A stretch of 63,113 nt of DNA, filler included, from Reclinomonas americana ATCC 50394 (Eukaryota), in NCBI GenBank assembly GCA_048213135.1. It is 7 parts of 5 records of this genome, joined end to end, with 100 filler letters (N's around TTAATTAATTAA, not from the genome) between each part and the next. Parts side by side here need not be neighbours in the genome. Positions count along the whole stretch, not along the records: positions 1 to 12,621 come from PS015654.1; positions 12,722 to 23,866 come from PS015655.1; positions 23,967 to 26,465 come from PS015655.1; positions 26,566 to 43,007 come from PS015656.1; positions 43,108 to 50,692 come from PS015657.1; positions 50,793 to 58,792 come from PS015658.1; positions 58,893 to 63,113 come from PS015658.1. One strand, given 5' to 3'. The position numbers were made by a program, and so were the translations under genes. Of the stretch, positions 1-63,113 are shown one piece after another; the stretch's first letter is position 1; each line of letters starts with the position of its first letter. Under the pieces are notes generated by a model. That model ran no database searches. It was not told where the DNA came from and worked only from the letters and a program-made list of their open reading frames with translations.

Positions 1-38
<38 letters not shown>

Positions 39-1001
39 CAAGGGGAATGCATGCATGATTGATTGAGTTGTCTGCATTCTTGTGTTGATCTTGCTGTTCT
101 CCTCTTCCATTCTACTTCGCTCCCTCGTCGTTGTTGTTGTTGTTGTTGTTCTTCTGTTCTTGTTCTTCTTCCTCTTCACCTTCTTCTTCTCTTCCTGCTC
201 ATCCTCCCTCCTCGTCCTCCTCCTTCTTCTTCGTTTCATTGTCGTCGTTCTTGTTGTTTCACTGGCCTCCTCTTCCTCTTCTCTTCTCTTTGTTCTGCTT
301 ATTCTTCGTCCCCTCGTTGCTGTTCTTCTTCATCTTCGCTCTGTTCTTCTTCTTCTCTTCTTCCTGTCTGTGTTTCCCTCCTCCTCCGCTTTTGCAAATC
401 GCTATTGTTGTTGTTGTTGTTGTTATTGTTGTCGTCGTCTTTTCTTCCACGTCATCTCATTCTGCTTCTTGTTCTTCTTCTTCTTCTCCTTCCCCGTCGT
501 CTCCATCATCATCATCATCGTCTTCGTCTTCTTCTTCTTGTCGCCCCCTCTCCTCTCGTCTTCTTGTCCACCTTGTTCTTTTGACACTCTCTGCCACTCC
601 TCCTCTCTCTCCTCCTAGTTCTCCCCTCGCACTGTCCATCTCCTCCTCCTCCTCCTTCTTCTTCTCTCTTTCTTCTTCTTCTTCTTTCATTTCTCTGCTT
701 GTCCTTCTCCTCTCCTCTCTTTTGTTTTCCTTGTTCTGCAGACACTCTGACACCTTCCTCCTCTCTCTATCTCTTCTCTTCTTTCTCCCCTCTCCTCTCC
801 TCGTTCTCCTTCTTCTTCTGCCGTTTCTGCTTCTGCTATGATTTCTTTCATTTTCTGCTTGCCTTCCCTCTCATTCTCCTCTTCCTTTTCTTCCTCCTTA
901 TCCTCCTCCTCTCACTCATTTTCCTTCTCCCTCTCTCGCCTTCTCCTGTCCACCTCCCTCTCCCACACCTTGCCCCTCTCACCCTACTTCCCCTTCTACA
1001 G
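1..1001 (+). repeat. Low-complexity CT/CTT/GTT-rich intronic tract
   Basis: Simple repeats ending in the acceptor tacag at 997-1001. The overlapping ORFs are compositional artefacts. Confidence 0.8.
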
Positions 1002-2092
1002 GTCATTGTCCACCTCGCGGCACACACCAACACCAAGACCGCCGAGGAAGACCCCGACCGCTGCATGCTGGCCAACGAGGCTGGCACTCGCAACCTCGTG
1101 CAGTGCCTCGACAGTCACACCAAGTTTCGCGCCTCTCAGTCTCTCCCTCGCCTCTTGTTTCTCCCCTCTCCATGTCCATCTCCTTCTCCTTCTTCTTCTT
1201 CTTCTTGTTCTTCTTCATTGCTTCTCCTCCTCCTCCTCCTCCTCCTCCTCCTTTTTCTTCGGACACTCTCTGCCACCTTCCTCTTCTTTCTCCCTCTCGC
1301 TTTCTCCTGTCCACCTCCTTCACCTCCTTTTCCCTCTCTCACCCCACATCAGGTTCATCCTCTTCTCCACCGACTGGGTGTACCGCGGTGAGGCCTCGCG
1401 CGAGGAGCCGTACTTGGAGACGGATGCCACCGAGGCGGAGACTGTGTACGGGCGCTCAAAAGTGGCCGCTGAGCGAGTGGTGCTAGAGGCGGCGGCGGAG
1501 CGTGGCTTCCCGTACGTGATTCTGCGGAGTGCGCTCATCTTTGGTCCACCGGCGGTGTACAGCGGGCAGACAAGTTTCTTTGAGTGGTTCAACGTGGCGC
1601 TGGCCAACGGCAAGACCGTGCAACTGTTCATCGACGAGATCCGCAGTCCGGTGTATGTGCGCGACATTGCGGGCATTGTGATGGCACTGCTGCACGACGA
1701 AGCGCACTGGAACCAGGTGTACAACATGGGATATCCTTGCTTGCCCGTTGTCTTCGTCGTTTTCTCGTCGTTTACGTTGCGCACTTCCTTGACTGCGTGA
1801 GAGAAATCGCACAGGGCGGGATCTGATCTCGCGTTTTGAATTTGGCCGCCGGCTGGCACTCTCGCGTGGCTACAATTTGGATCTGCTGCTGCCATCCAAG
1901 GCCAGCGATGGTACGTTGCCGCGTGCTGTGCTCTTCCCTCTGGTGGTGGCGAATCATTCACACGCACACTGCGCAGTATTCAAGGACGGCAATCGGCCGT
2001 CCAAGCTGGGCATGAATATCGACAAGCTGCTGGCCATCTATCCCAATCTGCGCACCGTGGACGAGGCTCTCGCCGATATGGACGCCAAGTGA
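1002..2092 (+). CDS. RmlD/MAT2B-like extended SDR (dTDP-4-dehydrorhamnose reductase family), 5'-partial, spliced
   Basis: The spliced product contains VIVHLAAHT...AEEDP, FILFSTDWVY, the YxxxK motif YGRSK, ILRSALIFG, DEIRSPVYV and YNMGGRDLISRFEFG, and stops at 2092. Upstream exons are not visible. Confidence 0.85.
1731..1812 (+). other. U12-type (minor spliceosome) AT-AC intron
   Basis: Donor ATATCCTT at 1731, branch TTCCTTGAC at 1785-1793, acceptor AC at 1811-1812. Removal restores YNMG-GRDLISRFEF. Using the AG at 1813-1814 instead gives an in-frame TGA. Confidence 0.9.
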
Positions 2093-2190
2093 CACTCAGA
2101 TGTATACTGGATAGAACGAGAGAGAGTGAGAGAAAAAACAGCCAGTGGAGAGTGTTAAAGGGGAGATAAAATAGTGGAGGTCTACACGGC

Positions 2191-5100
2191 TCATGCCTCG
2201 TCATCGTCGTCGCCGCTGCACTCGGCCGATCCCGCAGCAGCACTGCCGCTTCCTGCACCGGCAGGCAGATCCAGAAACGTCATTTTGGCAGGCGGCACAC
2301 GCAGCTGCTGAATCACCGACGCCTCATCCTCCTCGTTCGTCACTCGGTACACTGCGAGCGCAGCGAGGGTCAGTGAATGGGGGGAAATGGATGAAAGTGG
2401 ATAAAGCGCGTACGCACCCACGGAAAAGCCCTCGGCCACAGTCGGCGCCACAAACTGACGGACGAAGCGCTGCATCGTCTGGACCGACTCCTCGGTGGGC
2501 GGCAGGGTCGGATGGTTCTCTCGCGTCCTTACACGCTCCTCGCACACCGCCTGCGCACACGCGCACACACACATTTCGTCAGCTGGCACAGACTGCAAAG
2601 AGAGGAGTGTGATCAGTTACTCACCACTGGCGTGTCGAGGTGCACTGCAACAACATCGTCGGCCTTGTAATCGCGGGCCAGAGTCACCCACGTCGCTCGC
2701 TGCGCCACATCAAAGTTGACACGATCGACCACAACCGAGCGGTCCTTGGCCAGCGCCTGCTTCATGTTTGCCTGCGCAGAAGAGATGAGCGCAAACATGC
2801 AATAAACAGAGCACGCACACACATGATGCGCCTCACCTCGACTGCCCCACGCGAGCCCATGTCGTCCTGGTTCACACTGCGCGGGAGAGACATAGTCAGT
2901 CACTGCACAACCTCGACCAATCATCTTCACAACCCGCTCACCGCACGAGGTTCGGAATCTTGTTGACCAGCAGACGACTAAAGTACGACTTGCCGGAGCC
3001 AGGCAGACCGCAGACCACAATGACGCGCAGCGGGTGCGCGTGCGGGCGTGTCGGCACCTGCACCTTGACGTTGCGGTCGAGCTACAAGCAACGACAGTGA
3101 GCGACAAAGGGCAAAGGTAGGGCAACTTCACACACACAAACACNNNNNNNNNNNNNNNNNNNNAAACACACAAACACACCTTCCACTTGCCGCGCAGATC
3201 CGCATGCTGCTCCATGAGGTAGGAGAGAATGGGGCGGCGGAACTTGTTCCACTCCTTCGTGCCCATGTCGAGCTCCTCGCGAATAGTGTTCTCGTCCATG
3301 TCGCGCTCGCGCTCAATCACCTTGCGGTAGGCCTCGCGCACCAGACCCTTCTTGAGGTCGTCGAACTGCTCCCAGTGAACCTCCTCCACATCCGGCGGCT
3401 TGATCTTGTACATCGAGCGGTTCAGCAGGAAGCCCTCGGTGTCCAGCAGGTACAGCACGCGGCCCTCCGTCNNNNNNNNNNNNNNNNNNNNNNNNNNNNN
3501 NNNNNNNNNNNNNNNNNNNNNNNNNNNNNNNNNNNNNNNNNNNNNNNNNNNNNNNNNNNNNNNNNNNNNNNNNNNNNNNNNNNNNNNNNNNNNNNNNNNN
3601 NNNNNNNNNNNNNNNNNNNNNNNNNNNNNNTGTGAAGGACAAGGGAAGGGGGATAAGGGAGAGGGGGAGTGCAAGGCGACATATGATGTGAGAGACGGAC
3701 GAAAGAGAAAGAAAAGAGCAACATGCCTCAAACGACAAACGTAGACGGAAGAAAAAGAGACAGTGATAATTGCACACAGAATGGACATCAATCCCCCATG
3801 CCTTCACAAGACATGTTCGCAAGCGACACTTCTCTCTCTATCTCTCTCTCTCTCTCTCTCTCCCCAAAACGCACCGCAAAATGATCGTACTCGTAGCGCA
3901 GCTTTAGACCACGCTCCTCTNNNNNNNNNNNNNNNNNNNNNNNNNNNNNNNNNNNNNNNNNNNNNNNNNNNNNNNNNNNNNNNNNNNNNNNNNNNNNNNN
4001 NNNNNNNNNNNNNNNNNNNNNNNNNNNNNNNNNNNNNNNNNNNNNNNNNNNNNNNNNNNNNNNNNNNNNNNNNNNNNNNNNNNNNNNNNNNNNNNNNNNN
4101 NNNNNNNNNNNNNNNNNNNNNNNNNNNNNNNNNNNNNNNNNNNNNNNNNNNNNNNNNNNNNNNNNNNNNNNNNNNNNNNNNNNNNNNNNNNNNNNNNNNN
4201 NNNNNNNNNNNNNNNNNNNNNNNNNNNNNNNNNNNNNNNNNNNNNNNNNNNNNNNNNNNNNNNNNNNNNNNNNNNNNNNNNNNNNNNNNNNNNNNNNNNN
4301 NNNNNNNNNNNNNNNNNNNNNNNNNNNNNNNNNNNNNNNNNNNNNNNNNNNNNNNNNNNNNNNNNNNNNNNNNNNNNNNNNNNNNNNNNNNNNNNNNNNN
4401 NNNNNNNNNNNNNNNNNNNNNNNNNNNNNNNNNNNNNNNNNNNNNNNNNNNNNNNNNNNNNNNNNNNCGGAACGCCTGGTTCTCCTCAAAATTGTCGCGC
4501 TGCAGTCGCGCCAGCAGCGCATGCAGCTCTCCTGACGGCGGCACCGGGGCCGGGCCACTGCAGAGTGCGGTGAGTTGCAAGAGAAGATAACAACAGACAT
4601 AGTGTAGCCACACGAAACATCTCGTTCGGGTCGGTGGAGGTGATCACGGGCTGGATGCGACCACGATCGTCGCTGATGAACAGCGGCTTCATGGCCAAGT
4701 CAAAATCGTACGACACCAGGTGCGGCTCGCGTCGGCCGCACAACTCAAACGCCACGGCCTGCCATTGTGGCGAGTCGAAGTGCACCGCGCGCAGGTCGGC
4801 CGGCAGGTGCGGCGAATCCGCGTAGAACCACGACTCGTGCTCGGCGCTCACGATGGCCTTGTCGTGCGTTTGGCCGGCTGTCGGAGGCGGGAAATGAGAA
4901 GATGATCAGTGGCCAACGCAAGAGCGAGAAAGAAATGGTGCGACTCAACGATGCTCGGGCGCCGCGCCGAGTGCCGTCAACACCAGGTCGAAAAACGCGC
5001 CAAACTCTCCATTGGTGATGAATGGCGAGCCCTTGCTCTTGGCGCTGATGCGCCAGCGGCCTGCGCCGTCCGGGTACTTGAACATGAGCAGGTTCATGCC

Positions 5101-6479
5101 GTTCCACTTGGTGGTGATGAACATTTGCGAGGCGGCGTGGGGGATATTCATGAACTGGCGCGAGTCGAAGTTGGCGTAGGGGTACTTGAGCTGTGGGTGG
5201 GGGAAGGGACAGCAGGGGTTAGCGAGGGTACAAGACGGGCGATGCTCAATGACAACGAGAGGAAAGCACTAATAGCCATGCTCTCGGAGACAAGCATGAT
5301 AGGCGCTTCTCGATTACCGTGTGAGTACAAACACGATAAACGGTGCGCGGGCGGTGACAAGACAGACGAGGTCAACAAAAAGAGACAGGAAAGGACCAGA
5401 GCAATCTTCTAGTTAAACAAGCAAGATGGACGGCACTCTCTCTCGCCGCTCACCTTGTGAGCGCCAAACATGACACACACGAGCAGGGACGGTGGCAAGA
5501 CAGGCGATCACAGGAACAAGCCCACCTCTCTCTCTCGCCCCCCTTCCTCTCCCTTCCCCTGCCTCATCTTGTACACACCTTGGGCGTTCCAAACAAGACA
5601 TACGGCGCCGGCAACACGCGATCGCCCACCTCGTAAATCACCATTGAGCCGCCATATGCACCCTCCTACACTCCACACATACATGCACGCGCGTCCCCCA
5701 ATGAGAATGAGACACTCATACTCGACGACTAGAAGAAAGGCAAAGAAGAAGAGTAACAGACCCGCTTGCACATGTACCCGACGACCTGCTCGCCGGGGTG
5801 AAACGGATCGACCTTGGAGAACTTCAGCAGCTGCTTGTCGTTGCAATCAAACAGCTTGCGAACACTGTCAACCAAAAAGAAAATGAATCAATCAATGCAC
5901 ACCACAATGTGAGAGAGAGAGAGAGAGGAGAATGCGAGAAGAAGAGGAGGAGGAGAAGAAGAAGGAGGAGGAGAAGGAGAAGGAGAAGAAGAAGAATGCG
6001 AGAAGAATGCGAGTAGAATGCAGGAGAATGGGAGGAGAATGAGAGCAGAGCGGCATGCATTGTGATATGAATTCATGATGCACTCTCCCTTTCTCTCTCT
6101 CACACACACACTCACACACTTCTCCCCCTCTTCACTCCCACTGTGTGTGTGAGAGTGTGAGTGTGTGTGAGTCCCTCCCTCCTCTCTCTCTCTCACACAT
6201 ACTCACTCACTCACACACTCACACACATCTTTCCCTCTTCACTGTCACTCTGTGTATGCGTGTGTGAGTGTGAGTGTGAGTCCCTCCCTCTCTACTCCTC
6301 CCTCTCCCTCGCCCTCTCCCTCTCTCTCTCTCCCTCCAACTCCCTCACCTCTGCTTGGCCTCTGCGGAGTTGAACGGGTGCGCAGGCACCAGCAACGCAG
6401 GCAACCCCGAGGAGGCCTCTCCTCCCGTTGCAGGCGAGTCGGGTCCAATCAGAGGCAACGCATCGGCGGCCGCAGACAT
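2191..6479 (-). CDS. ATP-dependent RNA ligase-like nucleotidyltransferase fused to a C-terminal P-loop polynucleotide kinase (AAA_33/Trl1-kinase-like), multi-exon, gapped
   Basis: ATG at 6479 (MSAAADALP). Ligase-like motifs: TTKWNG (K codon 5107-5109), FELCG, TEGRVL, MYKIK. Kinase motifs: VCGLPGSGKS, VNQDDMG, VVVDRVNFDVAQRATW, CEERVRTRENHPTL. Stop at 2191. Confidence 0.75.
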
Positions 6480-7218
6480 CTTCGTAACACGCGATCGATG
6501 ATGAGGTCTCCGTCGATGATGATGCTGTTGTGTAAATGTGCGTTGTGTGAGGTGCGAGGTGGATGGGAGGAGCGAACGAGCGCTCCGGAGGAAGGTGGTG
6601 AGAAGTGAGAGCATGCCCGCCGATCGACGGCCCACAGACAGGTTTCACGATGTAAAGTTGTCGGTTTCCGGCGACAGGGTGTTTTTACATAAGACCGCGA
6701 GTCGCATGTGCTCCAGAAATGGGCTTCTGTGGAGGGGTTGATGGACCACTGGTTAGAGCGAGCAAGTGCGATATCCGGATCAGGATCCAGAAATGGCCAT
6801 GCGTAGTCAAGTGACGATCAACTCACCAACAAACAAGCAACAGCTGTCTTGATGACCAAGTTCAACCGTATCCAAAACATCAACACAGACACCAATCTTG
6901 ATGCAGCAGCAGGTTCCTTGTGTGTGTGTGTTCGCTCTCGGAGCTCCGAACATGTCGAGAACTGCGATCTTCACCACATAAGCCTGGTTGACCAGTGGAT
7001 TTGACGCACTTGCATAGACGCATAGCGTTTTCTGCGATCGTACACGGCACATCGAATTCCGGAAAATGCATGGTCCATTGCGTGCTGGGGCTCGAGGCAA
7101 CAAACTTGCCTTGCTTACAATCAGAAGACCAAAGGCAGATCAGAGCACAGGCAAATGGGAAAACACACCGGAGAGGTATTAACGATCAACAATGAGATAC
7201 ATAGAACGAGTGAGATTG

Positions 7219-8280
7219 TCAAAAGGAAGCCTCCAAGAAGAGGAGCCGATAGTGAATGCTCTCTGCATCCTCCACCAAGAAGCAGCGCAGGACAATCTCC
7301 ACAAGGCAGCGGTCGATCGCACCCTGCAGTTCCTGCACTGCACGCATGGCCGAGCGAGCACATTCGAGCTCCTGGCGAGCGTCGCCGCACGGCGTGGACC
7401 ACACCCGCACCGTCCTATCATGGCTGCCACTCGCAATAAACTCACCATGGGGAGCGACGGCGACAGACCGCAGCCACGCAGAGTGACCTTCCAACAGCCG
7501 CACCTGCTGGCCACTTGACAGCGACCACACGCGCACCGTCATGTCCGCACCGCCGCTGATCACATGCCGTCCACTGGGAGAGACGGCAATACCGTTCACC
7601 GTTCTCGTATGTCCCTCCAGTCGCCTCACCTCCTCTCCACTCGCAAGCGACCAAACTCGCACGGTCTTGTCGTAGCTGCCGCTGACGACGAACTCGCCAT
7701 TGGGTGTAACAGCGACGGAAGACACCGTTTCTGCATGTCCCTCCAGCTGTCGCACTTCCTCGCCACTCGCCAGCGACCACACGCGCACCGTGTTATCACG
7801 ACTTCCGCTCACAACATGTTGGCCGTCGGGAGTGACAGCGACGCTCTCAACACCGCGCGTGTGTCCCTGCAGCAGTCGCACCTGCTCACCACTCGCCAGC
7901 AACCACACGCGCACCGTGCTGTCGCCAGCTCCGCTCACAACGTGCTCTCCGTCGGGAGTGAGGACGACTGACTGCACCGAGTACTCGTGTCCAAGAAGAC
8001 GTCGCACCTCCCGTCCGCTCGCCAGTGACCACACTCGAATCGTTCTGTCATAACTCCCGCTCACCACGTGCTGACCATCGCGAGTGACAGCGATAGACCA
8101 CACGCCTCCTGTGTGGCCCTCCAGTCGTTGCACTTCCTGTCCACTTGCCACACACCACACACGGATGGTATGATTCTCGCTGCCGCTCAGAATGTGCTGA
8201 CCACTGGGAGAGATAGTGACAGTCAGCACGAATGAGGTATGTCCGTGCAGGCACTTGTTGAAAAGAGGGGTGGAGGCCAT
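7219..8280 (-). CDS. Intronless WD40-repeat protein (7 highly similar 42-aa repeats plus short helical tail)
   Basis: ATG at 8280. Repeats of the form LEGH...V.S(V/I)AVTPDGQHVVSGS.D.TVRVWSLASG.EV in a single open frame. Confidence 0.9.
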   Translation of the reverse strand: MASTPLFNKCLHGHTSFVLTVTISPSGQHILSGSENHTIRVWCVASGQEVQRLEGHTGGVWSIAVTRDGQHVVSGSYDRTIRVWSLASGREVRRLLGHEYSVQSVVLTPDGEHVVSGAGDSTVRVWLLASGEQVRLLQGHTRGVESVAVTPDGQHVVSGSRDNTVRVWSLASGEEVRQLEGHAETVSSVAVTPNGEFVVSGSYDKTVRVWSLASGEEVRRLEGHTRTVNGIAVSPSGRHVISGGADMTVRVWSLSSGQQVRLLEGHSAWLRSVAVAPHGEFIASGSHDRTVRVWSTPCGDARQELECARSAMRAVQELQGAIDRCLVEIVLRCFLVEDAESIHYRLLFLEASF

Positions 8281-8693
8281 GCGCGTGAGGACGGAGACGG
8301 ATGATGACGCAGGTCGCGGGACTGCGAAGTCAACATAACATGCAGCCTCGCTGCGCCTTTCGCGATCGAGACCTGCTTGCTGCTGAATGCAAACGAAACA
8401 GCGGGAATGCACGCGGACTTGTTTTGCTTTCGATATCCCTTCTGGCCTTCGAATTCTCGAGCTGATGCTCAACTTGTTCGAAGTCGCAGCAGTGGATCCT
8501 ACATCGACGCGCGCGAGAGGGGCCACTTGCGCAGAAAATCCAAGCCGCTGTCGCCAAGTCACGTGCTGATTGGTCTTGGCTCATGGTTCCTTCCCGTTTT
8601 TGGCAATAACAGTGCCACATTTCATTCCTCTTCTCCTCTCCCCTCCGTAAACCTCCCCCCCTCTCCCCTTCCACCCTTCCACCCTCTACCCCA

Positions 8694-10978
8694 TCACTGC
8701 GTGTGCAACGCATTAAACCTCTTATCGCACTCCTTCCTATCGTTGCCAATCTTCCACAGCTGCGGATACAGGAGGCGGATGTGCTTGACCTTCTCGTCGT
8801 GCGTTGGGAAAAAATTAAAGTGGATGAGGCGCAAGCGCGGCGACTGCAGGTCGCTGGTGTGCCGCATAAAGTCACGCTGATGCCGGAACGCCAAATGGCC
8901 GCTCGGGAACTCCAGCGGATGCAGGGCACACACGCGCAGTGAGCCGTTACGCTCGGACAGCGTATTGGCAACGTGCTCGGTGCGCGCCAGCGCTCGGCGT
9001 GCGAATTCGTCCGAGTCGCCCATCGGCCGCAGCGTCGCCATGCCGCGGTAGTCACCGGCGCCCAGAATGGCTGCGCGGGGGGTGAGTGGGCGAAGCGCAA
9101 AGAGAGAGAGAGAGAAAGGGGAGAGCGACGAAACTCTGCAGCAGAACTTGATCGTTGGAGTCTGCAAACTTGGCGCTGACCTCCAACCAACTGCATGCAG
9201 AGGCAGGTGAGGAAACGCACACACTCGCTCACTTGGCAAAGTACATACGCAACGTGTCAAACATGCGAATCGTGCGCGCATTCGACGCAATGTACGTCAC
9301 TCCACAGCAAAACATCTCCGGCGGGCGCGATATGGGGAACTCAAAGAACTGCACGTCGCGCGTGGTGAGCATGAGAGCCACAAACAAAAGAGACCGATAC
9401 AGCTCTGTGTGTGCACGCAACCTCCTCGCTGTGCGTGTGGAACTCGTCGTCGACGCTATACGACACCTGTATTGAGGAGGAGTGAGCAAATGCGACACCC
9501 AGCGGACACTCGCCACATGCACAACACGCAACATCGCACATCTCCATGTCTGGAAACTCGTCGAACGCACGCATCGGCACCGTGTCGGCATCCACATGGA
9601 ACACCGAGAAACCGCGTCGCAACTGCACAGGGGAGGCAATACGGGGTAAGTTGCAATGGAACACACTATACGAAAAAATGCGAATCTTCCCCGTGAACCC
9701 CCAACCTCAGTGCACAGCTATCAACCAACTATGTGCACAGCACACACACACACACACATACATACACACACGCACACATGCACATGTACAGAGCAAAACA
9801 CACTTGCCAATAAAACCTCTCACACACGAAAACAGAGAGTGTCTGTCCAACTCTTCACTCATGCACTTTCTCTCGCTCTCTCTCGCTCCCCAGTCTCACC
9901 CCTCACTCTGTGAGTGAATGTGTGTGAGTGTGTATGTATGTGTGCAAGTGTGCGACAGTCTGCGTCTCTCTCTTTGTCAGTTTCCCGTTGCACAATACTC
10001 TTCTGCACATCGCTCTTGTGCCCCCGCCCTCTCAGCAGCTCTATCTTCTCCATTCCCCTTCTCTCTATCGCTCACACACACACACACACTCTCTCTCACT
10101 CTCTCACACGCACACAAACTCCTGTGACTGTTTCACTCACATTCCCGGACACAGATTGCTCTGCATCTCGCTCTTCTGCACCTCGCGCGCTCTCTCTCTG
10201 CACCCCCCTCTCTCTCTTCCCACTCCTCGCCGCACCTCGTTCTTCCCTCCACTCACTCTGCCTCTCAAACTCCTCTCACGCTGACTGCTTCCCGGACACT
10301 ATGCCACTCAGCATCTCCTCTCTCCCTTCTCCCTCCCGCACACGCACGCACCATATGATGAATGAGAATATTACGACTCTTCACCGTCGACAAGTACAAC
10401 TTGGTGTTGAAGTTCTTTGGCACCGCATCCACCGTATTCCACTCGCCCTTCTCATCCCCCTCATCATCGCCCTGCGGCAGAAACACCGCCACCCGTCCCG
10501 GCCTCGCCACCAGCCTACTCAACCGCTCATACAGCTCCCGCGTAAACGCAATGACGACCACGCCCGCGAATCCACGTTGCGGCTCGAAACCCAAATAGTG
10601 ACACCACCAGTTCTCCAGCCAGTCGGAGAAGCCGCCCGAGGCCTCGGTCTGCACCAAGGCCGCGCCGGCGGGGAACTGCGCGAGCACGCGATCAAAGCGC
10701 ACTGAGACCTCTTCGGGGAGCACGGCCTCGGGGACCTCGCCGTCGACGAGCGATTGGGTGGGCGGCAGTGGCGTGGTGAACGTCTGCAGCGTGTCCGGCT
10801 GCTGCGCGGGTGGTGATGAGCTGCGGCGAAGGCGTGTCCATAGTGGGGCGCCTTCGACGGTCAGCGATTGGCTGGAGAGGGTGTAGTAGAGCGCGAGGGT
10901 GATGAGTAATGAGAGCGTGGTGAGGGCGAGGAAGAGCGGGCGTGTGAGCAGACGCGTGCCGCCGTTGCCCGCACGCAT
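8694..10978 (-). CDS. Type II membrane nucleotide-diphospho-sugar transferase (GT77/Nucleotid_trans-like)
   Basis: N-terminal anchor PLFLALTTLSLLITLALYY. Spliced LRRGFSVFHVDAD (DxD), CDVSYSVD, CCGVTYIASNARTI, LHPLEFPSG and IHFNF...EK. Confidence 0.75.
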
Positions 10979-11279
10979 TCGCACTCGTCGCTGTTGCTCT
11001 CTCGTGGCGACTGTGTGCGTTGACGACGGAGTGTGTGTGTTGTGTGTGAGTCACGCGATTTTCGCAGCACGTGTTTTTTTGGTCACGATCGCACGTGACA
11101 GTCGCGCTTTTCAATGCAATCGCGACGGTGAGTTGCCTGGTCGCTGTCTTCTTACACATAAAGAGAAGAACTTGAGTTGGTATATGTGCGCTTTGAAGTC
11201 GATGAGCATCTGTTGCCAAATGGGTCGACATCGACTCGACGGCTCACACTCTCTCTCACACACACTCTCTCTCTCGCAC

Positions 11280-11310
<31 letters not shown>

Positions 11311-11666
11311 CTCTCTCTCTCTAAAACACACACACACAAATCAACTGTCTCATTTGCATGCATTCGATGATAAATTGCCGCCAGGGTCGACATCGACTCT
11401 GCACTCTCTCTCGCTCACACACACTCTCGCACACACTCACTCTCACTCTCTCTCTCTCACACACACACTCTCACACACCATATCACTTTTGCATGCAGCG
11501 ATGACAAATCACCAGCAGCAGGGTCGATATCGACTCGCCGGTGTGTCTTCTTTTCCACGCGCTGTCTCTGTCTCACACACGATCTCATGTCGATGTCACA
11601 AGCAGCAATGTCGATGATGACGAAGACGATGATGATGATGAGGAATTTCTGTTGTCGCCAACTGCA

Positions 11667-14600
11667 ATGAGCGCAGGGTCGATGTCGACTCGACGGTGCG
11701 TTCCTCCTTGCCTCTCACTCTCCGTCACACAGGCGGCTATTCGTTCTCATAATGTGTGTCAATTTCCATCGAAAGCAGCACTGTCAGTGTCAGCGAGGAA
11801 GACGACGATGAATTCCTCTTGTCGCCGGTATCTCCTCCGCCTTCTCTCCCGCCTCCGTCTTCCGCAAGGCCGCCGTTGTTGGATCTGCGCAGTGTCGATG
11901 ATGAACATGAGGGCGATCACTGGCTGTCGCGCTGGCAATGGGAACTGGTGACGCTGTTGTTGTTGGTGTTGGGGTACTTTGGCAGGTACTTTTGCACGAT
12001 TCAGTTGCATCAGGTCATTCGTTTGTGGGAGGAGTCGGGTGCGTGCACGTGGCTGTGTGTCTGTGGAGTAAGAGAGTGAGGATTCGCTCACTGTGTCGAT
12101 GGGGGAAAGAGGGCATGTCGGATGCGGACTTTGGAGTGATCCTGGCGGCGGGGTACATTACGGATTGCACGTGTCGTTTCTTATATGGTGCGCTTGGGCG
12201 GGGTGCTGCTTGTGTGTTTGTGTGTGGGAATGTGGGCATGTGGGGTGGCAGTTGGGTGAGATGGGTGGGAAGATGCGCTTTTCTGTCAGCTCAAATCCGT
12301 TATTCCTCTCAGATCGGCGTGCTCTGTCTCGCTCTCTCTCTTTCTCTGATGGAGCTCTGGGCGTTCTCCTACCTTTGCTGGCATTCAGTACGCTGCTACG
12401 TCAAGAGGATTCCTTCCTTGCTCACTCTGCGCTCGTTGAGCGTGGCCTCCTTTTAATGTGGGCTGCTGTCTCCTCGCTCGCTCCTGCATCATTTAACAAT
12501 TCCTTTCATCGCTCGCTTCTGTGCCCGTTGAGCGTGTCATCTTCTTCCCTCGCTCGCACTCAGAGCACTACTGATCGCAGGATACGCTCCTTCCTTTGCT
12601 GCACCTGTACGTGCTGAGGACNNNNNNNNNNNNNNNNNNNNNNNNNNNNNNNNNNNNNNNNNNNNTTAATTAATTAANNNNNNNNNNNNNNNNNNNNNNN
12701 NNNNNNNNNNNNNNNNNNNNNGGGGAAGACCGAAGGGGGAAGACGAAGGGGGAAGACCGAAGGGGGAAGACCGAAGGGGGAAGACGAAGGGGGAAGGGGA
12801 AGGACAGGGGGAAGACGGAAGGGGGGAAGTGAAGGGGGGAAGCAAANNNNNNNNNNNNNNNNNNNNNNNNNNNNNNNNNNNNNNNNNNNNNNNNNNNNNN
12901 NNNNNNNNNNNNNNNNTCCTCCGACTTCCCCCTTCCCTCATCCCCCTTCCGTCCTTCCCCCTTCCGTCTTCCCCCTTCCGTCTTCCCTTTCCCCCTTGAC
13001 CCCTTTTCCGCTCCCCTCCCTTCGCCTCTCCCCACAGGGCCGCACCATGAGCGTCATGTCCATTTCGTACCTCGGCGGCAGCGTGCTCGTGCGCAGCACC
13101 ATCGGGGCCATGATCTCGGCGGGCTCGACGTGGCGCCAAGTGTTTGTCGCGTGTGGCATCATGGCCTTGCTGCTCAACGTGCCTGCGTACTTGTTCCTGC
13201 GCGACTCGCCCGAATCAGTTGCGTGGGTGGCGATGAAGGGGTGGAGAAGCTGCTTTCATTTTGCTGAAGCTTCCGCTTGCAGATCGGATTCCCTCCGGTT
13301 GTTTACAATCGTGCGTGTCTCGTCAATCTGCATTTTAGTCTTCGGCTGCTCACACTCATTTTGGCGTCTGTGCGCCAGGTGACGACTTGCCCCAATCCAA
13401 TCTCACTCCCGCTCAAGAGCAGCGAGCCTACCGGGCGCTGCTGCTGCGCATCGCCAAGACTCGCGTGTTTTGGGTGGTGGCCATTCTGGCGATGCTCATC
13501 TTTAGCATTCGAGAGGTTGGTGACGCGGCGGATGCCTTGATACTCCAACTTGTGATTGATCACGTTCCTCTGCAGTTTTTCCTCTCATACGCTTCCAAGT
13601 TCATCGCTTTCGTGTACTGCGCCTCACGACTAGAAGACGGCGTGCTCGGTATATGTGCTTTCCGCCTTCCTCTTCCTCACTTCACGTGCTCACACGTAGT
13701 GCAGCGCTGCCGGAGGTGATGGGCCAGTGCCTGAACTCGCCCGCCGCCAACTCCTTCGCCGCGTACACCTCCAGCTTCATGCCGCTGGCTGGTATAATAT
13801 CGTCGCTGGGTGCTGGCTGGATCCGAGATCGCACACCGAAGCAGGGTCGCGCCCTGCTCATGCTGGCGTACATGTGCATCCTCTTCCTCGCGCTCAATAT
13901 TATGCTCTGGAGCAGCTCACCAGGTGAGAGTGATTCTTGCGATGGTTGGTGGGTGGAGAAGTGAAATCTTACCTTTTGTCGCAGGACCACCTCCTTCGCT
14001 GACCCTCAGCGCCTCGGCGGTAATCATGATGGGCTTTGGCATCATTGGACCGTACTCGCTCATCGGCGGTGTCTTGGTCCTCGAGATTGGCGGTTCGTCC
14101 TCACCTTGCAGCGAGTTGTGCATTTGGTTCTCGGTGCTCACTTCTCCTTGAACTTTCACAGGCAAACAGGTGCGACTCGATAAAACCCCTGTGTCTGCGC
14201 CATCACCTGTCTCACTCTGTTCTCCTGCAGGCATCGTCGGCAGTCAGCACAGCCATTGAATGTTGCGTGCTTTCACAAGCGTGAGCATTCTTGTCGTTGT
14301 TTCTGCACTCCTTGTTGTCGGTCTTGTACTTCTTTGTATCGTCGCACCCTTGTCTTTGTCCCTCCACTTCGTCTTTCCTCTGTCGCCTCACTCGTTGGCA
14401 TCATCGTCCATTCCTTCATTTTTCTCCCACTCTTTCCCCTTCTCTTCCCCCCACTCCCATTCTCGTCCCCCCATTCTCTTCCCCCACACTTCCCCCTCTC
14501 TCCCCCCTCCCAGCGTTCGGCATGCTCGGCACCTGCGTGATCATCCTGATCAGCTCAACGCTGATCTCGAGCTGGATCGGCACCTTCCGCCTGCTCATCG

Positions 14601-15037
14601 TCACCCTCTCGCTGGCCATGTGCCTCACGCTCTACCTGTGGTACCTCGATCGCAGGCCGCCAGAGGCCGATGCGTCTGCCGTTTCCGAAGGTGCTCCTTC
14701 TCCTCATCCCATCATGTTTTCTGCAGTCACTGAACTCTCTGCAGACCCCAAGACACCTCTGGTGGGCGACGACCGGCCACGCGAAGGCAGTTTCCACGAC
14801 CTCGCCTCCGTGACGTCGCCGACGACAGCCGTGGAGGCCGCCAACAACCACAATAACAGCAACGTCCGACAACAGCACAGCAGTGCGGTTCAGGATACCT
14901 CGTGGCGAGGGCGTGGCGACAGCGACGGCGACCGTGAGAGCGCCGCCGTCGAAATGCGCCTCATGAGAGCGATTCGCACGGCGGCGCCTGTTGGTGGCGA
15001 GGAGGAGGTGAAGGGCTCATCGTCGGGCACTCGTTGA
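11667..15037 (+). CDS. MFS transporter, organophosphate:Pi antiporter-like (GlpT/UhpT/SLC37); start uncertain
   Basis: Multiple TM exons, LVLGYFGRYF, spliced LRDSPES|IGFPP, GAGWIRDR and GFGIIGPYSLIGGVLVLEIGGKQASS. Spans a contig linker at ~12666. Confidence 0.8.
12666..12677. other. Artificial contig linker TTAATTAATTAA (also at 23911, 26510, 43052, 50737, 58837)
   Basis: Identical 12-mer with stops in all six frames, always between N runs. Confidence 0.95.
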
Positions 15038-15116
15038 CGAATGGCGATGATGTACGATTAGCTTGTTTAACACAATGGAAGGCGATGAATAAAGATTGTT
15101 TCCTTGTTGTACATTG

Positions 15117-17197
<2,081 letters not shown>

Positions 17198-17262
17198 CAC
17201 AATAAACACAACAATCAGACAATCCGTCCTGCGCAGGACACGGGTCGACATCGATTCCCGAC

Positions 17263-20200
17263 ATGGACGAGAAAGCAGTGACGTTTTCGACTCCGGGCGA
17301 CGCGCCTCTACGCGCGCGCGGACACGCGAGCAGCAGCAGCAACGGCGCCTCCTCTGCCGCACTGCTGGGCGATGCAGGCGACGAGGCAGCAGCAGCAGCA
17401 GCAGCTCCCTCCACCACTGTCGAATATGAGTGCCCAGTGGGCGATGCAGCGCGCAGAGTTACTCCCCATGTGTGCGAGTCATCGTCCAATGAGTGTGTGC
17501 TCACTCGCTCCGTACAGGTTCCGTTGATTGATGACGATCGCGTGGCGCTGTTGACTCGATTTGGATCCAGCTTTGCGGTGCTGCGTCTTGCCGCCGTTCA
17601 TCACAAAGCGAAGGACGCCGACGACGATGACGATGCGTGTTTGGTGATGATTCACGTGTCGCCGGCCTTTGCGAGGAACACCGGCTATCATGCGTCGGAG
17701 CTGCTCGGGAAGCCGGTGGCGTTCCTCGGGCATCAGAGGTCAGTGATTGGTCTGACCATTCGCGCGCCGGAGTCGGAGTTCCATTACGGGCGATGTTTAC
17801 ATATCGATGTGCATTGTGTAGTGAGCACTGTGAGGGTGATGTGCGGAATGAGATCAATGCGCAGGCGCGGCGGGATATGATGCGCAATGTGCACTCGGGC
17901 GATGAGTTCTCGGTGCGATTTCTGCATTTCCATCGGAATGGCACCGAGTTCTGGAACCTCCTGCACTTCTTCCCGCTGGAGGGCATCGAGAGCGGCCATG
18001 TGCAGGATAGTCTGCAGCATGTGTTGCCGAAGTATTTCATGGCCGTGCAGTGTGGTGAGTATAGGAGAGACACGGAGGAGTCGTTCGGAGCGCTGATCGT
18101 GTGCGGATAGATGTGACGCGCATGGAGGACTCGTCGGAGGACCACTCGGAGGTGGAGCCTCGGCATGCCATGGCCGCGTCTGCAGTGCCTCTGCTCTCCA
18201 AGGCCGACGAGTTGCGTCCCTCGCAAGGGAGGGAGAGATGGGAGCAGGGAGAGAGACATGTTTGTGTTTGTCTACGGAGTCTCACTGGGCTGGACATCTG
18301 AATCTCGGGCACAGTGACGAGGAGGATCGGAACACGCGCGGCATCTCCTTCCGCCACAACACCGTCAGTCTCGACTTTTACAACCTGTCGTACCACGTCG
18401 AAAGCAGTGGAGTGGGATCGTCGCAGAACGTGCGTCGCCAGATTCTCGACAACATTGAGGGTTTTGCCCGTCCCGGCCAGTTGTTGGCTGTTGCGTTCAT
18501 GACGGACGGGCTTGTCGGGGGGAGTGCTCCGCGCGTCTCTGATCGCCGATGCTCATTCATGACGTTTTGTGCAGCTCATGGGTCCGTCGGGAAGCGGCAA
18601 GACGGTACGCACCTACGACAAGGAGGAGAGCAAGGGAGTGAGAATCGGCGATGCTAAATGACTTGTCGCCTCCCCGTGCAGACTCTTCTCTCCATTCTCG
18701 GCAGTCGCATCTCGCACAATGTCACCGGCACCATTCTCTTCAACGATGGGCCGCCCACCAAGCAGACCAAGCGCACAACCGGCTACGTGCTGCAAGAAGT
18801 TGCGTGAAGCGGCCAGCCTCGCATCACATAGGTTTTCTGTTTCTCATTCGCCCTGTTCCTTCCCTTCTTTCGCCTGTTCCTCCCGCCTGTTACTTCCCCG
18901 CTTCTCCCCTTCTCCCTCCCGTGTCTCTTACCTTCTTCTCCTCTTCTCCTTCCACGTTTCATTCCTCCCTCCTCCTTCCCTGCTCCTTCCCTCTTTTCCT
19001 CCCCCTTCTCCTTCCCCTTTTTCCTTCCCCCTTTTCCTTCTCCTTCCACGTTTTATTCCTCCCTCCTCCTTCCCTGCTCCTTCCCCCTTTTCCTCCCCCT
19101 TCTCCTTCCCCTTTTTCCTTCTCCCTTTTCCTTCTCCCTTGCCTCCCACTCCTCACCCCCTTCTCCTTGTTTCCCCTTCTCCTCACCCTTCCCGTCTGCG
19201 CAGGACATCATGTTCAGCAACCTGTCGGTGCGCGAGACGCTGCTGTGCACGGCTCGATTGCGCCTACCGCAGCGACTGTCGCTGGCGGAGAAGGAGCGAG
19301 CGGTGAGTGGGAGATAAGTGTCGCCTGTCGCCATGCACCGCATGATTCTGACCGCTCCACAGGTCGACATGGTGCTCAGCACGCTCGGCCTCTCGCACGT
19401 GCAGGTCGGTGGTGCACCATTGTAGTGCCTCCTTCACTGTCTCAAGCGTGTTGCCGCCACACAGAACTCCCTGATTGGATCGGCGTGGACGCGCGGCATT
19501 AGCGGCGGCGAGCGCAAGCGTGTGAATATCGGCAATGAGGTGCTGATCGATCCAAAGGTGTGTGCTCGCTTCCGTCGTCATTTTCCCCCGGTGTATTTGC
19601 TGTGCTGAGTCCTGCCACAGTTGCTGCTGCTTGACGAGCCCACAAGGTGAGCTTGCTGCTGGAAACGCAGAGGATCGAGAGCCATATTCCTCACGCTTTC
19701 AGCACAGTGGTCTCGATTCGAGCACCGCGTACGGTCTGATCAAGACGCTGCGAGCAATGGCCAGGAACGACAGGAGGACAGTGGTGAGTGTGCGCCGCTT
19801 GTTCTACTTTTTTTGCTGTCTGTGACTCTGACAAGGTGGCCACACAGATCTGGTTTGTTTTTATCGCTTCCGTTTTGTGCTCCGTTTTTCGGAGATGTCT
19901 CACCTGTTTCCATTTTTCAACTCGGCGGCCCGACAGCTCCATTCATCAGGTATTTTGTGTTTTTTCCTCTTTCGTGTCTCCTGCACTCGCTGACGCCGCT
20001 CCTCCTCCTCCTCCTCCTCCGCAGCCGTCATCGGAGATCTTTGAGCTGTTTGACAATTTGCTCTTCCTCGGTGCGTCGCTCCTGTGTCTCCTCCTTGTCC
20101 GTGAAGAAGAATGACACTGAATATTTGCTCAACTCCGACAGCCGGCGGCAAGCCCGTTTACTTTGTTGCGTTGCACACGTCCTCCAACGTGTGTGAGAGA

Positions 20201-22401
20201 GTGCATGCCATGTCTGACAGCGAGCGCAGGGACCCATCCGAGAGGTGGTGCCGTACTTTGAGAGTCTCGGATACCGCTGCAAGGATAATTACAACCCGTC
20301 GGACTACATCATGTCGTTGGTGACGCCGGGCATGCATGTTGCGTGACTTGATGTCGCACCTTTGCCTCTCCCGCTCTCGTAATCTCACTCTCGGCGTGCA
20401 GCACAACACGAGCGACATTTGCAAGCATCTGACCGACGCGTACACGTACAAGTACACTCCGTCGCCAGAGGACGAAGAGCAGGGGCTGCCGGCGGTGCAG
20501 CCACACCACGTCCACGTGAATGTGCCGCACAGCAAGGAGGAGGAGAGGGAAGAGACGGCGTCGTATGACGTCTCGTGGTGGGAGCAGGTGCGTTTGCAGT
20601 TAAAGAAGATGGATTAATGAGCAAGCATGCTGACTTTCGCTTTGCAGTTCAAGGTGCTAACCTGGCGCTCGTTCAAGCAAACGCGTGGCGACATCTTCAC
20701 ATGGACGCAGACAATTCAAGTTTCGTCGTCGTCGTCCAATCTCGTTGGTTAGGGATGATGCTGATTGCTTGCCTGATAGATTATTTCGACGATCCTGGTG
20801 GTCGGCTTCTTGTGGTATCGCATTCCGGAGGATGCAGCCTCGTTGCAGGACCGACGTGGCGCAGTGTTCTTCAACGTCGTCTTCTGGGCGTTCTTCCCGC
20901 TCTTCAATGCGCTCACACTGTGTTGCGTGGCACTCCCGGCGTCGAGAGAGAGTGNNNNNNNNNNNNNNNNNNNNNNNNNNNNNNNNNNNNNNNNNNNNNN
21001 NNNNNNNNNNNNNNNNNNNNNNNNNNNNNNNNNNNNNNNNNNNNNNNNNNNNNNNNNNNNNNNNNNNNNNNNNNNNNNNNNNNNNNNNNNNNNNNNNNNN
21101 NNNNNNNNNNNNNNNNNNNNNNNNNNNNNNNNNNNNNNNNNNNNNNNNNNNNNNNNNNNNNNNNNNNNNNNNNNNNNNNNNNNNNNNNNNNNNNNNNNNN
21201 NNNNNNNNNNNNNNNNNNNNNNNNNNNNNNNNNNNNNNNNNNNNNNNNNNNNNNNNNNNNNNNNNNNNNNNNNNNNNNNNNNNNNNNNNNNNNNNNNNNN
21301 NNNNNNNNNNNNNNNNNNNNNNNNNNNNNNNNNNNNNNNNNNNNNNNNNNNNNNNNNNNNNNNNNNNNNNNNNNNNNNNNNNNNNNNNNNNNNNNNNNNN
21401 NNNNNNNNNNNNNNNNNNNNNNNNTTCGGTCCGTACCACGCACGCGCCTCCTCTCTCCTCTCCCCCCTCCCTCCCTCCTCCCTCCCTCCTCGCCCTCCCC
21501 TCCTCGCCCTCCCTCCTCTCTCTCTCTCTCTCCGTCTTCCTCTCTGTATGTGCTCATGCTGTCGCGTGCGCAGGTGTATCCCTTCGTGTACGCCACCTGC
21601 ATCAACTACATTGTTGGTCTTGGCGACTCACCACGTACGTCGCATGCATGCGTGTGGCACTATCGTTGTCTGCCCCTCACCTCGTGTGCAGGCATCTACT
21701 TCAAGTTCCTCGTGGTGGTGCTGATTTCGGCGCAAGTGTCCTACTCCATCGGCCTGGCGATTAGGTGCGTGCCCACCACTGAAATGGGCTCTGCGAATCC
21801 ACAAAGCTCACACCTCGTCGCCAACCACAGCACGGCGGTGATGGATCTGAAGAAGGCCATGACGTTTGCCACCATTCTTACTCTTGGTTTCATGCTTCTC
21901 GGCGGGTTCGTGATGCCGTGAAGAGCGCCCGTTTCTCACAGTCGCCTCTCACCATTGCTTGGTGTGGTATAGTTTCTACATTGCACCCGATCACATTCCC
22001 GTGTGGCTGCGGTGGATTCGGTGGGTCTCCTTTATCAATGTTGCGTTTTCTTGCCGGTGGTGCGAGCCTTCTTGTCCCCTCGTGAAAACTCATTGCTCCT
22101 TCACAGTACACATACTCGTCCGCCATCAAAACGGTCGTCGAAGGGCGCGACTTCCCGTGCACAAGTACGTCGGATTGTGTTCCTCACTCTGCATACTTCG
22201 TACTCACGCGCCAGTCATTGGCTGCGATTTGCAGACGTCGCCGACTCCATCTACAATGCGTGCCCGGTGACTGGCGACAACATTCTATCGCACGAAAATC
22301 TCACGCCTTTCAGCTACGGTATCGACATCCTGGTGCTCATCGGCTACGCCCTGTTCTACCGCGTGCTGGCCTACGTGTTCCTGCGTATCAAGGGCCGCTA
22401 A
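17263..22401 (+). CDS. ABCG (White-family) half transporter with an N-terminal LOV-like PAS domain
   Basis: PAS: IHVSPAFARNTGYHASELLGKPVAFL...HFHRNGTEFWNLL...YFMAVQCDVT. ABC: LMGPSGSGKT, GYVLQED, ISGGERKRV, LLLDEPTSGLDS, TVICSIHQPS, YNPSDY. These are followed by an ABC2 membrane domain (LLGGFYI, IPVWLRWIRWVSFINY) and a stop at 22401. All visible junctions splice in frame. Confidence 0.85.
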
Positions 22402-22488
22402 TCGGTCGACCCGCTACTTCACACCTTATAGAGACACAGAATATCCACAATAATAGAAACAACCTGCCTTGTTTTGAACATCCATCTT

Positions 22489-23640
22489 TTACACGATCTT
22501 GTTGGTCAGATCCGACAGCGCCTGCACCATGGCTCGCGACAGCTCACCAATTTCGTCAGCGCGACTCACCAGGGGCTCCATCGGCGGCTTCAGGCTCAGG
22601 AAGTTGTTCAGCGCCAGCTCACATCGCTCGGTGCTGAGAGAGAAAAGAGAATGTGAGTTCTCACAGAAGACTTGCAGTGCACATCGCCAATCGACGAACC
22701 GTTCTTCCCGGGCCGGATCTGGTCCAATGCTCGTGCGCGCGGCAAGTGTGTCTCGAATCACAGCCGAGAACCCGGTGAACAGGACGCGGGCGGCCCGCAA
22801 CGCGGCAATCACATGTCTGCAGACAATGAATTAGAATAGAGACATTCTCCCCACTCCTCTGTCTTCGACGTGACACGCAACGACTGGAAACCGGAATTGA
22901 GCAGGGTTCGCAGCATGGGGAGAAGCATGGTGCAATGGTCGAGTTTGAAGTACATCAGGCGCGATTCATCGCTAAACAGCTGATTGAGGACATCGACCTG
23001 CAAGCACGCACCGGAAATGAGCTACCAACGTCGCCGAGAAAACGGCAACACCCACTTGATCACTCACTTGCGACGACGGATCGGCCAAGCGAGTGAGCGC
23101 CTCCACAGCGCCCCTCACATCTCCATTCGCCCACAGAGTTCGCACGACCTTGATGTTGGTTTGACGCATGGCGAGAATGCCGCACATGGTGTTGTGCTCC
23201 CTCAGCAGAGCCTCTATGATTTCCGCGTCGCTGTGTGACAGCGGCGTTGGTCCCTCCTGCTCGCCAGCAACGAGAAGGAAGAATTGAGAGTGAGACATGA
23301 GAGTGAGGACGGCGCTGGCAGAAAATCCCACGCACCACTTGTGGCATGAACTGCTTAATGTCGAGTCCGAGAGGAGCGTCGGTGGGGGCACGGATAAAGG
23401 TGCGCGCCATTTCATCGTCCTGGTCGGGTCCACCAGATGCCACAGCTACGCCACAGAAAAAGGGTGAGGAAGAACAATCAAATGCTGGTCGAGCAGTTGT
23501 ACTTGTTACTCACCAGCAGCGGCCAGCCGTACAGATGCTGGAATCGGCCGTGGTGGCGCTTGGGAAGAGGACGGCGCGGCAGGAGCGGGAGCGGGTGCTG
23601 GTGCTGTGGGGGCGGCAGTTGGCTGGGAAACTGCAGAAGA
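22489..23640 (-). CDS. KATNB1: Katanin p80 subunit C-terminal (con80) region, 5'-partial
   Basis: PLGLDIKQFMP, HNTMCGILAMRQTNIKVVRTLWANGDVRGAV, LDHCTMLLPMLRTLL and AREERFERC, with stop at 22489. Could also be KATNBL1-like. Confidence 0.8.
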
Positions 23641-23695
23641 CGGAGCAGTGAGCACGAATGAGGAAGGGGGGAAGCAGCGGATCAAAGCTGGGTTC

Positions 23696-23732
<37 letters not shown>

Positions 23733-23738
23733 AGAGAC

Positions 23739-23774
<36 letters not shown>

Positions 23775-23975
23775 AGAGACGAAGAAGTAAGACAGTAGAG
23801 AAGGTAGGAGTAGAGAGTAGGAAGGGAAGGTAGGAGGAGGACGACGACGAAGAAGTGTGTGAGTAGNNNNNNNNNNNNNNNNNNNNNNNNNNNNNNNNNN
23901 NNNNNNNNNNTTAATTAATTAANNNNNNNNNNNNNNNNNNNNNNNNNNNNNNNNNNNNNNNNNNNNCCCCTCTCT

Positions 23976-26004
<2,029 letters not shown>

Positions 26005-26121
26005 NNNNNNNNNNNNNNNNNNNNTTGAAAACAGAAAAAATACGACCTCCATTGAGAGTTGTCTCATGCAATACTCGAGTGGAGACAGTGCGTTCCGTCA
26101 ATAGTATTGTGTTCTTCTAGC

Positions 26122-26465
<344 letters not shown>

Positions 26466-27028
26466 NNNNNNNNNNNNNNNNNNNNNNNNNNNNNNNNNNN
26501 NNNNNNNNNTTAATTAATTAANNNNNNNNNNNNNNNNNNNNNNNNNNNNNNNNNNNNNNNNNNNNTCGCCACCCTCTTTTGATCATGAGGCGAAGCGACG
26601 AGAATGCCTGGTGCCGTCAATTTTGTAGGAGAGGGAGACACGGCTGTGACCTGGGAAGGTTCGAATTGCAAGTCTCCGTTGCCTATGTCGATGTTGTCCA
26701 TCTGTCCGGTTTTTCTGAATGCTCATTTTTCGTGCAGCAGCAGGCGGCCCACCGTCAGCCTGGCAGCCTTTCCCCTAATGATGACCACCACCACCCTCAC
26801 CTACACAAGCACTTCCGGTTCGAAACCCACTGCACCGAAGAAAAACGCTCGAATACGTTTACAGCCAGCCGATTTCGGTTTTTCTCCGTTTTTTCCCGGA
26901 CAAAACCGCAGGCTGGAGATCGGTTTGCTCACACTTGCCTCTTTACGTCTTCGAGAGAGCGAAAGCCACTCACACAACAACAACAAACAACAACCCTCTT
27001 CCCTCTTTTTACCACAACCCATCCCATC

Positions 27029-27567
27029 ATGAAGGTCGTCTGCGTCGGTGCTGGTTATGTCGGTGAGTGTCTCTCTCCCCCCACCTCCCTCTCCCTCTCC
27101 TCCTCCCATCTCTTCCCTCTTCCTCACCACCCTTTCCCTCTCCCCCTCCCAGGTGGTCCCACCATGGCGGTGATGGCGCTCAAGTCGCCCGACGTGCAAG
27201 TGTGGGTGGTCGACCTCAATCGCACCCTCATTGACAAGTGGAACTCGGACAAGCTGCCGATCTACGAGCCCGGCCTCGAGGAGGTGGTGATGGCCTGCCG
27301 TGGCCGCAACCTGTTCTTCTCGTCGGACGTGAGCAACACGGTGCGTGACGCCGACGTGGTGTTCGTGGCCGTCAACACGCCGACCAAGGTGTACGGTGTG
27401 GGCGAGGGCCGCGCCGCCGAGGTCAAGAACATTGAGGCCGTGGCGCGCATGCTGTGCGAGAACATGGGCACCGGCTTCAAGGTCGTTGTGGAGAAGTCGA
27501 CGGTGCCGGTGCGCACCTCGGAGACGCTGCGCAAGATCTTCTCCGCGAACCAGAGTGCCGTGGAGGG
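27029..27567 (+). CDS. UGDH: UDP-glucose 6-dehydrogenase, N-terminal part (truncated by gap)
   Basis: MKVVCVGAGYVG|GPTMAVMA, LPIYEPGL, CRGRNLFFS, FVAVNTPTK and VVEKSTVPV. Confidence 0.95.
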
Positions 27568-27645
27568 NNNNNNNNNNNNNNNNNNNNGAGGGGCTCTCTC
27601 CACCCTTCTCCTGCTCTTTGCTCCTCATTCCACTCTCTGTCGCAG

Positions 27646-30600
27646 CCTTTGACTCGTGCCCGTTTGCCGGCACCGGTGGCTCGCTGTTTACCGCCGGCTC
27701 TGCACTGCACACAAACTCGACGGCGCCAGCCTGCATGGGTGCGTTGGAACGCGTGGCATGTCATTGGCTCGCTCTGCCTTCCCTCACATGCATGTGTATG
27801 TGCACTTTCTTTCCACAGCTCTCGACGAATCGTCTGGCTCGGTATACTACGTGAGCAACACCGGCAGCTACATAGGAGCCATTGCCGCCGACGGGTGGCA
27901 CTACCCTGCTTTTGACTTGAAAGCAGCTGGTGAGAACTCTCTCCCTCCTCCCTCCCCTTCCCTTGCCTTCTCCCTTCCCCCTTCCTCCCTCCCTCCTCCT
28001 CCCTCCTCTCCTCCGCTCATCAACCTTCTCTCTCTCTCTCTCTCTCTCTCTCCCTCCCCCCCGCAGGAATCGGTGCCATCAATAGCTGCGCCATGGATTC
28101 GACCAGTCGCACTCTGTTGGTCACCAGCGGCCACGAGCTGTTGCGTATCACACTGGCCGGTACTCCAACTGCCAGCGTATTTGCTGGCTCGTCAAATCCT
28201 GGCTACGTGGACGACGTTGGCTCTCTTGCACAATTCAAGTTTCGTGCACTTCAACGGTGCACTCGTGTGAGTGGATTTCGCTGACGCTCTCGCTGCAGCA
28301 ATCCTAACGGTCTCGCCATTGACGGGGCTAATCGAAGAGTATTCGTCGCCGACACGGTGAGTGGGAGGGTTTCCTTTTCGTACGTTACTGTGGAGTGCTG
28401 AAACAAGTGCCCATGTTGTGCAGGACAATAATATGATACGCCTTGTCGACATGGACTCTCTCTCCGTGTCGACCTTGTGTGGCACACAAGACGCCGACGT
28501 CATTGATGGCGACTTTGCCTCGGCTCGCTTCCAAGGTCCAATTGGCGTCACCATCGTTGACACGGGCCTTCTTGCCATCACCGACGGCTCCAGCACCATT
28601 CGCTTGGTCGCGATCGATGCAAGTTTCGTGTGGCATCGTGCTGTGCTCGCTCATTCGCACCCACTCAATCTTTACGCCTTGTTCCCCTGCCACACAGATT
28701 ACGTCGGCACCATTGCCGGCTCCGTCAATAATCCGGGCTACGTCGACGGTGCCGTCGAGACCCTGCAATTCAATCTACCCACCTCAATCATAATGCAATC
28801 CGATCGAGAGCACGCCTTTATTGCCGATACGGTTCGCCATCTCGTTCATTGTATTGTTCATCTCTGCTCTGCTGATGTGTGACTGCGCCTCTCCAGGGAA
28901 ACGGCGTCATTCGATCATTCAATGGGCTGGTGGCCTATACGGTTCCATCCGCTGCGCTCCTCAAGTGCGTGCTCGTCTGCATGGGTTGTTCAACAATCAG
29001 TCTACTGTGCCTTGACTTCCTCACTACTCACAGGCCGTTCGCTGCGCTGGGCGGGCTCACGCACGCTTTCGACTCGACCACTTTGCTCGTGTCTGACTCG
29101 GTTACGTGATTGCATGTGATTGTTGTCGCCTCTGGTTCTTACTCGCCCGCGACCCCGCAGAGCGCCAACACAATTACTGCGGTGTTTGATCACGGTTTGC
29201 ACGCAGTTTGTTTTTGTGATGCACAGTCTCTCCATCTGAGTCTCTTTTCTTTACTCTCCATTAGTCGGCGTTATCAGTGCCTCGCCCAGCGTCTTCCCGA
29301 CCAACGGCACCCACACCATGACACTCACCGGCTGCAACATGTTGCAGTTTCCGCAGGATGCCGGCAGCATCGTGCTGTCCTCCGCGCCCTGTTCGTCGCC
29401 AATCCCGGTTACCGGTGCCTCCGTTTCAGCAGCAGCAGCGCCCACAGCCACCTCTGTGTCGCTGAAGTTGCAATTGAGCAGCGCGACAGACCCCGGTGTG
29501 TAGTCGTATCTCTGCCGCGGGCTAGTGATGCAAGAGTGTTCTCATCACTCGCTTGCACAGGTCGATACCACATGTGCATTCGGTGGCGCACCGATGGAGC
29601 TTTCGTGGCCGACGTACCGATCTCCTTGTGTACGTTTCAACAATTGCTTGTTCTCAGTTGTGTTCTATCGCAATGTCTCGCTCATCACGCAAGTCGCCTG
29701 TGTGCAGTCCTCCCACAGGCGTCACCTCCGACAGTCCTGGCTGCGGCCTCTGCGTTGGAACGGCTGACAGTCCAAGGTGTTGGTTTCCGCGAACTTCGTG
29801 GTGACAACTGCGCCTTGAAGATTGCCGTGAGATCGGCCGTCGATTGCGGCGGCCAAATGCTATCAACCAGCGTGACGATGGATGGGTTGGAGTCGGCGGA
29901 TGTCGGGGCTTCCCTCCACGTTCACATGTCTACGGTGAACGTGACGAGCGGATGGTACCACTTGTGTGCGCGCTGGAGCCCCGCGTCTCCATACTATCGA
30001 ATTGCCACGTTTGGCGTTGGCCCCAGTTTCGTGCTGTGAGGTATACGAACAGAAGTATGCCTTTTTCTCCTCATTCTTGCATCCCCCCGGCAGTGCACAC
30101 ACCGGAAAATATGACTCTGTCGTCGTCTCAATTCACGCCGCCGTCAGCGTCCGCCAACCTGCTCATCGGCACGCTGTCAGCCGTCGATGCCGACGTTGGT
30201 GAGGGCATCACCTATTCAGTTGTCGGCGGCGCAAACGCCACGCTCTTTGCCATATCTCCCGACGGCAGCAACCGTCTGGTGCTACGCGATGCCGGTGTGC
30301 GTGGCAGGCTCCTCACCGTCACAGTGCGCGCCACGGATTTGGGAGGCGCCTTTGTCGACAAGTCGTTCAATATCACCGAAGGTACGGGCGCCGTTGTTGA
30401 TGCATCCTCTTGTGTTTGAGTCTCGTACCCATTGTTGCTGTCGTTGTCTGCGCACAGTACCGCTTGCACCGACACTGGCCACCTTGTCGACGCTCTCGTA
30501 CACGCCACCCGTGAGCGTGGCGGGCACAGTCGTTGGCACATTCAGTGTGACGGATGCGAATACTGCGGATACGTTTACCTTTTCAATCATCGGCGGCTCC

Positions 30601-33600
30601 AAAGCCTCTCTCTTCACCATCAGTGGCCAGCAACTTAAGTTCAAGAACACTCTGGCCAACGGGTCGAATTTGGACGTCCTTGTCATGACGCGCGATTCGT
30701 ACGGGTTGAGTCGAAACACTACGTTTATTATTGTCGAAAGTGCGTCACCCCCTCTGTCCGTGCAATGTCATCCATCGCCGTTTGTACCCACCACCGCACT
30801 TCGATGTGCGCAGACAATGTGCCGCCGTCGAATGTCGGCATATCGACGCTCACATACTCTCCCGGGGCGGCGGTCGGAGCTGTTGTTGCCTCGCTGAGCT
30901 CGACGGATCCAAACTGCTGCGAGACCCTGACTTACACACTGAGTGGCCCGGATGCCGGCGTGTTCAGCGTGCAGGGAGCCTCTCTTCTGGCCAATCAAGT
31001 CGGAGGCCTTTACGGTAACCGACGGCGCATCACGGTGACGGTCACTGATTTGGCGGGGACGTCGGCGAGTGCGTCATTCACGTTGAGAGAGAGTTGCGAC
31101 AAAAGCCCGCTTGCTTTGGTCACTCGCTGTCCTCGTCTTGGTGCACTCACTCTGTTGTTGTGCCTCGCAGACAATGTCGCACCGTCTGGTACCACGCTCT
31201 CAAACAGTCGATACACGCCGTCGGCTCCCAAAGGCACTCTCATTGGCACACTCGACTCCACCGACGCGAATGGATGCGAACGATCGGCTGTCGGTTTCAC
31301 ACAGGGAGTGTTCTCCATGATGTGGACTGACGTTGCTGCAACGGCCGCGATCAACTCGTTCGACTGGAGTGTGCCAGCGCTGAGTTGCAGCGTAGTCAGC
31401 AGCTTCTCCAATGGCGCCGCTGCTTTGGATGCAGGCTGGGCGGCACGATACGCCGCGCTTGTGACGGTGTCGACTTCAGGGACGTACAACATTCGTGTGA
31501 GTGGTGGAGGCGCCATTGACTTGTTTGTCAGCGCCGACGGCACGGTTACTACTGCGAGCGACAACGGCGTTATCGGGGCCGCCACCGTCACCATGTCCTT
31601 GACAGCTGGACAGCTGGTGTGGATTCGCGCGCGCCAACTCGCGGCCGCTTCGGCCGCCACACAAGGCCTGCAAGTGACGTGGTCCACCGACGGAGGTGTG
31701 ACCTATGTCGACATGCCTGCGTCCAGCACTCGTCCGTCCAGCGTGTGGCACCAGTTGGTGGCCACAGGGTCTTCCAGTCTCTTTACAATTGTCGGTGGAC
31801 GTGAGCTTCGTGCCAACGTTGCCGGCGGTCTGCTGGGGAAAAATCTGTCGATTACCGTGCGAGCATTCGATGTGTTTGGCGCAACTGCTGATACGTCGTT
31901 TGTGATCACTGAGAGTTGCGTCTGTTGGATTTCGTGTCGCGCTCTGCCACATGGCTCACTGGCAGACGGTTGGCACAGCGAGTGTGCCTCCCACTTCCAT
32001 TACTTTGACGAGTTCAACGTATGTGCCGCCAAGCAGCGGAAGCATCATAATTATTGGCGCACTTGCCGCTATCGACCCCAACTCGGCCGAGTCATTCACC
32101 TTCCGCGTGTCGGGTGGCGCCAATCAGAACCAGTTCGACTTGTCGTGCCTTACATGGTTGCGACTTACCGCACCGGGTCTCACCGGCACACTTTACGTCG
32201 AGGTCGAAGTGACTGACGTTGACGGTCTTGTCTACCGGCAGCTGCTTTCCATCACTGAGGGTAAGTGATTTGTGTGCATTCATCTTTGCGACTCTCAGTA
32301 NNNNNNNNNNNNNNNNNNNNNNNNNNNNNNNNNNNNNNNNNNNNNNNNNNNNNNNNNNNNNNNNNNNNNNNNNNNNNNNNNNNNNNNNNNNNNNNNNNNN
32401 NNNNNNNNNNNNNNNNNNNNNNNNNNNNNNNNNNNNNNNNNNNNNNNNNNNNNNNNNNNNNNNNNNNNNNNNNNNNNNNNNNNNNNNNNNNNNNNNNNNN
32501 NNNNNNNNNNNNNNNNNNNNNNNNNNNNNNNNNNNNNNNNNNNNNNNNNNNNNNNNNNNNNNNNNNNNNNNNNNNNNNNNNNNNNNNNNNNNNNNNNNNN
32601 NNNNNNNNNNNNNNNNNNNNNNNNNNNNNNNNNNNNNNNNNNNNNNNNNNNNNNNNNNNNNNNNNNNNNNNNNNNNNNNNNNNNNNNNNNNNNNNNNNNN
32701 NNNNNNNNNNNNNNNNNNNNNNNNNNNNNNNNNNNNNNNNNNNNNNNNNNNNNNNNNNNNNNNNNNNNNNNNNNNNNNNNNNNNNNNNNNNNNNNNNNNN
32801 NNNNNNNNNNNNNNNNNNNNNNNNNNNNNNNNNNNNNNNNNNNNNNNNNNNNNNNNNNNNNNNNNNNNNNNNNNNNNNNNNNNNNNNNNNNNNNNNNNNN
32901 NNNNNNNNNNNNNNNNNNNNNNNNNNNNNNNNNNNNNNNNNNNNNNNNNNNNNNNNNNNNNNNNNNNNNNNNNNNNNNNNNNNNNNNNNNNNNNNNNNNN
33001 NNNNNNNNNNNNNNNNNNNNNNNNNNNNNNNNNNNNNNNNNNNNNNNNNNNNNNNNNNNNNNNNNNNNNNNNNNNNNNTACCTACACCATCATGTGCGGA
33101 GCCAACAGCGGCGCGTTCACAATTGTCGGATCTCAGCTCTTTACGGTGGGCTCGCAAACTGGCAACAACCTCTCCTTCCTCATGCGAGCGAGCGACGGTG
33201 CTGGTGGCTGGTACGAGAAGACACTTGTTCTCTCTGAGGGTGCGTTTATGCATCGTTGGCAGCCACACATCGAACATTGACTTACACACCACTGCTTGCC
33301 AGTTAATTACCCGCCGAGCTCGATGACCTTGAGCGCCCAGCTCTATGTGCCTCTCGGTCCAGTGCCCTCGGTTGTAGGCTACCTGAGCAGTGTCGATATC
33401 AACTGCTGCCAGACTGTCACTTATCGCGTGGCTGGTGGCGCCAATGCGTCCAGTTTTGCTGTCAGTGGCACTGCACTCATGGTGACGCAACAAGGGCTGC
33501 AAGGGCGCAATTTGGAAGTTATTGTGCAAGCTGATGATGGCGCTGGTGGCCTGCTGAATATCGCGTACATCATCGACGAGAGTTGCGCGAAACCGAGGGC

Positions 33601-36600
33601 TCTTCTGTTACCCGTCTGCGAACTCACGTGATGGAAAATGCTGTTCCTCTGTAGCTCACGTGTCACCGACTGATGTTCTACTGTCGTCGACACTGTACAT
33701 TCCAAAGCTACCGCAGAACAGCTTTGTTGCCAACATCACTGCTGTGGACGCCAACTGCTGCGAGACGCACACGTTCCAGATTGTGCCGGGTGGTGCCAGT
33801 GCACAGTTTACGATTGTCGGCTCGCAGCTGTTCAGCGTCGGTGCAGTGGGTGGCAATGCGTTGCAGTTGACGGTGCAGACGACTGACCAGAATGGTCTGA
33901 GCTTTAGTCGCACATTCAGCTTGAACGAAGGTATGTGTGCGAGTCGCGTGCTTGTGTAGCACGCATTCACTCACTGCTGCGCCGACACAGCCAATGTGCC
34001 CCCGACGGCCGTTCATGTGTCGAGTGCAACATATGTGCCACTGGGACCGGCGAATCAAGTGGTCGGCACGCTGACGACTGTGGACAACAACTGCTGCCAG
34101 TCGTTTGTGTATCAGATTGTGGGTGGTCACGATGCGAGCAAGTTCGGCGTCAGTGGATCGAGTCTGCTGGTCACGGCGAGTGGCGTGCAGGGACACAACT
34201 TGGAGGTGATTGTGCGCACGAACGACGGTAGTGGTGGCACATTCGATCAGACATTGCTGATTGATGAAGGTGAGGCGACCAGTTACTATGCAGGCGAGCT
34301 GTGATGGTGGTGTTACTAACCACAACTTGCAGCCCACGTGCCACCGACTGACGTGCTGCTGTCGTCAACACTGTACATTCCACAATTGACACAGAACAAC
34401 TTTGTCGCCAACATTACCGCTGTGGACGCCAACTGCTGCGAGACGCACACGTTCCAGATTGTGCCGGGTGGTGCCAGTGCACAGTTTACGATTGTCGGCT
34501 CGCAGTTGTTCAGCGTCGGTGCAGTGGGTGGCAATGCGTTGCAGTTGACGGTGCAGACGACTGACCAGAATGGTCTGAGCTTCAGTCGCACGTTCAGCTT
34601 GAACGAAGGTGAGTGCGGGTATGCGTGCGTGTGTTTGTCTTGCTTATTGAGCGCATTTATTCACTGCTTGTCGTCGGCGCAGCCAATGTGCCCCCGACGG
34701 CCGTTCATGTGTCGAGTGCAACATATGTGCCGCTGGGACCAACGAATCAAGTGGTGGGCGCGCTGACGACCGTGGACAACAACTGCTGCCAGACGTTTGT
34801 GTATCAGATTGTGGGTGGTCACGATGCGAGCAAGTTCGGCGTCAGTGGATCGAGTCTGCTGGTCACGGCGAGTGGCGTTCAGGGACACAACTTGGAGGTG
34901 ATTGTGCGCACGAACGACGGTAGTGGTGGCACATTCGATCAGACGTTGCTGATTGATGAAGGTGAGGCGAGGCGACTGGTTGCTATGCGCATGCAGGCGA
35001 GCTGTAATGGTGATGTTACTAATCACAACTTGCAGCCCACGTGCCACCGACTGACGTGCTGCTGTCGTCAACACTGTACATTCCACAATTGGCACAGAAC
35101 AACTTTGTCGCCAACATTACCGCTGTGGACGCCAACTGCTGCGAGACGCACACGTTCCAGATTGTGCCGGGTGGTGCCAGTGCACAGTTTACGATTGTCG
35201 GCTCGCAGTTGTTCAGCGTCGGTGCAGAGGGTGGCAATGCGTTGCAGTTGACGGTGCAGACGACGGACCAGAATGGTCTGAGCTTCAGTCGCACATTCAG
35301 CTTGAACGAAGGTATGTGTGCGAGTCGCGTGCTTGTGTAGCACGCATTCACTCACTGCTGCGCCGACACAGCCAATGTGCCCCCGACGGCCGTTCATGTG
35401 TCGAGTGCAACATATGTGCCACTGGGACCGGCGAATCAAGTGGTGGGCGCGCTGACGACTGTGGACAACAACTGCTGCCAGTCGTTTGTGTATCAGATTG
35501 TGGGTGGTCACGATGCGAGCAAGTTCGGCATCGGTGGGTCGAGTCTGCTGGTCACGGCGAGTGGCGTGCAGGGACACAACTTGGAGGTGATTGTGCGCAC
35601 GAACGACGGTAGTGGTGGCACATTCGATCAGACATTGCTGATTGATGAAGGTGAGGCAGTCGATTGTGATCTCGATATTGACCCTCTTGTTGAGTGAGCG
35701 GAAATGGCTGAACACTTCGTTCCGTTGTTCCTCGCTCTCTCTTCTTTTGCGTGTGAGCGCAGCTTCTGTGGCGCCCACTGGTGTTACGCTGTCGTCGCAC
35801 ACGTATGTGCCGCCGACTGTCACCGCCAACACTGTAGTCGGCGTGCTGAGCGCAGTCGACGCCAACACTGGCGAGCAGTACACGTTCGCCATAGTGGGTG
35901 GCACCGACCAGGCGCTCTTTACCATTCTCAACGGTCAGCAATTGGCATTGGTCAATGCTGGACAAAAGGGAATCAACCTGCAAGTCAGCGTGCGTGTCAC
36001 GGACTCGACCATGTTGTCGTTCACACAGCCACTCGTCGTGACGGAGGGTACGTGCTGGTGGTGTTCCTCGCGCTCGTTCTTCTGACAGATACTGAGCGTC
36101 GTCTCTTGCAGCTCGTGTGGCTCCCACGGCTGTCCTGCTGTCGTCGTTGGAGATTCCCGTTCCGGTGGCCGCAGGAGACCTGATCGGCGAGTTGACGCTG
36201 GTCGATGCCAATTGCTGTGACACGCCTTCGTTCTCCATTACTGGAGACGCCGACAGTGCGCTCTTCACCATCGCCAATGGCAATCAGCTGCGCTCGGCAA
36301 TCGACGGGCTGCACGGTCCAACTCGGTCGATCATAATCAGCGGCAGCGACAATGACGGCGGACTAGTGGCGACTGAGTTCGAGTTGTACGAGAGTTGCGT
36401 CCGTGTGCGTGCGATGATCTGCCTGGTTGTATGTGTCGCATGTGTTGACTCTTTGCTGGCATGTGTGCACAGTCNNNNNNNNNNNNNNNNNNNNATTCAT
36501 CCTTTCTTGACGCAGTGCACTTGCCGGCTGCTCCGTTGCCACCCACGGTGTCGATTAACGAGACAACGGCCACCGTGCGCATGGCCTCACTTCCACCGCT

Positions 36601-39600
36601 GTCCCCGCATGCCGTGGTGGAAAATGTTGCCGTCGACGTAGTGCCCGTGGACAAACCGAGCAGCAGATGGACCGTCATGGCGAACGGTACTGAAGCAGTG
36701 GTGCAGGACCTTGTGCCGGTAACGCAATATCAGTTCGCCATCCGCGGCGGTAATAGTCACGGCGTCGGCCCATTCTCGCCGCTCACAGAGGCCATCACCA
36801 GCGGAAGTGCGTGTTTATTCCGATCGGTCTCCTGTCATACATGACTGTGGCTTACCGATCTCTCCATGTACAGCCAGTAAGCCGTGGCAACCACCGGCAC
36901 CAGTTACTGCTGAGGTGAAATTCAGCTCGGCCACGCTGACTGTCAGACCCCCGACGCAAACCGGCGGCCTGCCCATTCTTCGTATGCGCGCACAAGCTTT
37001 CCTTGTCGGGGCCAAGACCACCATGCCAGAGTGCCCAACATCTGTCACTGGCAGTCCAAAAGTCGATGTGCAGCAGGCGTATCTGGGGACTGTCAACCAA
37101 GTCGCACAGAATATGACCATCTCTATCCTGGAGCCGGAGTCGGTATGTGTGTGTTGTGTTCTCGCTTCCAATGTTCCTTGTGACTAACTCCTGAGTCGGC
37201 ACAGATGTACTTTGTGCAAGTACTGGTGACAAACAGCAAGGGCGCGAGTCCATGGAGCACAGGCATGTGCTTGATGACCACAGTTTCGCAACTGACTGTC
37301 GACACTGTGGAAGGCACCGGCAACGGCATGACCGTCGCCGTACGAGTTCCGTGGAGCAGAAATGAGTTGTCTCTTTGGTTCTGTGTTGAGAGGCGCTGAC
37401 TGCACTTGCACGGCCAGGCATTCACTGACGAGAGATGGAAGTTGGGAACATCTCTTACTGCGAAGGCCAGTGCGAGAGGCATTGACACGTCCGAACTGTC
37501 ATCGCTGACGTATTCTTGGGTGGCGATCTACAAGGAGTTTCGAATACCCATCTTTTACGGTTCATTCACTATTGCTCATCGCGGTTCTGATGCAGGACTG
37601 GGGACGCACGAGTCAAGTACTTTGTGCTGCCAGACTCGGTGGTCACCACTCAGAGTGAGCTGGTCGTACCGGCAACCGCACTGGCTGCTGGCACATTATT
37701 TGCGGTGGAGGTGCGGGTGTCGCACCCCACTCGAGGCACAGGTGGGGGTGGATGAAGTCGCTAACTGTCGGTGTGTGCCTTTCCTCACGCGCACTGCTCT
37801 GTGCAGTGGCCGGCCGACGAAGCACCATCGTGAATGGCGCACCGACGGTGGAGAAGTTCACTGTCGAGCCGTCATCCGGAGTCGCTTTCAACACCACATT
37901 TGTGCTGACGGCCACCAACTGCATCGACACGGATGGCGCTGTGTCGGTCTCATTCTACTACCTTGATCCGCTTACCTCCAACACAATTCCCTTGACTAGC
38001 GCGGATGGGCCGACGTCGTCCACCAGCACCAAGTTGCCCGTCGGCACCATTACTGTGGGTGTGACTGTGGCCGACAAGTACAGTCATCGGTACGTGCAGG
38101 AGGAATGACAGCTGGTGTGACGAGAGGAGTTGCTTACCAACCTGCTGTGATGCATGTGCAGTGTCACGCAAAGTACCACGGTGAGCGTGGTGGCGCCCGC
38201 ATCTGGTCTTGTGGATGCTGCCGCCGGAGCTGCTCTGGACGCGCTGCGTGATGCTGCATCGCTCACGGACGTTGCGTTGGAAATCTCTCTTCCTTTCACG
38301 TGACCTGCACAGTGCTCACTATTTGCTGTGCGACTGCAGAGCTCAGCACGTGCCGCCAAGCAAGTGGGCTCGGTTCTCACTCTTGTGTCGGTGGCGTCCA
38401 CCAGTGGCGGAGCAGTCATGGACACGACGCAGCGTTGCGTTTGTATTTTCGCGTTACATGAGACGCGTTGTCGCTGCGTGCACACTCACTGCTGCCACTC
38501 AGTGGTTTCGAACATCGGCACGTTCTCGAGTGCACTGGTCAATGCTGGTGATGCGGTGTCGTCGGGCCTTCTGTCACCGGATGCTGTCTTCTCGGTGTGC
38601 GGCACACTGGCGTCGGTGCTCTCCACTGGCTCGTCGTCCATCGACACAGCCACTCTCAGTTCGGCCCGCGAGAATCTCGCCACTGCCGTGCTGTCGGCAG
38701 CTGCCACTGGCAAGGCCGGAGTCAGTGATCTCAAATCGCTGCTGTCGGTGGCGTCCACACTGATGGTGGGCATCACCTCAAGCACAAACTCGACATCGAC
38801 GAGTGGCACGAGCACGCGAAGTGTGTCGTTCGACACGCGCGCTATGCAGGCGAGCGATGACACGATTCGGCAGCGCATGGTCTCAGCGCTGCAGGCCGTC
38901 GCAGCACCGGCACTTGCTGTTGCGTTATGTGTGTGCGCATATTATTGCCAGTAGTTGTACTGGTCTCATTCGTGTTCGCAGTCATCATCGACTGGCTTGA
39001 TTGAGATGAGCACTTCCTCGTTTGAATATCGAGCGCACGACATGTCGTCCACGTCGACCGCCACCAACATTGCCTCGTGTGGTTTGTGATGTGATTTGTG
39101 TGGTGCGTATGGAGTTGGATGCGCTGCTAACTGGATTCATGTTGCAGCGTCTGGATGCGCCGCGCAAAACACCACTGCCAACAATAGCACGGTGGTGATG
39201 CTGCCGTCGTCTCTTGTACAGTCAATTACAGGAGCGAGCAGCGAAGTCAGCGCGTTTGTGCAGGTGCGCATTGTGGTGAACGCATGCGGGAGATGTTGTC
39301 GCTTACTCACTGTGCCGTCACAAGATTGATTACAACGGATGCCCGAGTGCCACTGGCACCAACTACACGGCGCTATCTGTCAGCACCGGTCGTTCCTGTC
39401 GGTCGTACTCGGTGCAGGTACGCTTTCTCGCCTTCTCTCTTCCCTAGCCGAGAATGACCGTAGGGATGTCTCCACGTGCAGCGTGGCACCTCGGAGGTCA
39501 GCGTCAGTCAGCTGCAGGAGCCAGTGGTGATGGATGTCAACGAGTGGCAGACGGTGGTGGCCAACTACAGTGCGGTGCTGAGCAAGGCAGCCGCATGTGC

Positions 39601-42600
39601 GTTCATGAACTGCAGCAGCGTTGGTGAGTCTGGTGGCAGCGTGCATTCAAGTTGTCCCCGGCTTGCACCTCCCTGACATTTGCTTGTATGGTCGCAGATG
39701 AAACGCTACTGGCAGCTTCGTTCAACCAAACCACGTCCGCGCCGTCTGTCGTGCAAGTGAACTCGACACAGCTGCCGCTGTGCGTGTACTGGGATACCGC
39801 CGCCAAGGCGTATTCGACATCTGGCGTGCAAACTCTGCTCTTTGTCAATGCGATGAAACCGGGCGTGTTGCCGACGGTTTGTGACTCGTGTGGTGGTGTT
39901 GTCGATGGTTCTTGCTTGATGGCGACTGACATACTGTGTGACGTCAACGCTGCAGGTCACCCGTGTGCGCTGCGCGTCCTCACATCTCACGCAGTTCACT
40001 GTGGACATGGCGAGCTTGCTGAAACCTCAGTTCAACTTTGCCAATCCGGCCGATGCTGCGCTGCTTTTGAAGCAGAGCATGTTCACGAGCCCCACATTCT
40101 TCCTGCTGTGCGGCATCCACGTGGCCTACATTGTGTTGTTTGTGCTGGTGTGGAAGTGGGATGCTATCCGCGACAAGAAGGTGGAGTTTGTCAATCAGTG
40201 TGACCTCTTTCACTCCCTCCATCGTCATGTCACTGTGGCTCAACCGCTTTCATCGTGGCAAACAGGACGAAGAGTTGGCTGCTCGGAGAGCGGAAACCGA
40301 CAAGCTGATGACACGCATCCGCGCAGAGTTGGGAAGTGTGGAGGCGCAGGCGCAGCTTGCTCGAACCAAGTCGATTCTTTCGAAGACGATGCAAGCCGTG
40401 GAACGGTCGGCGACCATGACATGGGGGGCGGTGAGTTTACTCGCTTTCGGTGTGCGACTGGAGGCGGCGCGTCTCACATGCTTTCTTCTTGTTCTGGTGG
40501 CGCAGCTGGTCGGTGAAAAACGCCAGAGCATAGTTGAGTGCGGGTTGCGACTTTGACTCGTGGCGGCAATAGCCGATACTGACCATGATGGTATATGCAG
40601 GGCGGCGAGGACGGAGAGCTGGACCGTGCCGACCGCAAAGGGCAGTCCTTTACGCATTGGTCAGACGACTCGCAGGAGGGCGCGTCGTACTTGGCCGACA
40701 TTCCCACTGTCGATGAGGAAGAGGACTACGGCTTTGACGACGACAGTGGCGTCGCATACGGCTCGCGACGCCGTTCACTGAGTCTCCCGGATCTGGTGCG
40801 CTTCTTGTTAACATTCCAACCGAGCTTCTTCTACATGACCTGCTAATATGGACTCGTGCACAGCAACTGAGCGTCGTGATGCTTCGTCCGAGTGATGCAC
40901 CAAAGGTATGTTGTTGAGTGAAAGACTGCTTGCGTGTGTTCAAGCGTAACTCCCTCTCTCGGTGCAGATGTCGCACAAGCAGTCTCGGCAGGAGGATCGC
41001 ATGGTGCACGGTGACCGTCCAGCGCCAACGCCCGCAGCTGAGGTGCAACCCGCAGTCACGGAGCCTATTGTGCAAGCGCTTACTGCAGCTGGACTGACGG
41101 CACATCGTAATCACGGTTCAATGACACCGACTCGAGCGCAAGCGAGAGCAACTGTGCCGGTTGACGTGGTCCCCGTCGAGGCAGTAACTGATGCCGAAGC
41201 TGATGTTGAAGGAATTACGATTCCAGACATCCCTACAACGGTACTCTTTCTCGTTCTCTCTCCGTTGTTATGTGGATTATTACTTACTTGTCCGATGCAG
41301 GGACTCACGTTGGAGCTTGGATCGGTCGGGGAAGATGGCCCGCAAAAGGTTCGCAACTGCCTACCTACGATGGCTTCCATTGCGTGCTCCGTGTACTTAT
41401 CGCGGCTAATCATCAGAGACACGGTCGCGACAAGTCGCACAGCAAGAAAAAGAAGAGAAGAACAACGGCTGCAGTAGAAGCACCTGCAGAGGCTGCCAAG
41501 CCAGTGGACTTGTCGAGCCCGGTGCTGTCGTTCCACGACNNNNNNNNNNNNNNNNNNNNNNNNNNNNNNNNNNNNNNNNNNNNNNNNNNNNNNNNNNNNN
41601 NNNNNNNNNNNNNNNNNNNNNNNNNNNNNNNNNNNNNNNNNNNNNNNNNNNNNNNNNNNNNNNNNNNNNNNNNNNNNNNNNNNNNNNNNNNNNNNNNNNN
41701 NNNNNNNNNNNNNNNNNNNNNNNNNNNNNNNNNNNNNNNNNNNNNNNNNNNNNNNNNNNNNNNNNNNNNNNNNNNNNNNNNNNNNNNNNNNNNNNNNNNN
41801 NNNNNNNNNNNNNNNNNNNNNNNNNNNNNNNNNNNNNNNNNNNNNNNNNNNNNNNNNNNNNNNNNNNNNNNNNNNNNNNNNNNNNNNNNNNNNNNNNNNN
41901 NNNNNNNNNNNNNNNNNNNNNNNNNNNNNNNNNNNNNNNNNNNNNNNNNNNNNNNNNNNNNNNNNNNNNNNNNNNNNNNNNNNNNNNNNNNNNNNNNNNN
42001 NNNNNNNNNNNNNNNNNNNNNNNNNNNNNNNNNNNNNNNNNNNNNNNNNNNNNNNNNNNNNNNNNNNNNNNNNNNNNNNNNNNNNNNNNNNNNNNNNNNN
42101 NNNNNNNNNNNNNNNNNNNNNNNNNNNNNNNNNNNNNNNNNNNNNNNNNNNNTGCGTGCGGTGCCAGTCGGTCAGCGGTGCTTCGTTCTTACATTGTGGT
42201 CGGTGGTGTGCAGTCGTCGCGTCGCCGGCGTCAAGCGCGCAGAGCCCGAATCATGCGCCAGCTGGCCACTACTCGTGCGAAGAATGCACCGGCTCATGAC
42301 CCAACGGCACTGCATGACATGATGGTCGGCGGCGCAGCAAGTGGTCCGGGCATTGCTGAAGCGGCGGTCCGCAAGCGAGTTGCGCCGTTGATCGTGAGTG
42401 CGCCCAATAATATCAATGTGACTCTCACCATGTCGCGTGCAACAGAACAAGGTGGCGTTACATCGCTTCCAGGAGATTGTACGCAAGGCATGTGTGCACG
42501 CAGCGGGAGTTGGTAATATGACGTGATGAGGTGATGAGCTCATTATGTTCTATATCCTTGCTGTGCACCAGGTTATTGTGTTGAACAAGTCGCGTGGCCC

Positions 42601-45092
42601 TCTGCGGCGCATGTGGGATCGAACCAAGGAGTTGAGCACGCAGCACACGTGGGTGGCTGCAATGCGCGATCAGCGCACAGACACCATGCGTCGCACACAG
42701 AAGCTAACGGTTGCGTATGGGTCAGCACTGAACCGCTATTCTTGAACTGCCTGTCTCACAGCATGTCATTTGTGGCAGGTGCTGTGGCTCGGCCTGCTGA
42801 TGTGCTGCTGGGTGAACACGCTGATGATCTCGGGAGTCGCGATTGACAACTTTGGTCTGGCTCTCTTCCGTGCTCTCTGGCGTGCGCTGACTGGTAAGTC
42901 TGTGATCGACCCCTCGCAGTCTGTGTGGCGCGTACTCACCCGTCGCATGGTGCAGGTGGATTGCTGGTCGTGCCGGTGGTGTTCATGGCCAGTCTGATGT
43001 TCATGCTNNNNNNNNNNNNNNNNNNNNNNNNNNNNNNNNNNNNNNNNNNNNTTAATTAATTAANNNNNNNNNNNNNNNNNNNNNNNNNNNNNNNNNNNNN
43101 NNNNNNNTGATGAGCAGCTGGAGCGCATCCGTCTGCGCACACTGGAGTGGATGCAGAACGATTTCCGTCGCTTCCTCAACGGCAGTGTAACTCCGATGGC
43201 GTGCCGCCGCACGCAAGACGAATTCAACAGCTGGTGGGCCAACGATGGTCTCAACAATCGAGGTGAGTGATAAAGTGAGCGTTGGCGACTGTACCGGCAA
43301 TAGGAGTCTCCAGGTGGGAACTCACAGAGAGTGTGTCGCACACAGAGAGCCTCATTCGCGTGATGGAGCAATTCTGGCCGGTGCGCATGGAGAAGGCCGA
43401 GTTGCAGCGCATCAAGGACTCGAGCGACTTTGTGTTTGTGGATCCGCCCGGAATGAAGAACAAGGACGGGTCGACGACCACACTGGATGTTGCGTGCGCT
43501 TGTCAGTTTGCGCAGGATTCTCATCAAAGGAAGTGATACGACGCACAACACACAGGATCTCTTTGCGGAGCCCGAGTCGCTACCGAGTTGCATCTTCCTC
43601 CGACCGGGCGTGTATCCGCCCATCACCATTCCGGCGAATTGTCGCACTCGTAGTGGTGCGCTCATTTTGATGGCGCACGAGCCGCAGATGGCAGTGGTGC
43701 AGGTGGAGAACTCGGAGGCATTGCCGCGGCAAGATCGTGTGGCGATTCGTGTCGGTATTGCCTCGCTACCGTTGCTGGAGCCTGCTGTACCTTCCCTGGA
43801 TGAGCCTTCAAGGAGTTCATCCAAGTACCGCATTCACCCCGAGTCCACGGTGCAGACAAGGTCGTCAGATGACACGGAGAACTCTCAACAGCGACTGCGG
43901 CAGCAAACTGCGACCAGTTCCTCCGGCGTGAATCACAACTCCACCGTCAACGCGAGTGACTTGAGCTTCCATCTCAGCAGCGGCCGCGGTTCTGACCGTT
44001 CGCACCATTACCTCGAATCTGCCGGATCTGTCATCGCCTGGAGCGAAGCTACTGCGTCCACCATGTCGGAATTGAGTGGCGCAATTTCATCTTATGGTGG
44101 CCTTGACCGGCTGATTGCTTGCCACGGTGACGGGCATGCCGACTTTGATCTGGAGCCGGAAACTCATCTATCCACTCCGCGCTCCTACTCGGAACGACAC
44201 GACGGCCGACATGCCGACAGCACGCAACATCTCCTGTTCCGACCCGTTTCCGAAGTGCATGTGGAGAATTTGGTTATCTCGCACGACACGCTGCTTGGTT
44301 ACGGACTCGGCGCAGAACTGTGCCCCACCAGCGAGCTGGCGGACCAATTGCAGCAGGCGGCAGGCAACAAGGACAGCGACGCGATTGGTGGACCCGATGT
44401 GCGTGCCAGTGCTGTGCATTACTTTCTTCGCTCTTTGACTGATTGCATGCTGCTGCGCACACAGAGTCGATTGCGCGCCACACCCGGTCGCGTGTTCTTC
44501 AACAAGAACGTGTTCACGAATTGTGTCAAGTCCATCCGCAACCCGAACCCGTTGCGTGGCGTGACGAGCCTCGAGACCAGCGGCAATGTCGTCAAGCGAC
44601 AAGTGCGACTGAAGGAGCCGGTGCCTCCGCAGTTCAAGGTATGGTGGACGCTGTCCGGGTTGGGTGCATTGCTGATTTCGATCCTGATCCACGTGCATGA
44701 CGCAGTCGTGGTGGGAGCACATGTTGTTTATGGTGCGACGACGCCAGTTGCCGTACAACTTGGTGTACGCCAACTACGTGGTGTGCGCATGTCTGGCGGC
44801 ATTGGTGACTTTCTTCACGCTGCTGACTGTGGCGGCGTACAAGGAGACACACCAGGATCGCGATGTGGTGAGTGGCGGAAGTGGGTGACGCGAATGAATG
44901 TGGTGCTGGGTCATCTCTGACCTTCGCACTGCCACACAGTTCCTGGGCGCATTGCTCGGCGATCTCGGCCACGCAGCAGTGATCGAACCACTGCGACTGG
45001 TGGTGTGGGAGATGGCACTGTGGGCGTTGGTACGCTGGCTCGGAGTCTACAAGGATACGTATCAGCAGCAGCCGGGTGACACGGATGTTTGA
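27646..45092 (+). CDS. Giant polycystin-1/REJ-like receptor: NHL repeats, Ig/IPT-like domains, ~15 cadherin-like repeats (one with a PA14-like insert), 2 FN3, REJ, GAIN/GPS, multi-TM; 5'-partial, gapped
   Basis: NHL: GYVDDVGSLAQFNNPNGLAID..VFVADT. Cadherin-like: IGTLSAVDAD..TYSVVGG...TVRATDLGG. FN3: VQDLVPVTQYQFAIRGGNSHGVG. REJ: NGAPTVEKFTVEPSSGVAFNTTF. GPS: CVYWD...CASSHLTQF, then a TM helix. PKD1-type membrane motifs: HTWVAAM..RTQKLTVLWL and IEPLRLVV. Stop at 45092. Confidence 0.8.
33656..35650 (+). repeat. Tandem (A-B)x3 duplication of two cadherin-like exons with their introns
   Basis: Exon A (PTDVLLSSTLYIP...FSLNE) at ~33656, 34333 and 35036. Exon B (NVPPTAVHVSS...LLIDE) at ~33991, 34683 and 35372. 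The copies are nearly identical at DNA level. Confidence 0.95.
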
Positions 45093-45209
45093 GAATGTAG
45101 AGCGAGGAAGTCGCCTGTTTTGCAGTGATTCAGCGTCAAAAATGGTGTTTGTTTTCTTCATTGTAGTTACGAGTTCTAACAGGGGACTGTTGCCCGCTTG
45201 TCAAGCAGC

Positions 45210-45890
45210 TTAGTGGTGACCCGCCGGGGCCGCACGCAGCGTCGGAGTCTTCGGTGACTTCGGTNNNNNNNNNNNNNNNNNNNNNNNNNNNNNNNNNNNN
45301 NNNNNNNNNNNNNNNNNNNNNNNNNNNNNNNNNNNNNNNNNNNNNNNNNNNNNNNNNNNNNNNNNNNNNNNNNNNNNNNNNNNNNNNNNNNNNNNNNNNN
45401 NNNNNNNNNNNNNNNNNNNNNNNNNNNNNNNNNNNNNNNNNNNNNNNNNNNNNNNNNNNNNNNNNNNNNNNNNNNNNNNNNNNNNNNNNNNNNNNNNNNN
45501 NNNNNNNNNNNNNNNNNNNNNNNNNNNNNNNNNNNNNNNNNNNNNNNNNNNNNNNNNNNNNNNNNNNNNNNNNNNNNNNNNNNNNNNNNNNNNNNNNNNN
45601 NNNNNNNNNNNNNNNNNNNNNNNNNNNNNNNNNNNNNNNNNNNNNNNNNNNNNNNNNNNNNNNNNNNNNNNNNNNNNNNNNNNNNNNNNNNNNNNNNNNN
45701 NNNNNNNNNNNNNNNNNNNNNNNNNNNNNNNNNNNNNNNNNNNNNNNNNNNNNNNNNNNNNNNNNNNNNNNNAGGAGACAGGGAAAGGGGGTGGTGAGGA
45801 AGAGGGAAGAGATGGGAGGAGGAGAGGGAGAGGGAGGTGGGGGGAGAGAGACTCACCGACATAACCAGCACCGACGCAGACGACCTTCAT
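45210..45890 (-). CDS. UGDH: Second UDP-glucose 6-dehydrogenase copy: first exon plus probable C-terminal tail, with the middle in a gap
   Basis: ATG at 45890 gives MKVVCVGAGYVG followed by the same intron. A terminal PKSPKTPTLRAAPAGHH* at 45210-45264 lies on the same strand; assigning it to this gene is inferred. Confidence 0.65.
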   Translation of the reverse strand: MKVVCVGAGYVGESLSPHLPLPLLLPSLPSSSPPPFPVSXXXXXXXXXXXXXXXXXXXXXXXXXXXXXXXXXXXXXXXXXXXXXXXXXXXXXXXXXXXXXXXXXXXXXXXXXXXXXXXXXXXXXXXXXXXXXXXXXXXXXXXXXXXXXXXXXXXXXXXXXXXXXXXXXXXXXXXXXXXXXXXXXXXXXXXXXXXXXXXXXXXXXXXXXXPKSPKTPTLRAAPAGHH

Positions 45891-46486
45891 GATGGGATGG
45901 GTTGTGGTAAAAAGAGGGAAGAGGGTTGTTGTTTGTTGTTGTTGTGTGAGTGGCTTTCGCTCTCTCGAAGACGTAAAGAGGCAAGTGTGAGCAAACCGAT
46001 GTCCAGCCTGCGGTTTTGTCCGGGAAAAAACGGAGAAAAACCGAAATCGGCTGCAGCTGGCTGTAAACGTATTCGAGCGTTTTTCTTCGGTGCAGTGGGT
46101 TTCGAACCGGAAGTGCTTGTGTAGGTGAGGGTGGTGGTGGTCATCATTAGGGGAAAGGCTGCCAAGCTGACGGTGGGCCGCCTGCTGCTGCTGCACGAAA
46201 AATGAGCATTCAGAAAAACCGGACAGATGGACAACATCGACATAGGCAACGGAGACTTGCAATTCGAACCTTCCAAGGTCACAGCCGTGTCTCCCTCTCC
46301 TACTAAACTGACGGCACCAGGCATTCTCGTCGCTTCGCCTCATGATCAAAAGAGGGTGGCGATTGAAAACAGAAAAAATACGACCTCCATTGAGAGTTGT
46401 CTCATGCAAATACTCGAGTGGAGACAGTGCGTTCCGTCAATAGTATTGTGTTCTTCTAGCTCATGATGGGGGCGCGGCCTGGGCAG
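45773..46486 (-). repeat. Near-identical duplicate of the KARS 3' end / UGDH promoter / UGDH exon 1 region
   Basis: 45773-46362 is the reverse complement of ~26565-27150 with a few SNPs and indels. 46363-46486 matches 26025-26146 directly. Confidence 0.92.
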
Positions 46487-46650
46487 ACGGTGCTAATTTC
46501 GAAATCTGACAACTCTGAAACCCGGCAGACAATTGGACGACAACGGGGGCGGGACACTCACCACCCTCTGTCTCTCTATCGTGAGACAAGCCCCACCTGT
46601 GTTGCTGTGTGCTTGTGTGTGTGTGCGCGTGCGTGCTGTGAGGTGCCGCA

Positions 46651-49600
46651 ATGAGTCAAGCACGAGCTCCGAGTGCTGCAGCGTCTGCACCACTCGTGTG
46701 GACAGGCAACTTGCCGGTGGAGATTATCGGCGTGGTTCGCAGCGCTCACCGTGTGTGTCTCGCAGCATGTGTTCACTGCTGACACTCATCCACTCGTTTG
46801 CGCTGTGTCGCTCCTCTTGCAGATTTCCTCATTCCTTGACATTGACGATGACTTTCCCCGCTTGTGGCGCACCTCGCAAGGCTTTTGCATGCTCATGCAA
46901 CAACACGTGCTGGTGGCACGTTTGCGGTTGTGTGAGCCTTTGCGCACAGGTCAGCAGTGGATGTGTGGACGCATGCGTGGTCGAATCGTCCAGGAAGTGC
47001 GTGCTTTGGCACAATGGGCCGTTTATCTTTGCGACTTTTTCCCGGACGTTGCCACGCTCTCTGTTGTCGTCAGTCAGGCAACATGTACCCGCATTGCGCC
47101 GTCAGTACCCACTCTGGCGTGTGCCCTCCAAGAAGCAGCCAAGAATGCGATTTCCCAATGCTATCAGTCGCGGCTGGACGAGCTGGTGGTGTGCGCCGAC
47201 GTTGCGCTGCTGGGGAGAGACGCGGCGCAGGCGGCACAAATCCTGGACACGGTGCAGCAGACGCGGCGCGTGCTTGTGTCGCCTGGCGTCACAATCCACC
47301 TCGACTGGAACGACGATCCGCGTTCGGCAGCTGCCATCTCGCACCTATTATGCGACACGTGGATGTCGGTGGCGGCAGAGAGTTGCGTTACCTCTGCTCT
47401 GCGACCACGAGACTCTCTTTGGAGAGGCACGCGCACACACGCTCTCTCTCTCTCTCTGCGAAGACGCGCTGTCTGCCTTGTTGTTCACTCTAGTGTTCAC
47501 GAGCACCTGGCACTGTGTGTGACCGTGTACCTTCCGCTGCAGGTGTCGCGAACCAAACCACGCTCGCTGTTGCGACTGCGGCGGCGGCTGGCGCTCCTCC
47601 GCCTCCGCCTGCTGGTGCAGTCGGGCTGCGGATCCTGAAATCGCGTCTGAGGGACGATTTACTTCGACAAGTCGGCACTTCCACAAGTCGCGCTGCCGTT
47701 GTCGCGCATGCACTGCAGCTCGGTGAGCTATGACTCGAGGCGACCCATCATATGCCATTCTCGCACGAGTTTTTGTTGAATGGGATCTGATGTGACAGTG
47801 CGTGCAAATGTGGCGGTTGGCCACAACGCTGGCGCTCTGGCTTGCGCGCTGGACGACCTGTGGATTGCCCGTGTGCCTGCTCGTTGTGATGGCGTGTGGG
47901 GCAGCCGCAGCACTGTGGAGCCTGTGAGCGTTGCATATTCAAGTGCCGACAGTGCGGTAGAGCCTCTCCTCCTTGGCTGCCTCGATGAACATGTTCAGCT
48001 GCGGCTGCACGGTGACGCCGGCTTCCTCCGACTCATACACGTCGTCTCATGTTGCGGCATTGCGTGTTCGTGTGTACCCGCATGTTGGTGCGTACACTGG
48101 CTCTTACCGTGCCGCAATTGCAGGGGTGCGCGAGCTTGGTTCAAAAATTCTCGACTCTCCAGAGGGATTCACTGCGATGCGACGTGCTGTCGAAGCGGTG
48201 TGCACTGCCGACATCGACATGCGATTTTCACATGAGGATCTGCGTTTGCTCTCGCGGTTCGTGTACGACGTGGTGGACATCATTGGACAGGCCCCGCATT
48301 CGCGCGGAATAGCACAGCAACAGACGCTGTTGCTTGTTGCGCGGTCCTTTACATATCGATGTTCGCGAGGCTTTCACGAGCGACCAGTGCGCACCGAACA
48401 AATTGCAGAGCTGTTGCCTGTGCTACTCATGGCCAGCCTGCCGAATACTGTATATCAGCTGGAATACGCCGACCAACGCGATTGGGCGTTTGTGTTGCTG
48501 AGTGCCATGGAGATGGACCTGTTTGACGCCACAAGCAGCTTGTGTACGCGAGCTGAGGATGCGCTGGTGGGCTTTTGCAAGTATTACATGGACGCAGGCG
48601 GCACCAAGGCGCCTCCGGGCTGCCTGGTGGTTGCTCTTCCCAGCTTGTTGGACAAGTGCGTGCACGATGGCCAGCTGGTCATCCCTGCACTGAGAAGTGT
48701 GCATAAGCTGATCTCCAGTTGCGTTCCCCACTTGTTCTGACGTGCATACGCGCCGTCTCACTCTATCAATTATATTGTCTGTGTGCGCGTTGATGCTACT
48801 CAGGCATTTCCGCACTGACGCCAGATCTCATGAGCACTCAAGGCAAACTTGTTTTGCAGCTCGCTGTTGAGCGTGGCTACTCGCTCTCGCGGCCAGATGC
48901 TGCACCAAGGGATGTTGATTTCGCACGCAAGTTTGCGCTGACTGTGGTCGGTGCTCTTGGCCAAGAAGTGTCGTCGCACGCGGCGGGTGTTCTCTGCGCA
49001 ACCGTGCGCTTTCTCATTCGCGAGTGTGCACTCGGCACTCCTGCGCTTCGACGACCCCTGCTCGACATTCTCTACCGTGCCAGTACGCCCGCTGCAGTCG
49101 CTCTGTTGACGACTGATGAGGAGGACGATCAGCAGCGGGCTTGGGTCGACCTCACACTGCGCACCATGGAAACAAGCGGATCACACGCTGAGCTTCATCA
49201 CAGCTGTGCCACGCACTGCTTATCCAACTTTGTGACACGGTTCTACGAGCACCACCCTGACAGTGGCGCTCCTGCGGCAGTCACGAGCGCTCTTCGTGGC
49301 ATGGTGGGCGACTGCTGCAACGCCAGCCGGGAGCCTGTACCGGTAGCCTTGCGACGCCTGCGCACTTTGCTTGCTCGTTGCGTTTTGCTGTGCTCTGAGC
49401 GTGCGCTAATGTTTTTTGTGACCATCGCCTTTCTCTTTTGTTGTCGCTCGCGTCGCAGTATGCCCAGCACTCATTCCAGCAGTCTCATTCCTCTGCGTAT
49501 CTGGCTCGCCCAACATTGTGCAACTGGCTGCGGAGTGCAGCATGTCACTCGAACATCGAGTTTCGGCATCGGCCGTGAGTGACCACAGCGAGGACGGCGA

Positions 49601-51598
49601 TGCTGTCCAGGAATTTGCATGCCAGTTTATCAATCACGTCGGCTCGAACACAGCACTGCACCAATGTCCGTCTGTGATGGAGGTGATGGGCGGCCTGGCA
49701 CAGTTCCTCACCCGTCAGTGTGTTACGCTTTGTGGCACCGATGATCGGCTGCTACAGTTGCGATACCACTTTCGCCTTCCGTTTGTGTTGGACCAGCTGC
49801 GGCGTGTTAGCGTTCCGGCAGTCGTGAGCTCGCTGACCGACGACGATCAACGAGCATGGGTGGAGGTCACCCTGCACTGTGTGCACACAATGGCGAATGG
49901 CGCGGGCATGTGGCCTTTGGCGCCGGCATGTCTCACCAAGTACATTCAATCGCGTGCGTCAGCAGCGCTGTCAATTCCGGCTCCTGTGCAGGAACTGCTT
50001 GTGAAACCAGTGTGGATATGCGGCTTGCTTGACCGCCTCAAGGAGAAGGAGGTGGCTCTCTGGCCATTGGTGACGCAGATCATGCGGACTCGCGATGCTC
50101 GACTGGGTTTCGTGAGCAATCTCCGTTTGGTGATCCTTTCATGTCTTCTCACTCGCTCACTCTGCAGTGCGAGGTGACGTTCGGCAGCGCATCAGCGAGT
50201 TGGTTCGCATGCAATACCAGGAACTGTGTTGCGAATGCGAGAGCCGTTCTGACGCAGCTGCGGCGGCCATGCACATCAGCAGTCATTCCATCTGCCAGCT
50301 TGCCGAGCTCCTTGTGGTTTCCAAGTACTTGTTCTCCGCTGCGCACAATCGCGAGTGGACGCAACTGATGCTGCGCACGGTGCCGCTCAATTCGCCCTCC
50401 AAAGCGAGAGCTGGCGCGGACCAGCGATGCAGTCTTGGGTTCGCCGCGCTGCATGCCGCACTGTCGCACAAGGATTCGATGCCGGCGGCTGATGCGGAGG
50501 CCGCCGACGAGTACCTGTTTTCTCTGGTCGGCGCACTGGTGGAGGCGCTTTCGTACACCGGGCCTGGTATGCGTTGAGGGAGAGGGAGGGGAAGAGGGAG
50601 AGGGAGAGGGAGAGGAGGGAGAGGGAGAGGGAGAGGGAGTGGGAGAGGAGAGGAGGAGGGGAAGGGAGAGGAGAGAGGAGAGGGAGAGGAGANNNNNNNN
50701 NNNNNNNNNNNNNNNNNNNNNNNNNNNNNNNNNNNNTTAATTAATTAANNNNNNNNNNNNNNNNNNNNNNNNNNNNNNNNNNNNNNNNNNNNAAAGACGG
50801 GCGTAGGCGAAAGAGAGCAGAACGTCACCAGCGTAGGTGACCATCTTGTTTTGCGTACTGAGTTGCGTTTTCTTTGTGCAACCAGGCACGGCGCTCATTG
50901 ATCTCGGCCTTGTTATCGACTACGTGGGCACACTGATGCTGGATGTTGTGCGTGCTATGAACGAAGCAATGAGGCTTTCTCGTCGAGGTATGTGTGCGCT
51001 CGCACGCGTATGTGTCACAGTGTTTCACCGTTCAATTGTTTTTTCCACAGTGCGGTCCCGTATGTGGCTTTTGCTGCGATGTATTCTCGATCCGGCAGCC
51101 GGTCGGCGGCGCCAAGTAGACGAGTACCTGAACATGAGAGTGCCCAACTCGCGGCCGTTGTGCGATCACACCGAGCAGATGCATGTCTCGGAGGTGCTTG
51201 GCCGTGCCTGTGCCGATGAGCTGGAGGAAGAGGAGGCGCATCCTGGTGGCCTCGACGTGGAGGTGCGGAGTGCGATTCTGTTTCTTCATGCGCCGTCGCA
51301 TGCCGATCGCGAGGAAGCTGATTTGCAGCTTGCGCTGCAGCAATCGATGCTGTCATTCGACGGGTATGAGGATCAAGATGACTTGGGTCGTGTGGCCTAT
51401 GGATTTGTTGACGATGTGATGATGGAGGAGGAGGAGGAGGAAGAGGAGGAGATGGAGATTGAGTTTGAGTTTAGTGATGATGACGACGGTGGTTCAGAAG
51501 GAGAGAGAGAAGTGGAGGAGGTGGAGGTGGAGGAGGATGAGGAGGAGGAGTTCGTCGCTGATAGGTCACCGGTTGCATCAGCGGAGTCAGTTCGATAG
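46651..51598 (+). CDS. F-box protein with long predicted helical-repeat region, UIM-like motif and acidic tail (paralog 1)
   Basis: The spliced N-terminus NLPVEIIGV|ISSFLDIDDDFPRLWRTSQGF is F-box-like. The C-terminus has EEADLQLALQQSM then poly-E/D. Spans a linker at ~50737. Confidence 0.7.
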
Positions 51599-51925
51599 AT
51601 AGTAGGAATGAAAGATTGTTTTGCTTGGCTTGTTGATCGCGTCTCAGTGTAATAATGAGGTTATGTCGTGCTGTGGATTGGACGCATCCAGCGACAAGCT
51701 ACAATCGCCAACTGGACTTGAACTACAGACGGATGGTCGGGCGGGTTCGAATTTGTTGTCTGCCGGGAAATGCTAACCTGGCGGGTGTATTCATTTGAAT
51801 TCACGCCATTGAGAGAGAGAGGAGAGAAAGGAGAGAAACAGGCTGACATTGACAGTTGTTGTCAGCTTGGTCGTGCAGGTGAGTAAGAAAGGAGTGCCAG
51901 CGTACAAAGTGGCTGCTTAGCGACC

Positions 51926-54900
51926 ATGGGCAATCTGTTCGCTCGAGTCGATGACTTTGACGACTATGTCAACTGCTGCGCTCAGTGTACCTGGGCTCGC
52001 CTTCCGACTGACTTACACGGGGAGGTACGCGTTGCTTGTGTCTTCTCTGCGGTTCTTGAGTGCTCACCACCACCTGCATGACCGCTACGACTTCGATTTC
52101 GAACATGCATCGACGCTGTTTGGACGCAGATTTTCTCGTATCTCGACCTGGAGGAGGACTTTCCGCGACTGTGGCGTGTATCTCGATACTTCTACGCCGT
52201 CTTGCTGATGAAGCTGCACACTGCGCGCTTGTCTGTGGAGCGCTTGCGCGGGTGCCGGAACCCGTCGATGGTCAAAAATCTACTCCGTTGCTTCACCGGC
52301 ATCCGAGAGTTGCAGATCCATGTCGGTGCTTCTGCAAATATGCGTACATTGCCGATGGAGATACGCGAGCTGGCTGCTGCGTCCCGCAACGCAGCCGTTT
52401 CACCCCGCCGTCTCAAACTGGTGGTGCAAGTGGATGCGTCATTGCTGGGACCAAGTGCTCCACATGCGTCGCTGCTCTTACGTGCATTGGAGCAGCGTGA
52501 TGGCCCGTCCTTGGTGGACATTCGACTCCAGTGGCCACATGCCCGGGACCGTCAGCGGACGACTGCCCATGGCCACATCGGCTCGCTGTTGACCGAGATT
52601 CTGTCGCATGCGCCGCGATCGTCGGAGAGTTGCGTCCTTCTCTGCATGTCTCTGATCATCAGTAATCGCAACTTCCTTCTCACGAGGATGCCAACACAGT
52701 AAGCGGCGCAGGTGCTTCTCTGGAGCTCTCCGTGTTCGGCCCGGAATCTGGATCGGGATCGGCAAGTACAATTGCTGAAGAAGACGAAGAAAGAAACGCA
52801 GCCATGCATCGTCTGCGGACGCTAGTCGTGCACCAATTACTCCATCACTTTGACTTGCATCCGGAGCGCGAGGCAGTTGTTCTGCACGCATTGCAGAGTG
52901 GTGCGTTATCATTTTCTACACAAGAGAGTACTACACGTTGCTTCTCTTATATTTGTTGGCGACCGCACAGTGTTCGACCGCCGTGGCAGAGTCATCGATG
53001 AGACGCTGATGCGCGTGCTGTGCGACCTCGACTGCGCCAGCACCCGGACCCATCGCCGCGATCGTGAGAGCGATGTCGAACTGCCGTACACGACGACGGC
53101 TGTTGCACCGTCAACTCTCGAACAGCTGCTCAAGCAGGCATGCACTCGTGGCGCCTGTTTTGTCGGGGCGGCGTCCAACCAATCTCTCCAAATACTGATC
53201 CAAGCGCTCAAGTGTTGCGTACGCTGCACAGCGTGTAATTACACTCATCAGTCCCGTTCTTACATGTTGTCAATGCAATCAATCATCAGGGCTCCCCAGC
53301 ATCGCATCGACGATGCTATCGCTTCCAGTGGGTCTGGAACTTGTGCACGGAGCCATCAACGCCGTCTGCAACACCGACACGCATCAGCTGACGATGGCGG
53401 ATCAGCAGCGCGTCGATGAGTTTGTCCGTCGATGGCTGCGCGCCGTCCACCGTGAGAGTTGCTCACTCCGTGAGCTGACCCATGCGGTGTCCACGTTGAC
53501 GATGGCGTGTGCTCGGAGCCTCCGTGCATCTGGTGATCGCCATCTGCCGACGCTGCTGAGCCTGCTTCTCGACGAACTCGGCGGAGCTCCAGCGCAGGCT
53601 CGCAACCTTCCGAGCCCCGAGGCCCAGTCTGCGTGGATCGACGGCATGATGCACATTATCCTGGACACGCACAGCACGACAATGTGGAAGTCAACAGCGA
53701 AATCAGCACTGATCCGTTTCTGCGGAGTTCCCGTCCCACAAGCGGCACTGCAGGCTCACAGCAACTTGATCCGGGCGAGCTGCAACGGACAAGAGCTTGA
53801 GCTCCAAGTTCTCCGACAACTACACTTGCTGGTGTCGTGTTGCGTACAAGCGCTGCGACAATGTGTTTCATAGTCATCGCACTTCTCATCTCGCATGCAG
53901 GCGCTCCGAGCTTGTTGGTGCCCATGTGCATTACAGCACAGGCCCAAGACAGCAGCCTCATTCCGCTCATACTTGCGCGTGGCCTGGCGCGCGAACAGCA
54001 CGCCTTCAGTGACGAGTGTGCCAGTGTTGCACAAGACTTGGCGTGCATCATGATAGATGCCCTAACCGACGCTGGAGGCAGGGTGGCTGTGGAGAACTCA
54101 GACGTCCTGACGCAACTTCTTCGAGGAGTCGTGGAATTCCTTGTCGAGCAGTGCCATGCGCAGCATCACATCCGCCCGCCGTTGCGCGATTGCCTCTTGC
54201 GCGTCAGCGATCCAGCCATTGTCAGCGCGCTGGAGATCGACCGTCAGCTGGCATGGGTCACCATCATGCAGCGGTGCATTGTTGACACGGAAAGTTTTGC
54301 ACCGAGAGCAGCGGAGCGACTCACCGAGTACATTAATCGCAATCCCCAGCCGTCTGGGCCGTTGCTGGATGCGCTCTACGAGTCCTCCTGGATTGGCAGC
54401 CTGTTCCTCGGCGAGCTGGCATGTCTGCAGAGTCTGGAGTGCCAGCGGCGGCGCTTGCACTTGCTGACGGCGCTGGTGAGGGCGTACGAATATCGACTGA
54501 GTTTCGTCAGCCTCTCCCCTGTCACACTGACATTGCAACGCGGTGTCGACGCAACCGTTCGGATGCTGTATCCACTGGCTTCGAATTCCGGCAGCGACGC
54601 CATCTGCACGCACCGTGAGCTCGTCGAGCTGCTGTTGGTGTCACAGTATGTGTTTACGGATACTTCCAAGTGGGCGTCGTTGATGTTGAAGACTGTTGAG
54701 GAGGACTGCTCGAGCTTCCAATGCAGTCTTGCGTTCACCGCTCTCCACGTTGCACTGGCGAGCTACGACCGGGACGACTACGATGAGGACTTCCTTGTTC
54801 GGCTTACGTACGGACTGCAGACTGCCTGTGGTGCGCGTGAATCAGCGCAGCGATGGTTACGGTAGACACGTCGAACTCACCTTCTTGTCTCTGCGGTTTC

Positions 54901-55573
54901 GCAGCCTCATCTCGTCTGGATCTGCAACTCGTGCTGGACTACGTCCACGAACCACTGAGCTCCATGTTGCGCGCCATCTGGGACACTGATCGAGTCTCGC
55001 CGCGAGGTAAGTGTCACACAAAGCATGAGCACCGAGAGAATACTCACTCACCATTGACTATTGTACCGAGCAGTTCGATACACCCTGTGGCCACTGGTGC
55101 ATCGTATCCTCAACCCTGCCGGAGGTCGACAAGACGTGGTCAGTGACTACCTGCTGATGGATGTCGGTTTCGGGTTCGGCAACCGGAGTGTGGCAGAACT
55201 CCTCCTCGACGCTCGACAACGTGAGCTGGAGCACCTCGATCAGCCAATCACGGAATCGGCCGATCCGGATGTACTTGCCGCCATAGTCTCGTTGCCACTC
55301 GATTTCCCAGATCAGCAGGACGAGGAGGCGGATAATGGCCTGCAGCTAGCGATCGCCCAATCGATGAGAGCAATGTCCACTTCTCGCGTGGCGGAGGACG
55401 AAGACGACGGCGAAGTCGAGTTTGTACTTGACGACACCGACGATGAAGAGGAGGAGGAAGAGGAGGAGGAGGATGACGATGGGGAAGAGGAGGAGGAGGA
55501 GGAGGACGAGGAGGAGGGGGAGGAGCGAGTTGTCAAGTACGCCATGAGTACCCGAAGCATATTCGTTGAATGA
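51926..55573 (+). CDS. F-box protein with helical region, UIM-like motif and acidic tail (paralog 2)
   Basis: MGNLF...WARLPTDLHGE|IFSYLDLEEDFPRLWRVSRYF (F-box). Shares CSL(A/G)F.ALH.AL and DL.LV.DYV with paralog 1. Ends with EEADNGLQLAIAQSM and poly-E. Confidence 0.75.
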
Positions 55574-56180
55574 CCGCCAGTTACACTGTAAACAAATAAC
55601 TGGTCATGGTGTGAGGAGGGCTGGAGTGAACGCCACGAAAGCTCAACGCACCTTGCGGCAGGCTTCTTAAGTGCAGCGCATGCAGAAGCAGCGATGAACA
55701 CAGAAGTCAAGAAGGAGACGAAGCAGTCGGAGGCGACGGTGGAAGAAGAAGAAGGAGGAAGAGGAGGAGAATAAAACGACAACACCGACAACAACAGCAG
55801 CAGCAGCAACAACAACAACAATTGCAGCAGCAGCACAGCGCACGTACCCGCTCAGATTTGTCGGGTTGTCGGATTTTGACAAGTCCTGCTAACACTTTGG
55901 TTCCTCACAGCGCGACCTCTGGTCCAATCGTAGGACCCGGAGTTACAGAGATATCTGTCAGACACTGTCGGATTGCAATTGGACGTGTCCAGTTGCGACG
56001 TCGATCGATTCAGGTCGGGTTTCGATGTTGGCGACACGTCCATGCAGAGGGGTCTATTTTCAGCGCCGCAGTGCCGAAACCTGCCAGCGACGGTCGAACT
56101 CGACCGCCAATTCACTATAAAAGTTGCAGGCAATTGACGCACCTCACATTCTTCTTTTCACCTCCTTTCTGTGAGCAAGG

Positions 56181-57702
56181 ATGAGCAAGCGCGCCCGGCA
56201 GATCGAGCTGGATACCGAGGACCACGACGAGAGTGAGCCGCCACTCAAGCGTTCCAAGGTATCCACTCACCGCTCTATCCACGCGTCTGCATGTGAACTG
56301 ACGTCGAGCTTGGGCGCCAGTCGGACTCGTCAATTCCGGAAGTCGAGAAACTTCTCAAACGCCTCGAACAGTGCTACGCCAATTGCAAACCTCACGTACG
56401 CCAGCCGCTTCTCGATCGCCTTTTGCACGCCAGCGATCCAGCCATTGTCAGCGCGCTGGAGATCGACAGTCAGCTGGCATGGGTCACTATCATGCAGCGA
56501 TGCATGCTTGTTGCGGCAAACATGGCACCGAAAGCAGCGGAGAGACTCACCGAGTACATTAATCGCAATCCCCATCCGTCTGGGCCGTTGCTGGCTGCGC
56601 TCTACGAGTCCTCCTGGATTGACAGCCTGTTTCTCGGCAAGCTCGGAGGTCTCCCAATCAAGTGCCAATGGCTTCGCTTGCAGCTGTTGACAGAGCTGGT
56701 GAAGGCAAACGGATATCTACTGAGTTTCGTCAGCTGGCAGCATCGCACTGATCCGTAGTTGTACTCACATGCCGGTCATTGCTCAGAGAGTGATACAGTG
56801 CAGCGCGGTGTTGACGCAATCATTCAGCTGCTGTATCCGCTGGCCTCCGGTAGCGACGCCATCTGCACGCACCGTGAGCTCGTCGAGCTGCTGTTGGCGT
56901 CACAGTATCTGTTTGCTGATACTTCCAAGTGGGCGTCGTTGATGTTGAAGACTGACAAGAAGAATAGCTCGCGATTGAGCTTCCAGTGCAGTCTGGCGTT
57001 CACCGCTCTCCACGCTGCACTGGCGAGCTGCGGTCGGGACGACTACGATGAGGACTATCTTGTACGGCTTACGTACGGACTGCAAACTGCTTGTGGGATC
57101 GCTTGTGGTGCGTGCACATCAGCGTAGCGGTAGATGTTGAAGTACTCACCTTCGTCGATTTCACAGAGTCATCACATCTGGATCTGCAACTCGTGCTGGA
57201 CTACGTCCACGTACCGCTAAACTCCATGTTGCGCGCCATCTGGGAACCTCATCGAGTCTCGCCGCGAGGTAAGTCATTGAGCATCACTCGCAGCACAGAG
57301 AGATTGCTCACCATCAGACTATTGTTCCGTACAGTTCGATATCGCCTGTGGCCACTGGTGTATCGAATCCTCGCCCCTACCGGCAGGCGACCAGATGTAA
57401 TCAACAGATACCTTCACATGGATGTCAATTTCGATTGCGGCAACCGGAGCGCCGCAGAACTCCTCCTCAATGCTCGTCACCGCGAGCTGGAGCACCAAGA
57501 TCAGCCCATCGCGGAATCGGCCGATCCGGATGTACTTGCCGCCATAGTCTCGTTGCCGCTCGATTTCCCAGTTCCGCAAGAGGAGGAGGAGGCGGATGAT
57601 GCCCTGCAGCGGGTGATTCACCAGTCGTTCGAGACGCATATGCTATCCACTGCTCGCGTAAGAGGACGAGAAAGAGGAGCGAGTTATCAAGTGCGCCATT
57701 AG
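56181..57702 (+). CDS. Truncated duplicate of the paralog 2 C-terminal half with a new NLS-like N-terminus (paralog 3)
   Basis: Starts MSKRAR...PPLKRSK. Region ~56395-57760 is highly similar to ~54170-55605, including the 3' flank (tgaatgaccgccagttacactgtaaacaaataactgg). Confidence 0.65.
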
Positions 57703-57797
57703 TACCCGAAGCATATGCGTTGAATGACCGCCAGTTACACTGTAAACAAATAACTGGTTTGGTACACGCGCATGTGTTTGTAGGCACCTTTCATCTC

Positions 57798-58792
57798 TTA
57801 TGCCGATGGTGGCGACGTGGTAGTCGTCGGAGGTGGTGTCGGCACAGAGGCTGCCTCTTGAGCTGGTGGACCGTCGTAAGTTTGCAGTCCACCACGGCGC
57901 TTGCTTTGTGGTTCAATCAGCCATCTGCCGCGGTGTACAACGGATGTGAGCAACTGAGAGGGAGAAGGAGAGGGAAGGAGAGGGGAGAGGGGAGAGGGGA
58001 GAGGGGAGAGGAGAGAGAAGAGAGAGAAAGAGACGGCGAGGGAAGAGGGAGAGGGAGAGGGAGAGCGGGAGGGAAGGCAAAGAGGGAAGGGAAAGAAGGA
58101 GACAGGGGAGGGAAAAAGGGGGAGAGGCAAAGGAGAGAAGAAGATATGAGCATGGCATTGGATATGAAACGGAAGGAGGGCGCACGCGCGAGAGATATGA
58201 GGAAGTACGACAGATGCAGCATGTTAACGCAAGGCAAGCGACAAAATCAGCGACGACGATCCATCAGAATGCTGTACCCATCTACGATGAAGCCGATCAA
58301 CTGCCCGCCCTTCTGCGCAACTTGAGCGTCTCCTCCGACACCACGAGGCAGATACCGGTGCCGACCGACAATCGGAACATTTTGATTGACAGGCCGCTAA
58401 ATAGTGCTCGATATCCGTCCTCTTTGATAGTGTTTCTGAATGCCTGTGCACAAGTTGCATGTCACTATCACCAACATCGTCACACTAACTGCTTTTTTTC
58501 TTGAGACACACAATGGAACGCACCTTGCTGAAGCTGCTGTACTGCTCCTTACCCGACTGCATGCGACTCTTGATGACATCGAATGGACTGCCCAGAATCG
58601 CCGCGGGTATGCCGGCCGCCACACCGCTCACCAGCTTGTAGAATCCCTTCAGATTCTGCAGAAATCGAAGACACAACTCAGTGCACAATGTCGTGCGGGG
58701 CCAGCCGTGCGGAGCACGTAACATCACCGGTGCGCGACCACCTGCTCTTCAGATACTCGTATGTGGCAAACACCGTGGCGCCGTAGACAGTT
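57798..58792 (-). CDS. Mitochondrial carrier family (SLC25) protein, 3' part
   Basis: FATYEYLK, SGVAAGIPAAILGSPFDVIKSRMQ (Px[DE]xxK signature) and IKEDGYRALFSGL. Last exon KWLIEPQ...SPPSA*. Confidence 0.88.
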
Positions 58793-58929
58793 NNNNNNNN
58801 NNNNNNNNNNNNNNNNNNNNNNNNNNNNNNNNNNNNTTAATTAATTAANNNNNNNNNNNNNNNNNNNNNNNNNNNNNNNNNNNNNNNNNNNNGAGAGAGA
58901 GAGAGAGAGAGAAGCAACAAACGTAGTGT

Positions 58930-60099
58930 TCAGAAGTCGGGCACGGTGACGGAGAGACTCATAGCCCCTGTTGAGGTACGTCTGGGTGGAGAGGAACAAC
59001 GGCTGCAGCATCGCATGCGAGGCGAAGGCAGAGGAGAAGAGGAAGCAGCAGAAGCAAAAGAAAGAGAGTAAGAAGGAAGATGAAGAAGAACGAAGGGTGC
59101 AGAATCGTTTCCTATGAGAGGAGGCGGAGGAAAAGGAGTAGAGGAAGGTAGTAGAAGCAGAAGAAGAAAGGACGACCAACAAAACAAGAGGGAATGGAAG
59201 AGGAAGAGGAGCAAGAGAAGGAAGGTGAATAAGAACGAAGGCAGCAGAATAGTTTTCCTCTGAAAAGGGGGGGGGGCGTGGAGGAAGAGGAGGGGAGGAA
59301 GAAAAAGAAGATGGAGAAGAAAGAGAAAAAGAAAAGAAGGGAACTGCAAGGAGAAGAAGCAGAACAACAACAAAAGGGAGGAGAAGGAGAAAAACAAAGG
59401 CACGTGTGCCTGCAGAGTTGCCTGCCATGGTCTTCAACATGCCGAATGCTCAAGAGACGCAACNNNNNNNNNNNNNNNNNNNNNNNNNNNNNNNNNNNNN
59501 NNNNNNNNNNNNNNNNNNNNNNNNNNNNNNNNNNNNNNNNNNNNNNNNNNNNNNNNNNNNNNNNNNNNNNNNNNNNNNNNNNNNNNNNNNNNNNNNNNNN
59601 NNNNNNNNNNNNNNNNNNNNNNNNNNNNNNNNNNNNNNNNNNNNNNNNNNNNNNNNNNNNNNNNNNNNNNNNNNTCGGAGAGCACCGGCAGTCGGCTTGA
59701 GAGCGCACATGAATCCGCTAGTGACCACCAACATTACTGCAATAATAAAGTGGACCTCTCGCAGGTTGTTGGCCACCTAAACAACAAAGAAACAAGAGTA
59801 AGACACAAGTGAGACTGCATGTGCGGAAGAATTATGAAACGATTTTGCATGAGCGCGCGAACCTCCTCGCTCAACGGATGCGCGAATCCGTGATGGTTGT
59901 TGAAGGCGGGGTCAACAAGGCGATGCACGCCTGTTCATTAGAGTGTGTGTGTGAGAGAGAGAAAGAGTGGGAAACCACTAGTTTTGAGTGCGTGCACAAA
60001 CTGTTTGTGCGTTTGTTTGCTCATGTGTGCGTGTGCGTGCGTACCTGCGACGAGGTAGAACAGCGAGAGGAACTTGATGACGAAACCGCCAAGGCTCAT
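58930..60099 (-). CDS. Small multi-TM protein of unknown family, copy A (3' end lost in gaps)
   Basis: MSLGGFVIKFLSLFYLVA|G...HPLSEE|VANNLREVHFIIAVMLVVTSGFMCALKPT, paralogous to copy B. The 3' coordinate is approximate. Confidence 0.55.
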
Positions 60100-60474
60100 G
60101 ATCAATGACGAACGTGAATCTGATGTGCAGGACGTGTGGCGAAGGCGACTGTCAAGCTACGTAAAGAAGCATTCACGTTCCTTTCCTGGTTCACAGCAGG
60201 TGGCGTTTTGTACCCTGGGGTGTCGCGGCTGATCGACTTCGAGATTGTGTGCAAAATCTGCAAACTGCGTCGCCACCGAGCAACGCAGTACCTTTAAATT
60301 TCCCGACCTTTCCCCCGTGATCAACTCGTTGAATAAGCTTCGACTTCGTTATGTTAACGGGATAGAGCTGGGCTTGGAAGCTGTACGTGCGTGCACTGGC
60401 GCGTTGACGGGATTCTTAATTGAGGTCAGCGACACAAGGCAAGAGGAGAACAGCGCTGCAGCTATTGGAATTGT

Positions 60475-60966
60475 TCAGGGGCTGTGAGAGCGCTTGCCCG
60501 AGGCACCACCAGCAGCGGCACTCGACGACTTGCCCTCCGAGGAGGGAGCGCGAGCGGCGGCCACAAACGCCAGCAGGCCCAGGACGACGAGGATTCCGCC
60601 GTGGATCTGCATCGCCATGAGTGGCCACAGAAGAAGAAGAAGACGTGCCGGGAGAAAATGGGCGCACCTCGGCAGTGTGAACCTTCACGAAGCCAGTGTA
60701 TGCCAGGTAGCCCCATCGAGCAGCCAGAGCGAGCACTCCCATGCCCACGGCCTGCGAAATGAGAGTGGTGGCGGCGAGAAGACAGTAAGAAGAACAACCT
60801 CAGCAGAAAAGACGATGCGCGTGGGAGAAAGAGAGAGAACACAAAAGCACGAGTGTTTGCCGAGGAGGGAGCCTGAACACTTGCAGTACAAAAGTGAGGA
60901 AAGGAAGTGAATGAGGAGGAGGAGAAGGCTGAGGAGGAGGTGGAGGAGGAGGAGGAGTGAAAGGAG

Positions 60967-61049
<83 letters not shown>

Positions 61050-61734
61050 GAAGAAGAAGAAGAAGAAGAAGAAGAAGAAGAGAGAGAGAGAGAGAGAGAG
61101 AAGAAGAAGAAGAAGAAGAAGAAGAAGAAGAAGAGAGAGAGAGNNNNNNNNNNNNNNNNNNNNNNNNNNNNNNNNNNNNNNNNNNNNNNNNNNNNNNNNN
61201 NNNNNNNNNNNNNNNNNNNNNNNNNNNNNNNNNNNNNNNNNNNNNNNNNNNNNNNNNNNNNNNNNNNNNNNNNNNNNNNNNNNNNNNNNNNNNNNNNNNN
61301 NNNNNNNNNNNNNNNNNNNNNNNNNNNNNNNNNNNNNNNNNNNNNNNNNNNNNNNNNNNNNNNNNNNNNNNNNNNNNNNNNNNNNNNNNNNNNNNNNNNN
61401 NNNNNNNNNNNNNNNNNNNNNNNNNNNNNNNNNNNNNNNNNNNNNNNNNNNNNNGAGGAAGAAGAAGAAGAAGATGATGATGAAGAAGAAGAACAAGAAG
61501 AATAAGATGAACAAGAAGAAGAAGAAGATAAACAAGGAGAAGAGGGGCAACGAGAAGAAGGGGAATAATGAGACAAGGTACGTTGTGCCTGCAAAGGCCT
61601 GCAGAGTCACGATTCCTGAGCGCACGCAACTCGGAGTGCATGTGCAGTGGGCTTGATGGCGCACACAAACCCACTCAAGCACAGCGCCATGATGGCGATC
61701 ATAAAGTGCAAGTCCCACAGGTTGGAGGCCGCCT

Positions 61735-61769
<35 letters not shown>

Positions 61770-62024
61770 GAACAATGTGCGCTGCGGAAGAATCATGAAC
61801 GATTTTGCGCTGGTGATTCGCGCGCGCACCTCCTCGCTCAACTCAATCGCGTATCCATGGTAGTTGTCGTAGGTGGGGAAGGCAAGGCGAGAAGCGCCTG
61901 TGCATTGAGTGAGAGAGAGAGAACGGCCATTGCACGCTCCTCTGCACGCGTCTTTGTGGCGAGTTATACCTGAGAGGAAGAAGAGCAGAGAGACGGACTT
62001 GATGACGATGCTGCCGAGGCTCAT
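60475..62024 (-). CDS. Small multi-TM protein of unknown family, copy B
   Basis: MSLGSIVIKSVSLLFFLS|G...IELSEE|AASNLWDLHFMIAIMALCLSGFVCAIKPT...AVGMGVLALAARWGYLAY...TAE|IHGGILVVLGLLAF...GKRSHSP*. Confidence 0.65.
60967..61143. repeat. Compound (AAC)n(AAG)n(AG)n microsatellite, intronic
   Basis: Direct reading; it ends at an assembly gap. Confidence 0.95.
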
Positions 62025-62480
62025 GGCGACTGAAGAAAAATGGACACACAGGACCGGTTTGTCCGTGTCTTATGCATGCAAGCGAGAGAGGAGTCTGCAC
62101 AGGAGTAAATGCAGTACTCGTGGCCTTCTTTCCAACGCTGCAAGTTGCGTTCTGTATCTGGGAATTCCTGGGAATTCAACTTCGGATTTCATGGCAAAGC
62201 TCGAAGCCTCTCACGGTCGATTGCACACTTCGTTGTGAGGTATGAGGTGGACTCGTGGTTCTCCTTCCAGTGCTGCATGTTGCGTATTGCATCTAGGGAA
62301 TCGACTGCGGATTGGCGCTCGACGTCTCTCATGGGATTGGGTCAGCTTCGAATCCGTCTGCGATGCAGCCATTACAAACCTCGCCAGTTCTTCCGAATGG
62401 TGACGGGATTCTCGGCAAGTCTTCATTGACGTCAGTCACACGCAACGAGGCAAAGACTTGCGCGTACCGCTTGCTGCAGC

Positions 62481-62760
62481 TCAGGGGCTGCGAGAGCGCT
62501 TGCCCGACGAGCTGGCAGTGGAGGCCTTGCCCTCCGAGGAGGAGGAGGAGGCGCGACCCGAGGCCACAAACGACAGCAGAGCCAACACACCGAGGTAACC
62601 GCCGTGAATCTGCGGGTCATGATGATGAGCGCATCGACAAGGGGGGAGTAGTGAAGAGGACGAACGGGCGTACCTCGGCAGTGAGCAGATGCGCCAGGCC
62701 AATGTACGCCAGGTAGCCCCACAACGCGGCCGTGGCGAGCAGACCCATGCCGACGGCCTG
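62481..62760 (-). CDS. Small multi-TM protein of unknown family, copy C (last two exons; 5' part beyond window)
   Basis: AVGMGLLATAALWGYLAYIG...TAE|IHGGYLGVLALLSF...GKRSRSP*, with the same intron position as copy B. Confidence 0.65.
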
Positions 62761-63113
62761 AGGAGAGCCAGAGTGAAGACTTAAGCACCGTGCGCATGCA
62801 GAGCCGTCGTCATGACAAGTATCAGAAGAGAGAAACGAATGGGAATGGAGAGCACGCGATCTGGAACGCGCACGAGGAAGATCGTTTGCCAAGGTGAAAA
62901 GGAGCTGTATACCCTCCAAGGCATGTACAGAGAGAGAGAGACCGCGGGAATGCGCATGAGAAAGCTAGGGTCTTGCAAAGTCGAAAGGCTGGCGTACAAG
63001 TGCGTCTGCATCTCTCTCAGTGTGTGTGTGTGTGCGTGTGTGTTCGAGAGACAGAGAGAAAGAGAAATCGCATACTTTGCACTGTGAGGGCTTTTCTCTT
63101 GCCTTCTCTCTCC

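Follow-up and report, generated by a model that had tools for sequence, protein, structure and literature searches.

A second, one-base-shifted class of predicted 5' splice sites in the genome of Reclinomonas americana

The window analysed here, a stretch of 63,113 nucleotides (filler included) joined from seven parts of five records of the Reclinomonas americana ATCC 50394 genome (GCA_048213135.1), is very intron-dense, and includes an ABCG gene, a katanin p80 (con80) gene, an RmlD/epimerase-like gene, a series of cadherin-like repeat exons and a set of three diverged paralogues. In all of these there are GTT-type donor sites, here called shifted, that are predicted to be those of genuine GT-AG spliceosomal introns, and a second, tightly defined class of 5' splice sites is very probably real and abundant in this genome. 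The sequence-only reading had listed 40 such positions, and the motif it described is present at every one of them, that at 59463 adjoining a run of N. Candidate introns were evaluated with a donor-blind gene finder, a dynamic programming procedure knowing only GT and AG, with a trained finder, and with a test of frame consistency that requires no gene model.

When the ABCG stretch (plus strand) is spliced by hand into 16 exons a single uninterrupted reading frame results, in which Walker A, the signature, Walker B and HQP come in order, and 6 of its 16 donors belong to the shifted class. A predicted intron at 18211..18314 was recovered by the trained finder and passes the frame test, and another at 18490..18574 separates LLA from the LMGPSGSGKT of Walker A in a continuous hand-built coding sequence that likewise passes. 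Both the CT-rich, 405-nt intron at 18799..19203 (VLQE/DIMF) and that at 20338..20401 were picked by the donor-blind and trained finders and agree with the hand-built coding sequence and the frame test, as does the GTTTCGT intron at 20720..20779, which was picked by the trained finder. The intron at 20165..20229 (KPVYF/GPI) is placed by the hand-built coding sequence, and the exon following it aligns from its first residue to residues 268-298 of human ABCG2. In the membrane domain a frame-keeping intron lies at 22040..22106 (VSFIN/YTYS), and the donor motif at 20922..20928 follows an exon that matches ABC2_membrane, its acceptor being lost in the N run at 20955-21424.

On the minus strand, predicted shifted introns picked by both the donor-blind and the trained finder lie at 4558..4618 (GTTTCGT) and 4878..4949 (GTTGAGT, among the few with +5 A), both of which pass the frame test, and at 9349..9421 (GTTGCGT, following an exonic G) and 9467..9532 (GTTGCGT). 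The same two finders chose 9071..9134 (GTTTCGT) and 58656..58722 (GTTACGT), so that at least two shifted sites, with donors at 9134 and 58722, lie outside the original list. In the katanin p80 gene the intron at 22817..22881 (minus) was found by the trained finder and passes the frame test, and its flanking open reading frames match Pfam Katanin_con80. A further minus-strand donor motif, at 59457..59463, stands directly after an N run.

Predicted plus-strand introns recovered by the trained finder and passing the frame test include 1124..1352 (GTTTCGC) in the RmlD/epimerase-like gene, whose downstream exon matches Pfam Epimerase/RmlD, together with 28623..28697 (GTTTCGT), 38434..38502, 38919..38981 and 43489..43555; the last of these precedes a 361-codon exon and was also picked by the donor-blind finder. 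The trained finder also chose 40533..40600 (GTTGAGT) and, with moderate support, 28239..28298 (GTTTCGT), 38271..38339 and 52629..52699, the last with an accompanying frame check. An 86-nt intron at 48718..48803, its donor picked by both finder runs, is bordered on either side by an open frame exceeding 250 codons, and that at 53839..53900 is open for 213 codons upstream and 320 downstream in matching phase; the intron at 42710..42778, after an exonic G, is frame-keeping. At 13218..13422 (GTTGCGT) both finder runs support the intron but the choice of acceptor is uncertain, the nearest one (161 nt) breaking the frame and the 205-nt one keeping it, and at 47382..47798 the coding signal is weak and the acceptor is likewise uncertain, giving 417 nt by the frame check or 781 nt by the trained finder.

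The cadherin-like repeats (plus strand) offer an internal comparison, as 14 of 14 repeat exons end in a Glu codon plus one nucleotide. Four of them (31093, 31915, 33582 and 36394) end in GAGA^GTTGCG, where the caret marks the cut, and their paralogues end in GAAG^, GAGG^ or GAAA^GT[AG]. The intron at 31093..31170 (GTTGCGA) restores an exon end of LRE plus one nucleotide, as in the paralogous repeats; the alternative donor offered by the gene finder, 31069, was rejected, as it would truncate the repeat. Repeat comparison also supports 31915..31978, found by the trained finder, and 33582..33654 (GTTGCGC), found by both finder runs and passing the frame test. The donor at 36394..36400 ends its exon with ELYE plus one nucleotide like the paralogues, and no acceptor was found, a 20-N gap occupying 36475-36494. 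An intron at 30026..30093, before the first repeat exon, was identified by the trained finder. In the three diverged paralogues, designated A, B and C, the donor CTG[A/G]^GTTTCGT is kept while the intron bodies differ. In paralogue B the intron at 56724..56786 (plus, GTTTCGT) was picked by both finder runs and passes the frame test, and read-through would meet a stop; in paralogue C the intron at 50107..50167 (plus, GTTTCGT) was found by the trained finder with a frame check. Paralogue A retains the donor motif at 54501..54507 (plus) with no acceptor left and reads through in frame.

It had been proposed that reading frames are restored by these donors, and for 32 of the 40 listed sites a frame-keeping GT..AG intron was indeed identified, with a branch motif nearly always present at the acceptor. 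The trained finder recovered 27 of the 32, the remainder being 20165, 22040, 31093, 42710 and 53839, and support from one flank is thin at 28239, 38271, 47382 and 52629. The proposal does not extend to five weak or unsupported sites: at 14262..14268 (plus) the upstream frames score negative, 29101..29107 (plus) is weak on individual frame check, at 48051..48057 (plus) the only strong acceptor fits no phase, 53214..53220 (plus) is not supported with the acceptors found, and 58315..58321 (minus) is not supported on individual frame check. At another three (20922, 36394 and 59463) a gap after the donor precludes a frame check; 20922 and 59463 had been anticipated as such, but 47382, named with them, could be given a frame-keeping intron, albeit with one thin flank.

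The evidence for a distinct class is not confined to hand-placed junctions. Among the 105 donors picked by the donor-blind finder, 13 are GTT[GTA][CA]G, where 2.0 would be expected (p=1e-7), and 10 are GTT[GT]CGT, where 0.7 would be. In the frame-consistency test GTT[GT]CGT passes at 12 of 15 sites (p=2.9e-4), comparable sets being the normal motifs (29/37) and other GT sites as a control (205/589). Unsupervised two-class EM on predicted donors separated nnG^GTGnGT from nnn^GTTGCGTG; the share of training donors assigned to the shifted class by this route, 39%, is self-reinforcing and thus an upper bound. The motif is also abundant: 61 copies of GTTDMGT occur in the window against 35.5 +/- 5.2 after shuffling (none of 100 shuffles reached 61), and GTTGCGT, with 39 copies against 11.7 (order-2) or 13.9 (order-4 Markov) expected, outnumbers every other donor-like heptamer, GGTGAGT having 31 copies and GGTGCGT 23. 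Both ends of the heptamer are specific, since GTTGCG has only 12, 14 and 9 copies with C, A and G as the next base, and A, C or T before TTGCGT only 7, 8 and 4; GTTGAGT, at 7 copies against about 8-9 expected, is without overall enrichment. By the analysis's own map of gene orientation, 43 copies of GTT[GT]CGT are on the coding strand against 7 in antisense (p=2e-7). The earlier claim of a major second donor class is thus borne out by enrichment, strand bias, donor-blind picks and frame test together.

The fragmented assembly and the weak coding bias, with several frames often open together, could suggest that the class stems from faulty gene models, or from sequencing errors that systematically add a T to GTGCGT donors. 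The strand bias, a frame-test pass rate well above the one third seen in controls, the conservation of the motif in three paralogues and the integrity of long exons all argue against this, and an insertion error would have to strike some 70% of donors lacking -1 G and almost none of those possessing it; we regard an artefact as very improbable. Shifted donors are predicted at about 25-30% of introns, or between one in four and one in three, with 31 of 126 in all predictions and 23 of the 74 high-confidence introns, a set chosen with the analysis's own acceptor score, in keeping with the quarter first estimated by hand. Such a uniform donor, in introns that are mostly 60-75 nt, might suggest a mobile family of introner-like elements carrying its own fixed donor. 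All-against-all BLASTN of the 74 introns revealed no similarity within the shifted class beyond microsatellites, however, and shifted introns share their length, acceptor and branch motif with normal ones, so that this origin seems extremely remote.

Composition was compared between 23 shifted and 51 normal donors from the high-confidence introns. The consensus of the shifted class is (A)^GTT[G/T]CGT(G) and that of the normal class (A)G^GT[G/T]CGT(G); if T replaces the first intron G of the normal consensus, the cut moves one base upstream together with the first GT on offer. An exonic G at -1 occurs in 2 of 23 shifted and 42 of 51 normal donors (unslid, p=2e-9), and the listed sites have it in 4 of 39 readable cases, as had been stated. 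When the shifted class is slid by one base its -1 A (12/23) corresponds to the normal -2 A (23/51; p=0.62), its +6 G (23/23) to +5 G (43/51), its +7 T (21/23) to +6 T (31/51) and its +8 G (13/23) to +7 G (24/51), although the shifted composition from +3 to +6 is partly set by the pattern that defined the class. The description of these sites as normal donors with an extra T is favoured on the exon side and downstream alike. The associated rule of a single heptamer, G[G/T]TNMGT, is too loose: +5 is C in 21 of 23 shifted donors and GTTGAGT is not enriched.

The slid-by-one match and the near-loss of exonic G are consistent with U1 pairing displaced by one base. We regard this as the likeliest mechanism, and put the probability that ordinary U1 reads the shifted sites in this way at about one half. 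In the proposed pairing C9 would face +1G, U10 the -1 base, and A7 to A3 the positions +3 to +7, after which the later spliceosome (U5, U6, Prp8) would set the cut at GU. Such a shifted U1 register with cleavage at GU is established for rare human sites, as described by Tan et al. (2016; PMC4856993), citing Roca and Krainer (2009). With the 5' end of standard U1 (sequence from PMC9311317), 22 of the 23 shifted sites gain pairs on moving from the canonical to the +1 register. The shifted-register interpretation put forward in the sequence-only reading is thus partly supported, by the slid agreement and by this pairing, but it is complicated by the +5 C preference, by a weak duplex (a predicted mean of -1.7 kcal/mol even when shifted, against -6.8 for normal donors) and by a tie with a bulged alternative, in which +1G and +2U would pair with U1 as usual, a U at +2/+3 would bulge, and +4 to +7 would pair as +3 to +6. 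Watson-Crick pairs in the shifted class number 5.04 bulged and 4.96 shifted, and bulged sites of this kind are validated in human (68 predicted and 54 curated of 201,541; Tan et al., 2016, Table 3, PMC4856993). A bulge would keep -1 facing C9, so that G should be selected there as in normal donors; its scarcity, together with A, which fits U10 when shifted, in 12 of 23, makes the bulged register improbable.

A simple one-base shift does not predict the +5 C preference, and the better-pairing GTTGAGT is not enriched. The near-obligatory +5 C faces U5 of standard U1, with which no pair is possible, whereas normal donors are mixed at +4 (A 21, C 18, T 11; p=8.5e-6 for the difference from 21 of 23, a position within the class-defining pattern) and nearly devoid of G there (1/51). 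These features, along with the weak predicted pairing, could be accommodated by a changed or second U1. In one version U1, or a variant of it, would carry G for U at position 5, and perhaps further changes at 5-8, making ..GCGU the cognate core, and the shifted class, already with one mismatch, would tolerate no second; in another, a dedicated variant would pair with GUUGCGU in the normal register. If position 5 were hypothetically G, shifted donors would have 5.78 Watson-Crick pairs in place of 4.96, with normal donors about unchanged at 5.92; this is arithmetic and not evidence. The 5' end of U1 is among the most conserved eukaryotic RNA sequences, and the commonest normal donor, GTGAGT, suits the standard form; we consider a changed or second U1 unlikely.

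As regards known systems, the GTTGCGT-type layout, with the usual recognition motif one base deeper in the intron, is a rare curiosity in human genes. The shifted-register human sites described by Tan et al. (2016, PMC4856993) have in common with those reported here a GU followed by U, a U1 core displaced one base downstream, and a cut placed at the GU and away from the junction that U1 pairing implies, the cut here being predicted from sequence. They differ in core, AAGU or GAGU in human and GCGU or UCGU here, with the C unpaired against standard U1, and in frequency, validated noncanonical registers together accounting in that source for 1.5% of 201,541 human sites against 23/74 to 31/126 of predicted introns. 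Human donors with a bulge at +2/+3 (Roca et al., 2012; Tan et al., 2016, Table 3) share the GUU start, the surplus U before the core and an equal pair count, but number only 54-68 (0.03%), and -1G is depleted here, not kept. The LUC7-governed handed classes of Kenny et al. (2025, PMC11842720), as reported there for animals and plants, similarly comprise two coexisting donor classes with information on the exon or the intron side, split between LUC7 subfamilies into left- and right-handed donors. With no consensus on its exon side and a very strong intron side, the shifted class might be an extreme right-handed donor assisted by a variant LUC7, U1-C or Prp8 without a defined change of register, yet this would leave the exact displacement and the slid-by-one exon match unexplained, no gene for any of the three lies within the window, and we judge it decidedly improbable. 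The LUC7-governed classes share one register, whereas the intron-side motif of the shifted donors is displaced by one base.

It is clear from direct inspection that all 40 donor positions listed in the sequence-only reading, 33 on the plus and seven on the minus strand, bear the letters ascribed to them, and the existence of a second donor class in the window is confirmed at the level of the sequence. Introns of this shifted class begin with GTT[GT]CGT or a near variant, placing the conserved G at +6, whereas in the normal class it lies at +5. The motif is overabundant, with 61 copies of GTTDMGT as compared with 35.5 +/- 5.2 in shuffled sequence (61 in none of 100 shuffles). GTTGCGT has 39 copies where 12-14 are expected, exceeding GGTGAGT (31) and GGTGCGT (23), and altering position 1 (G) or position 7 (T) of the heptamer takes the count down to background. 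When motifs are assigned to strands from the orientation map of genes made in this analysis, GTT[GT]CGT has 43 copies on the coding and seven on the opposite strand, the antisense number being that expected by chance. GTTGAGT is present in seven copies, with roughly 8-9 expected, and all seven lie on the coding strand. GGTGAGT is without strand bias (17 sense, 13 antisense), which is probably explained by the reverse complement of the branch motif CTCAC/CTGAC.

Four mutually independent lines bear on the use of these sites: donor-blind gene finding, a frame test, conserved proteins and paralogues within the window. A dynamic-programming gene finder, given codon usage, GT and AG, supplemented in a second run with a branch-plus-acceptor score, and having no other knowledge of donors, called 105 donors, of which 13 were GTT[GTA][CA]G (2.0 expected, p=1e-7) and 10 were GTT[GT]CGT (0.7 expected), where the expectation comes from the fraction that such sites make up of the full set of 7530 GT dinucleotides. 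An unsupervised two-class mixture applied to the donors of this finder, through four rounds of feedback, converged on nnG/GTGnGT and nnn/GTTGCGTG (the slash marks the junction); the 39% shifted share among the training donors is an upper bound, since the feedback loop is self-reinforcing. Several junctions were misplaced by the gene finder until the second donor class was permitted. The frame test dispenses with a gene model, taking the nearest branch-motif acceptor, choosing the best frame of each flank separately and comparing the pair with the intron length, for sites at which both flanks score at least 3. Consistent frames were found at 12 of 15 GTT[GT]CGT sites (p=2.9e-4) and 29 of 37 normal motifs, as against 205 of 589 other GT sites, or one third, and two of the three GTT[GT]CGT misses (13218 and 31915) fit with the next acceptor. 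The GT at +6/+7, the sole other GT within the heptamer, was considered as an alternative donor and rejected, as it leaves the phase off by two. Open-frame lengths at single sites are too noisy for ranking them, two or three frames often being open.

Among the conserved proteins, the nucleotide-binding domain of an ABCG transporter is encoded by 16 exons carrying approximately 1.2 kb of coding sequence, and these exons, joined at the proposed sites, form a single open frame containing in order what we take, from the known features of the family, to be Walker A, the ABC signature, Walker B and the HQP motif. Of the 16 donors in this stretch, six are of the shifted class (18490, 18799, 20165, 20338, 20720 and 20922), and the exon just 3' of the 20165 intron aligns with residues 268-298 of human ABCG2 from its own first residue. 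The same gene includes an exon of five nucleotides, ATCTG at 19848-19852 (+), which is required for the in-frame reading ..RTV-IC-SIHQPSSE... A Pfam scan of eight ABCG exons, exon by exon, gave two weak matches of no use for junction mapping, and in the PDB the 58-residue exon A had no usable match.

A very large gene provides an internal comparison, with about 16 cadherin-like repeats in tandem at 30096-36392 (+), each of roughly 92 residues, one per exon and all in phase 1, followed downstream by an FN3 domain and a REJ domain. In fourteen of the repeat exons the last complete codon is Glu, with one base after it; ten of these ends read GAAG/, GAGG/ or GAAA/ followed by GT[AG], and the remaining four, at 31093, 31915, 33582 and 36394, read GAGA/GTTGCG with the phase unchanged relative to the other ten. 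At 31093 the trained finder chose a nearby GTGCGT that truncates the repeat, which is restored by the site in the sequence-only reading. Several adjacent repeat pairs are near-identical, introns included (33931 and 35312 match at 100% over 60 nt). Three diverged copies of another gene (54501, 56724 and 50107) retain CTG[AG]/GTTTCGT while the other intron sequence has diverged, and in the copy at 56724-56786 (+) read-through of the intron meets a stop. The copy at 54501-54545 (+) keeps GTTTCGT in a stretch about 40 nt shorter than 56724-56786 and 50107-50167, with its acceptor lost and read-through in frame; this stretch looks like the remnant of an intron that has become 11 coding codons.

The listing of these sites as donors that restore reading frames holds for the greater part. 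A frame-keeping solution exists for 32, with a weak flank at 28239, 38271, 47382 and 52629; five others (14262, 29101, 48051, 53214 and 58321) are weak or unsupported, and three (20922, 36394 and 59463) are cut by gaps. At least two sites, 9134 (-) and 58722 (-), were absent from the list. The shifted class accounts for 23 of 74 introns in the high-confidence set of predictions and for 31 of 126 predicted introns overall, and the earlier estimate of about a quarter is therefore fair.

The window itself is nuclear DNA from a very intron-dense eukaryote, with a G+C content of about 52%. Six identical linkers (44 N, TTAATTAATTAA, 44 N) are found at 12622-12721, 23867-23966, 26466-26565, 43008-43107, 50693-50792 and 58793-58892. 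They show that at least seven distinct contigs are chained together in the window; genes cannot be traced across the linkers, and there are further gaps besides. In addition to the ABCG and cadherin-repeat genes, an RmlD/epimerase-like gene, a WD40 gene and genes for katanin p80, lysyl-tRNA synthetase and, its start only, UDP-glucose dehydrogenase are recognisable. By identity the lysyl-tRNA synthetase is closest to green algae (79% over one exon), and a quick tree, built from 34 of 120 matches and not leaned on for placement, sets it beside the jakobid Seculamonas and not the green algae (SH-aLRT 98, 66% identity). Amorphochlora (GC 27%), Bigelowiella (GC 45%) and Diplonema (1.6 introns per gene) are poor fits to the window, and an ESM Atlas search with an orphan exon of 219 residues gave no hint of lineage. 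Its 3' portion at 26188-26459 (-), corresponding to residues 518-584 of the Chlamydomonas enzyme, lies past a 20-N gap (26005-26024) on the strand opposite to the remainder of the gene, and is probably a misoriented scaffold piece. The UDP-glucose dehydrogenase gene, missing past the gap at 27568, has an in-frame intron at 27068-27154 (+) directly after GAGYVG, and the predicted protein of a close relative (P0124, 86% identity by BLASTP) reads through the equivalent intron. Among the nearest named matches to its exon at 27155-27565 (+) are verrucomicrobial (Opitutaceae) enzymes, whose 59-64% identity equals or exceeds that of the named eukaryotic matches (52-62%); the 12 loci recovered from JGI metagenomes reach at best 57% identity, none near enough for intron comparison. 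Residues 1-13 of the same protein are repeated identically at 45852-45890 (-), adjoining a gap, as either a second gene copy or an assembly duplicate. Longer introns at 1124-1352, 18799-19203 and 21425-21560 (+) consist of CT-rich microsatellites, short stretches of which are common to unrelated genes.

Apart from the donor, shifted and normal introns are alike in length (mode 60-75 nt), in their CAG acceptor and in the branch motif. Window-wide this motif is CTCAC or CTGAC, 8-45 nt upstream of a [GA]CAG acceptor. All 23 high-confidence shifted introns start with GT and end with AG, dinucleotides demanded by the gene finder. Removal of shifted-class introns restores a continuous, homologous frame, as seen in the ABCG frame, the ABCG2 alignment, the phase of the repeat exons and the frame test. 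Between -45 and -6 the branch motif is enriched (CTCAC in 13 of 39 introns as compared with 3.1 expected, CTGAC in 5 of 39 as compared with 1.5); in the high-confidence set it is present largely by construction, since the acceptor score used for selection rewards it. A mobile, introner-like family was considered, and an all-against-all BLASTN of the 74 introns found only microsatellites and, within the normal class, two pairs of tandemly duplicated introns; the shifted introns are not a mobile family, as no sequence is common among them. Minor, U12-type introns have the donor [AG]TATCCTT, which is found in none of the listed donors, and sequencing error was likewise rejected as a source of the class.

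The donor profiles of the two classes are related by a slide of one base. Normal donors (n=51) have A at -2 in 23, G at -1 in 42, G at +3 in 33, A, C or T at +4 in 21, 18 and 11, G at +5 in 43, T at +6 in 31 and G at +7 in 24. Shifted donors (n=23) have A at -1 in 12 and G in two, G at +4 in 16 and T in seven, C at +5 in 21 and A in two, G at +6 in all 23, T at +7 in 21 and G at +8 in 13; positions +3 to +6 are partly set by the defining pattern, and -1, +7, +8 and the choice of C or A at +5 are free. Once slid, the profiles agree both on the exon side and downstream, whereas the unslid exon sides are opposite. Position -1 of the shifted class tracks the normal -2 in its A content (12/23 and 23/51), and the G preference of the normal -1 is gone (2/23 versus 42/51). 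To judge from these profiles, the shifted class would in effect be AG/GTGCGTG with T substituted at its third letter and the cut placed ahead of the earliest available GT.

U1 begins 5'-AUAC(psi)(psi)ACCUG (PMC9311317). Against this standard U1, which may not be the organism's own, the mean number of pairs for shifted-class sites rises from 3.96 in the canonical register to 6.43 in the +1 register, displaced one base 3', with 22 of 23 pairing better in the latter; normal donors show the converse, with 7.33 canonical pairs and 4.76 at +1. U1 would pair with shifted-class donors one base out of register, as in the human shifted register (Tan et al. 2016, PMC4856993). Bulging of a U at +2/+3 would yield an equal number of pairs, so that the count alone cannot separate the two, but in a bulge +1G, +2U and -1G would hold on to their canonical partners, with -1 opposite C9 and G expected there, and G at -1 is found in only two of 23; the shift is preferred on this ground. 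The shifted-register interpretation put forward in the sequence-only reading is plausible and partly supported: the greater pairing at +1 and the slid -1 profile argue for it, and the duplex energy and the +5 base do not. The predicted mean duplex of the shifted class with standard U1 in the shifted register is -1.7 kcal/mol, as compared with -6.8 kcal/mol for normal donors, and C at +5 is near-obligatory though unable to pair with U5 of standard U1; GTTGAGT, the form that would pair better, is no commoner than expected. A plain shift with standard U1 does not fit these two observations. The C would either be selected by something other than U1 pairing (U6, U1-C or LUC7), or face a U1 that differs at this position in this organism, and the need for it points to something specific in the organism's U1 or U1 proteins. 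Rfam searches of the window found no snRNA genes at gathering scores, and only low-complexity, miRNA-like noise at E up to 1. One possible explanation, to which we would give about one chance in five, is that 5' splice-site recognition has been re-tuned, with U1, or a second U1, bearing a changed 5' end in which G faces the C of ..GCGU, such that GUGCGU and, offset by one base, GUUGCGU would both be its cognate sites and the cut is routinely made one base off the U1-marked junction. If true, at least a quarter of all introns would be served by a two-register or two-U1 system of natural origin.

In animals, shifting or bulging of the U1 register is exceptional, proven by minigenes and known at numbers of sites that range from a few dozen into the thousands. 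Were a quarter or more of introns shifted, the cut would be separable in position from U1 pairing as a routine mode, and such an organism would offer thousands of natural test cases for the choice of GU by U5, U6 and Prp8. Annotation would be affected too, with many of the lineage's genes modelled wrongly by gene finders trained on a single donor matrix. A literature search for GTTGCG or GUUGCG together with intron returned nothing relevant among the matches listed, primers and microRNAs only, which is weak evidence of absence from print. According to Tan et al. (2016, PMC4856993), experimentally validated noncanonical registers in human together comprise 3119 of 201,541 donors (1.5%); for the bulge +2/+3 register the number is 54-68. 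The donor classes known from work on LUC7 (PMC11842720) resemble the present case in the co-existence of two classes and differ from it in having a single register. The present case stands apart from known registers in the unusually high frequency of the shifted class, together with a sequence requirement that a plain shift with standard U1 does not account for.

Follow-up and report, generated by a model that had tools for sequence, protein, structure and literature searches.

A LOV-derived PAS domain, probably joined by splicing to the N-terminus of an ABCG half-transporter, in Reclinomonas americana

Introduction

Pumps of the ABCG family export lipids, hormones, pigments and drugs, and every ABCG half-transporter requires the pairing of two ATPase domains. 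To our knowledge, these pumps are regulated through expression, trafficking or phosphorylation; we know of no built-in sensor domain in the family, and of no characterised ABCG for which a sensor-gated exporter made as a single polypeptide has been described. An analogy from another class of membrane transport protein is the N-terminal PAS ('eag') domain of KCNH potassium channels, a PAS_9-class domain with no known cofactor, which regulates gating by docking onto a cytosolic domain. The transport protein there is a channel, whereas here it is an ATP-driven pump, and the sequence relation seen between the two systems is limited to the PAS class.

Two better characterised protein families supply the parts that are compared below. 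Phototropins carry a tandem pair of LOV-type PAS domains with a kinase as effector, in contrast to the one PAS domain and the membrane transporter described here. Half-size (WBC-type) ABCG transporters such as ABCG25 (8i38) supply the second part, with an ATPase domain followed by a membrane domain. In addition, a recent preprint describes 13 new modular LOV proteins of algae, one of which is named a 'LOV-ABC transporter' (bioRxiv 10.1101/2025.06.20.660589). Like the present protein, it comes from a microbial eukaryote, combines a LOV-type domain with an ABC transporter and is known by sequence alone. According to the authors, their algal LOV proteins retain the Cys and the NCRFLQ motif, whereas both are lost in the Reclinomonas gene; this comparison concerns the LOV motif.

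Here, we describe a locus of Reclinomonas americana ATCC 50394 which is best read, with a probability of about 0.6, as one gene for an apparently catalytically competent ABCG half-transporter with an N-terminal, LOV-derived and probably flavin-free PAS domain of regulatory or dimerising function.

Gene model and splicing

The locus lies on the plus strand of the window, the whole 63,113-nucleotide stretch of DNA that was analysed, and has the form of an intron-rich gene with 24 visible exons and an internal run of N (Table 1). From the N- to the C-terminus, the predicted order is a low-complexity N-terminus, a single PAS_9/LOV-type domain (model residues about 100-241), an acidic linker of ~45 residues, an ABCG nucleotide-binding domain and an ABC2 membrane domain. 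GT-AG borders are found in 21 of the 22 visible introns and a YAG acceptor in all 22, and the introns measure 55-151 nt with one exception of 405 nt. In the spliced model all visible exons chain without an internal stop, the last six (exons 19-24) translating as 170 stop-free residues. Two features of the model count against the preferred reading: one intron calls for a GA donor or else for an error in the sequence, and N conceals part of the membrane domain, so that intactness is at most presumed for the whole gene. An overlapping gene on the opposite strand was also considered and was rejected, since the ORFs of 125 residues or more that lie in antisense or in other frames of the locus gave no Pfam match at E ≤ 0.01.

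Table 1. Positions of gene features, counted along the window.
Feature	Position	Strand	Description
Gene, visible extent	17263-22401	+	24 visible exons
Exon 1	17263-17738	+	From the first ATG of the frame; N-terminus and first PAS half
Intron 1	17739-17821	+	83 nt, GTCAGTG...TGTGTAG, GC 0.52
Exon 2	17822-18054	+	Second PAS half, through VQC
Intron 2	18055-18110	+	56 nt, GTGAGTA...GGATAG; interrupts the Asp codon of VQCDVT
Exon 3	18111-18210	+	DVT (end of the last PAS strand) and acidic linker
Intron 3	18211-18314	+	104 nt, GTTGCGT...GGCACAG; PAS-to-ABCG junction
Exon 4	18315-18489	+	Remaining acidic linker and first strands of the nucleotide-binding domain; without a Met codon
Exon 5	18575-18604	+	Walker A GPSGSGKT, read directly
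Exons 6-15	18682-20337	+	Remaining nucleotide-binding domain and the ABCG-specific stretch behind it
Signature ISGGERKR	19465-19557		Read directly
Walker B LLLLDEPT	19621-19646		Read directly
Odd intron	19786-19936	+	GAGTGTG...CGACAG; frame held only via a GA donor, or a 1-nt draft error
H-loop SIHQP	19937-19949 and from 20025		Split
ABC2_membrane_7 match	20218-20343		Profile 26-57
Exons 16-18	20402-20921	+	Poorly conserved linker, then start of the membrane domain
ABC2_membrane pieces	20780-20953, 21427-22267		Behind the ATPase motifs
N run	20955-21424	.	Conceals at least one membrane-domain exon inside the gene
Exons 19-24	21574-22401	+	Remaining membrane domain; TAA stop at 22399-22401

Exon 1 encodes about 95 low-complexity residues rich in Ala, Ser and Asp, after which the PAS domain begins. 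Its first half comprises two strands, between which a hairpin is enlarged by an insertion of 13 residues, then the TGY helix region and, at the position of the LOV flavin motif, the peptide GKPVAFL, with which the exon ends. The two PAS halves lie in different frames, and intron 1 was placed between them on this ground. In exon 2 follow a helix with a retained Arg and strands bearing FLHFHRNGTEFWN, then a loop insertion of 9 residues and finally the last strand to VQC. Removal of intron 2 rejoins the split codon and restores VQCDVT, bringing the C-terminal strand motif of LOV domains exactly to the position expected from the LOV profile. A first-pass annotation of this DNA had quoted GKPVAFL, FWN and VQC, had obtained VQCDVT by splicing, and had drawn an intron from 18211 to a CACAG at about 18314 that continues in frame into the ABCG domain. 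The peptides are present in exons 1 and 2, the split codon is rejoined across exons 2 and 3, and the intron has a GTTGCGT donor and a CACAG acceptor with Walker A in exon 5 beyond it, in agreement with that annotation.

Identity of the PAS domain

Pfam PAS_9 (PF13426) was scored on each exon half rather than on the spliced protein, and each half falls under the curated cut-off of 27 bits, with 16.8 bits for the exon 1 half (profile positions 14-39) and 17.0 bits for the exon 2 half (44-89). The matched profile positions are successive, and the plain sum of the two scores is 33.8 bits. Against a home-made LOV profile, whose sequences were picked by their likeness to exon 2 so that the exon 2 share of the score is partly circular, the spliced domain reaches 47.0 bits over profile positions 20-113 of 116; the reversed domain gives 0.3 bits and none of 1000 shuffles gives more than 3.5 bits. 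The PAS likeness is beyond chance.

An exhaustive phmmer search with exon 2 returned eight library matches at E ≤ 0.001, all of them PAS_9 proteins of phototropin or PAS/LOV-protein kind, with PAS_9 scores of 85-514 bits. NCRFLQ-type motifs occur in all seven of these matches that were retrieved. Among solved structures, exon 2 is best matched by 1n9l (E 4.2e-4), the LOV1 domain of a blue-light receptor from an alga, and the 60 PDB matches listed are LOV domains or engineered LOV fusions except for one labelled as a hypothetical protein. Similarly, the PAS half of exon 1 matches LOV/PAS sensors in the PDB, with a best E of 0.039. Judged by these matches, the domain is closest to the phototropin-type LOV domains of algae and plants, such as Chlamydomonas LOV1, which are the nearest sequence relatives of both halves and have in common with it the PAS_9 scaffold, the TGY helix region, the helix Arg, the FWN strand and the final VQ.DVT strand. 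A feature-based comparison of exon 2 gave look-alikes from PAS-class clusters only (best score 0.93), a KCNH cluster among them at 0.86; both are leads only.

Flavin pocket

In the alignment to LOV domains, 21 of 35 near-invariant LOV columns are retained. The substitutions include, in model numbering, N151P, C152V, R153A, Q163E, N194H and Y195F. The adduct-forming Cys of GxNCRFLQ is absent, its place being taken by Val, and the equivalent of NCRFLQ reads PVAFL, with the Gln changed to Glu behind a 7-residue insertion; compared with LOV domains, the domain has three loop insertions. Flavin is held in LOV structures by the Arg of the motif and by the side chains of these Asn and Gln residues. 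The remaining polar pocket residues of LOV structures are an Arg in the helix, two Asn on strands and a Gln in the last strand. Three of these four are kept, namely Arg176 in the helix, Asn204 of FWN and Gln235 in the last strand, whereas the pocket Asn194 is now His.

Flavin-based light sensing by this domain is unlikely, as the alignment indicates, because substitutions have removed the adduct Cys, the Asn and Arg flanking it, the Gln of the motif and the first Asn of the pocket. The retained Arg, FWN Asn and final Gln leave flavin binding some room. The first-pass annotation had described a LOV-type PAS domain that lacks the adduct Cys and the first Asn and retains FWN and the signalling Gln, and the alignment and the PDB matches bear this out. 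Its list of losses was too short, since the Asn, Arg and Gln of NCRFLQ and the Tyr of the next strand are replaced as well, and the gating by light that it had entertained becomes unlikely with these residues gone.

The ABCG transporter part

Walker A, the Q-loop, the signature, Walker B with its catalytic Glu and the H-loop are all present in the spliced model, and the transporter part therefore looks catalytically competent. The exon of the H-loop requires either the GA-AG intron or a correction of 1 nt. The ATPase motifs precede the ABC2_membrane pieces, which is the reverse domain order of ABCG. These pieces match the profile in order at positions 29-71 (23.2 bits), 153-182 (13.2 bits) and 178-204 (15.4 bits), each under the cut-off, as is the ABC2_membrane_7 match with 15.8 bits.

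The best PDB match of exon 6, an ATPase exon, is Arabidopsis ABCG25 (E 2.2e-4), and residues 416-456 of the same protein are the best match of a membrane exon within exons 16-18; ABCG2 is also among the PDB matches. Exon 4 resembles weakly, among PDB entries, the part of a fungal PDR pump immediately ahead of Walker A. The Reclinomonas model has the domain order and the ATPase motifs of ABCG25 together with a predicted ABC2 membrane domain, and it differs from ABCG25 by about 230 extra N-terminal residues containing the PAS domain, so that the residue after Walker A is about number 340 here and 110 in ABCG25.

Search for related proteins

No orthologue of the PAS-ABCG protein was found among the eight phmmer matches of exon 2 at E ≤ 0.001, of which the best reached 45 bits and 36% identity and none carries an ABC domain. 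Word-indexed homologue searches with exon 1, exon 4 and a read-through of three membrane exons gave no match, which is weak evidence, and scans of metagenomes, in which exons 2 and 4 served as queries, yielded no relatives either. A literature search on PAS or LOV domains combined with ABCG or ABC transporters retrieved the 2025 preprint on algal LOV proteins as its sole relevant item; a 2016 PNAS survey of LOV architectures lay outside its scope. The architecture had been called unrecognised at first pass, which holds for PAS-ABCG proteins in these searches and has to be qualified by the 'LOV-ABC transporter' that the preprint names.

The probable PAS-to-ABCG junction and alternative readings

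The splice signals suggest that the PAS domain is probably joined in frame to the ABCG half-transporter, and from them we infer a transcript that carries both. The donor of intron 3, GTTGCGT, is the commonest of the gene (it opens 6 of the 22 introns, and a further copy lies ahead of the N gap), all seven copies within the gene lie on the plus strand at inferred exon ends, and the window holds 39 copies against an expected 11.7 ± 3.2, a count that none of 100 shuffles reached. The acceptor CAG at 18312-18314 is the sole YAG at least 55 nt past this donor and makes an in-frame join. Exon 3 is exon-like, with a GC3 of 27/32 codons (exons 0.75, introns 0.55) and a likelihood ratio of about 160 for coding. 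A different reading, and quite an unlikely one, would have two products, a PAS-only protein from exons 1-3 and a separate ABCG protein starting at the ATG at 18238 on a transcript that begins inside 18211-18314. The PAS-only protein would then end by read-through to a stop at 18302-18304 or at a minor acceptor, and the in-frame join would be coincidental or a minor isoform. Consistent with this, the exon 4 frame is open upstream as far as 18097 with 18238 as its lone ATG, an internal promoter is conceivable, and read-through of the exon 3 donor meets a stop after 30 codons. However, the two coding regions would have to overlap, and the GC3 of this stretch is intron-like in both frames (13/26 codons in the ABCG frame, 16/30 in the PAS frame), with likelihood ratios against coding of about 19 and 14, respectively. 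The ATG lies inside this intron-like stretch, and coding-like sequence offers the ABCG part no start codon. Moreover, 18211 bears the favoured 7-base donor of the gene; apart from the inferred acceptor, the one AG that lies 55 nt or more past it and before 18313 is a GAG, a type with G at -3 that is used by none of the 22 acceptors; and 104 nt are too short for a promoter plus a terminator.

Other readings accept or doubt the fusion itself. That the PAS part is a relic in decay, or that the locus is nonfunctional as written, being a pseudogene or a draft-assembly artefact that juxtaposes unrelated pieces, appears very unlikely. The degraded flavin pocket and the insertions in the PAS domain would fit such a history, as would the intron that works only with a non-GT donor or after correction of a frameshift, a draft window with 27 N runs and with six-frame-stop spacers between contigs, and the failure of the searches above to find an orthologue. 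Against it, the PAS exons are open-framed with a GC3 of 0.70 over 269 codons, 21 of the 35 LOV scaffold positions are retained, the ATPase motifs are all intact, the visible exons chain free of stops, and the PAS and ATPase exons share one N-free stretch (16838-20954) with neither N nor a spacer between them. If the fusion is real, its PAS domain might still bind flavin and gate the pump through reduction, by light or redox state, to the neutral semiquinone. The three retained pocket residues speak for this, a natural LOV domain with Gly at the Cys position is found among the library matches (P0008), and the neutral semiquinone can support signalling in Cys-less LOV variants, according to one report (PMC5645311). 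The losses exceed the Cys, however, and include the changes of Asn to Pro, Arg to Ala, Gln to Glu behind an insertion, Asn to His and Tyr to Phe, which makes this proposal rather improbable. Unlikely too, though less so, is a working sensor, for a small hydrophobic ligand, redox state, a metal or by residual flavin photochemistry, that would directly gate the ABCG dimer in both its ATP hydrolysis and its export activity.

Discussion

The preferred reading is a single gene, predicted to yield an ABCG half-transporter of roughly 900-950 residues with one N-terminal PAS domain that descends from a eukaryotic LOV domain. The PAS part has retained the LOV scaffold and lost residues that hold the flavin and react with it, and on account of this loss it is most likely blind to blue light. 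It is probably a cofactor-free or differently liganded module, regulatory or dimerising in function. The flexible acidic linker would tether it beside the nucleotide-binding domain, and in that position the PAS domain would influence how the two ATPase domains pair.

On sequence grounds, PAS-ABCG is a rare design and may be a regulated exporter. A PAS domain wired to the ATPase, if true, would be an example of direct allosteric control of a transporter, and would also illustrate the fate of a LOV domain once flavin is given up. If the PAS domain merely dimerises or is vestigial, the gene would be a modest case of domain shuffling in a little-sampled eukaryote. If it proves to be a working sensor, the protein would be a natural 'sensor-gated ABC exporter' in one polypeptide and a template for engineered controllable pumps.

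Gene model and evidence for fusion

The PAS/LOV-type domain and the ABCG transporter probably form one real fusion gene (probability about 0.8), with all support for the fusion internal to the sequence of one draft. The locus is free of N from 16838 to 20954. A plus-strand open frame starting at 17206, with its first ATG at 17263, continues as far as the GT at 17739. Coding resumes in a different frame after an AG at 17820-17821 and stops at 18054, where GTGAGTA follows; the third coding stretch begins after an AG at 18109-18110. Joining 18054 to 18111 completes an interrupted Asp codon and leads from VQC into DVT, matching the position of VQ.DVT in the LOV consensus strand. Exon 3 ends at 18210 with GTTGCGT next, and the acceptor at 18313-18314 joins it in frame to a stretch that reaches Walker A (GPSGSGKT) across one further intron. 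The first-pass annotation had proposed this in-frame join, from 18211 to about 18314, and it holds; the peptides that it quoted are all present where it placed them.

The spliced model runs for 686 residues up to an N gap that conceals part of the membrane domain, then for 170 more to a TAA at 22399-22401. GT-AG borders are found in 21 of the 22 visible introns, and position -3 of the acceptor is C or T in all 22 (18 CAG, 4 TAG). Lengths are 55-151 nt with one exception at 405 nt, so that intron 3 (104 nt, GTTGCGT...CACAG) is typical for the gene. The sole intron unable to be GT-AG in frame, just before the H-loop exon, either needs a GA donor (GAGTGTG) or reflects a 1-nt error in the draft.

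Features of the window and of the PAS-ABCG gene
Feature	Coordinates	Strand	Description
PAS-ABCG gene	17263-22401	+	gene model, 24 visible exons
Exon 1	17263-17738	+	PAS, first half
Exon 2	17822-18054	+	PAS, second half
Exon 3	18111-18210	+	PAS end and acidic linker
Intron 3	18211-18314	+	PAS-to-ABCG junction
Exon 4	18315-18489	+	
Exon 5	18575-18604	+	Walker A
Non-GT-AG intron	19786-19936	+	before H-loop exon
N gap	20955-21424		within membrane domain
GTTGCGT in gene	18211, 18490, 18799, 20165, 20338, 20922, 22040	+	inferred exon ends
Identical spacers	12622-12721, 23867-23966, 26466-26565, 43008-43107, 50693-50792, 58793-58892		44 N + TTAATTAATTAA + 44 N
Epimerase ORF	751-1797	+	NAD-dependent epimerase/RmlD-like
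WD40 ORF	7222-8580	-	453 residues
Microsatellite region	15742-16900		upstream of PAS-ABCG gene
Katanin p80 gene	22975-23445	-	con80 domain
Lysyl-tRNA synthetase gene	23967-25600	+	class II
REJ ORF	37659-38105	+	polycystin-type

Whether the two halves could instead be separate genes depends on the PAS-to-ABCG junction. The window holds 39 copies of the heptamer GTTGCGT where 11.7 +/- 3.2 would be expected, an approximately three-fold excess (at least 39 in 0 of 100 shuffles), and all seven copies within the gene lie on the plus strand at inferred exon ends. It is evidently an unusual favoured 5' splice-site heptamer of the organism, marking sense-strand exon ends. Given this enrichment, its presence at 18211 makes it very probable that exon 3 precedes an intron rather than being a last exon. 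Between this donor and exon 4, a single YAG lies 55 nt or more away, the CAG at 18312-18314, and it gives the in-frame join; the other AG in range, a GAG at 18278, would bring a stop after 7 codons.

Base composition bears on the same point. Exon third-position GC is 0.75 (857 codons) and intron GC is 0.55. With rates of 0.73 and 0.55, the linker in exon 3 (GC3 27/32) gives a likelihood ratio of about 160 for coding, as against about 1/19 for intron 3 translated in the ABCG frame from 18238, the single ATG there (GC3 13/26), and about 1/14 when the PAS frame is read on until the stop at 18302 (GC3 16/30). Exon 4 lacks a Met codon. A stand-alone ABCG would therefore have to begin within intron 3, where the composition is intron-like, and its coding region would overlap the end of a stand-alone PAS protein. 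Alongside the fused product, an internal promoter may yield an additional short ABCG form. No orthologue was found by representative-protein, word-indexed or metagenome searches, in libraries that do not include this gene's own protein.

Identity of the two domains

Matches to Pfam PAS_9 fall in the correct order in exon 1 (profile 14-39, 16.8 bits) and exon 2 (profile 44-89, 17.0 bits), both under the 27-bit cut-off. Searching 1.84 billion representative proteins by phmmer with exon 2 as query yielded 8 matches at E<=0.001 (top 1.1e-6, 45 bits) and none at 1e-10. All 8 carry PAS_9 well over cut-off, two have a protein kinase domain, one combines RhoGEF, RGS and ten PAS_9 stretches, and none has an ABC domain; the 7 with sequence examined resemble phototropins or PAS/LOV proteins and have motifs of the NCRFLQ type. 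In the PDB, exon 2 retrieved 67 sequences at E<=1, with an algal blue-light receptor's LOV1 domain (1n9l, E 4.2e-4) at the top; the best 60 rows are LOV domains or engineered LOV fusions, except for one labelled hypothetical protein. The PAS part of exon 1 retrieved 21 at E<=10, weak matches to bacterial and plant LOV sensors (best 0.039).

A profile of ten LOV domains excised from the exon 2 phmmer matches was queried with exons joined by script. It aligned over positions 20-113 of 116 to model residues 128-241 at 41.4 bits; a 150-residue slice scored 47.0 bits, its reverse 0.3 and 1000 shuffles at most 3.5. Singly, exons 1 and 2 scored 11.8 and 30.8 bits, the exon 2 share being partly circular because the profile sources were picked by likeness to exon 2, a circularity that spares the exon 1 share and the gain from joining.

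The downstream exons hold Walker A, the Q-loop, the signature ISGGERKR, Walker B (LLLLDEPT) and the H-loop (SIHQP). Pieces of Pfam ABC2_membrane (profile 29-71, 153-182 and 178-204, in correct order) and of the ABCG-specific ABC2_membrane_7 (profile 26-57) are each under cut-off because the exons are short. The best solved relative is Arabidopsis ABCG25 (ATPase exon E 2.2e-4, membrane exon E 3.9e-3), followed for the membrane exon by human ABCG2. The first residue past Walker A is number 110 or so in ABCG25 but about 340 here; a low-complexity stretch at the N-terminus, the linker and the PAS domain make up the extra length.

Losses at the flavin site

Alignment with ten LOV domains gave 35 near-invariant columns, of which the model retains 21. 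Among those kept are TGY and E..G in the helix region, F in the flavin motif, R176 (the helix Arg), the G..FWN strand and its N204, and, in the last strand, VQ with Q235. The Asn-Cys-Arg of NCRFLQ is replaced (N151P, C152V, R153A), as is its Gln (Q163E), which sits behind a 7-residue insertion; further changes are N194H, Y195F and G233A, with insertions of 13 residues in the first hairpin and 9 before the last strand. The first-pass annotation rightly noted that the Cys and one Asn were lost. Damage extends further, to the Asn, Arg and Gln of NCRFLQ and to Y195F.

The lost Arg and polar pocket side chains hold the flavin in LOV structures. Flavin binding is doubtful because this Arg and two polar pocket residues are gone, and a role as photoreceptor is improbable. 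Cys-less LOV variants are still able to signal through a flavin semiquinone, according to the available part of one study (PMC5645311), but semiquinone signalling needs bound flavin. Among the 8 exon 2 matches, P0008 (337 aa) is a natural two-LOV protein with Gly at the adduct-cysteine position of its first domain, a milder loss than here in that the adjacent Asn and Arg are retained.

Genomic setting

The window is draft eukaryotic DNA of 63 kb with 27 N runs, GC of about 0.43-0.58 in 3-kb steps (N runs counted in) and genes with many short introns. Six spacers are identical and the window is therefore a chain of ordered contigs, not one continuous read; their TTAATTAATTAA reads as a six-frame stop linker between contigs, and the remaining N runs vary in length. 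Upstream of the PAS-ABCG gene lies a region rich in (TG)n and (CT)n microsatellites, interrupted by two N runs, in which open frames on each strand have a high content of Gly, Pro, Gln and His. Pfam scans of ORFs of 125 residues or more on the opposite strand and in other frames across the locus gave no family at E<=0.01. Downstream of the ABCG stop, the neighbours are a katanin p80 gene on the opposite strand and a lysyl-tRNA synthetase gene whose 5' end adjoins a contig spacer. Elsewhere, an uninterrupted ORF in otherwise intron-rich surroundings encodes a very regular WD40 propeller (top solved match 'WD-40 repeat protein' 2ymu, 609 bits), and further ORFs match an epimerase and a REJ domain (25.8 bits).

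Proposed working and novelty

ABCG half-transporters are dimers whose ATPase domains must close on each other, and PAS domains often dimerise and dock onto adjacent domains. Here some 45 residues separate the PAS domain from the first ATPase strand downstream, and the linker, being acidic with prolines, seems more suited to tethering than to passing a signal as a rigid helix. On the best-supported reading, the LOV-derived module would have abandoned flavin and would either aid or hold back the association of the ATPase domains, whether or not a new ligand occupies the remodelled pocket, which appears richer in hydrophobic residues and histidines. In function, the closest parallel is with KCNH channels, whose N-terminal PAS domain is free of cofactor; a KCNH cluster is present among weak feature-based look-alikes of exon 2.

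LOV and PAS domains on varied effectors are of an already known kind. The first-pass annotation did not recognise the present architecture, and full-text literature on PAS/LOV with ABCG or ABC transporters gave no description of an ABCG pump with a folded N-terminal sensor. However, the one relevant item found there, a 2025 preprint (bioRxiv 10.1101/2025.06.20.660589), names in its available text a 'LOV-ABC transporter' among 13 algal proteins from sequence mining; as described in that text, its algal LOV proteins conserve the cysteine and NCRFLQ, both replaced here. What seems new is an ABCG pump carrying a LOV-type domain that is degenerate and probably lacks flavin. The architecture is unusual and open to testing, but the gene model behind it comes from a single draft.
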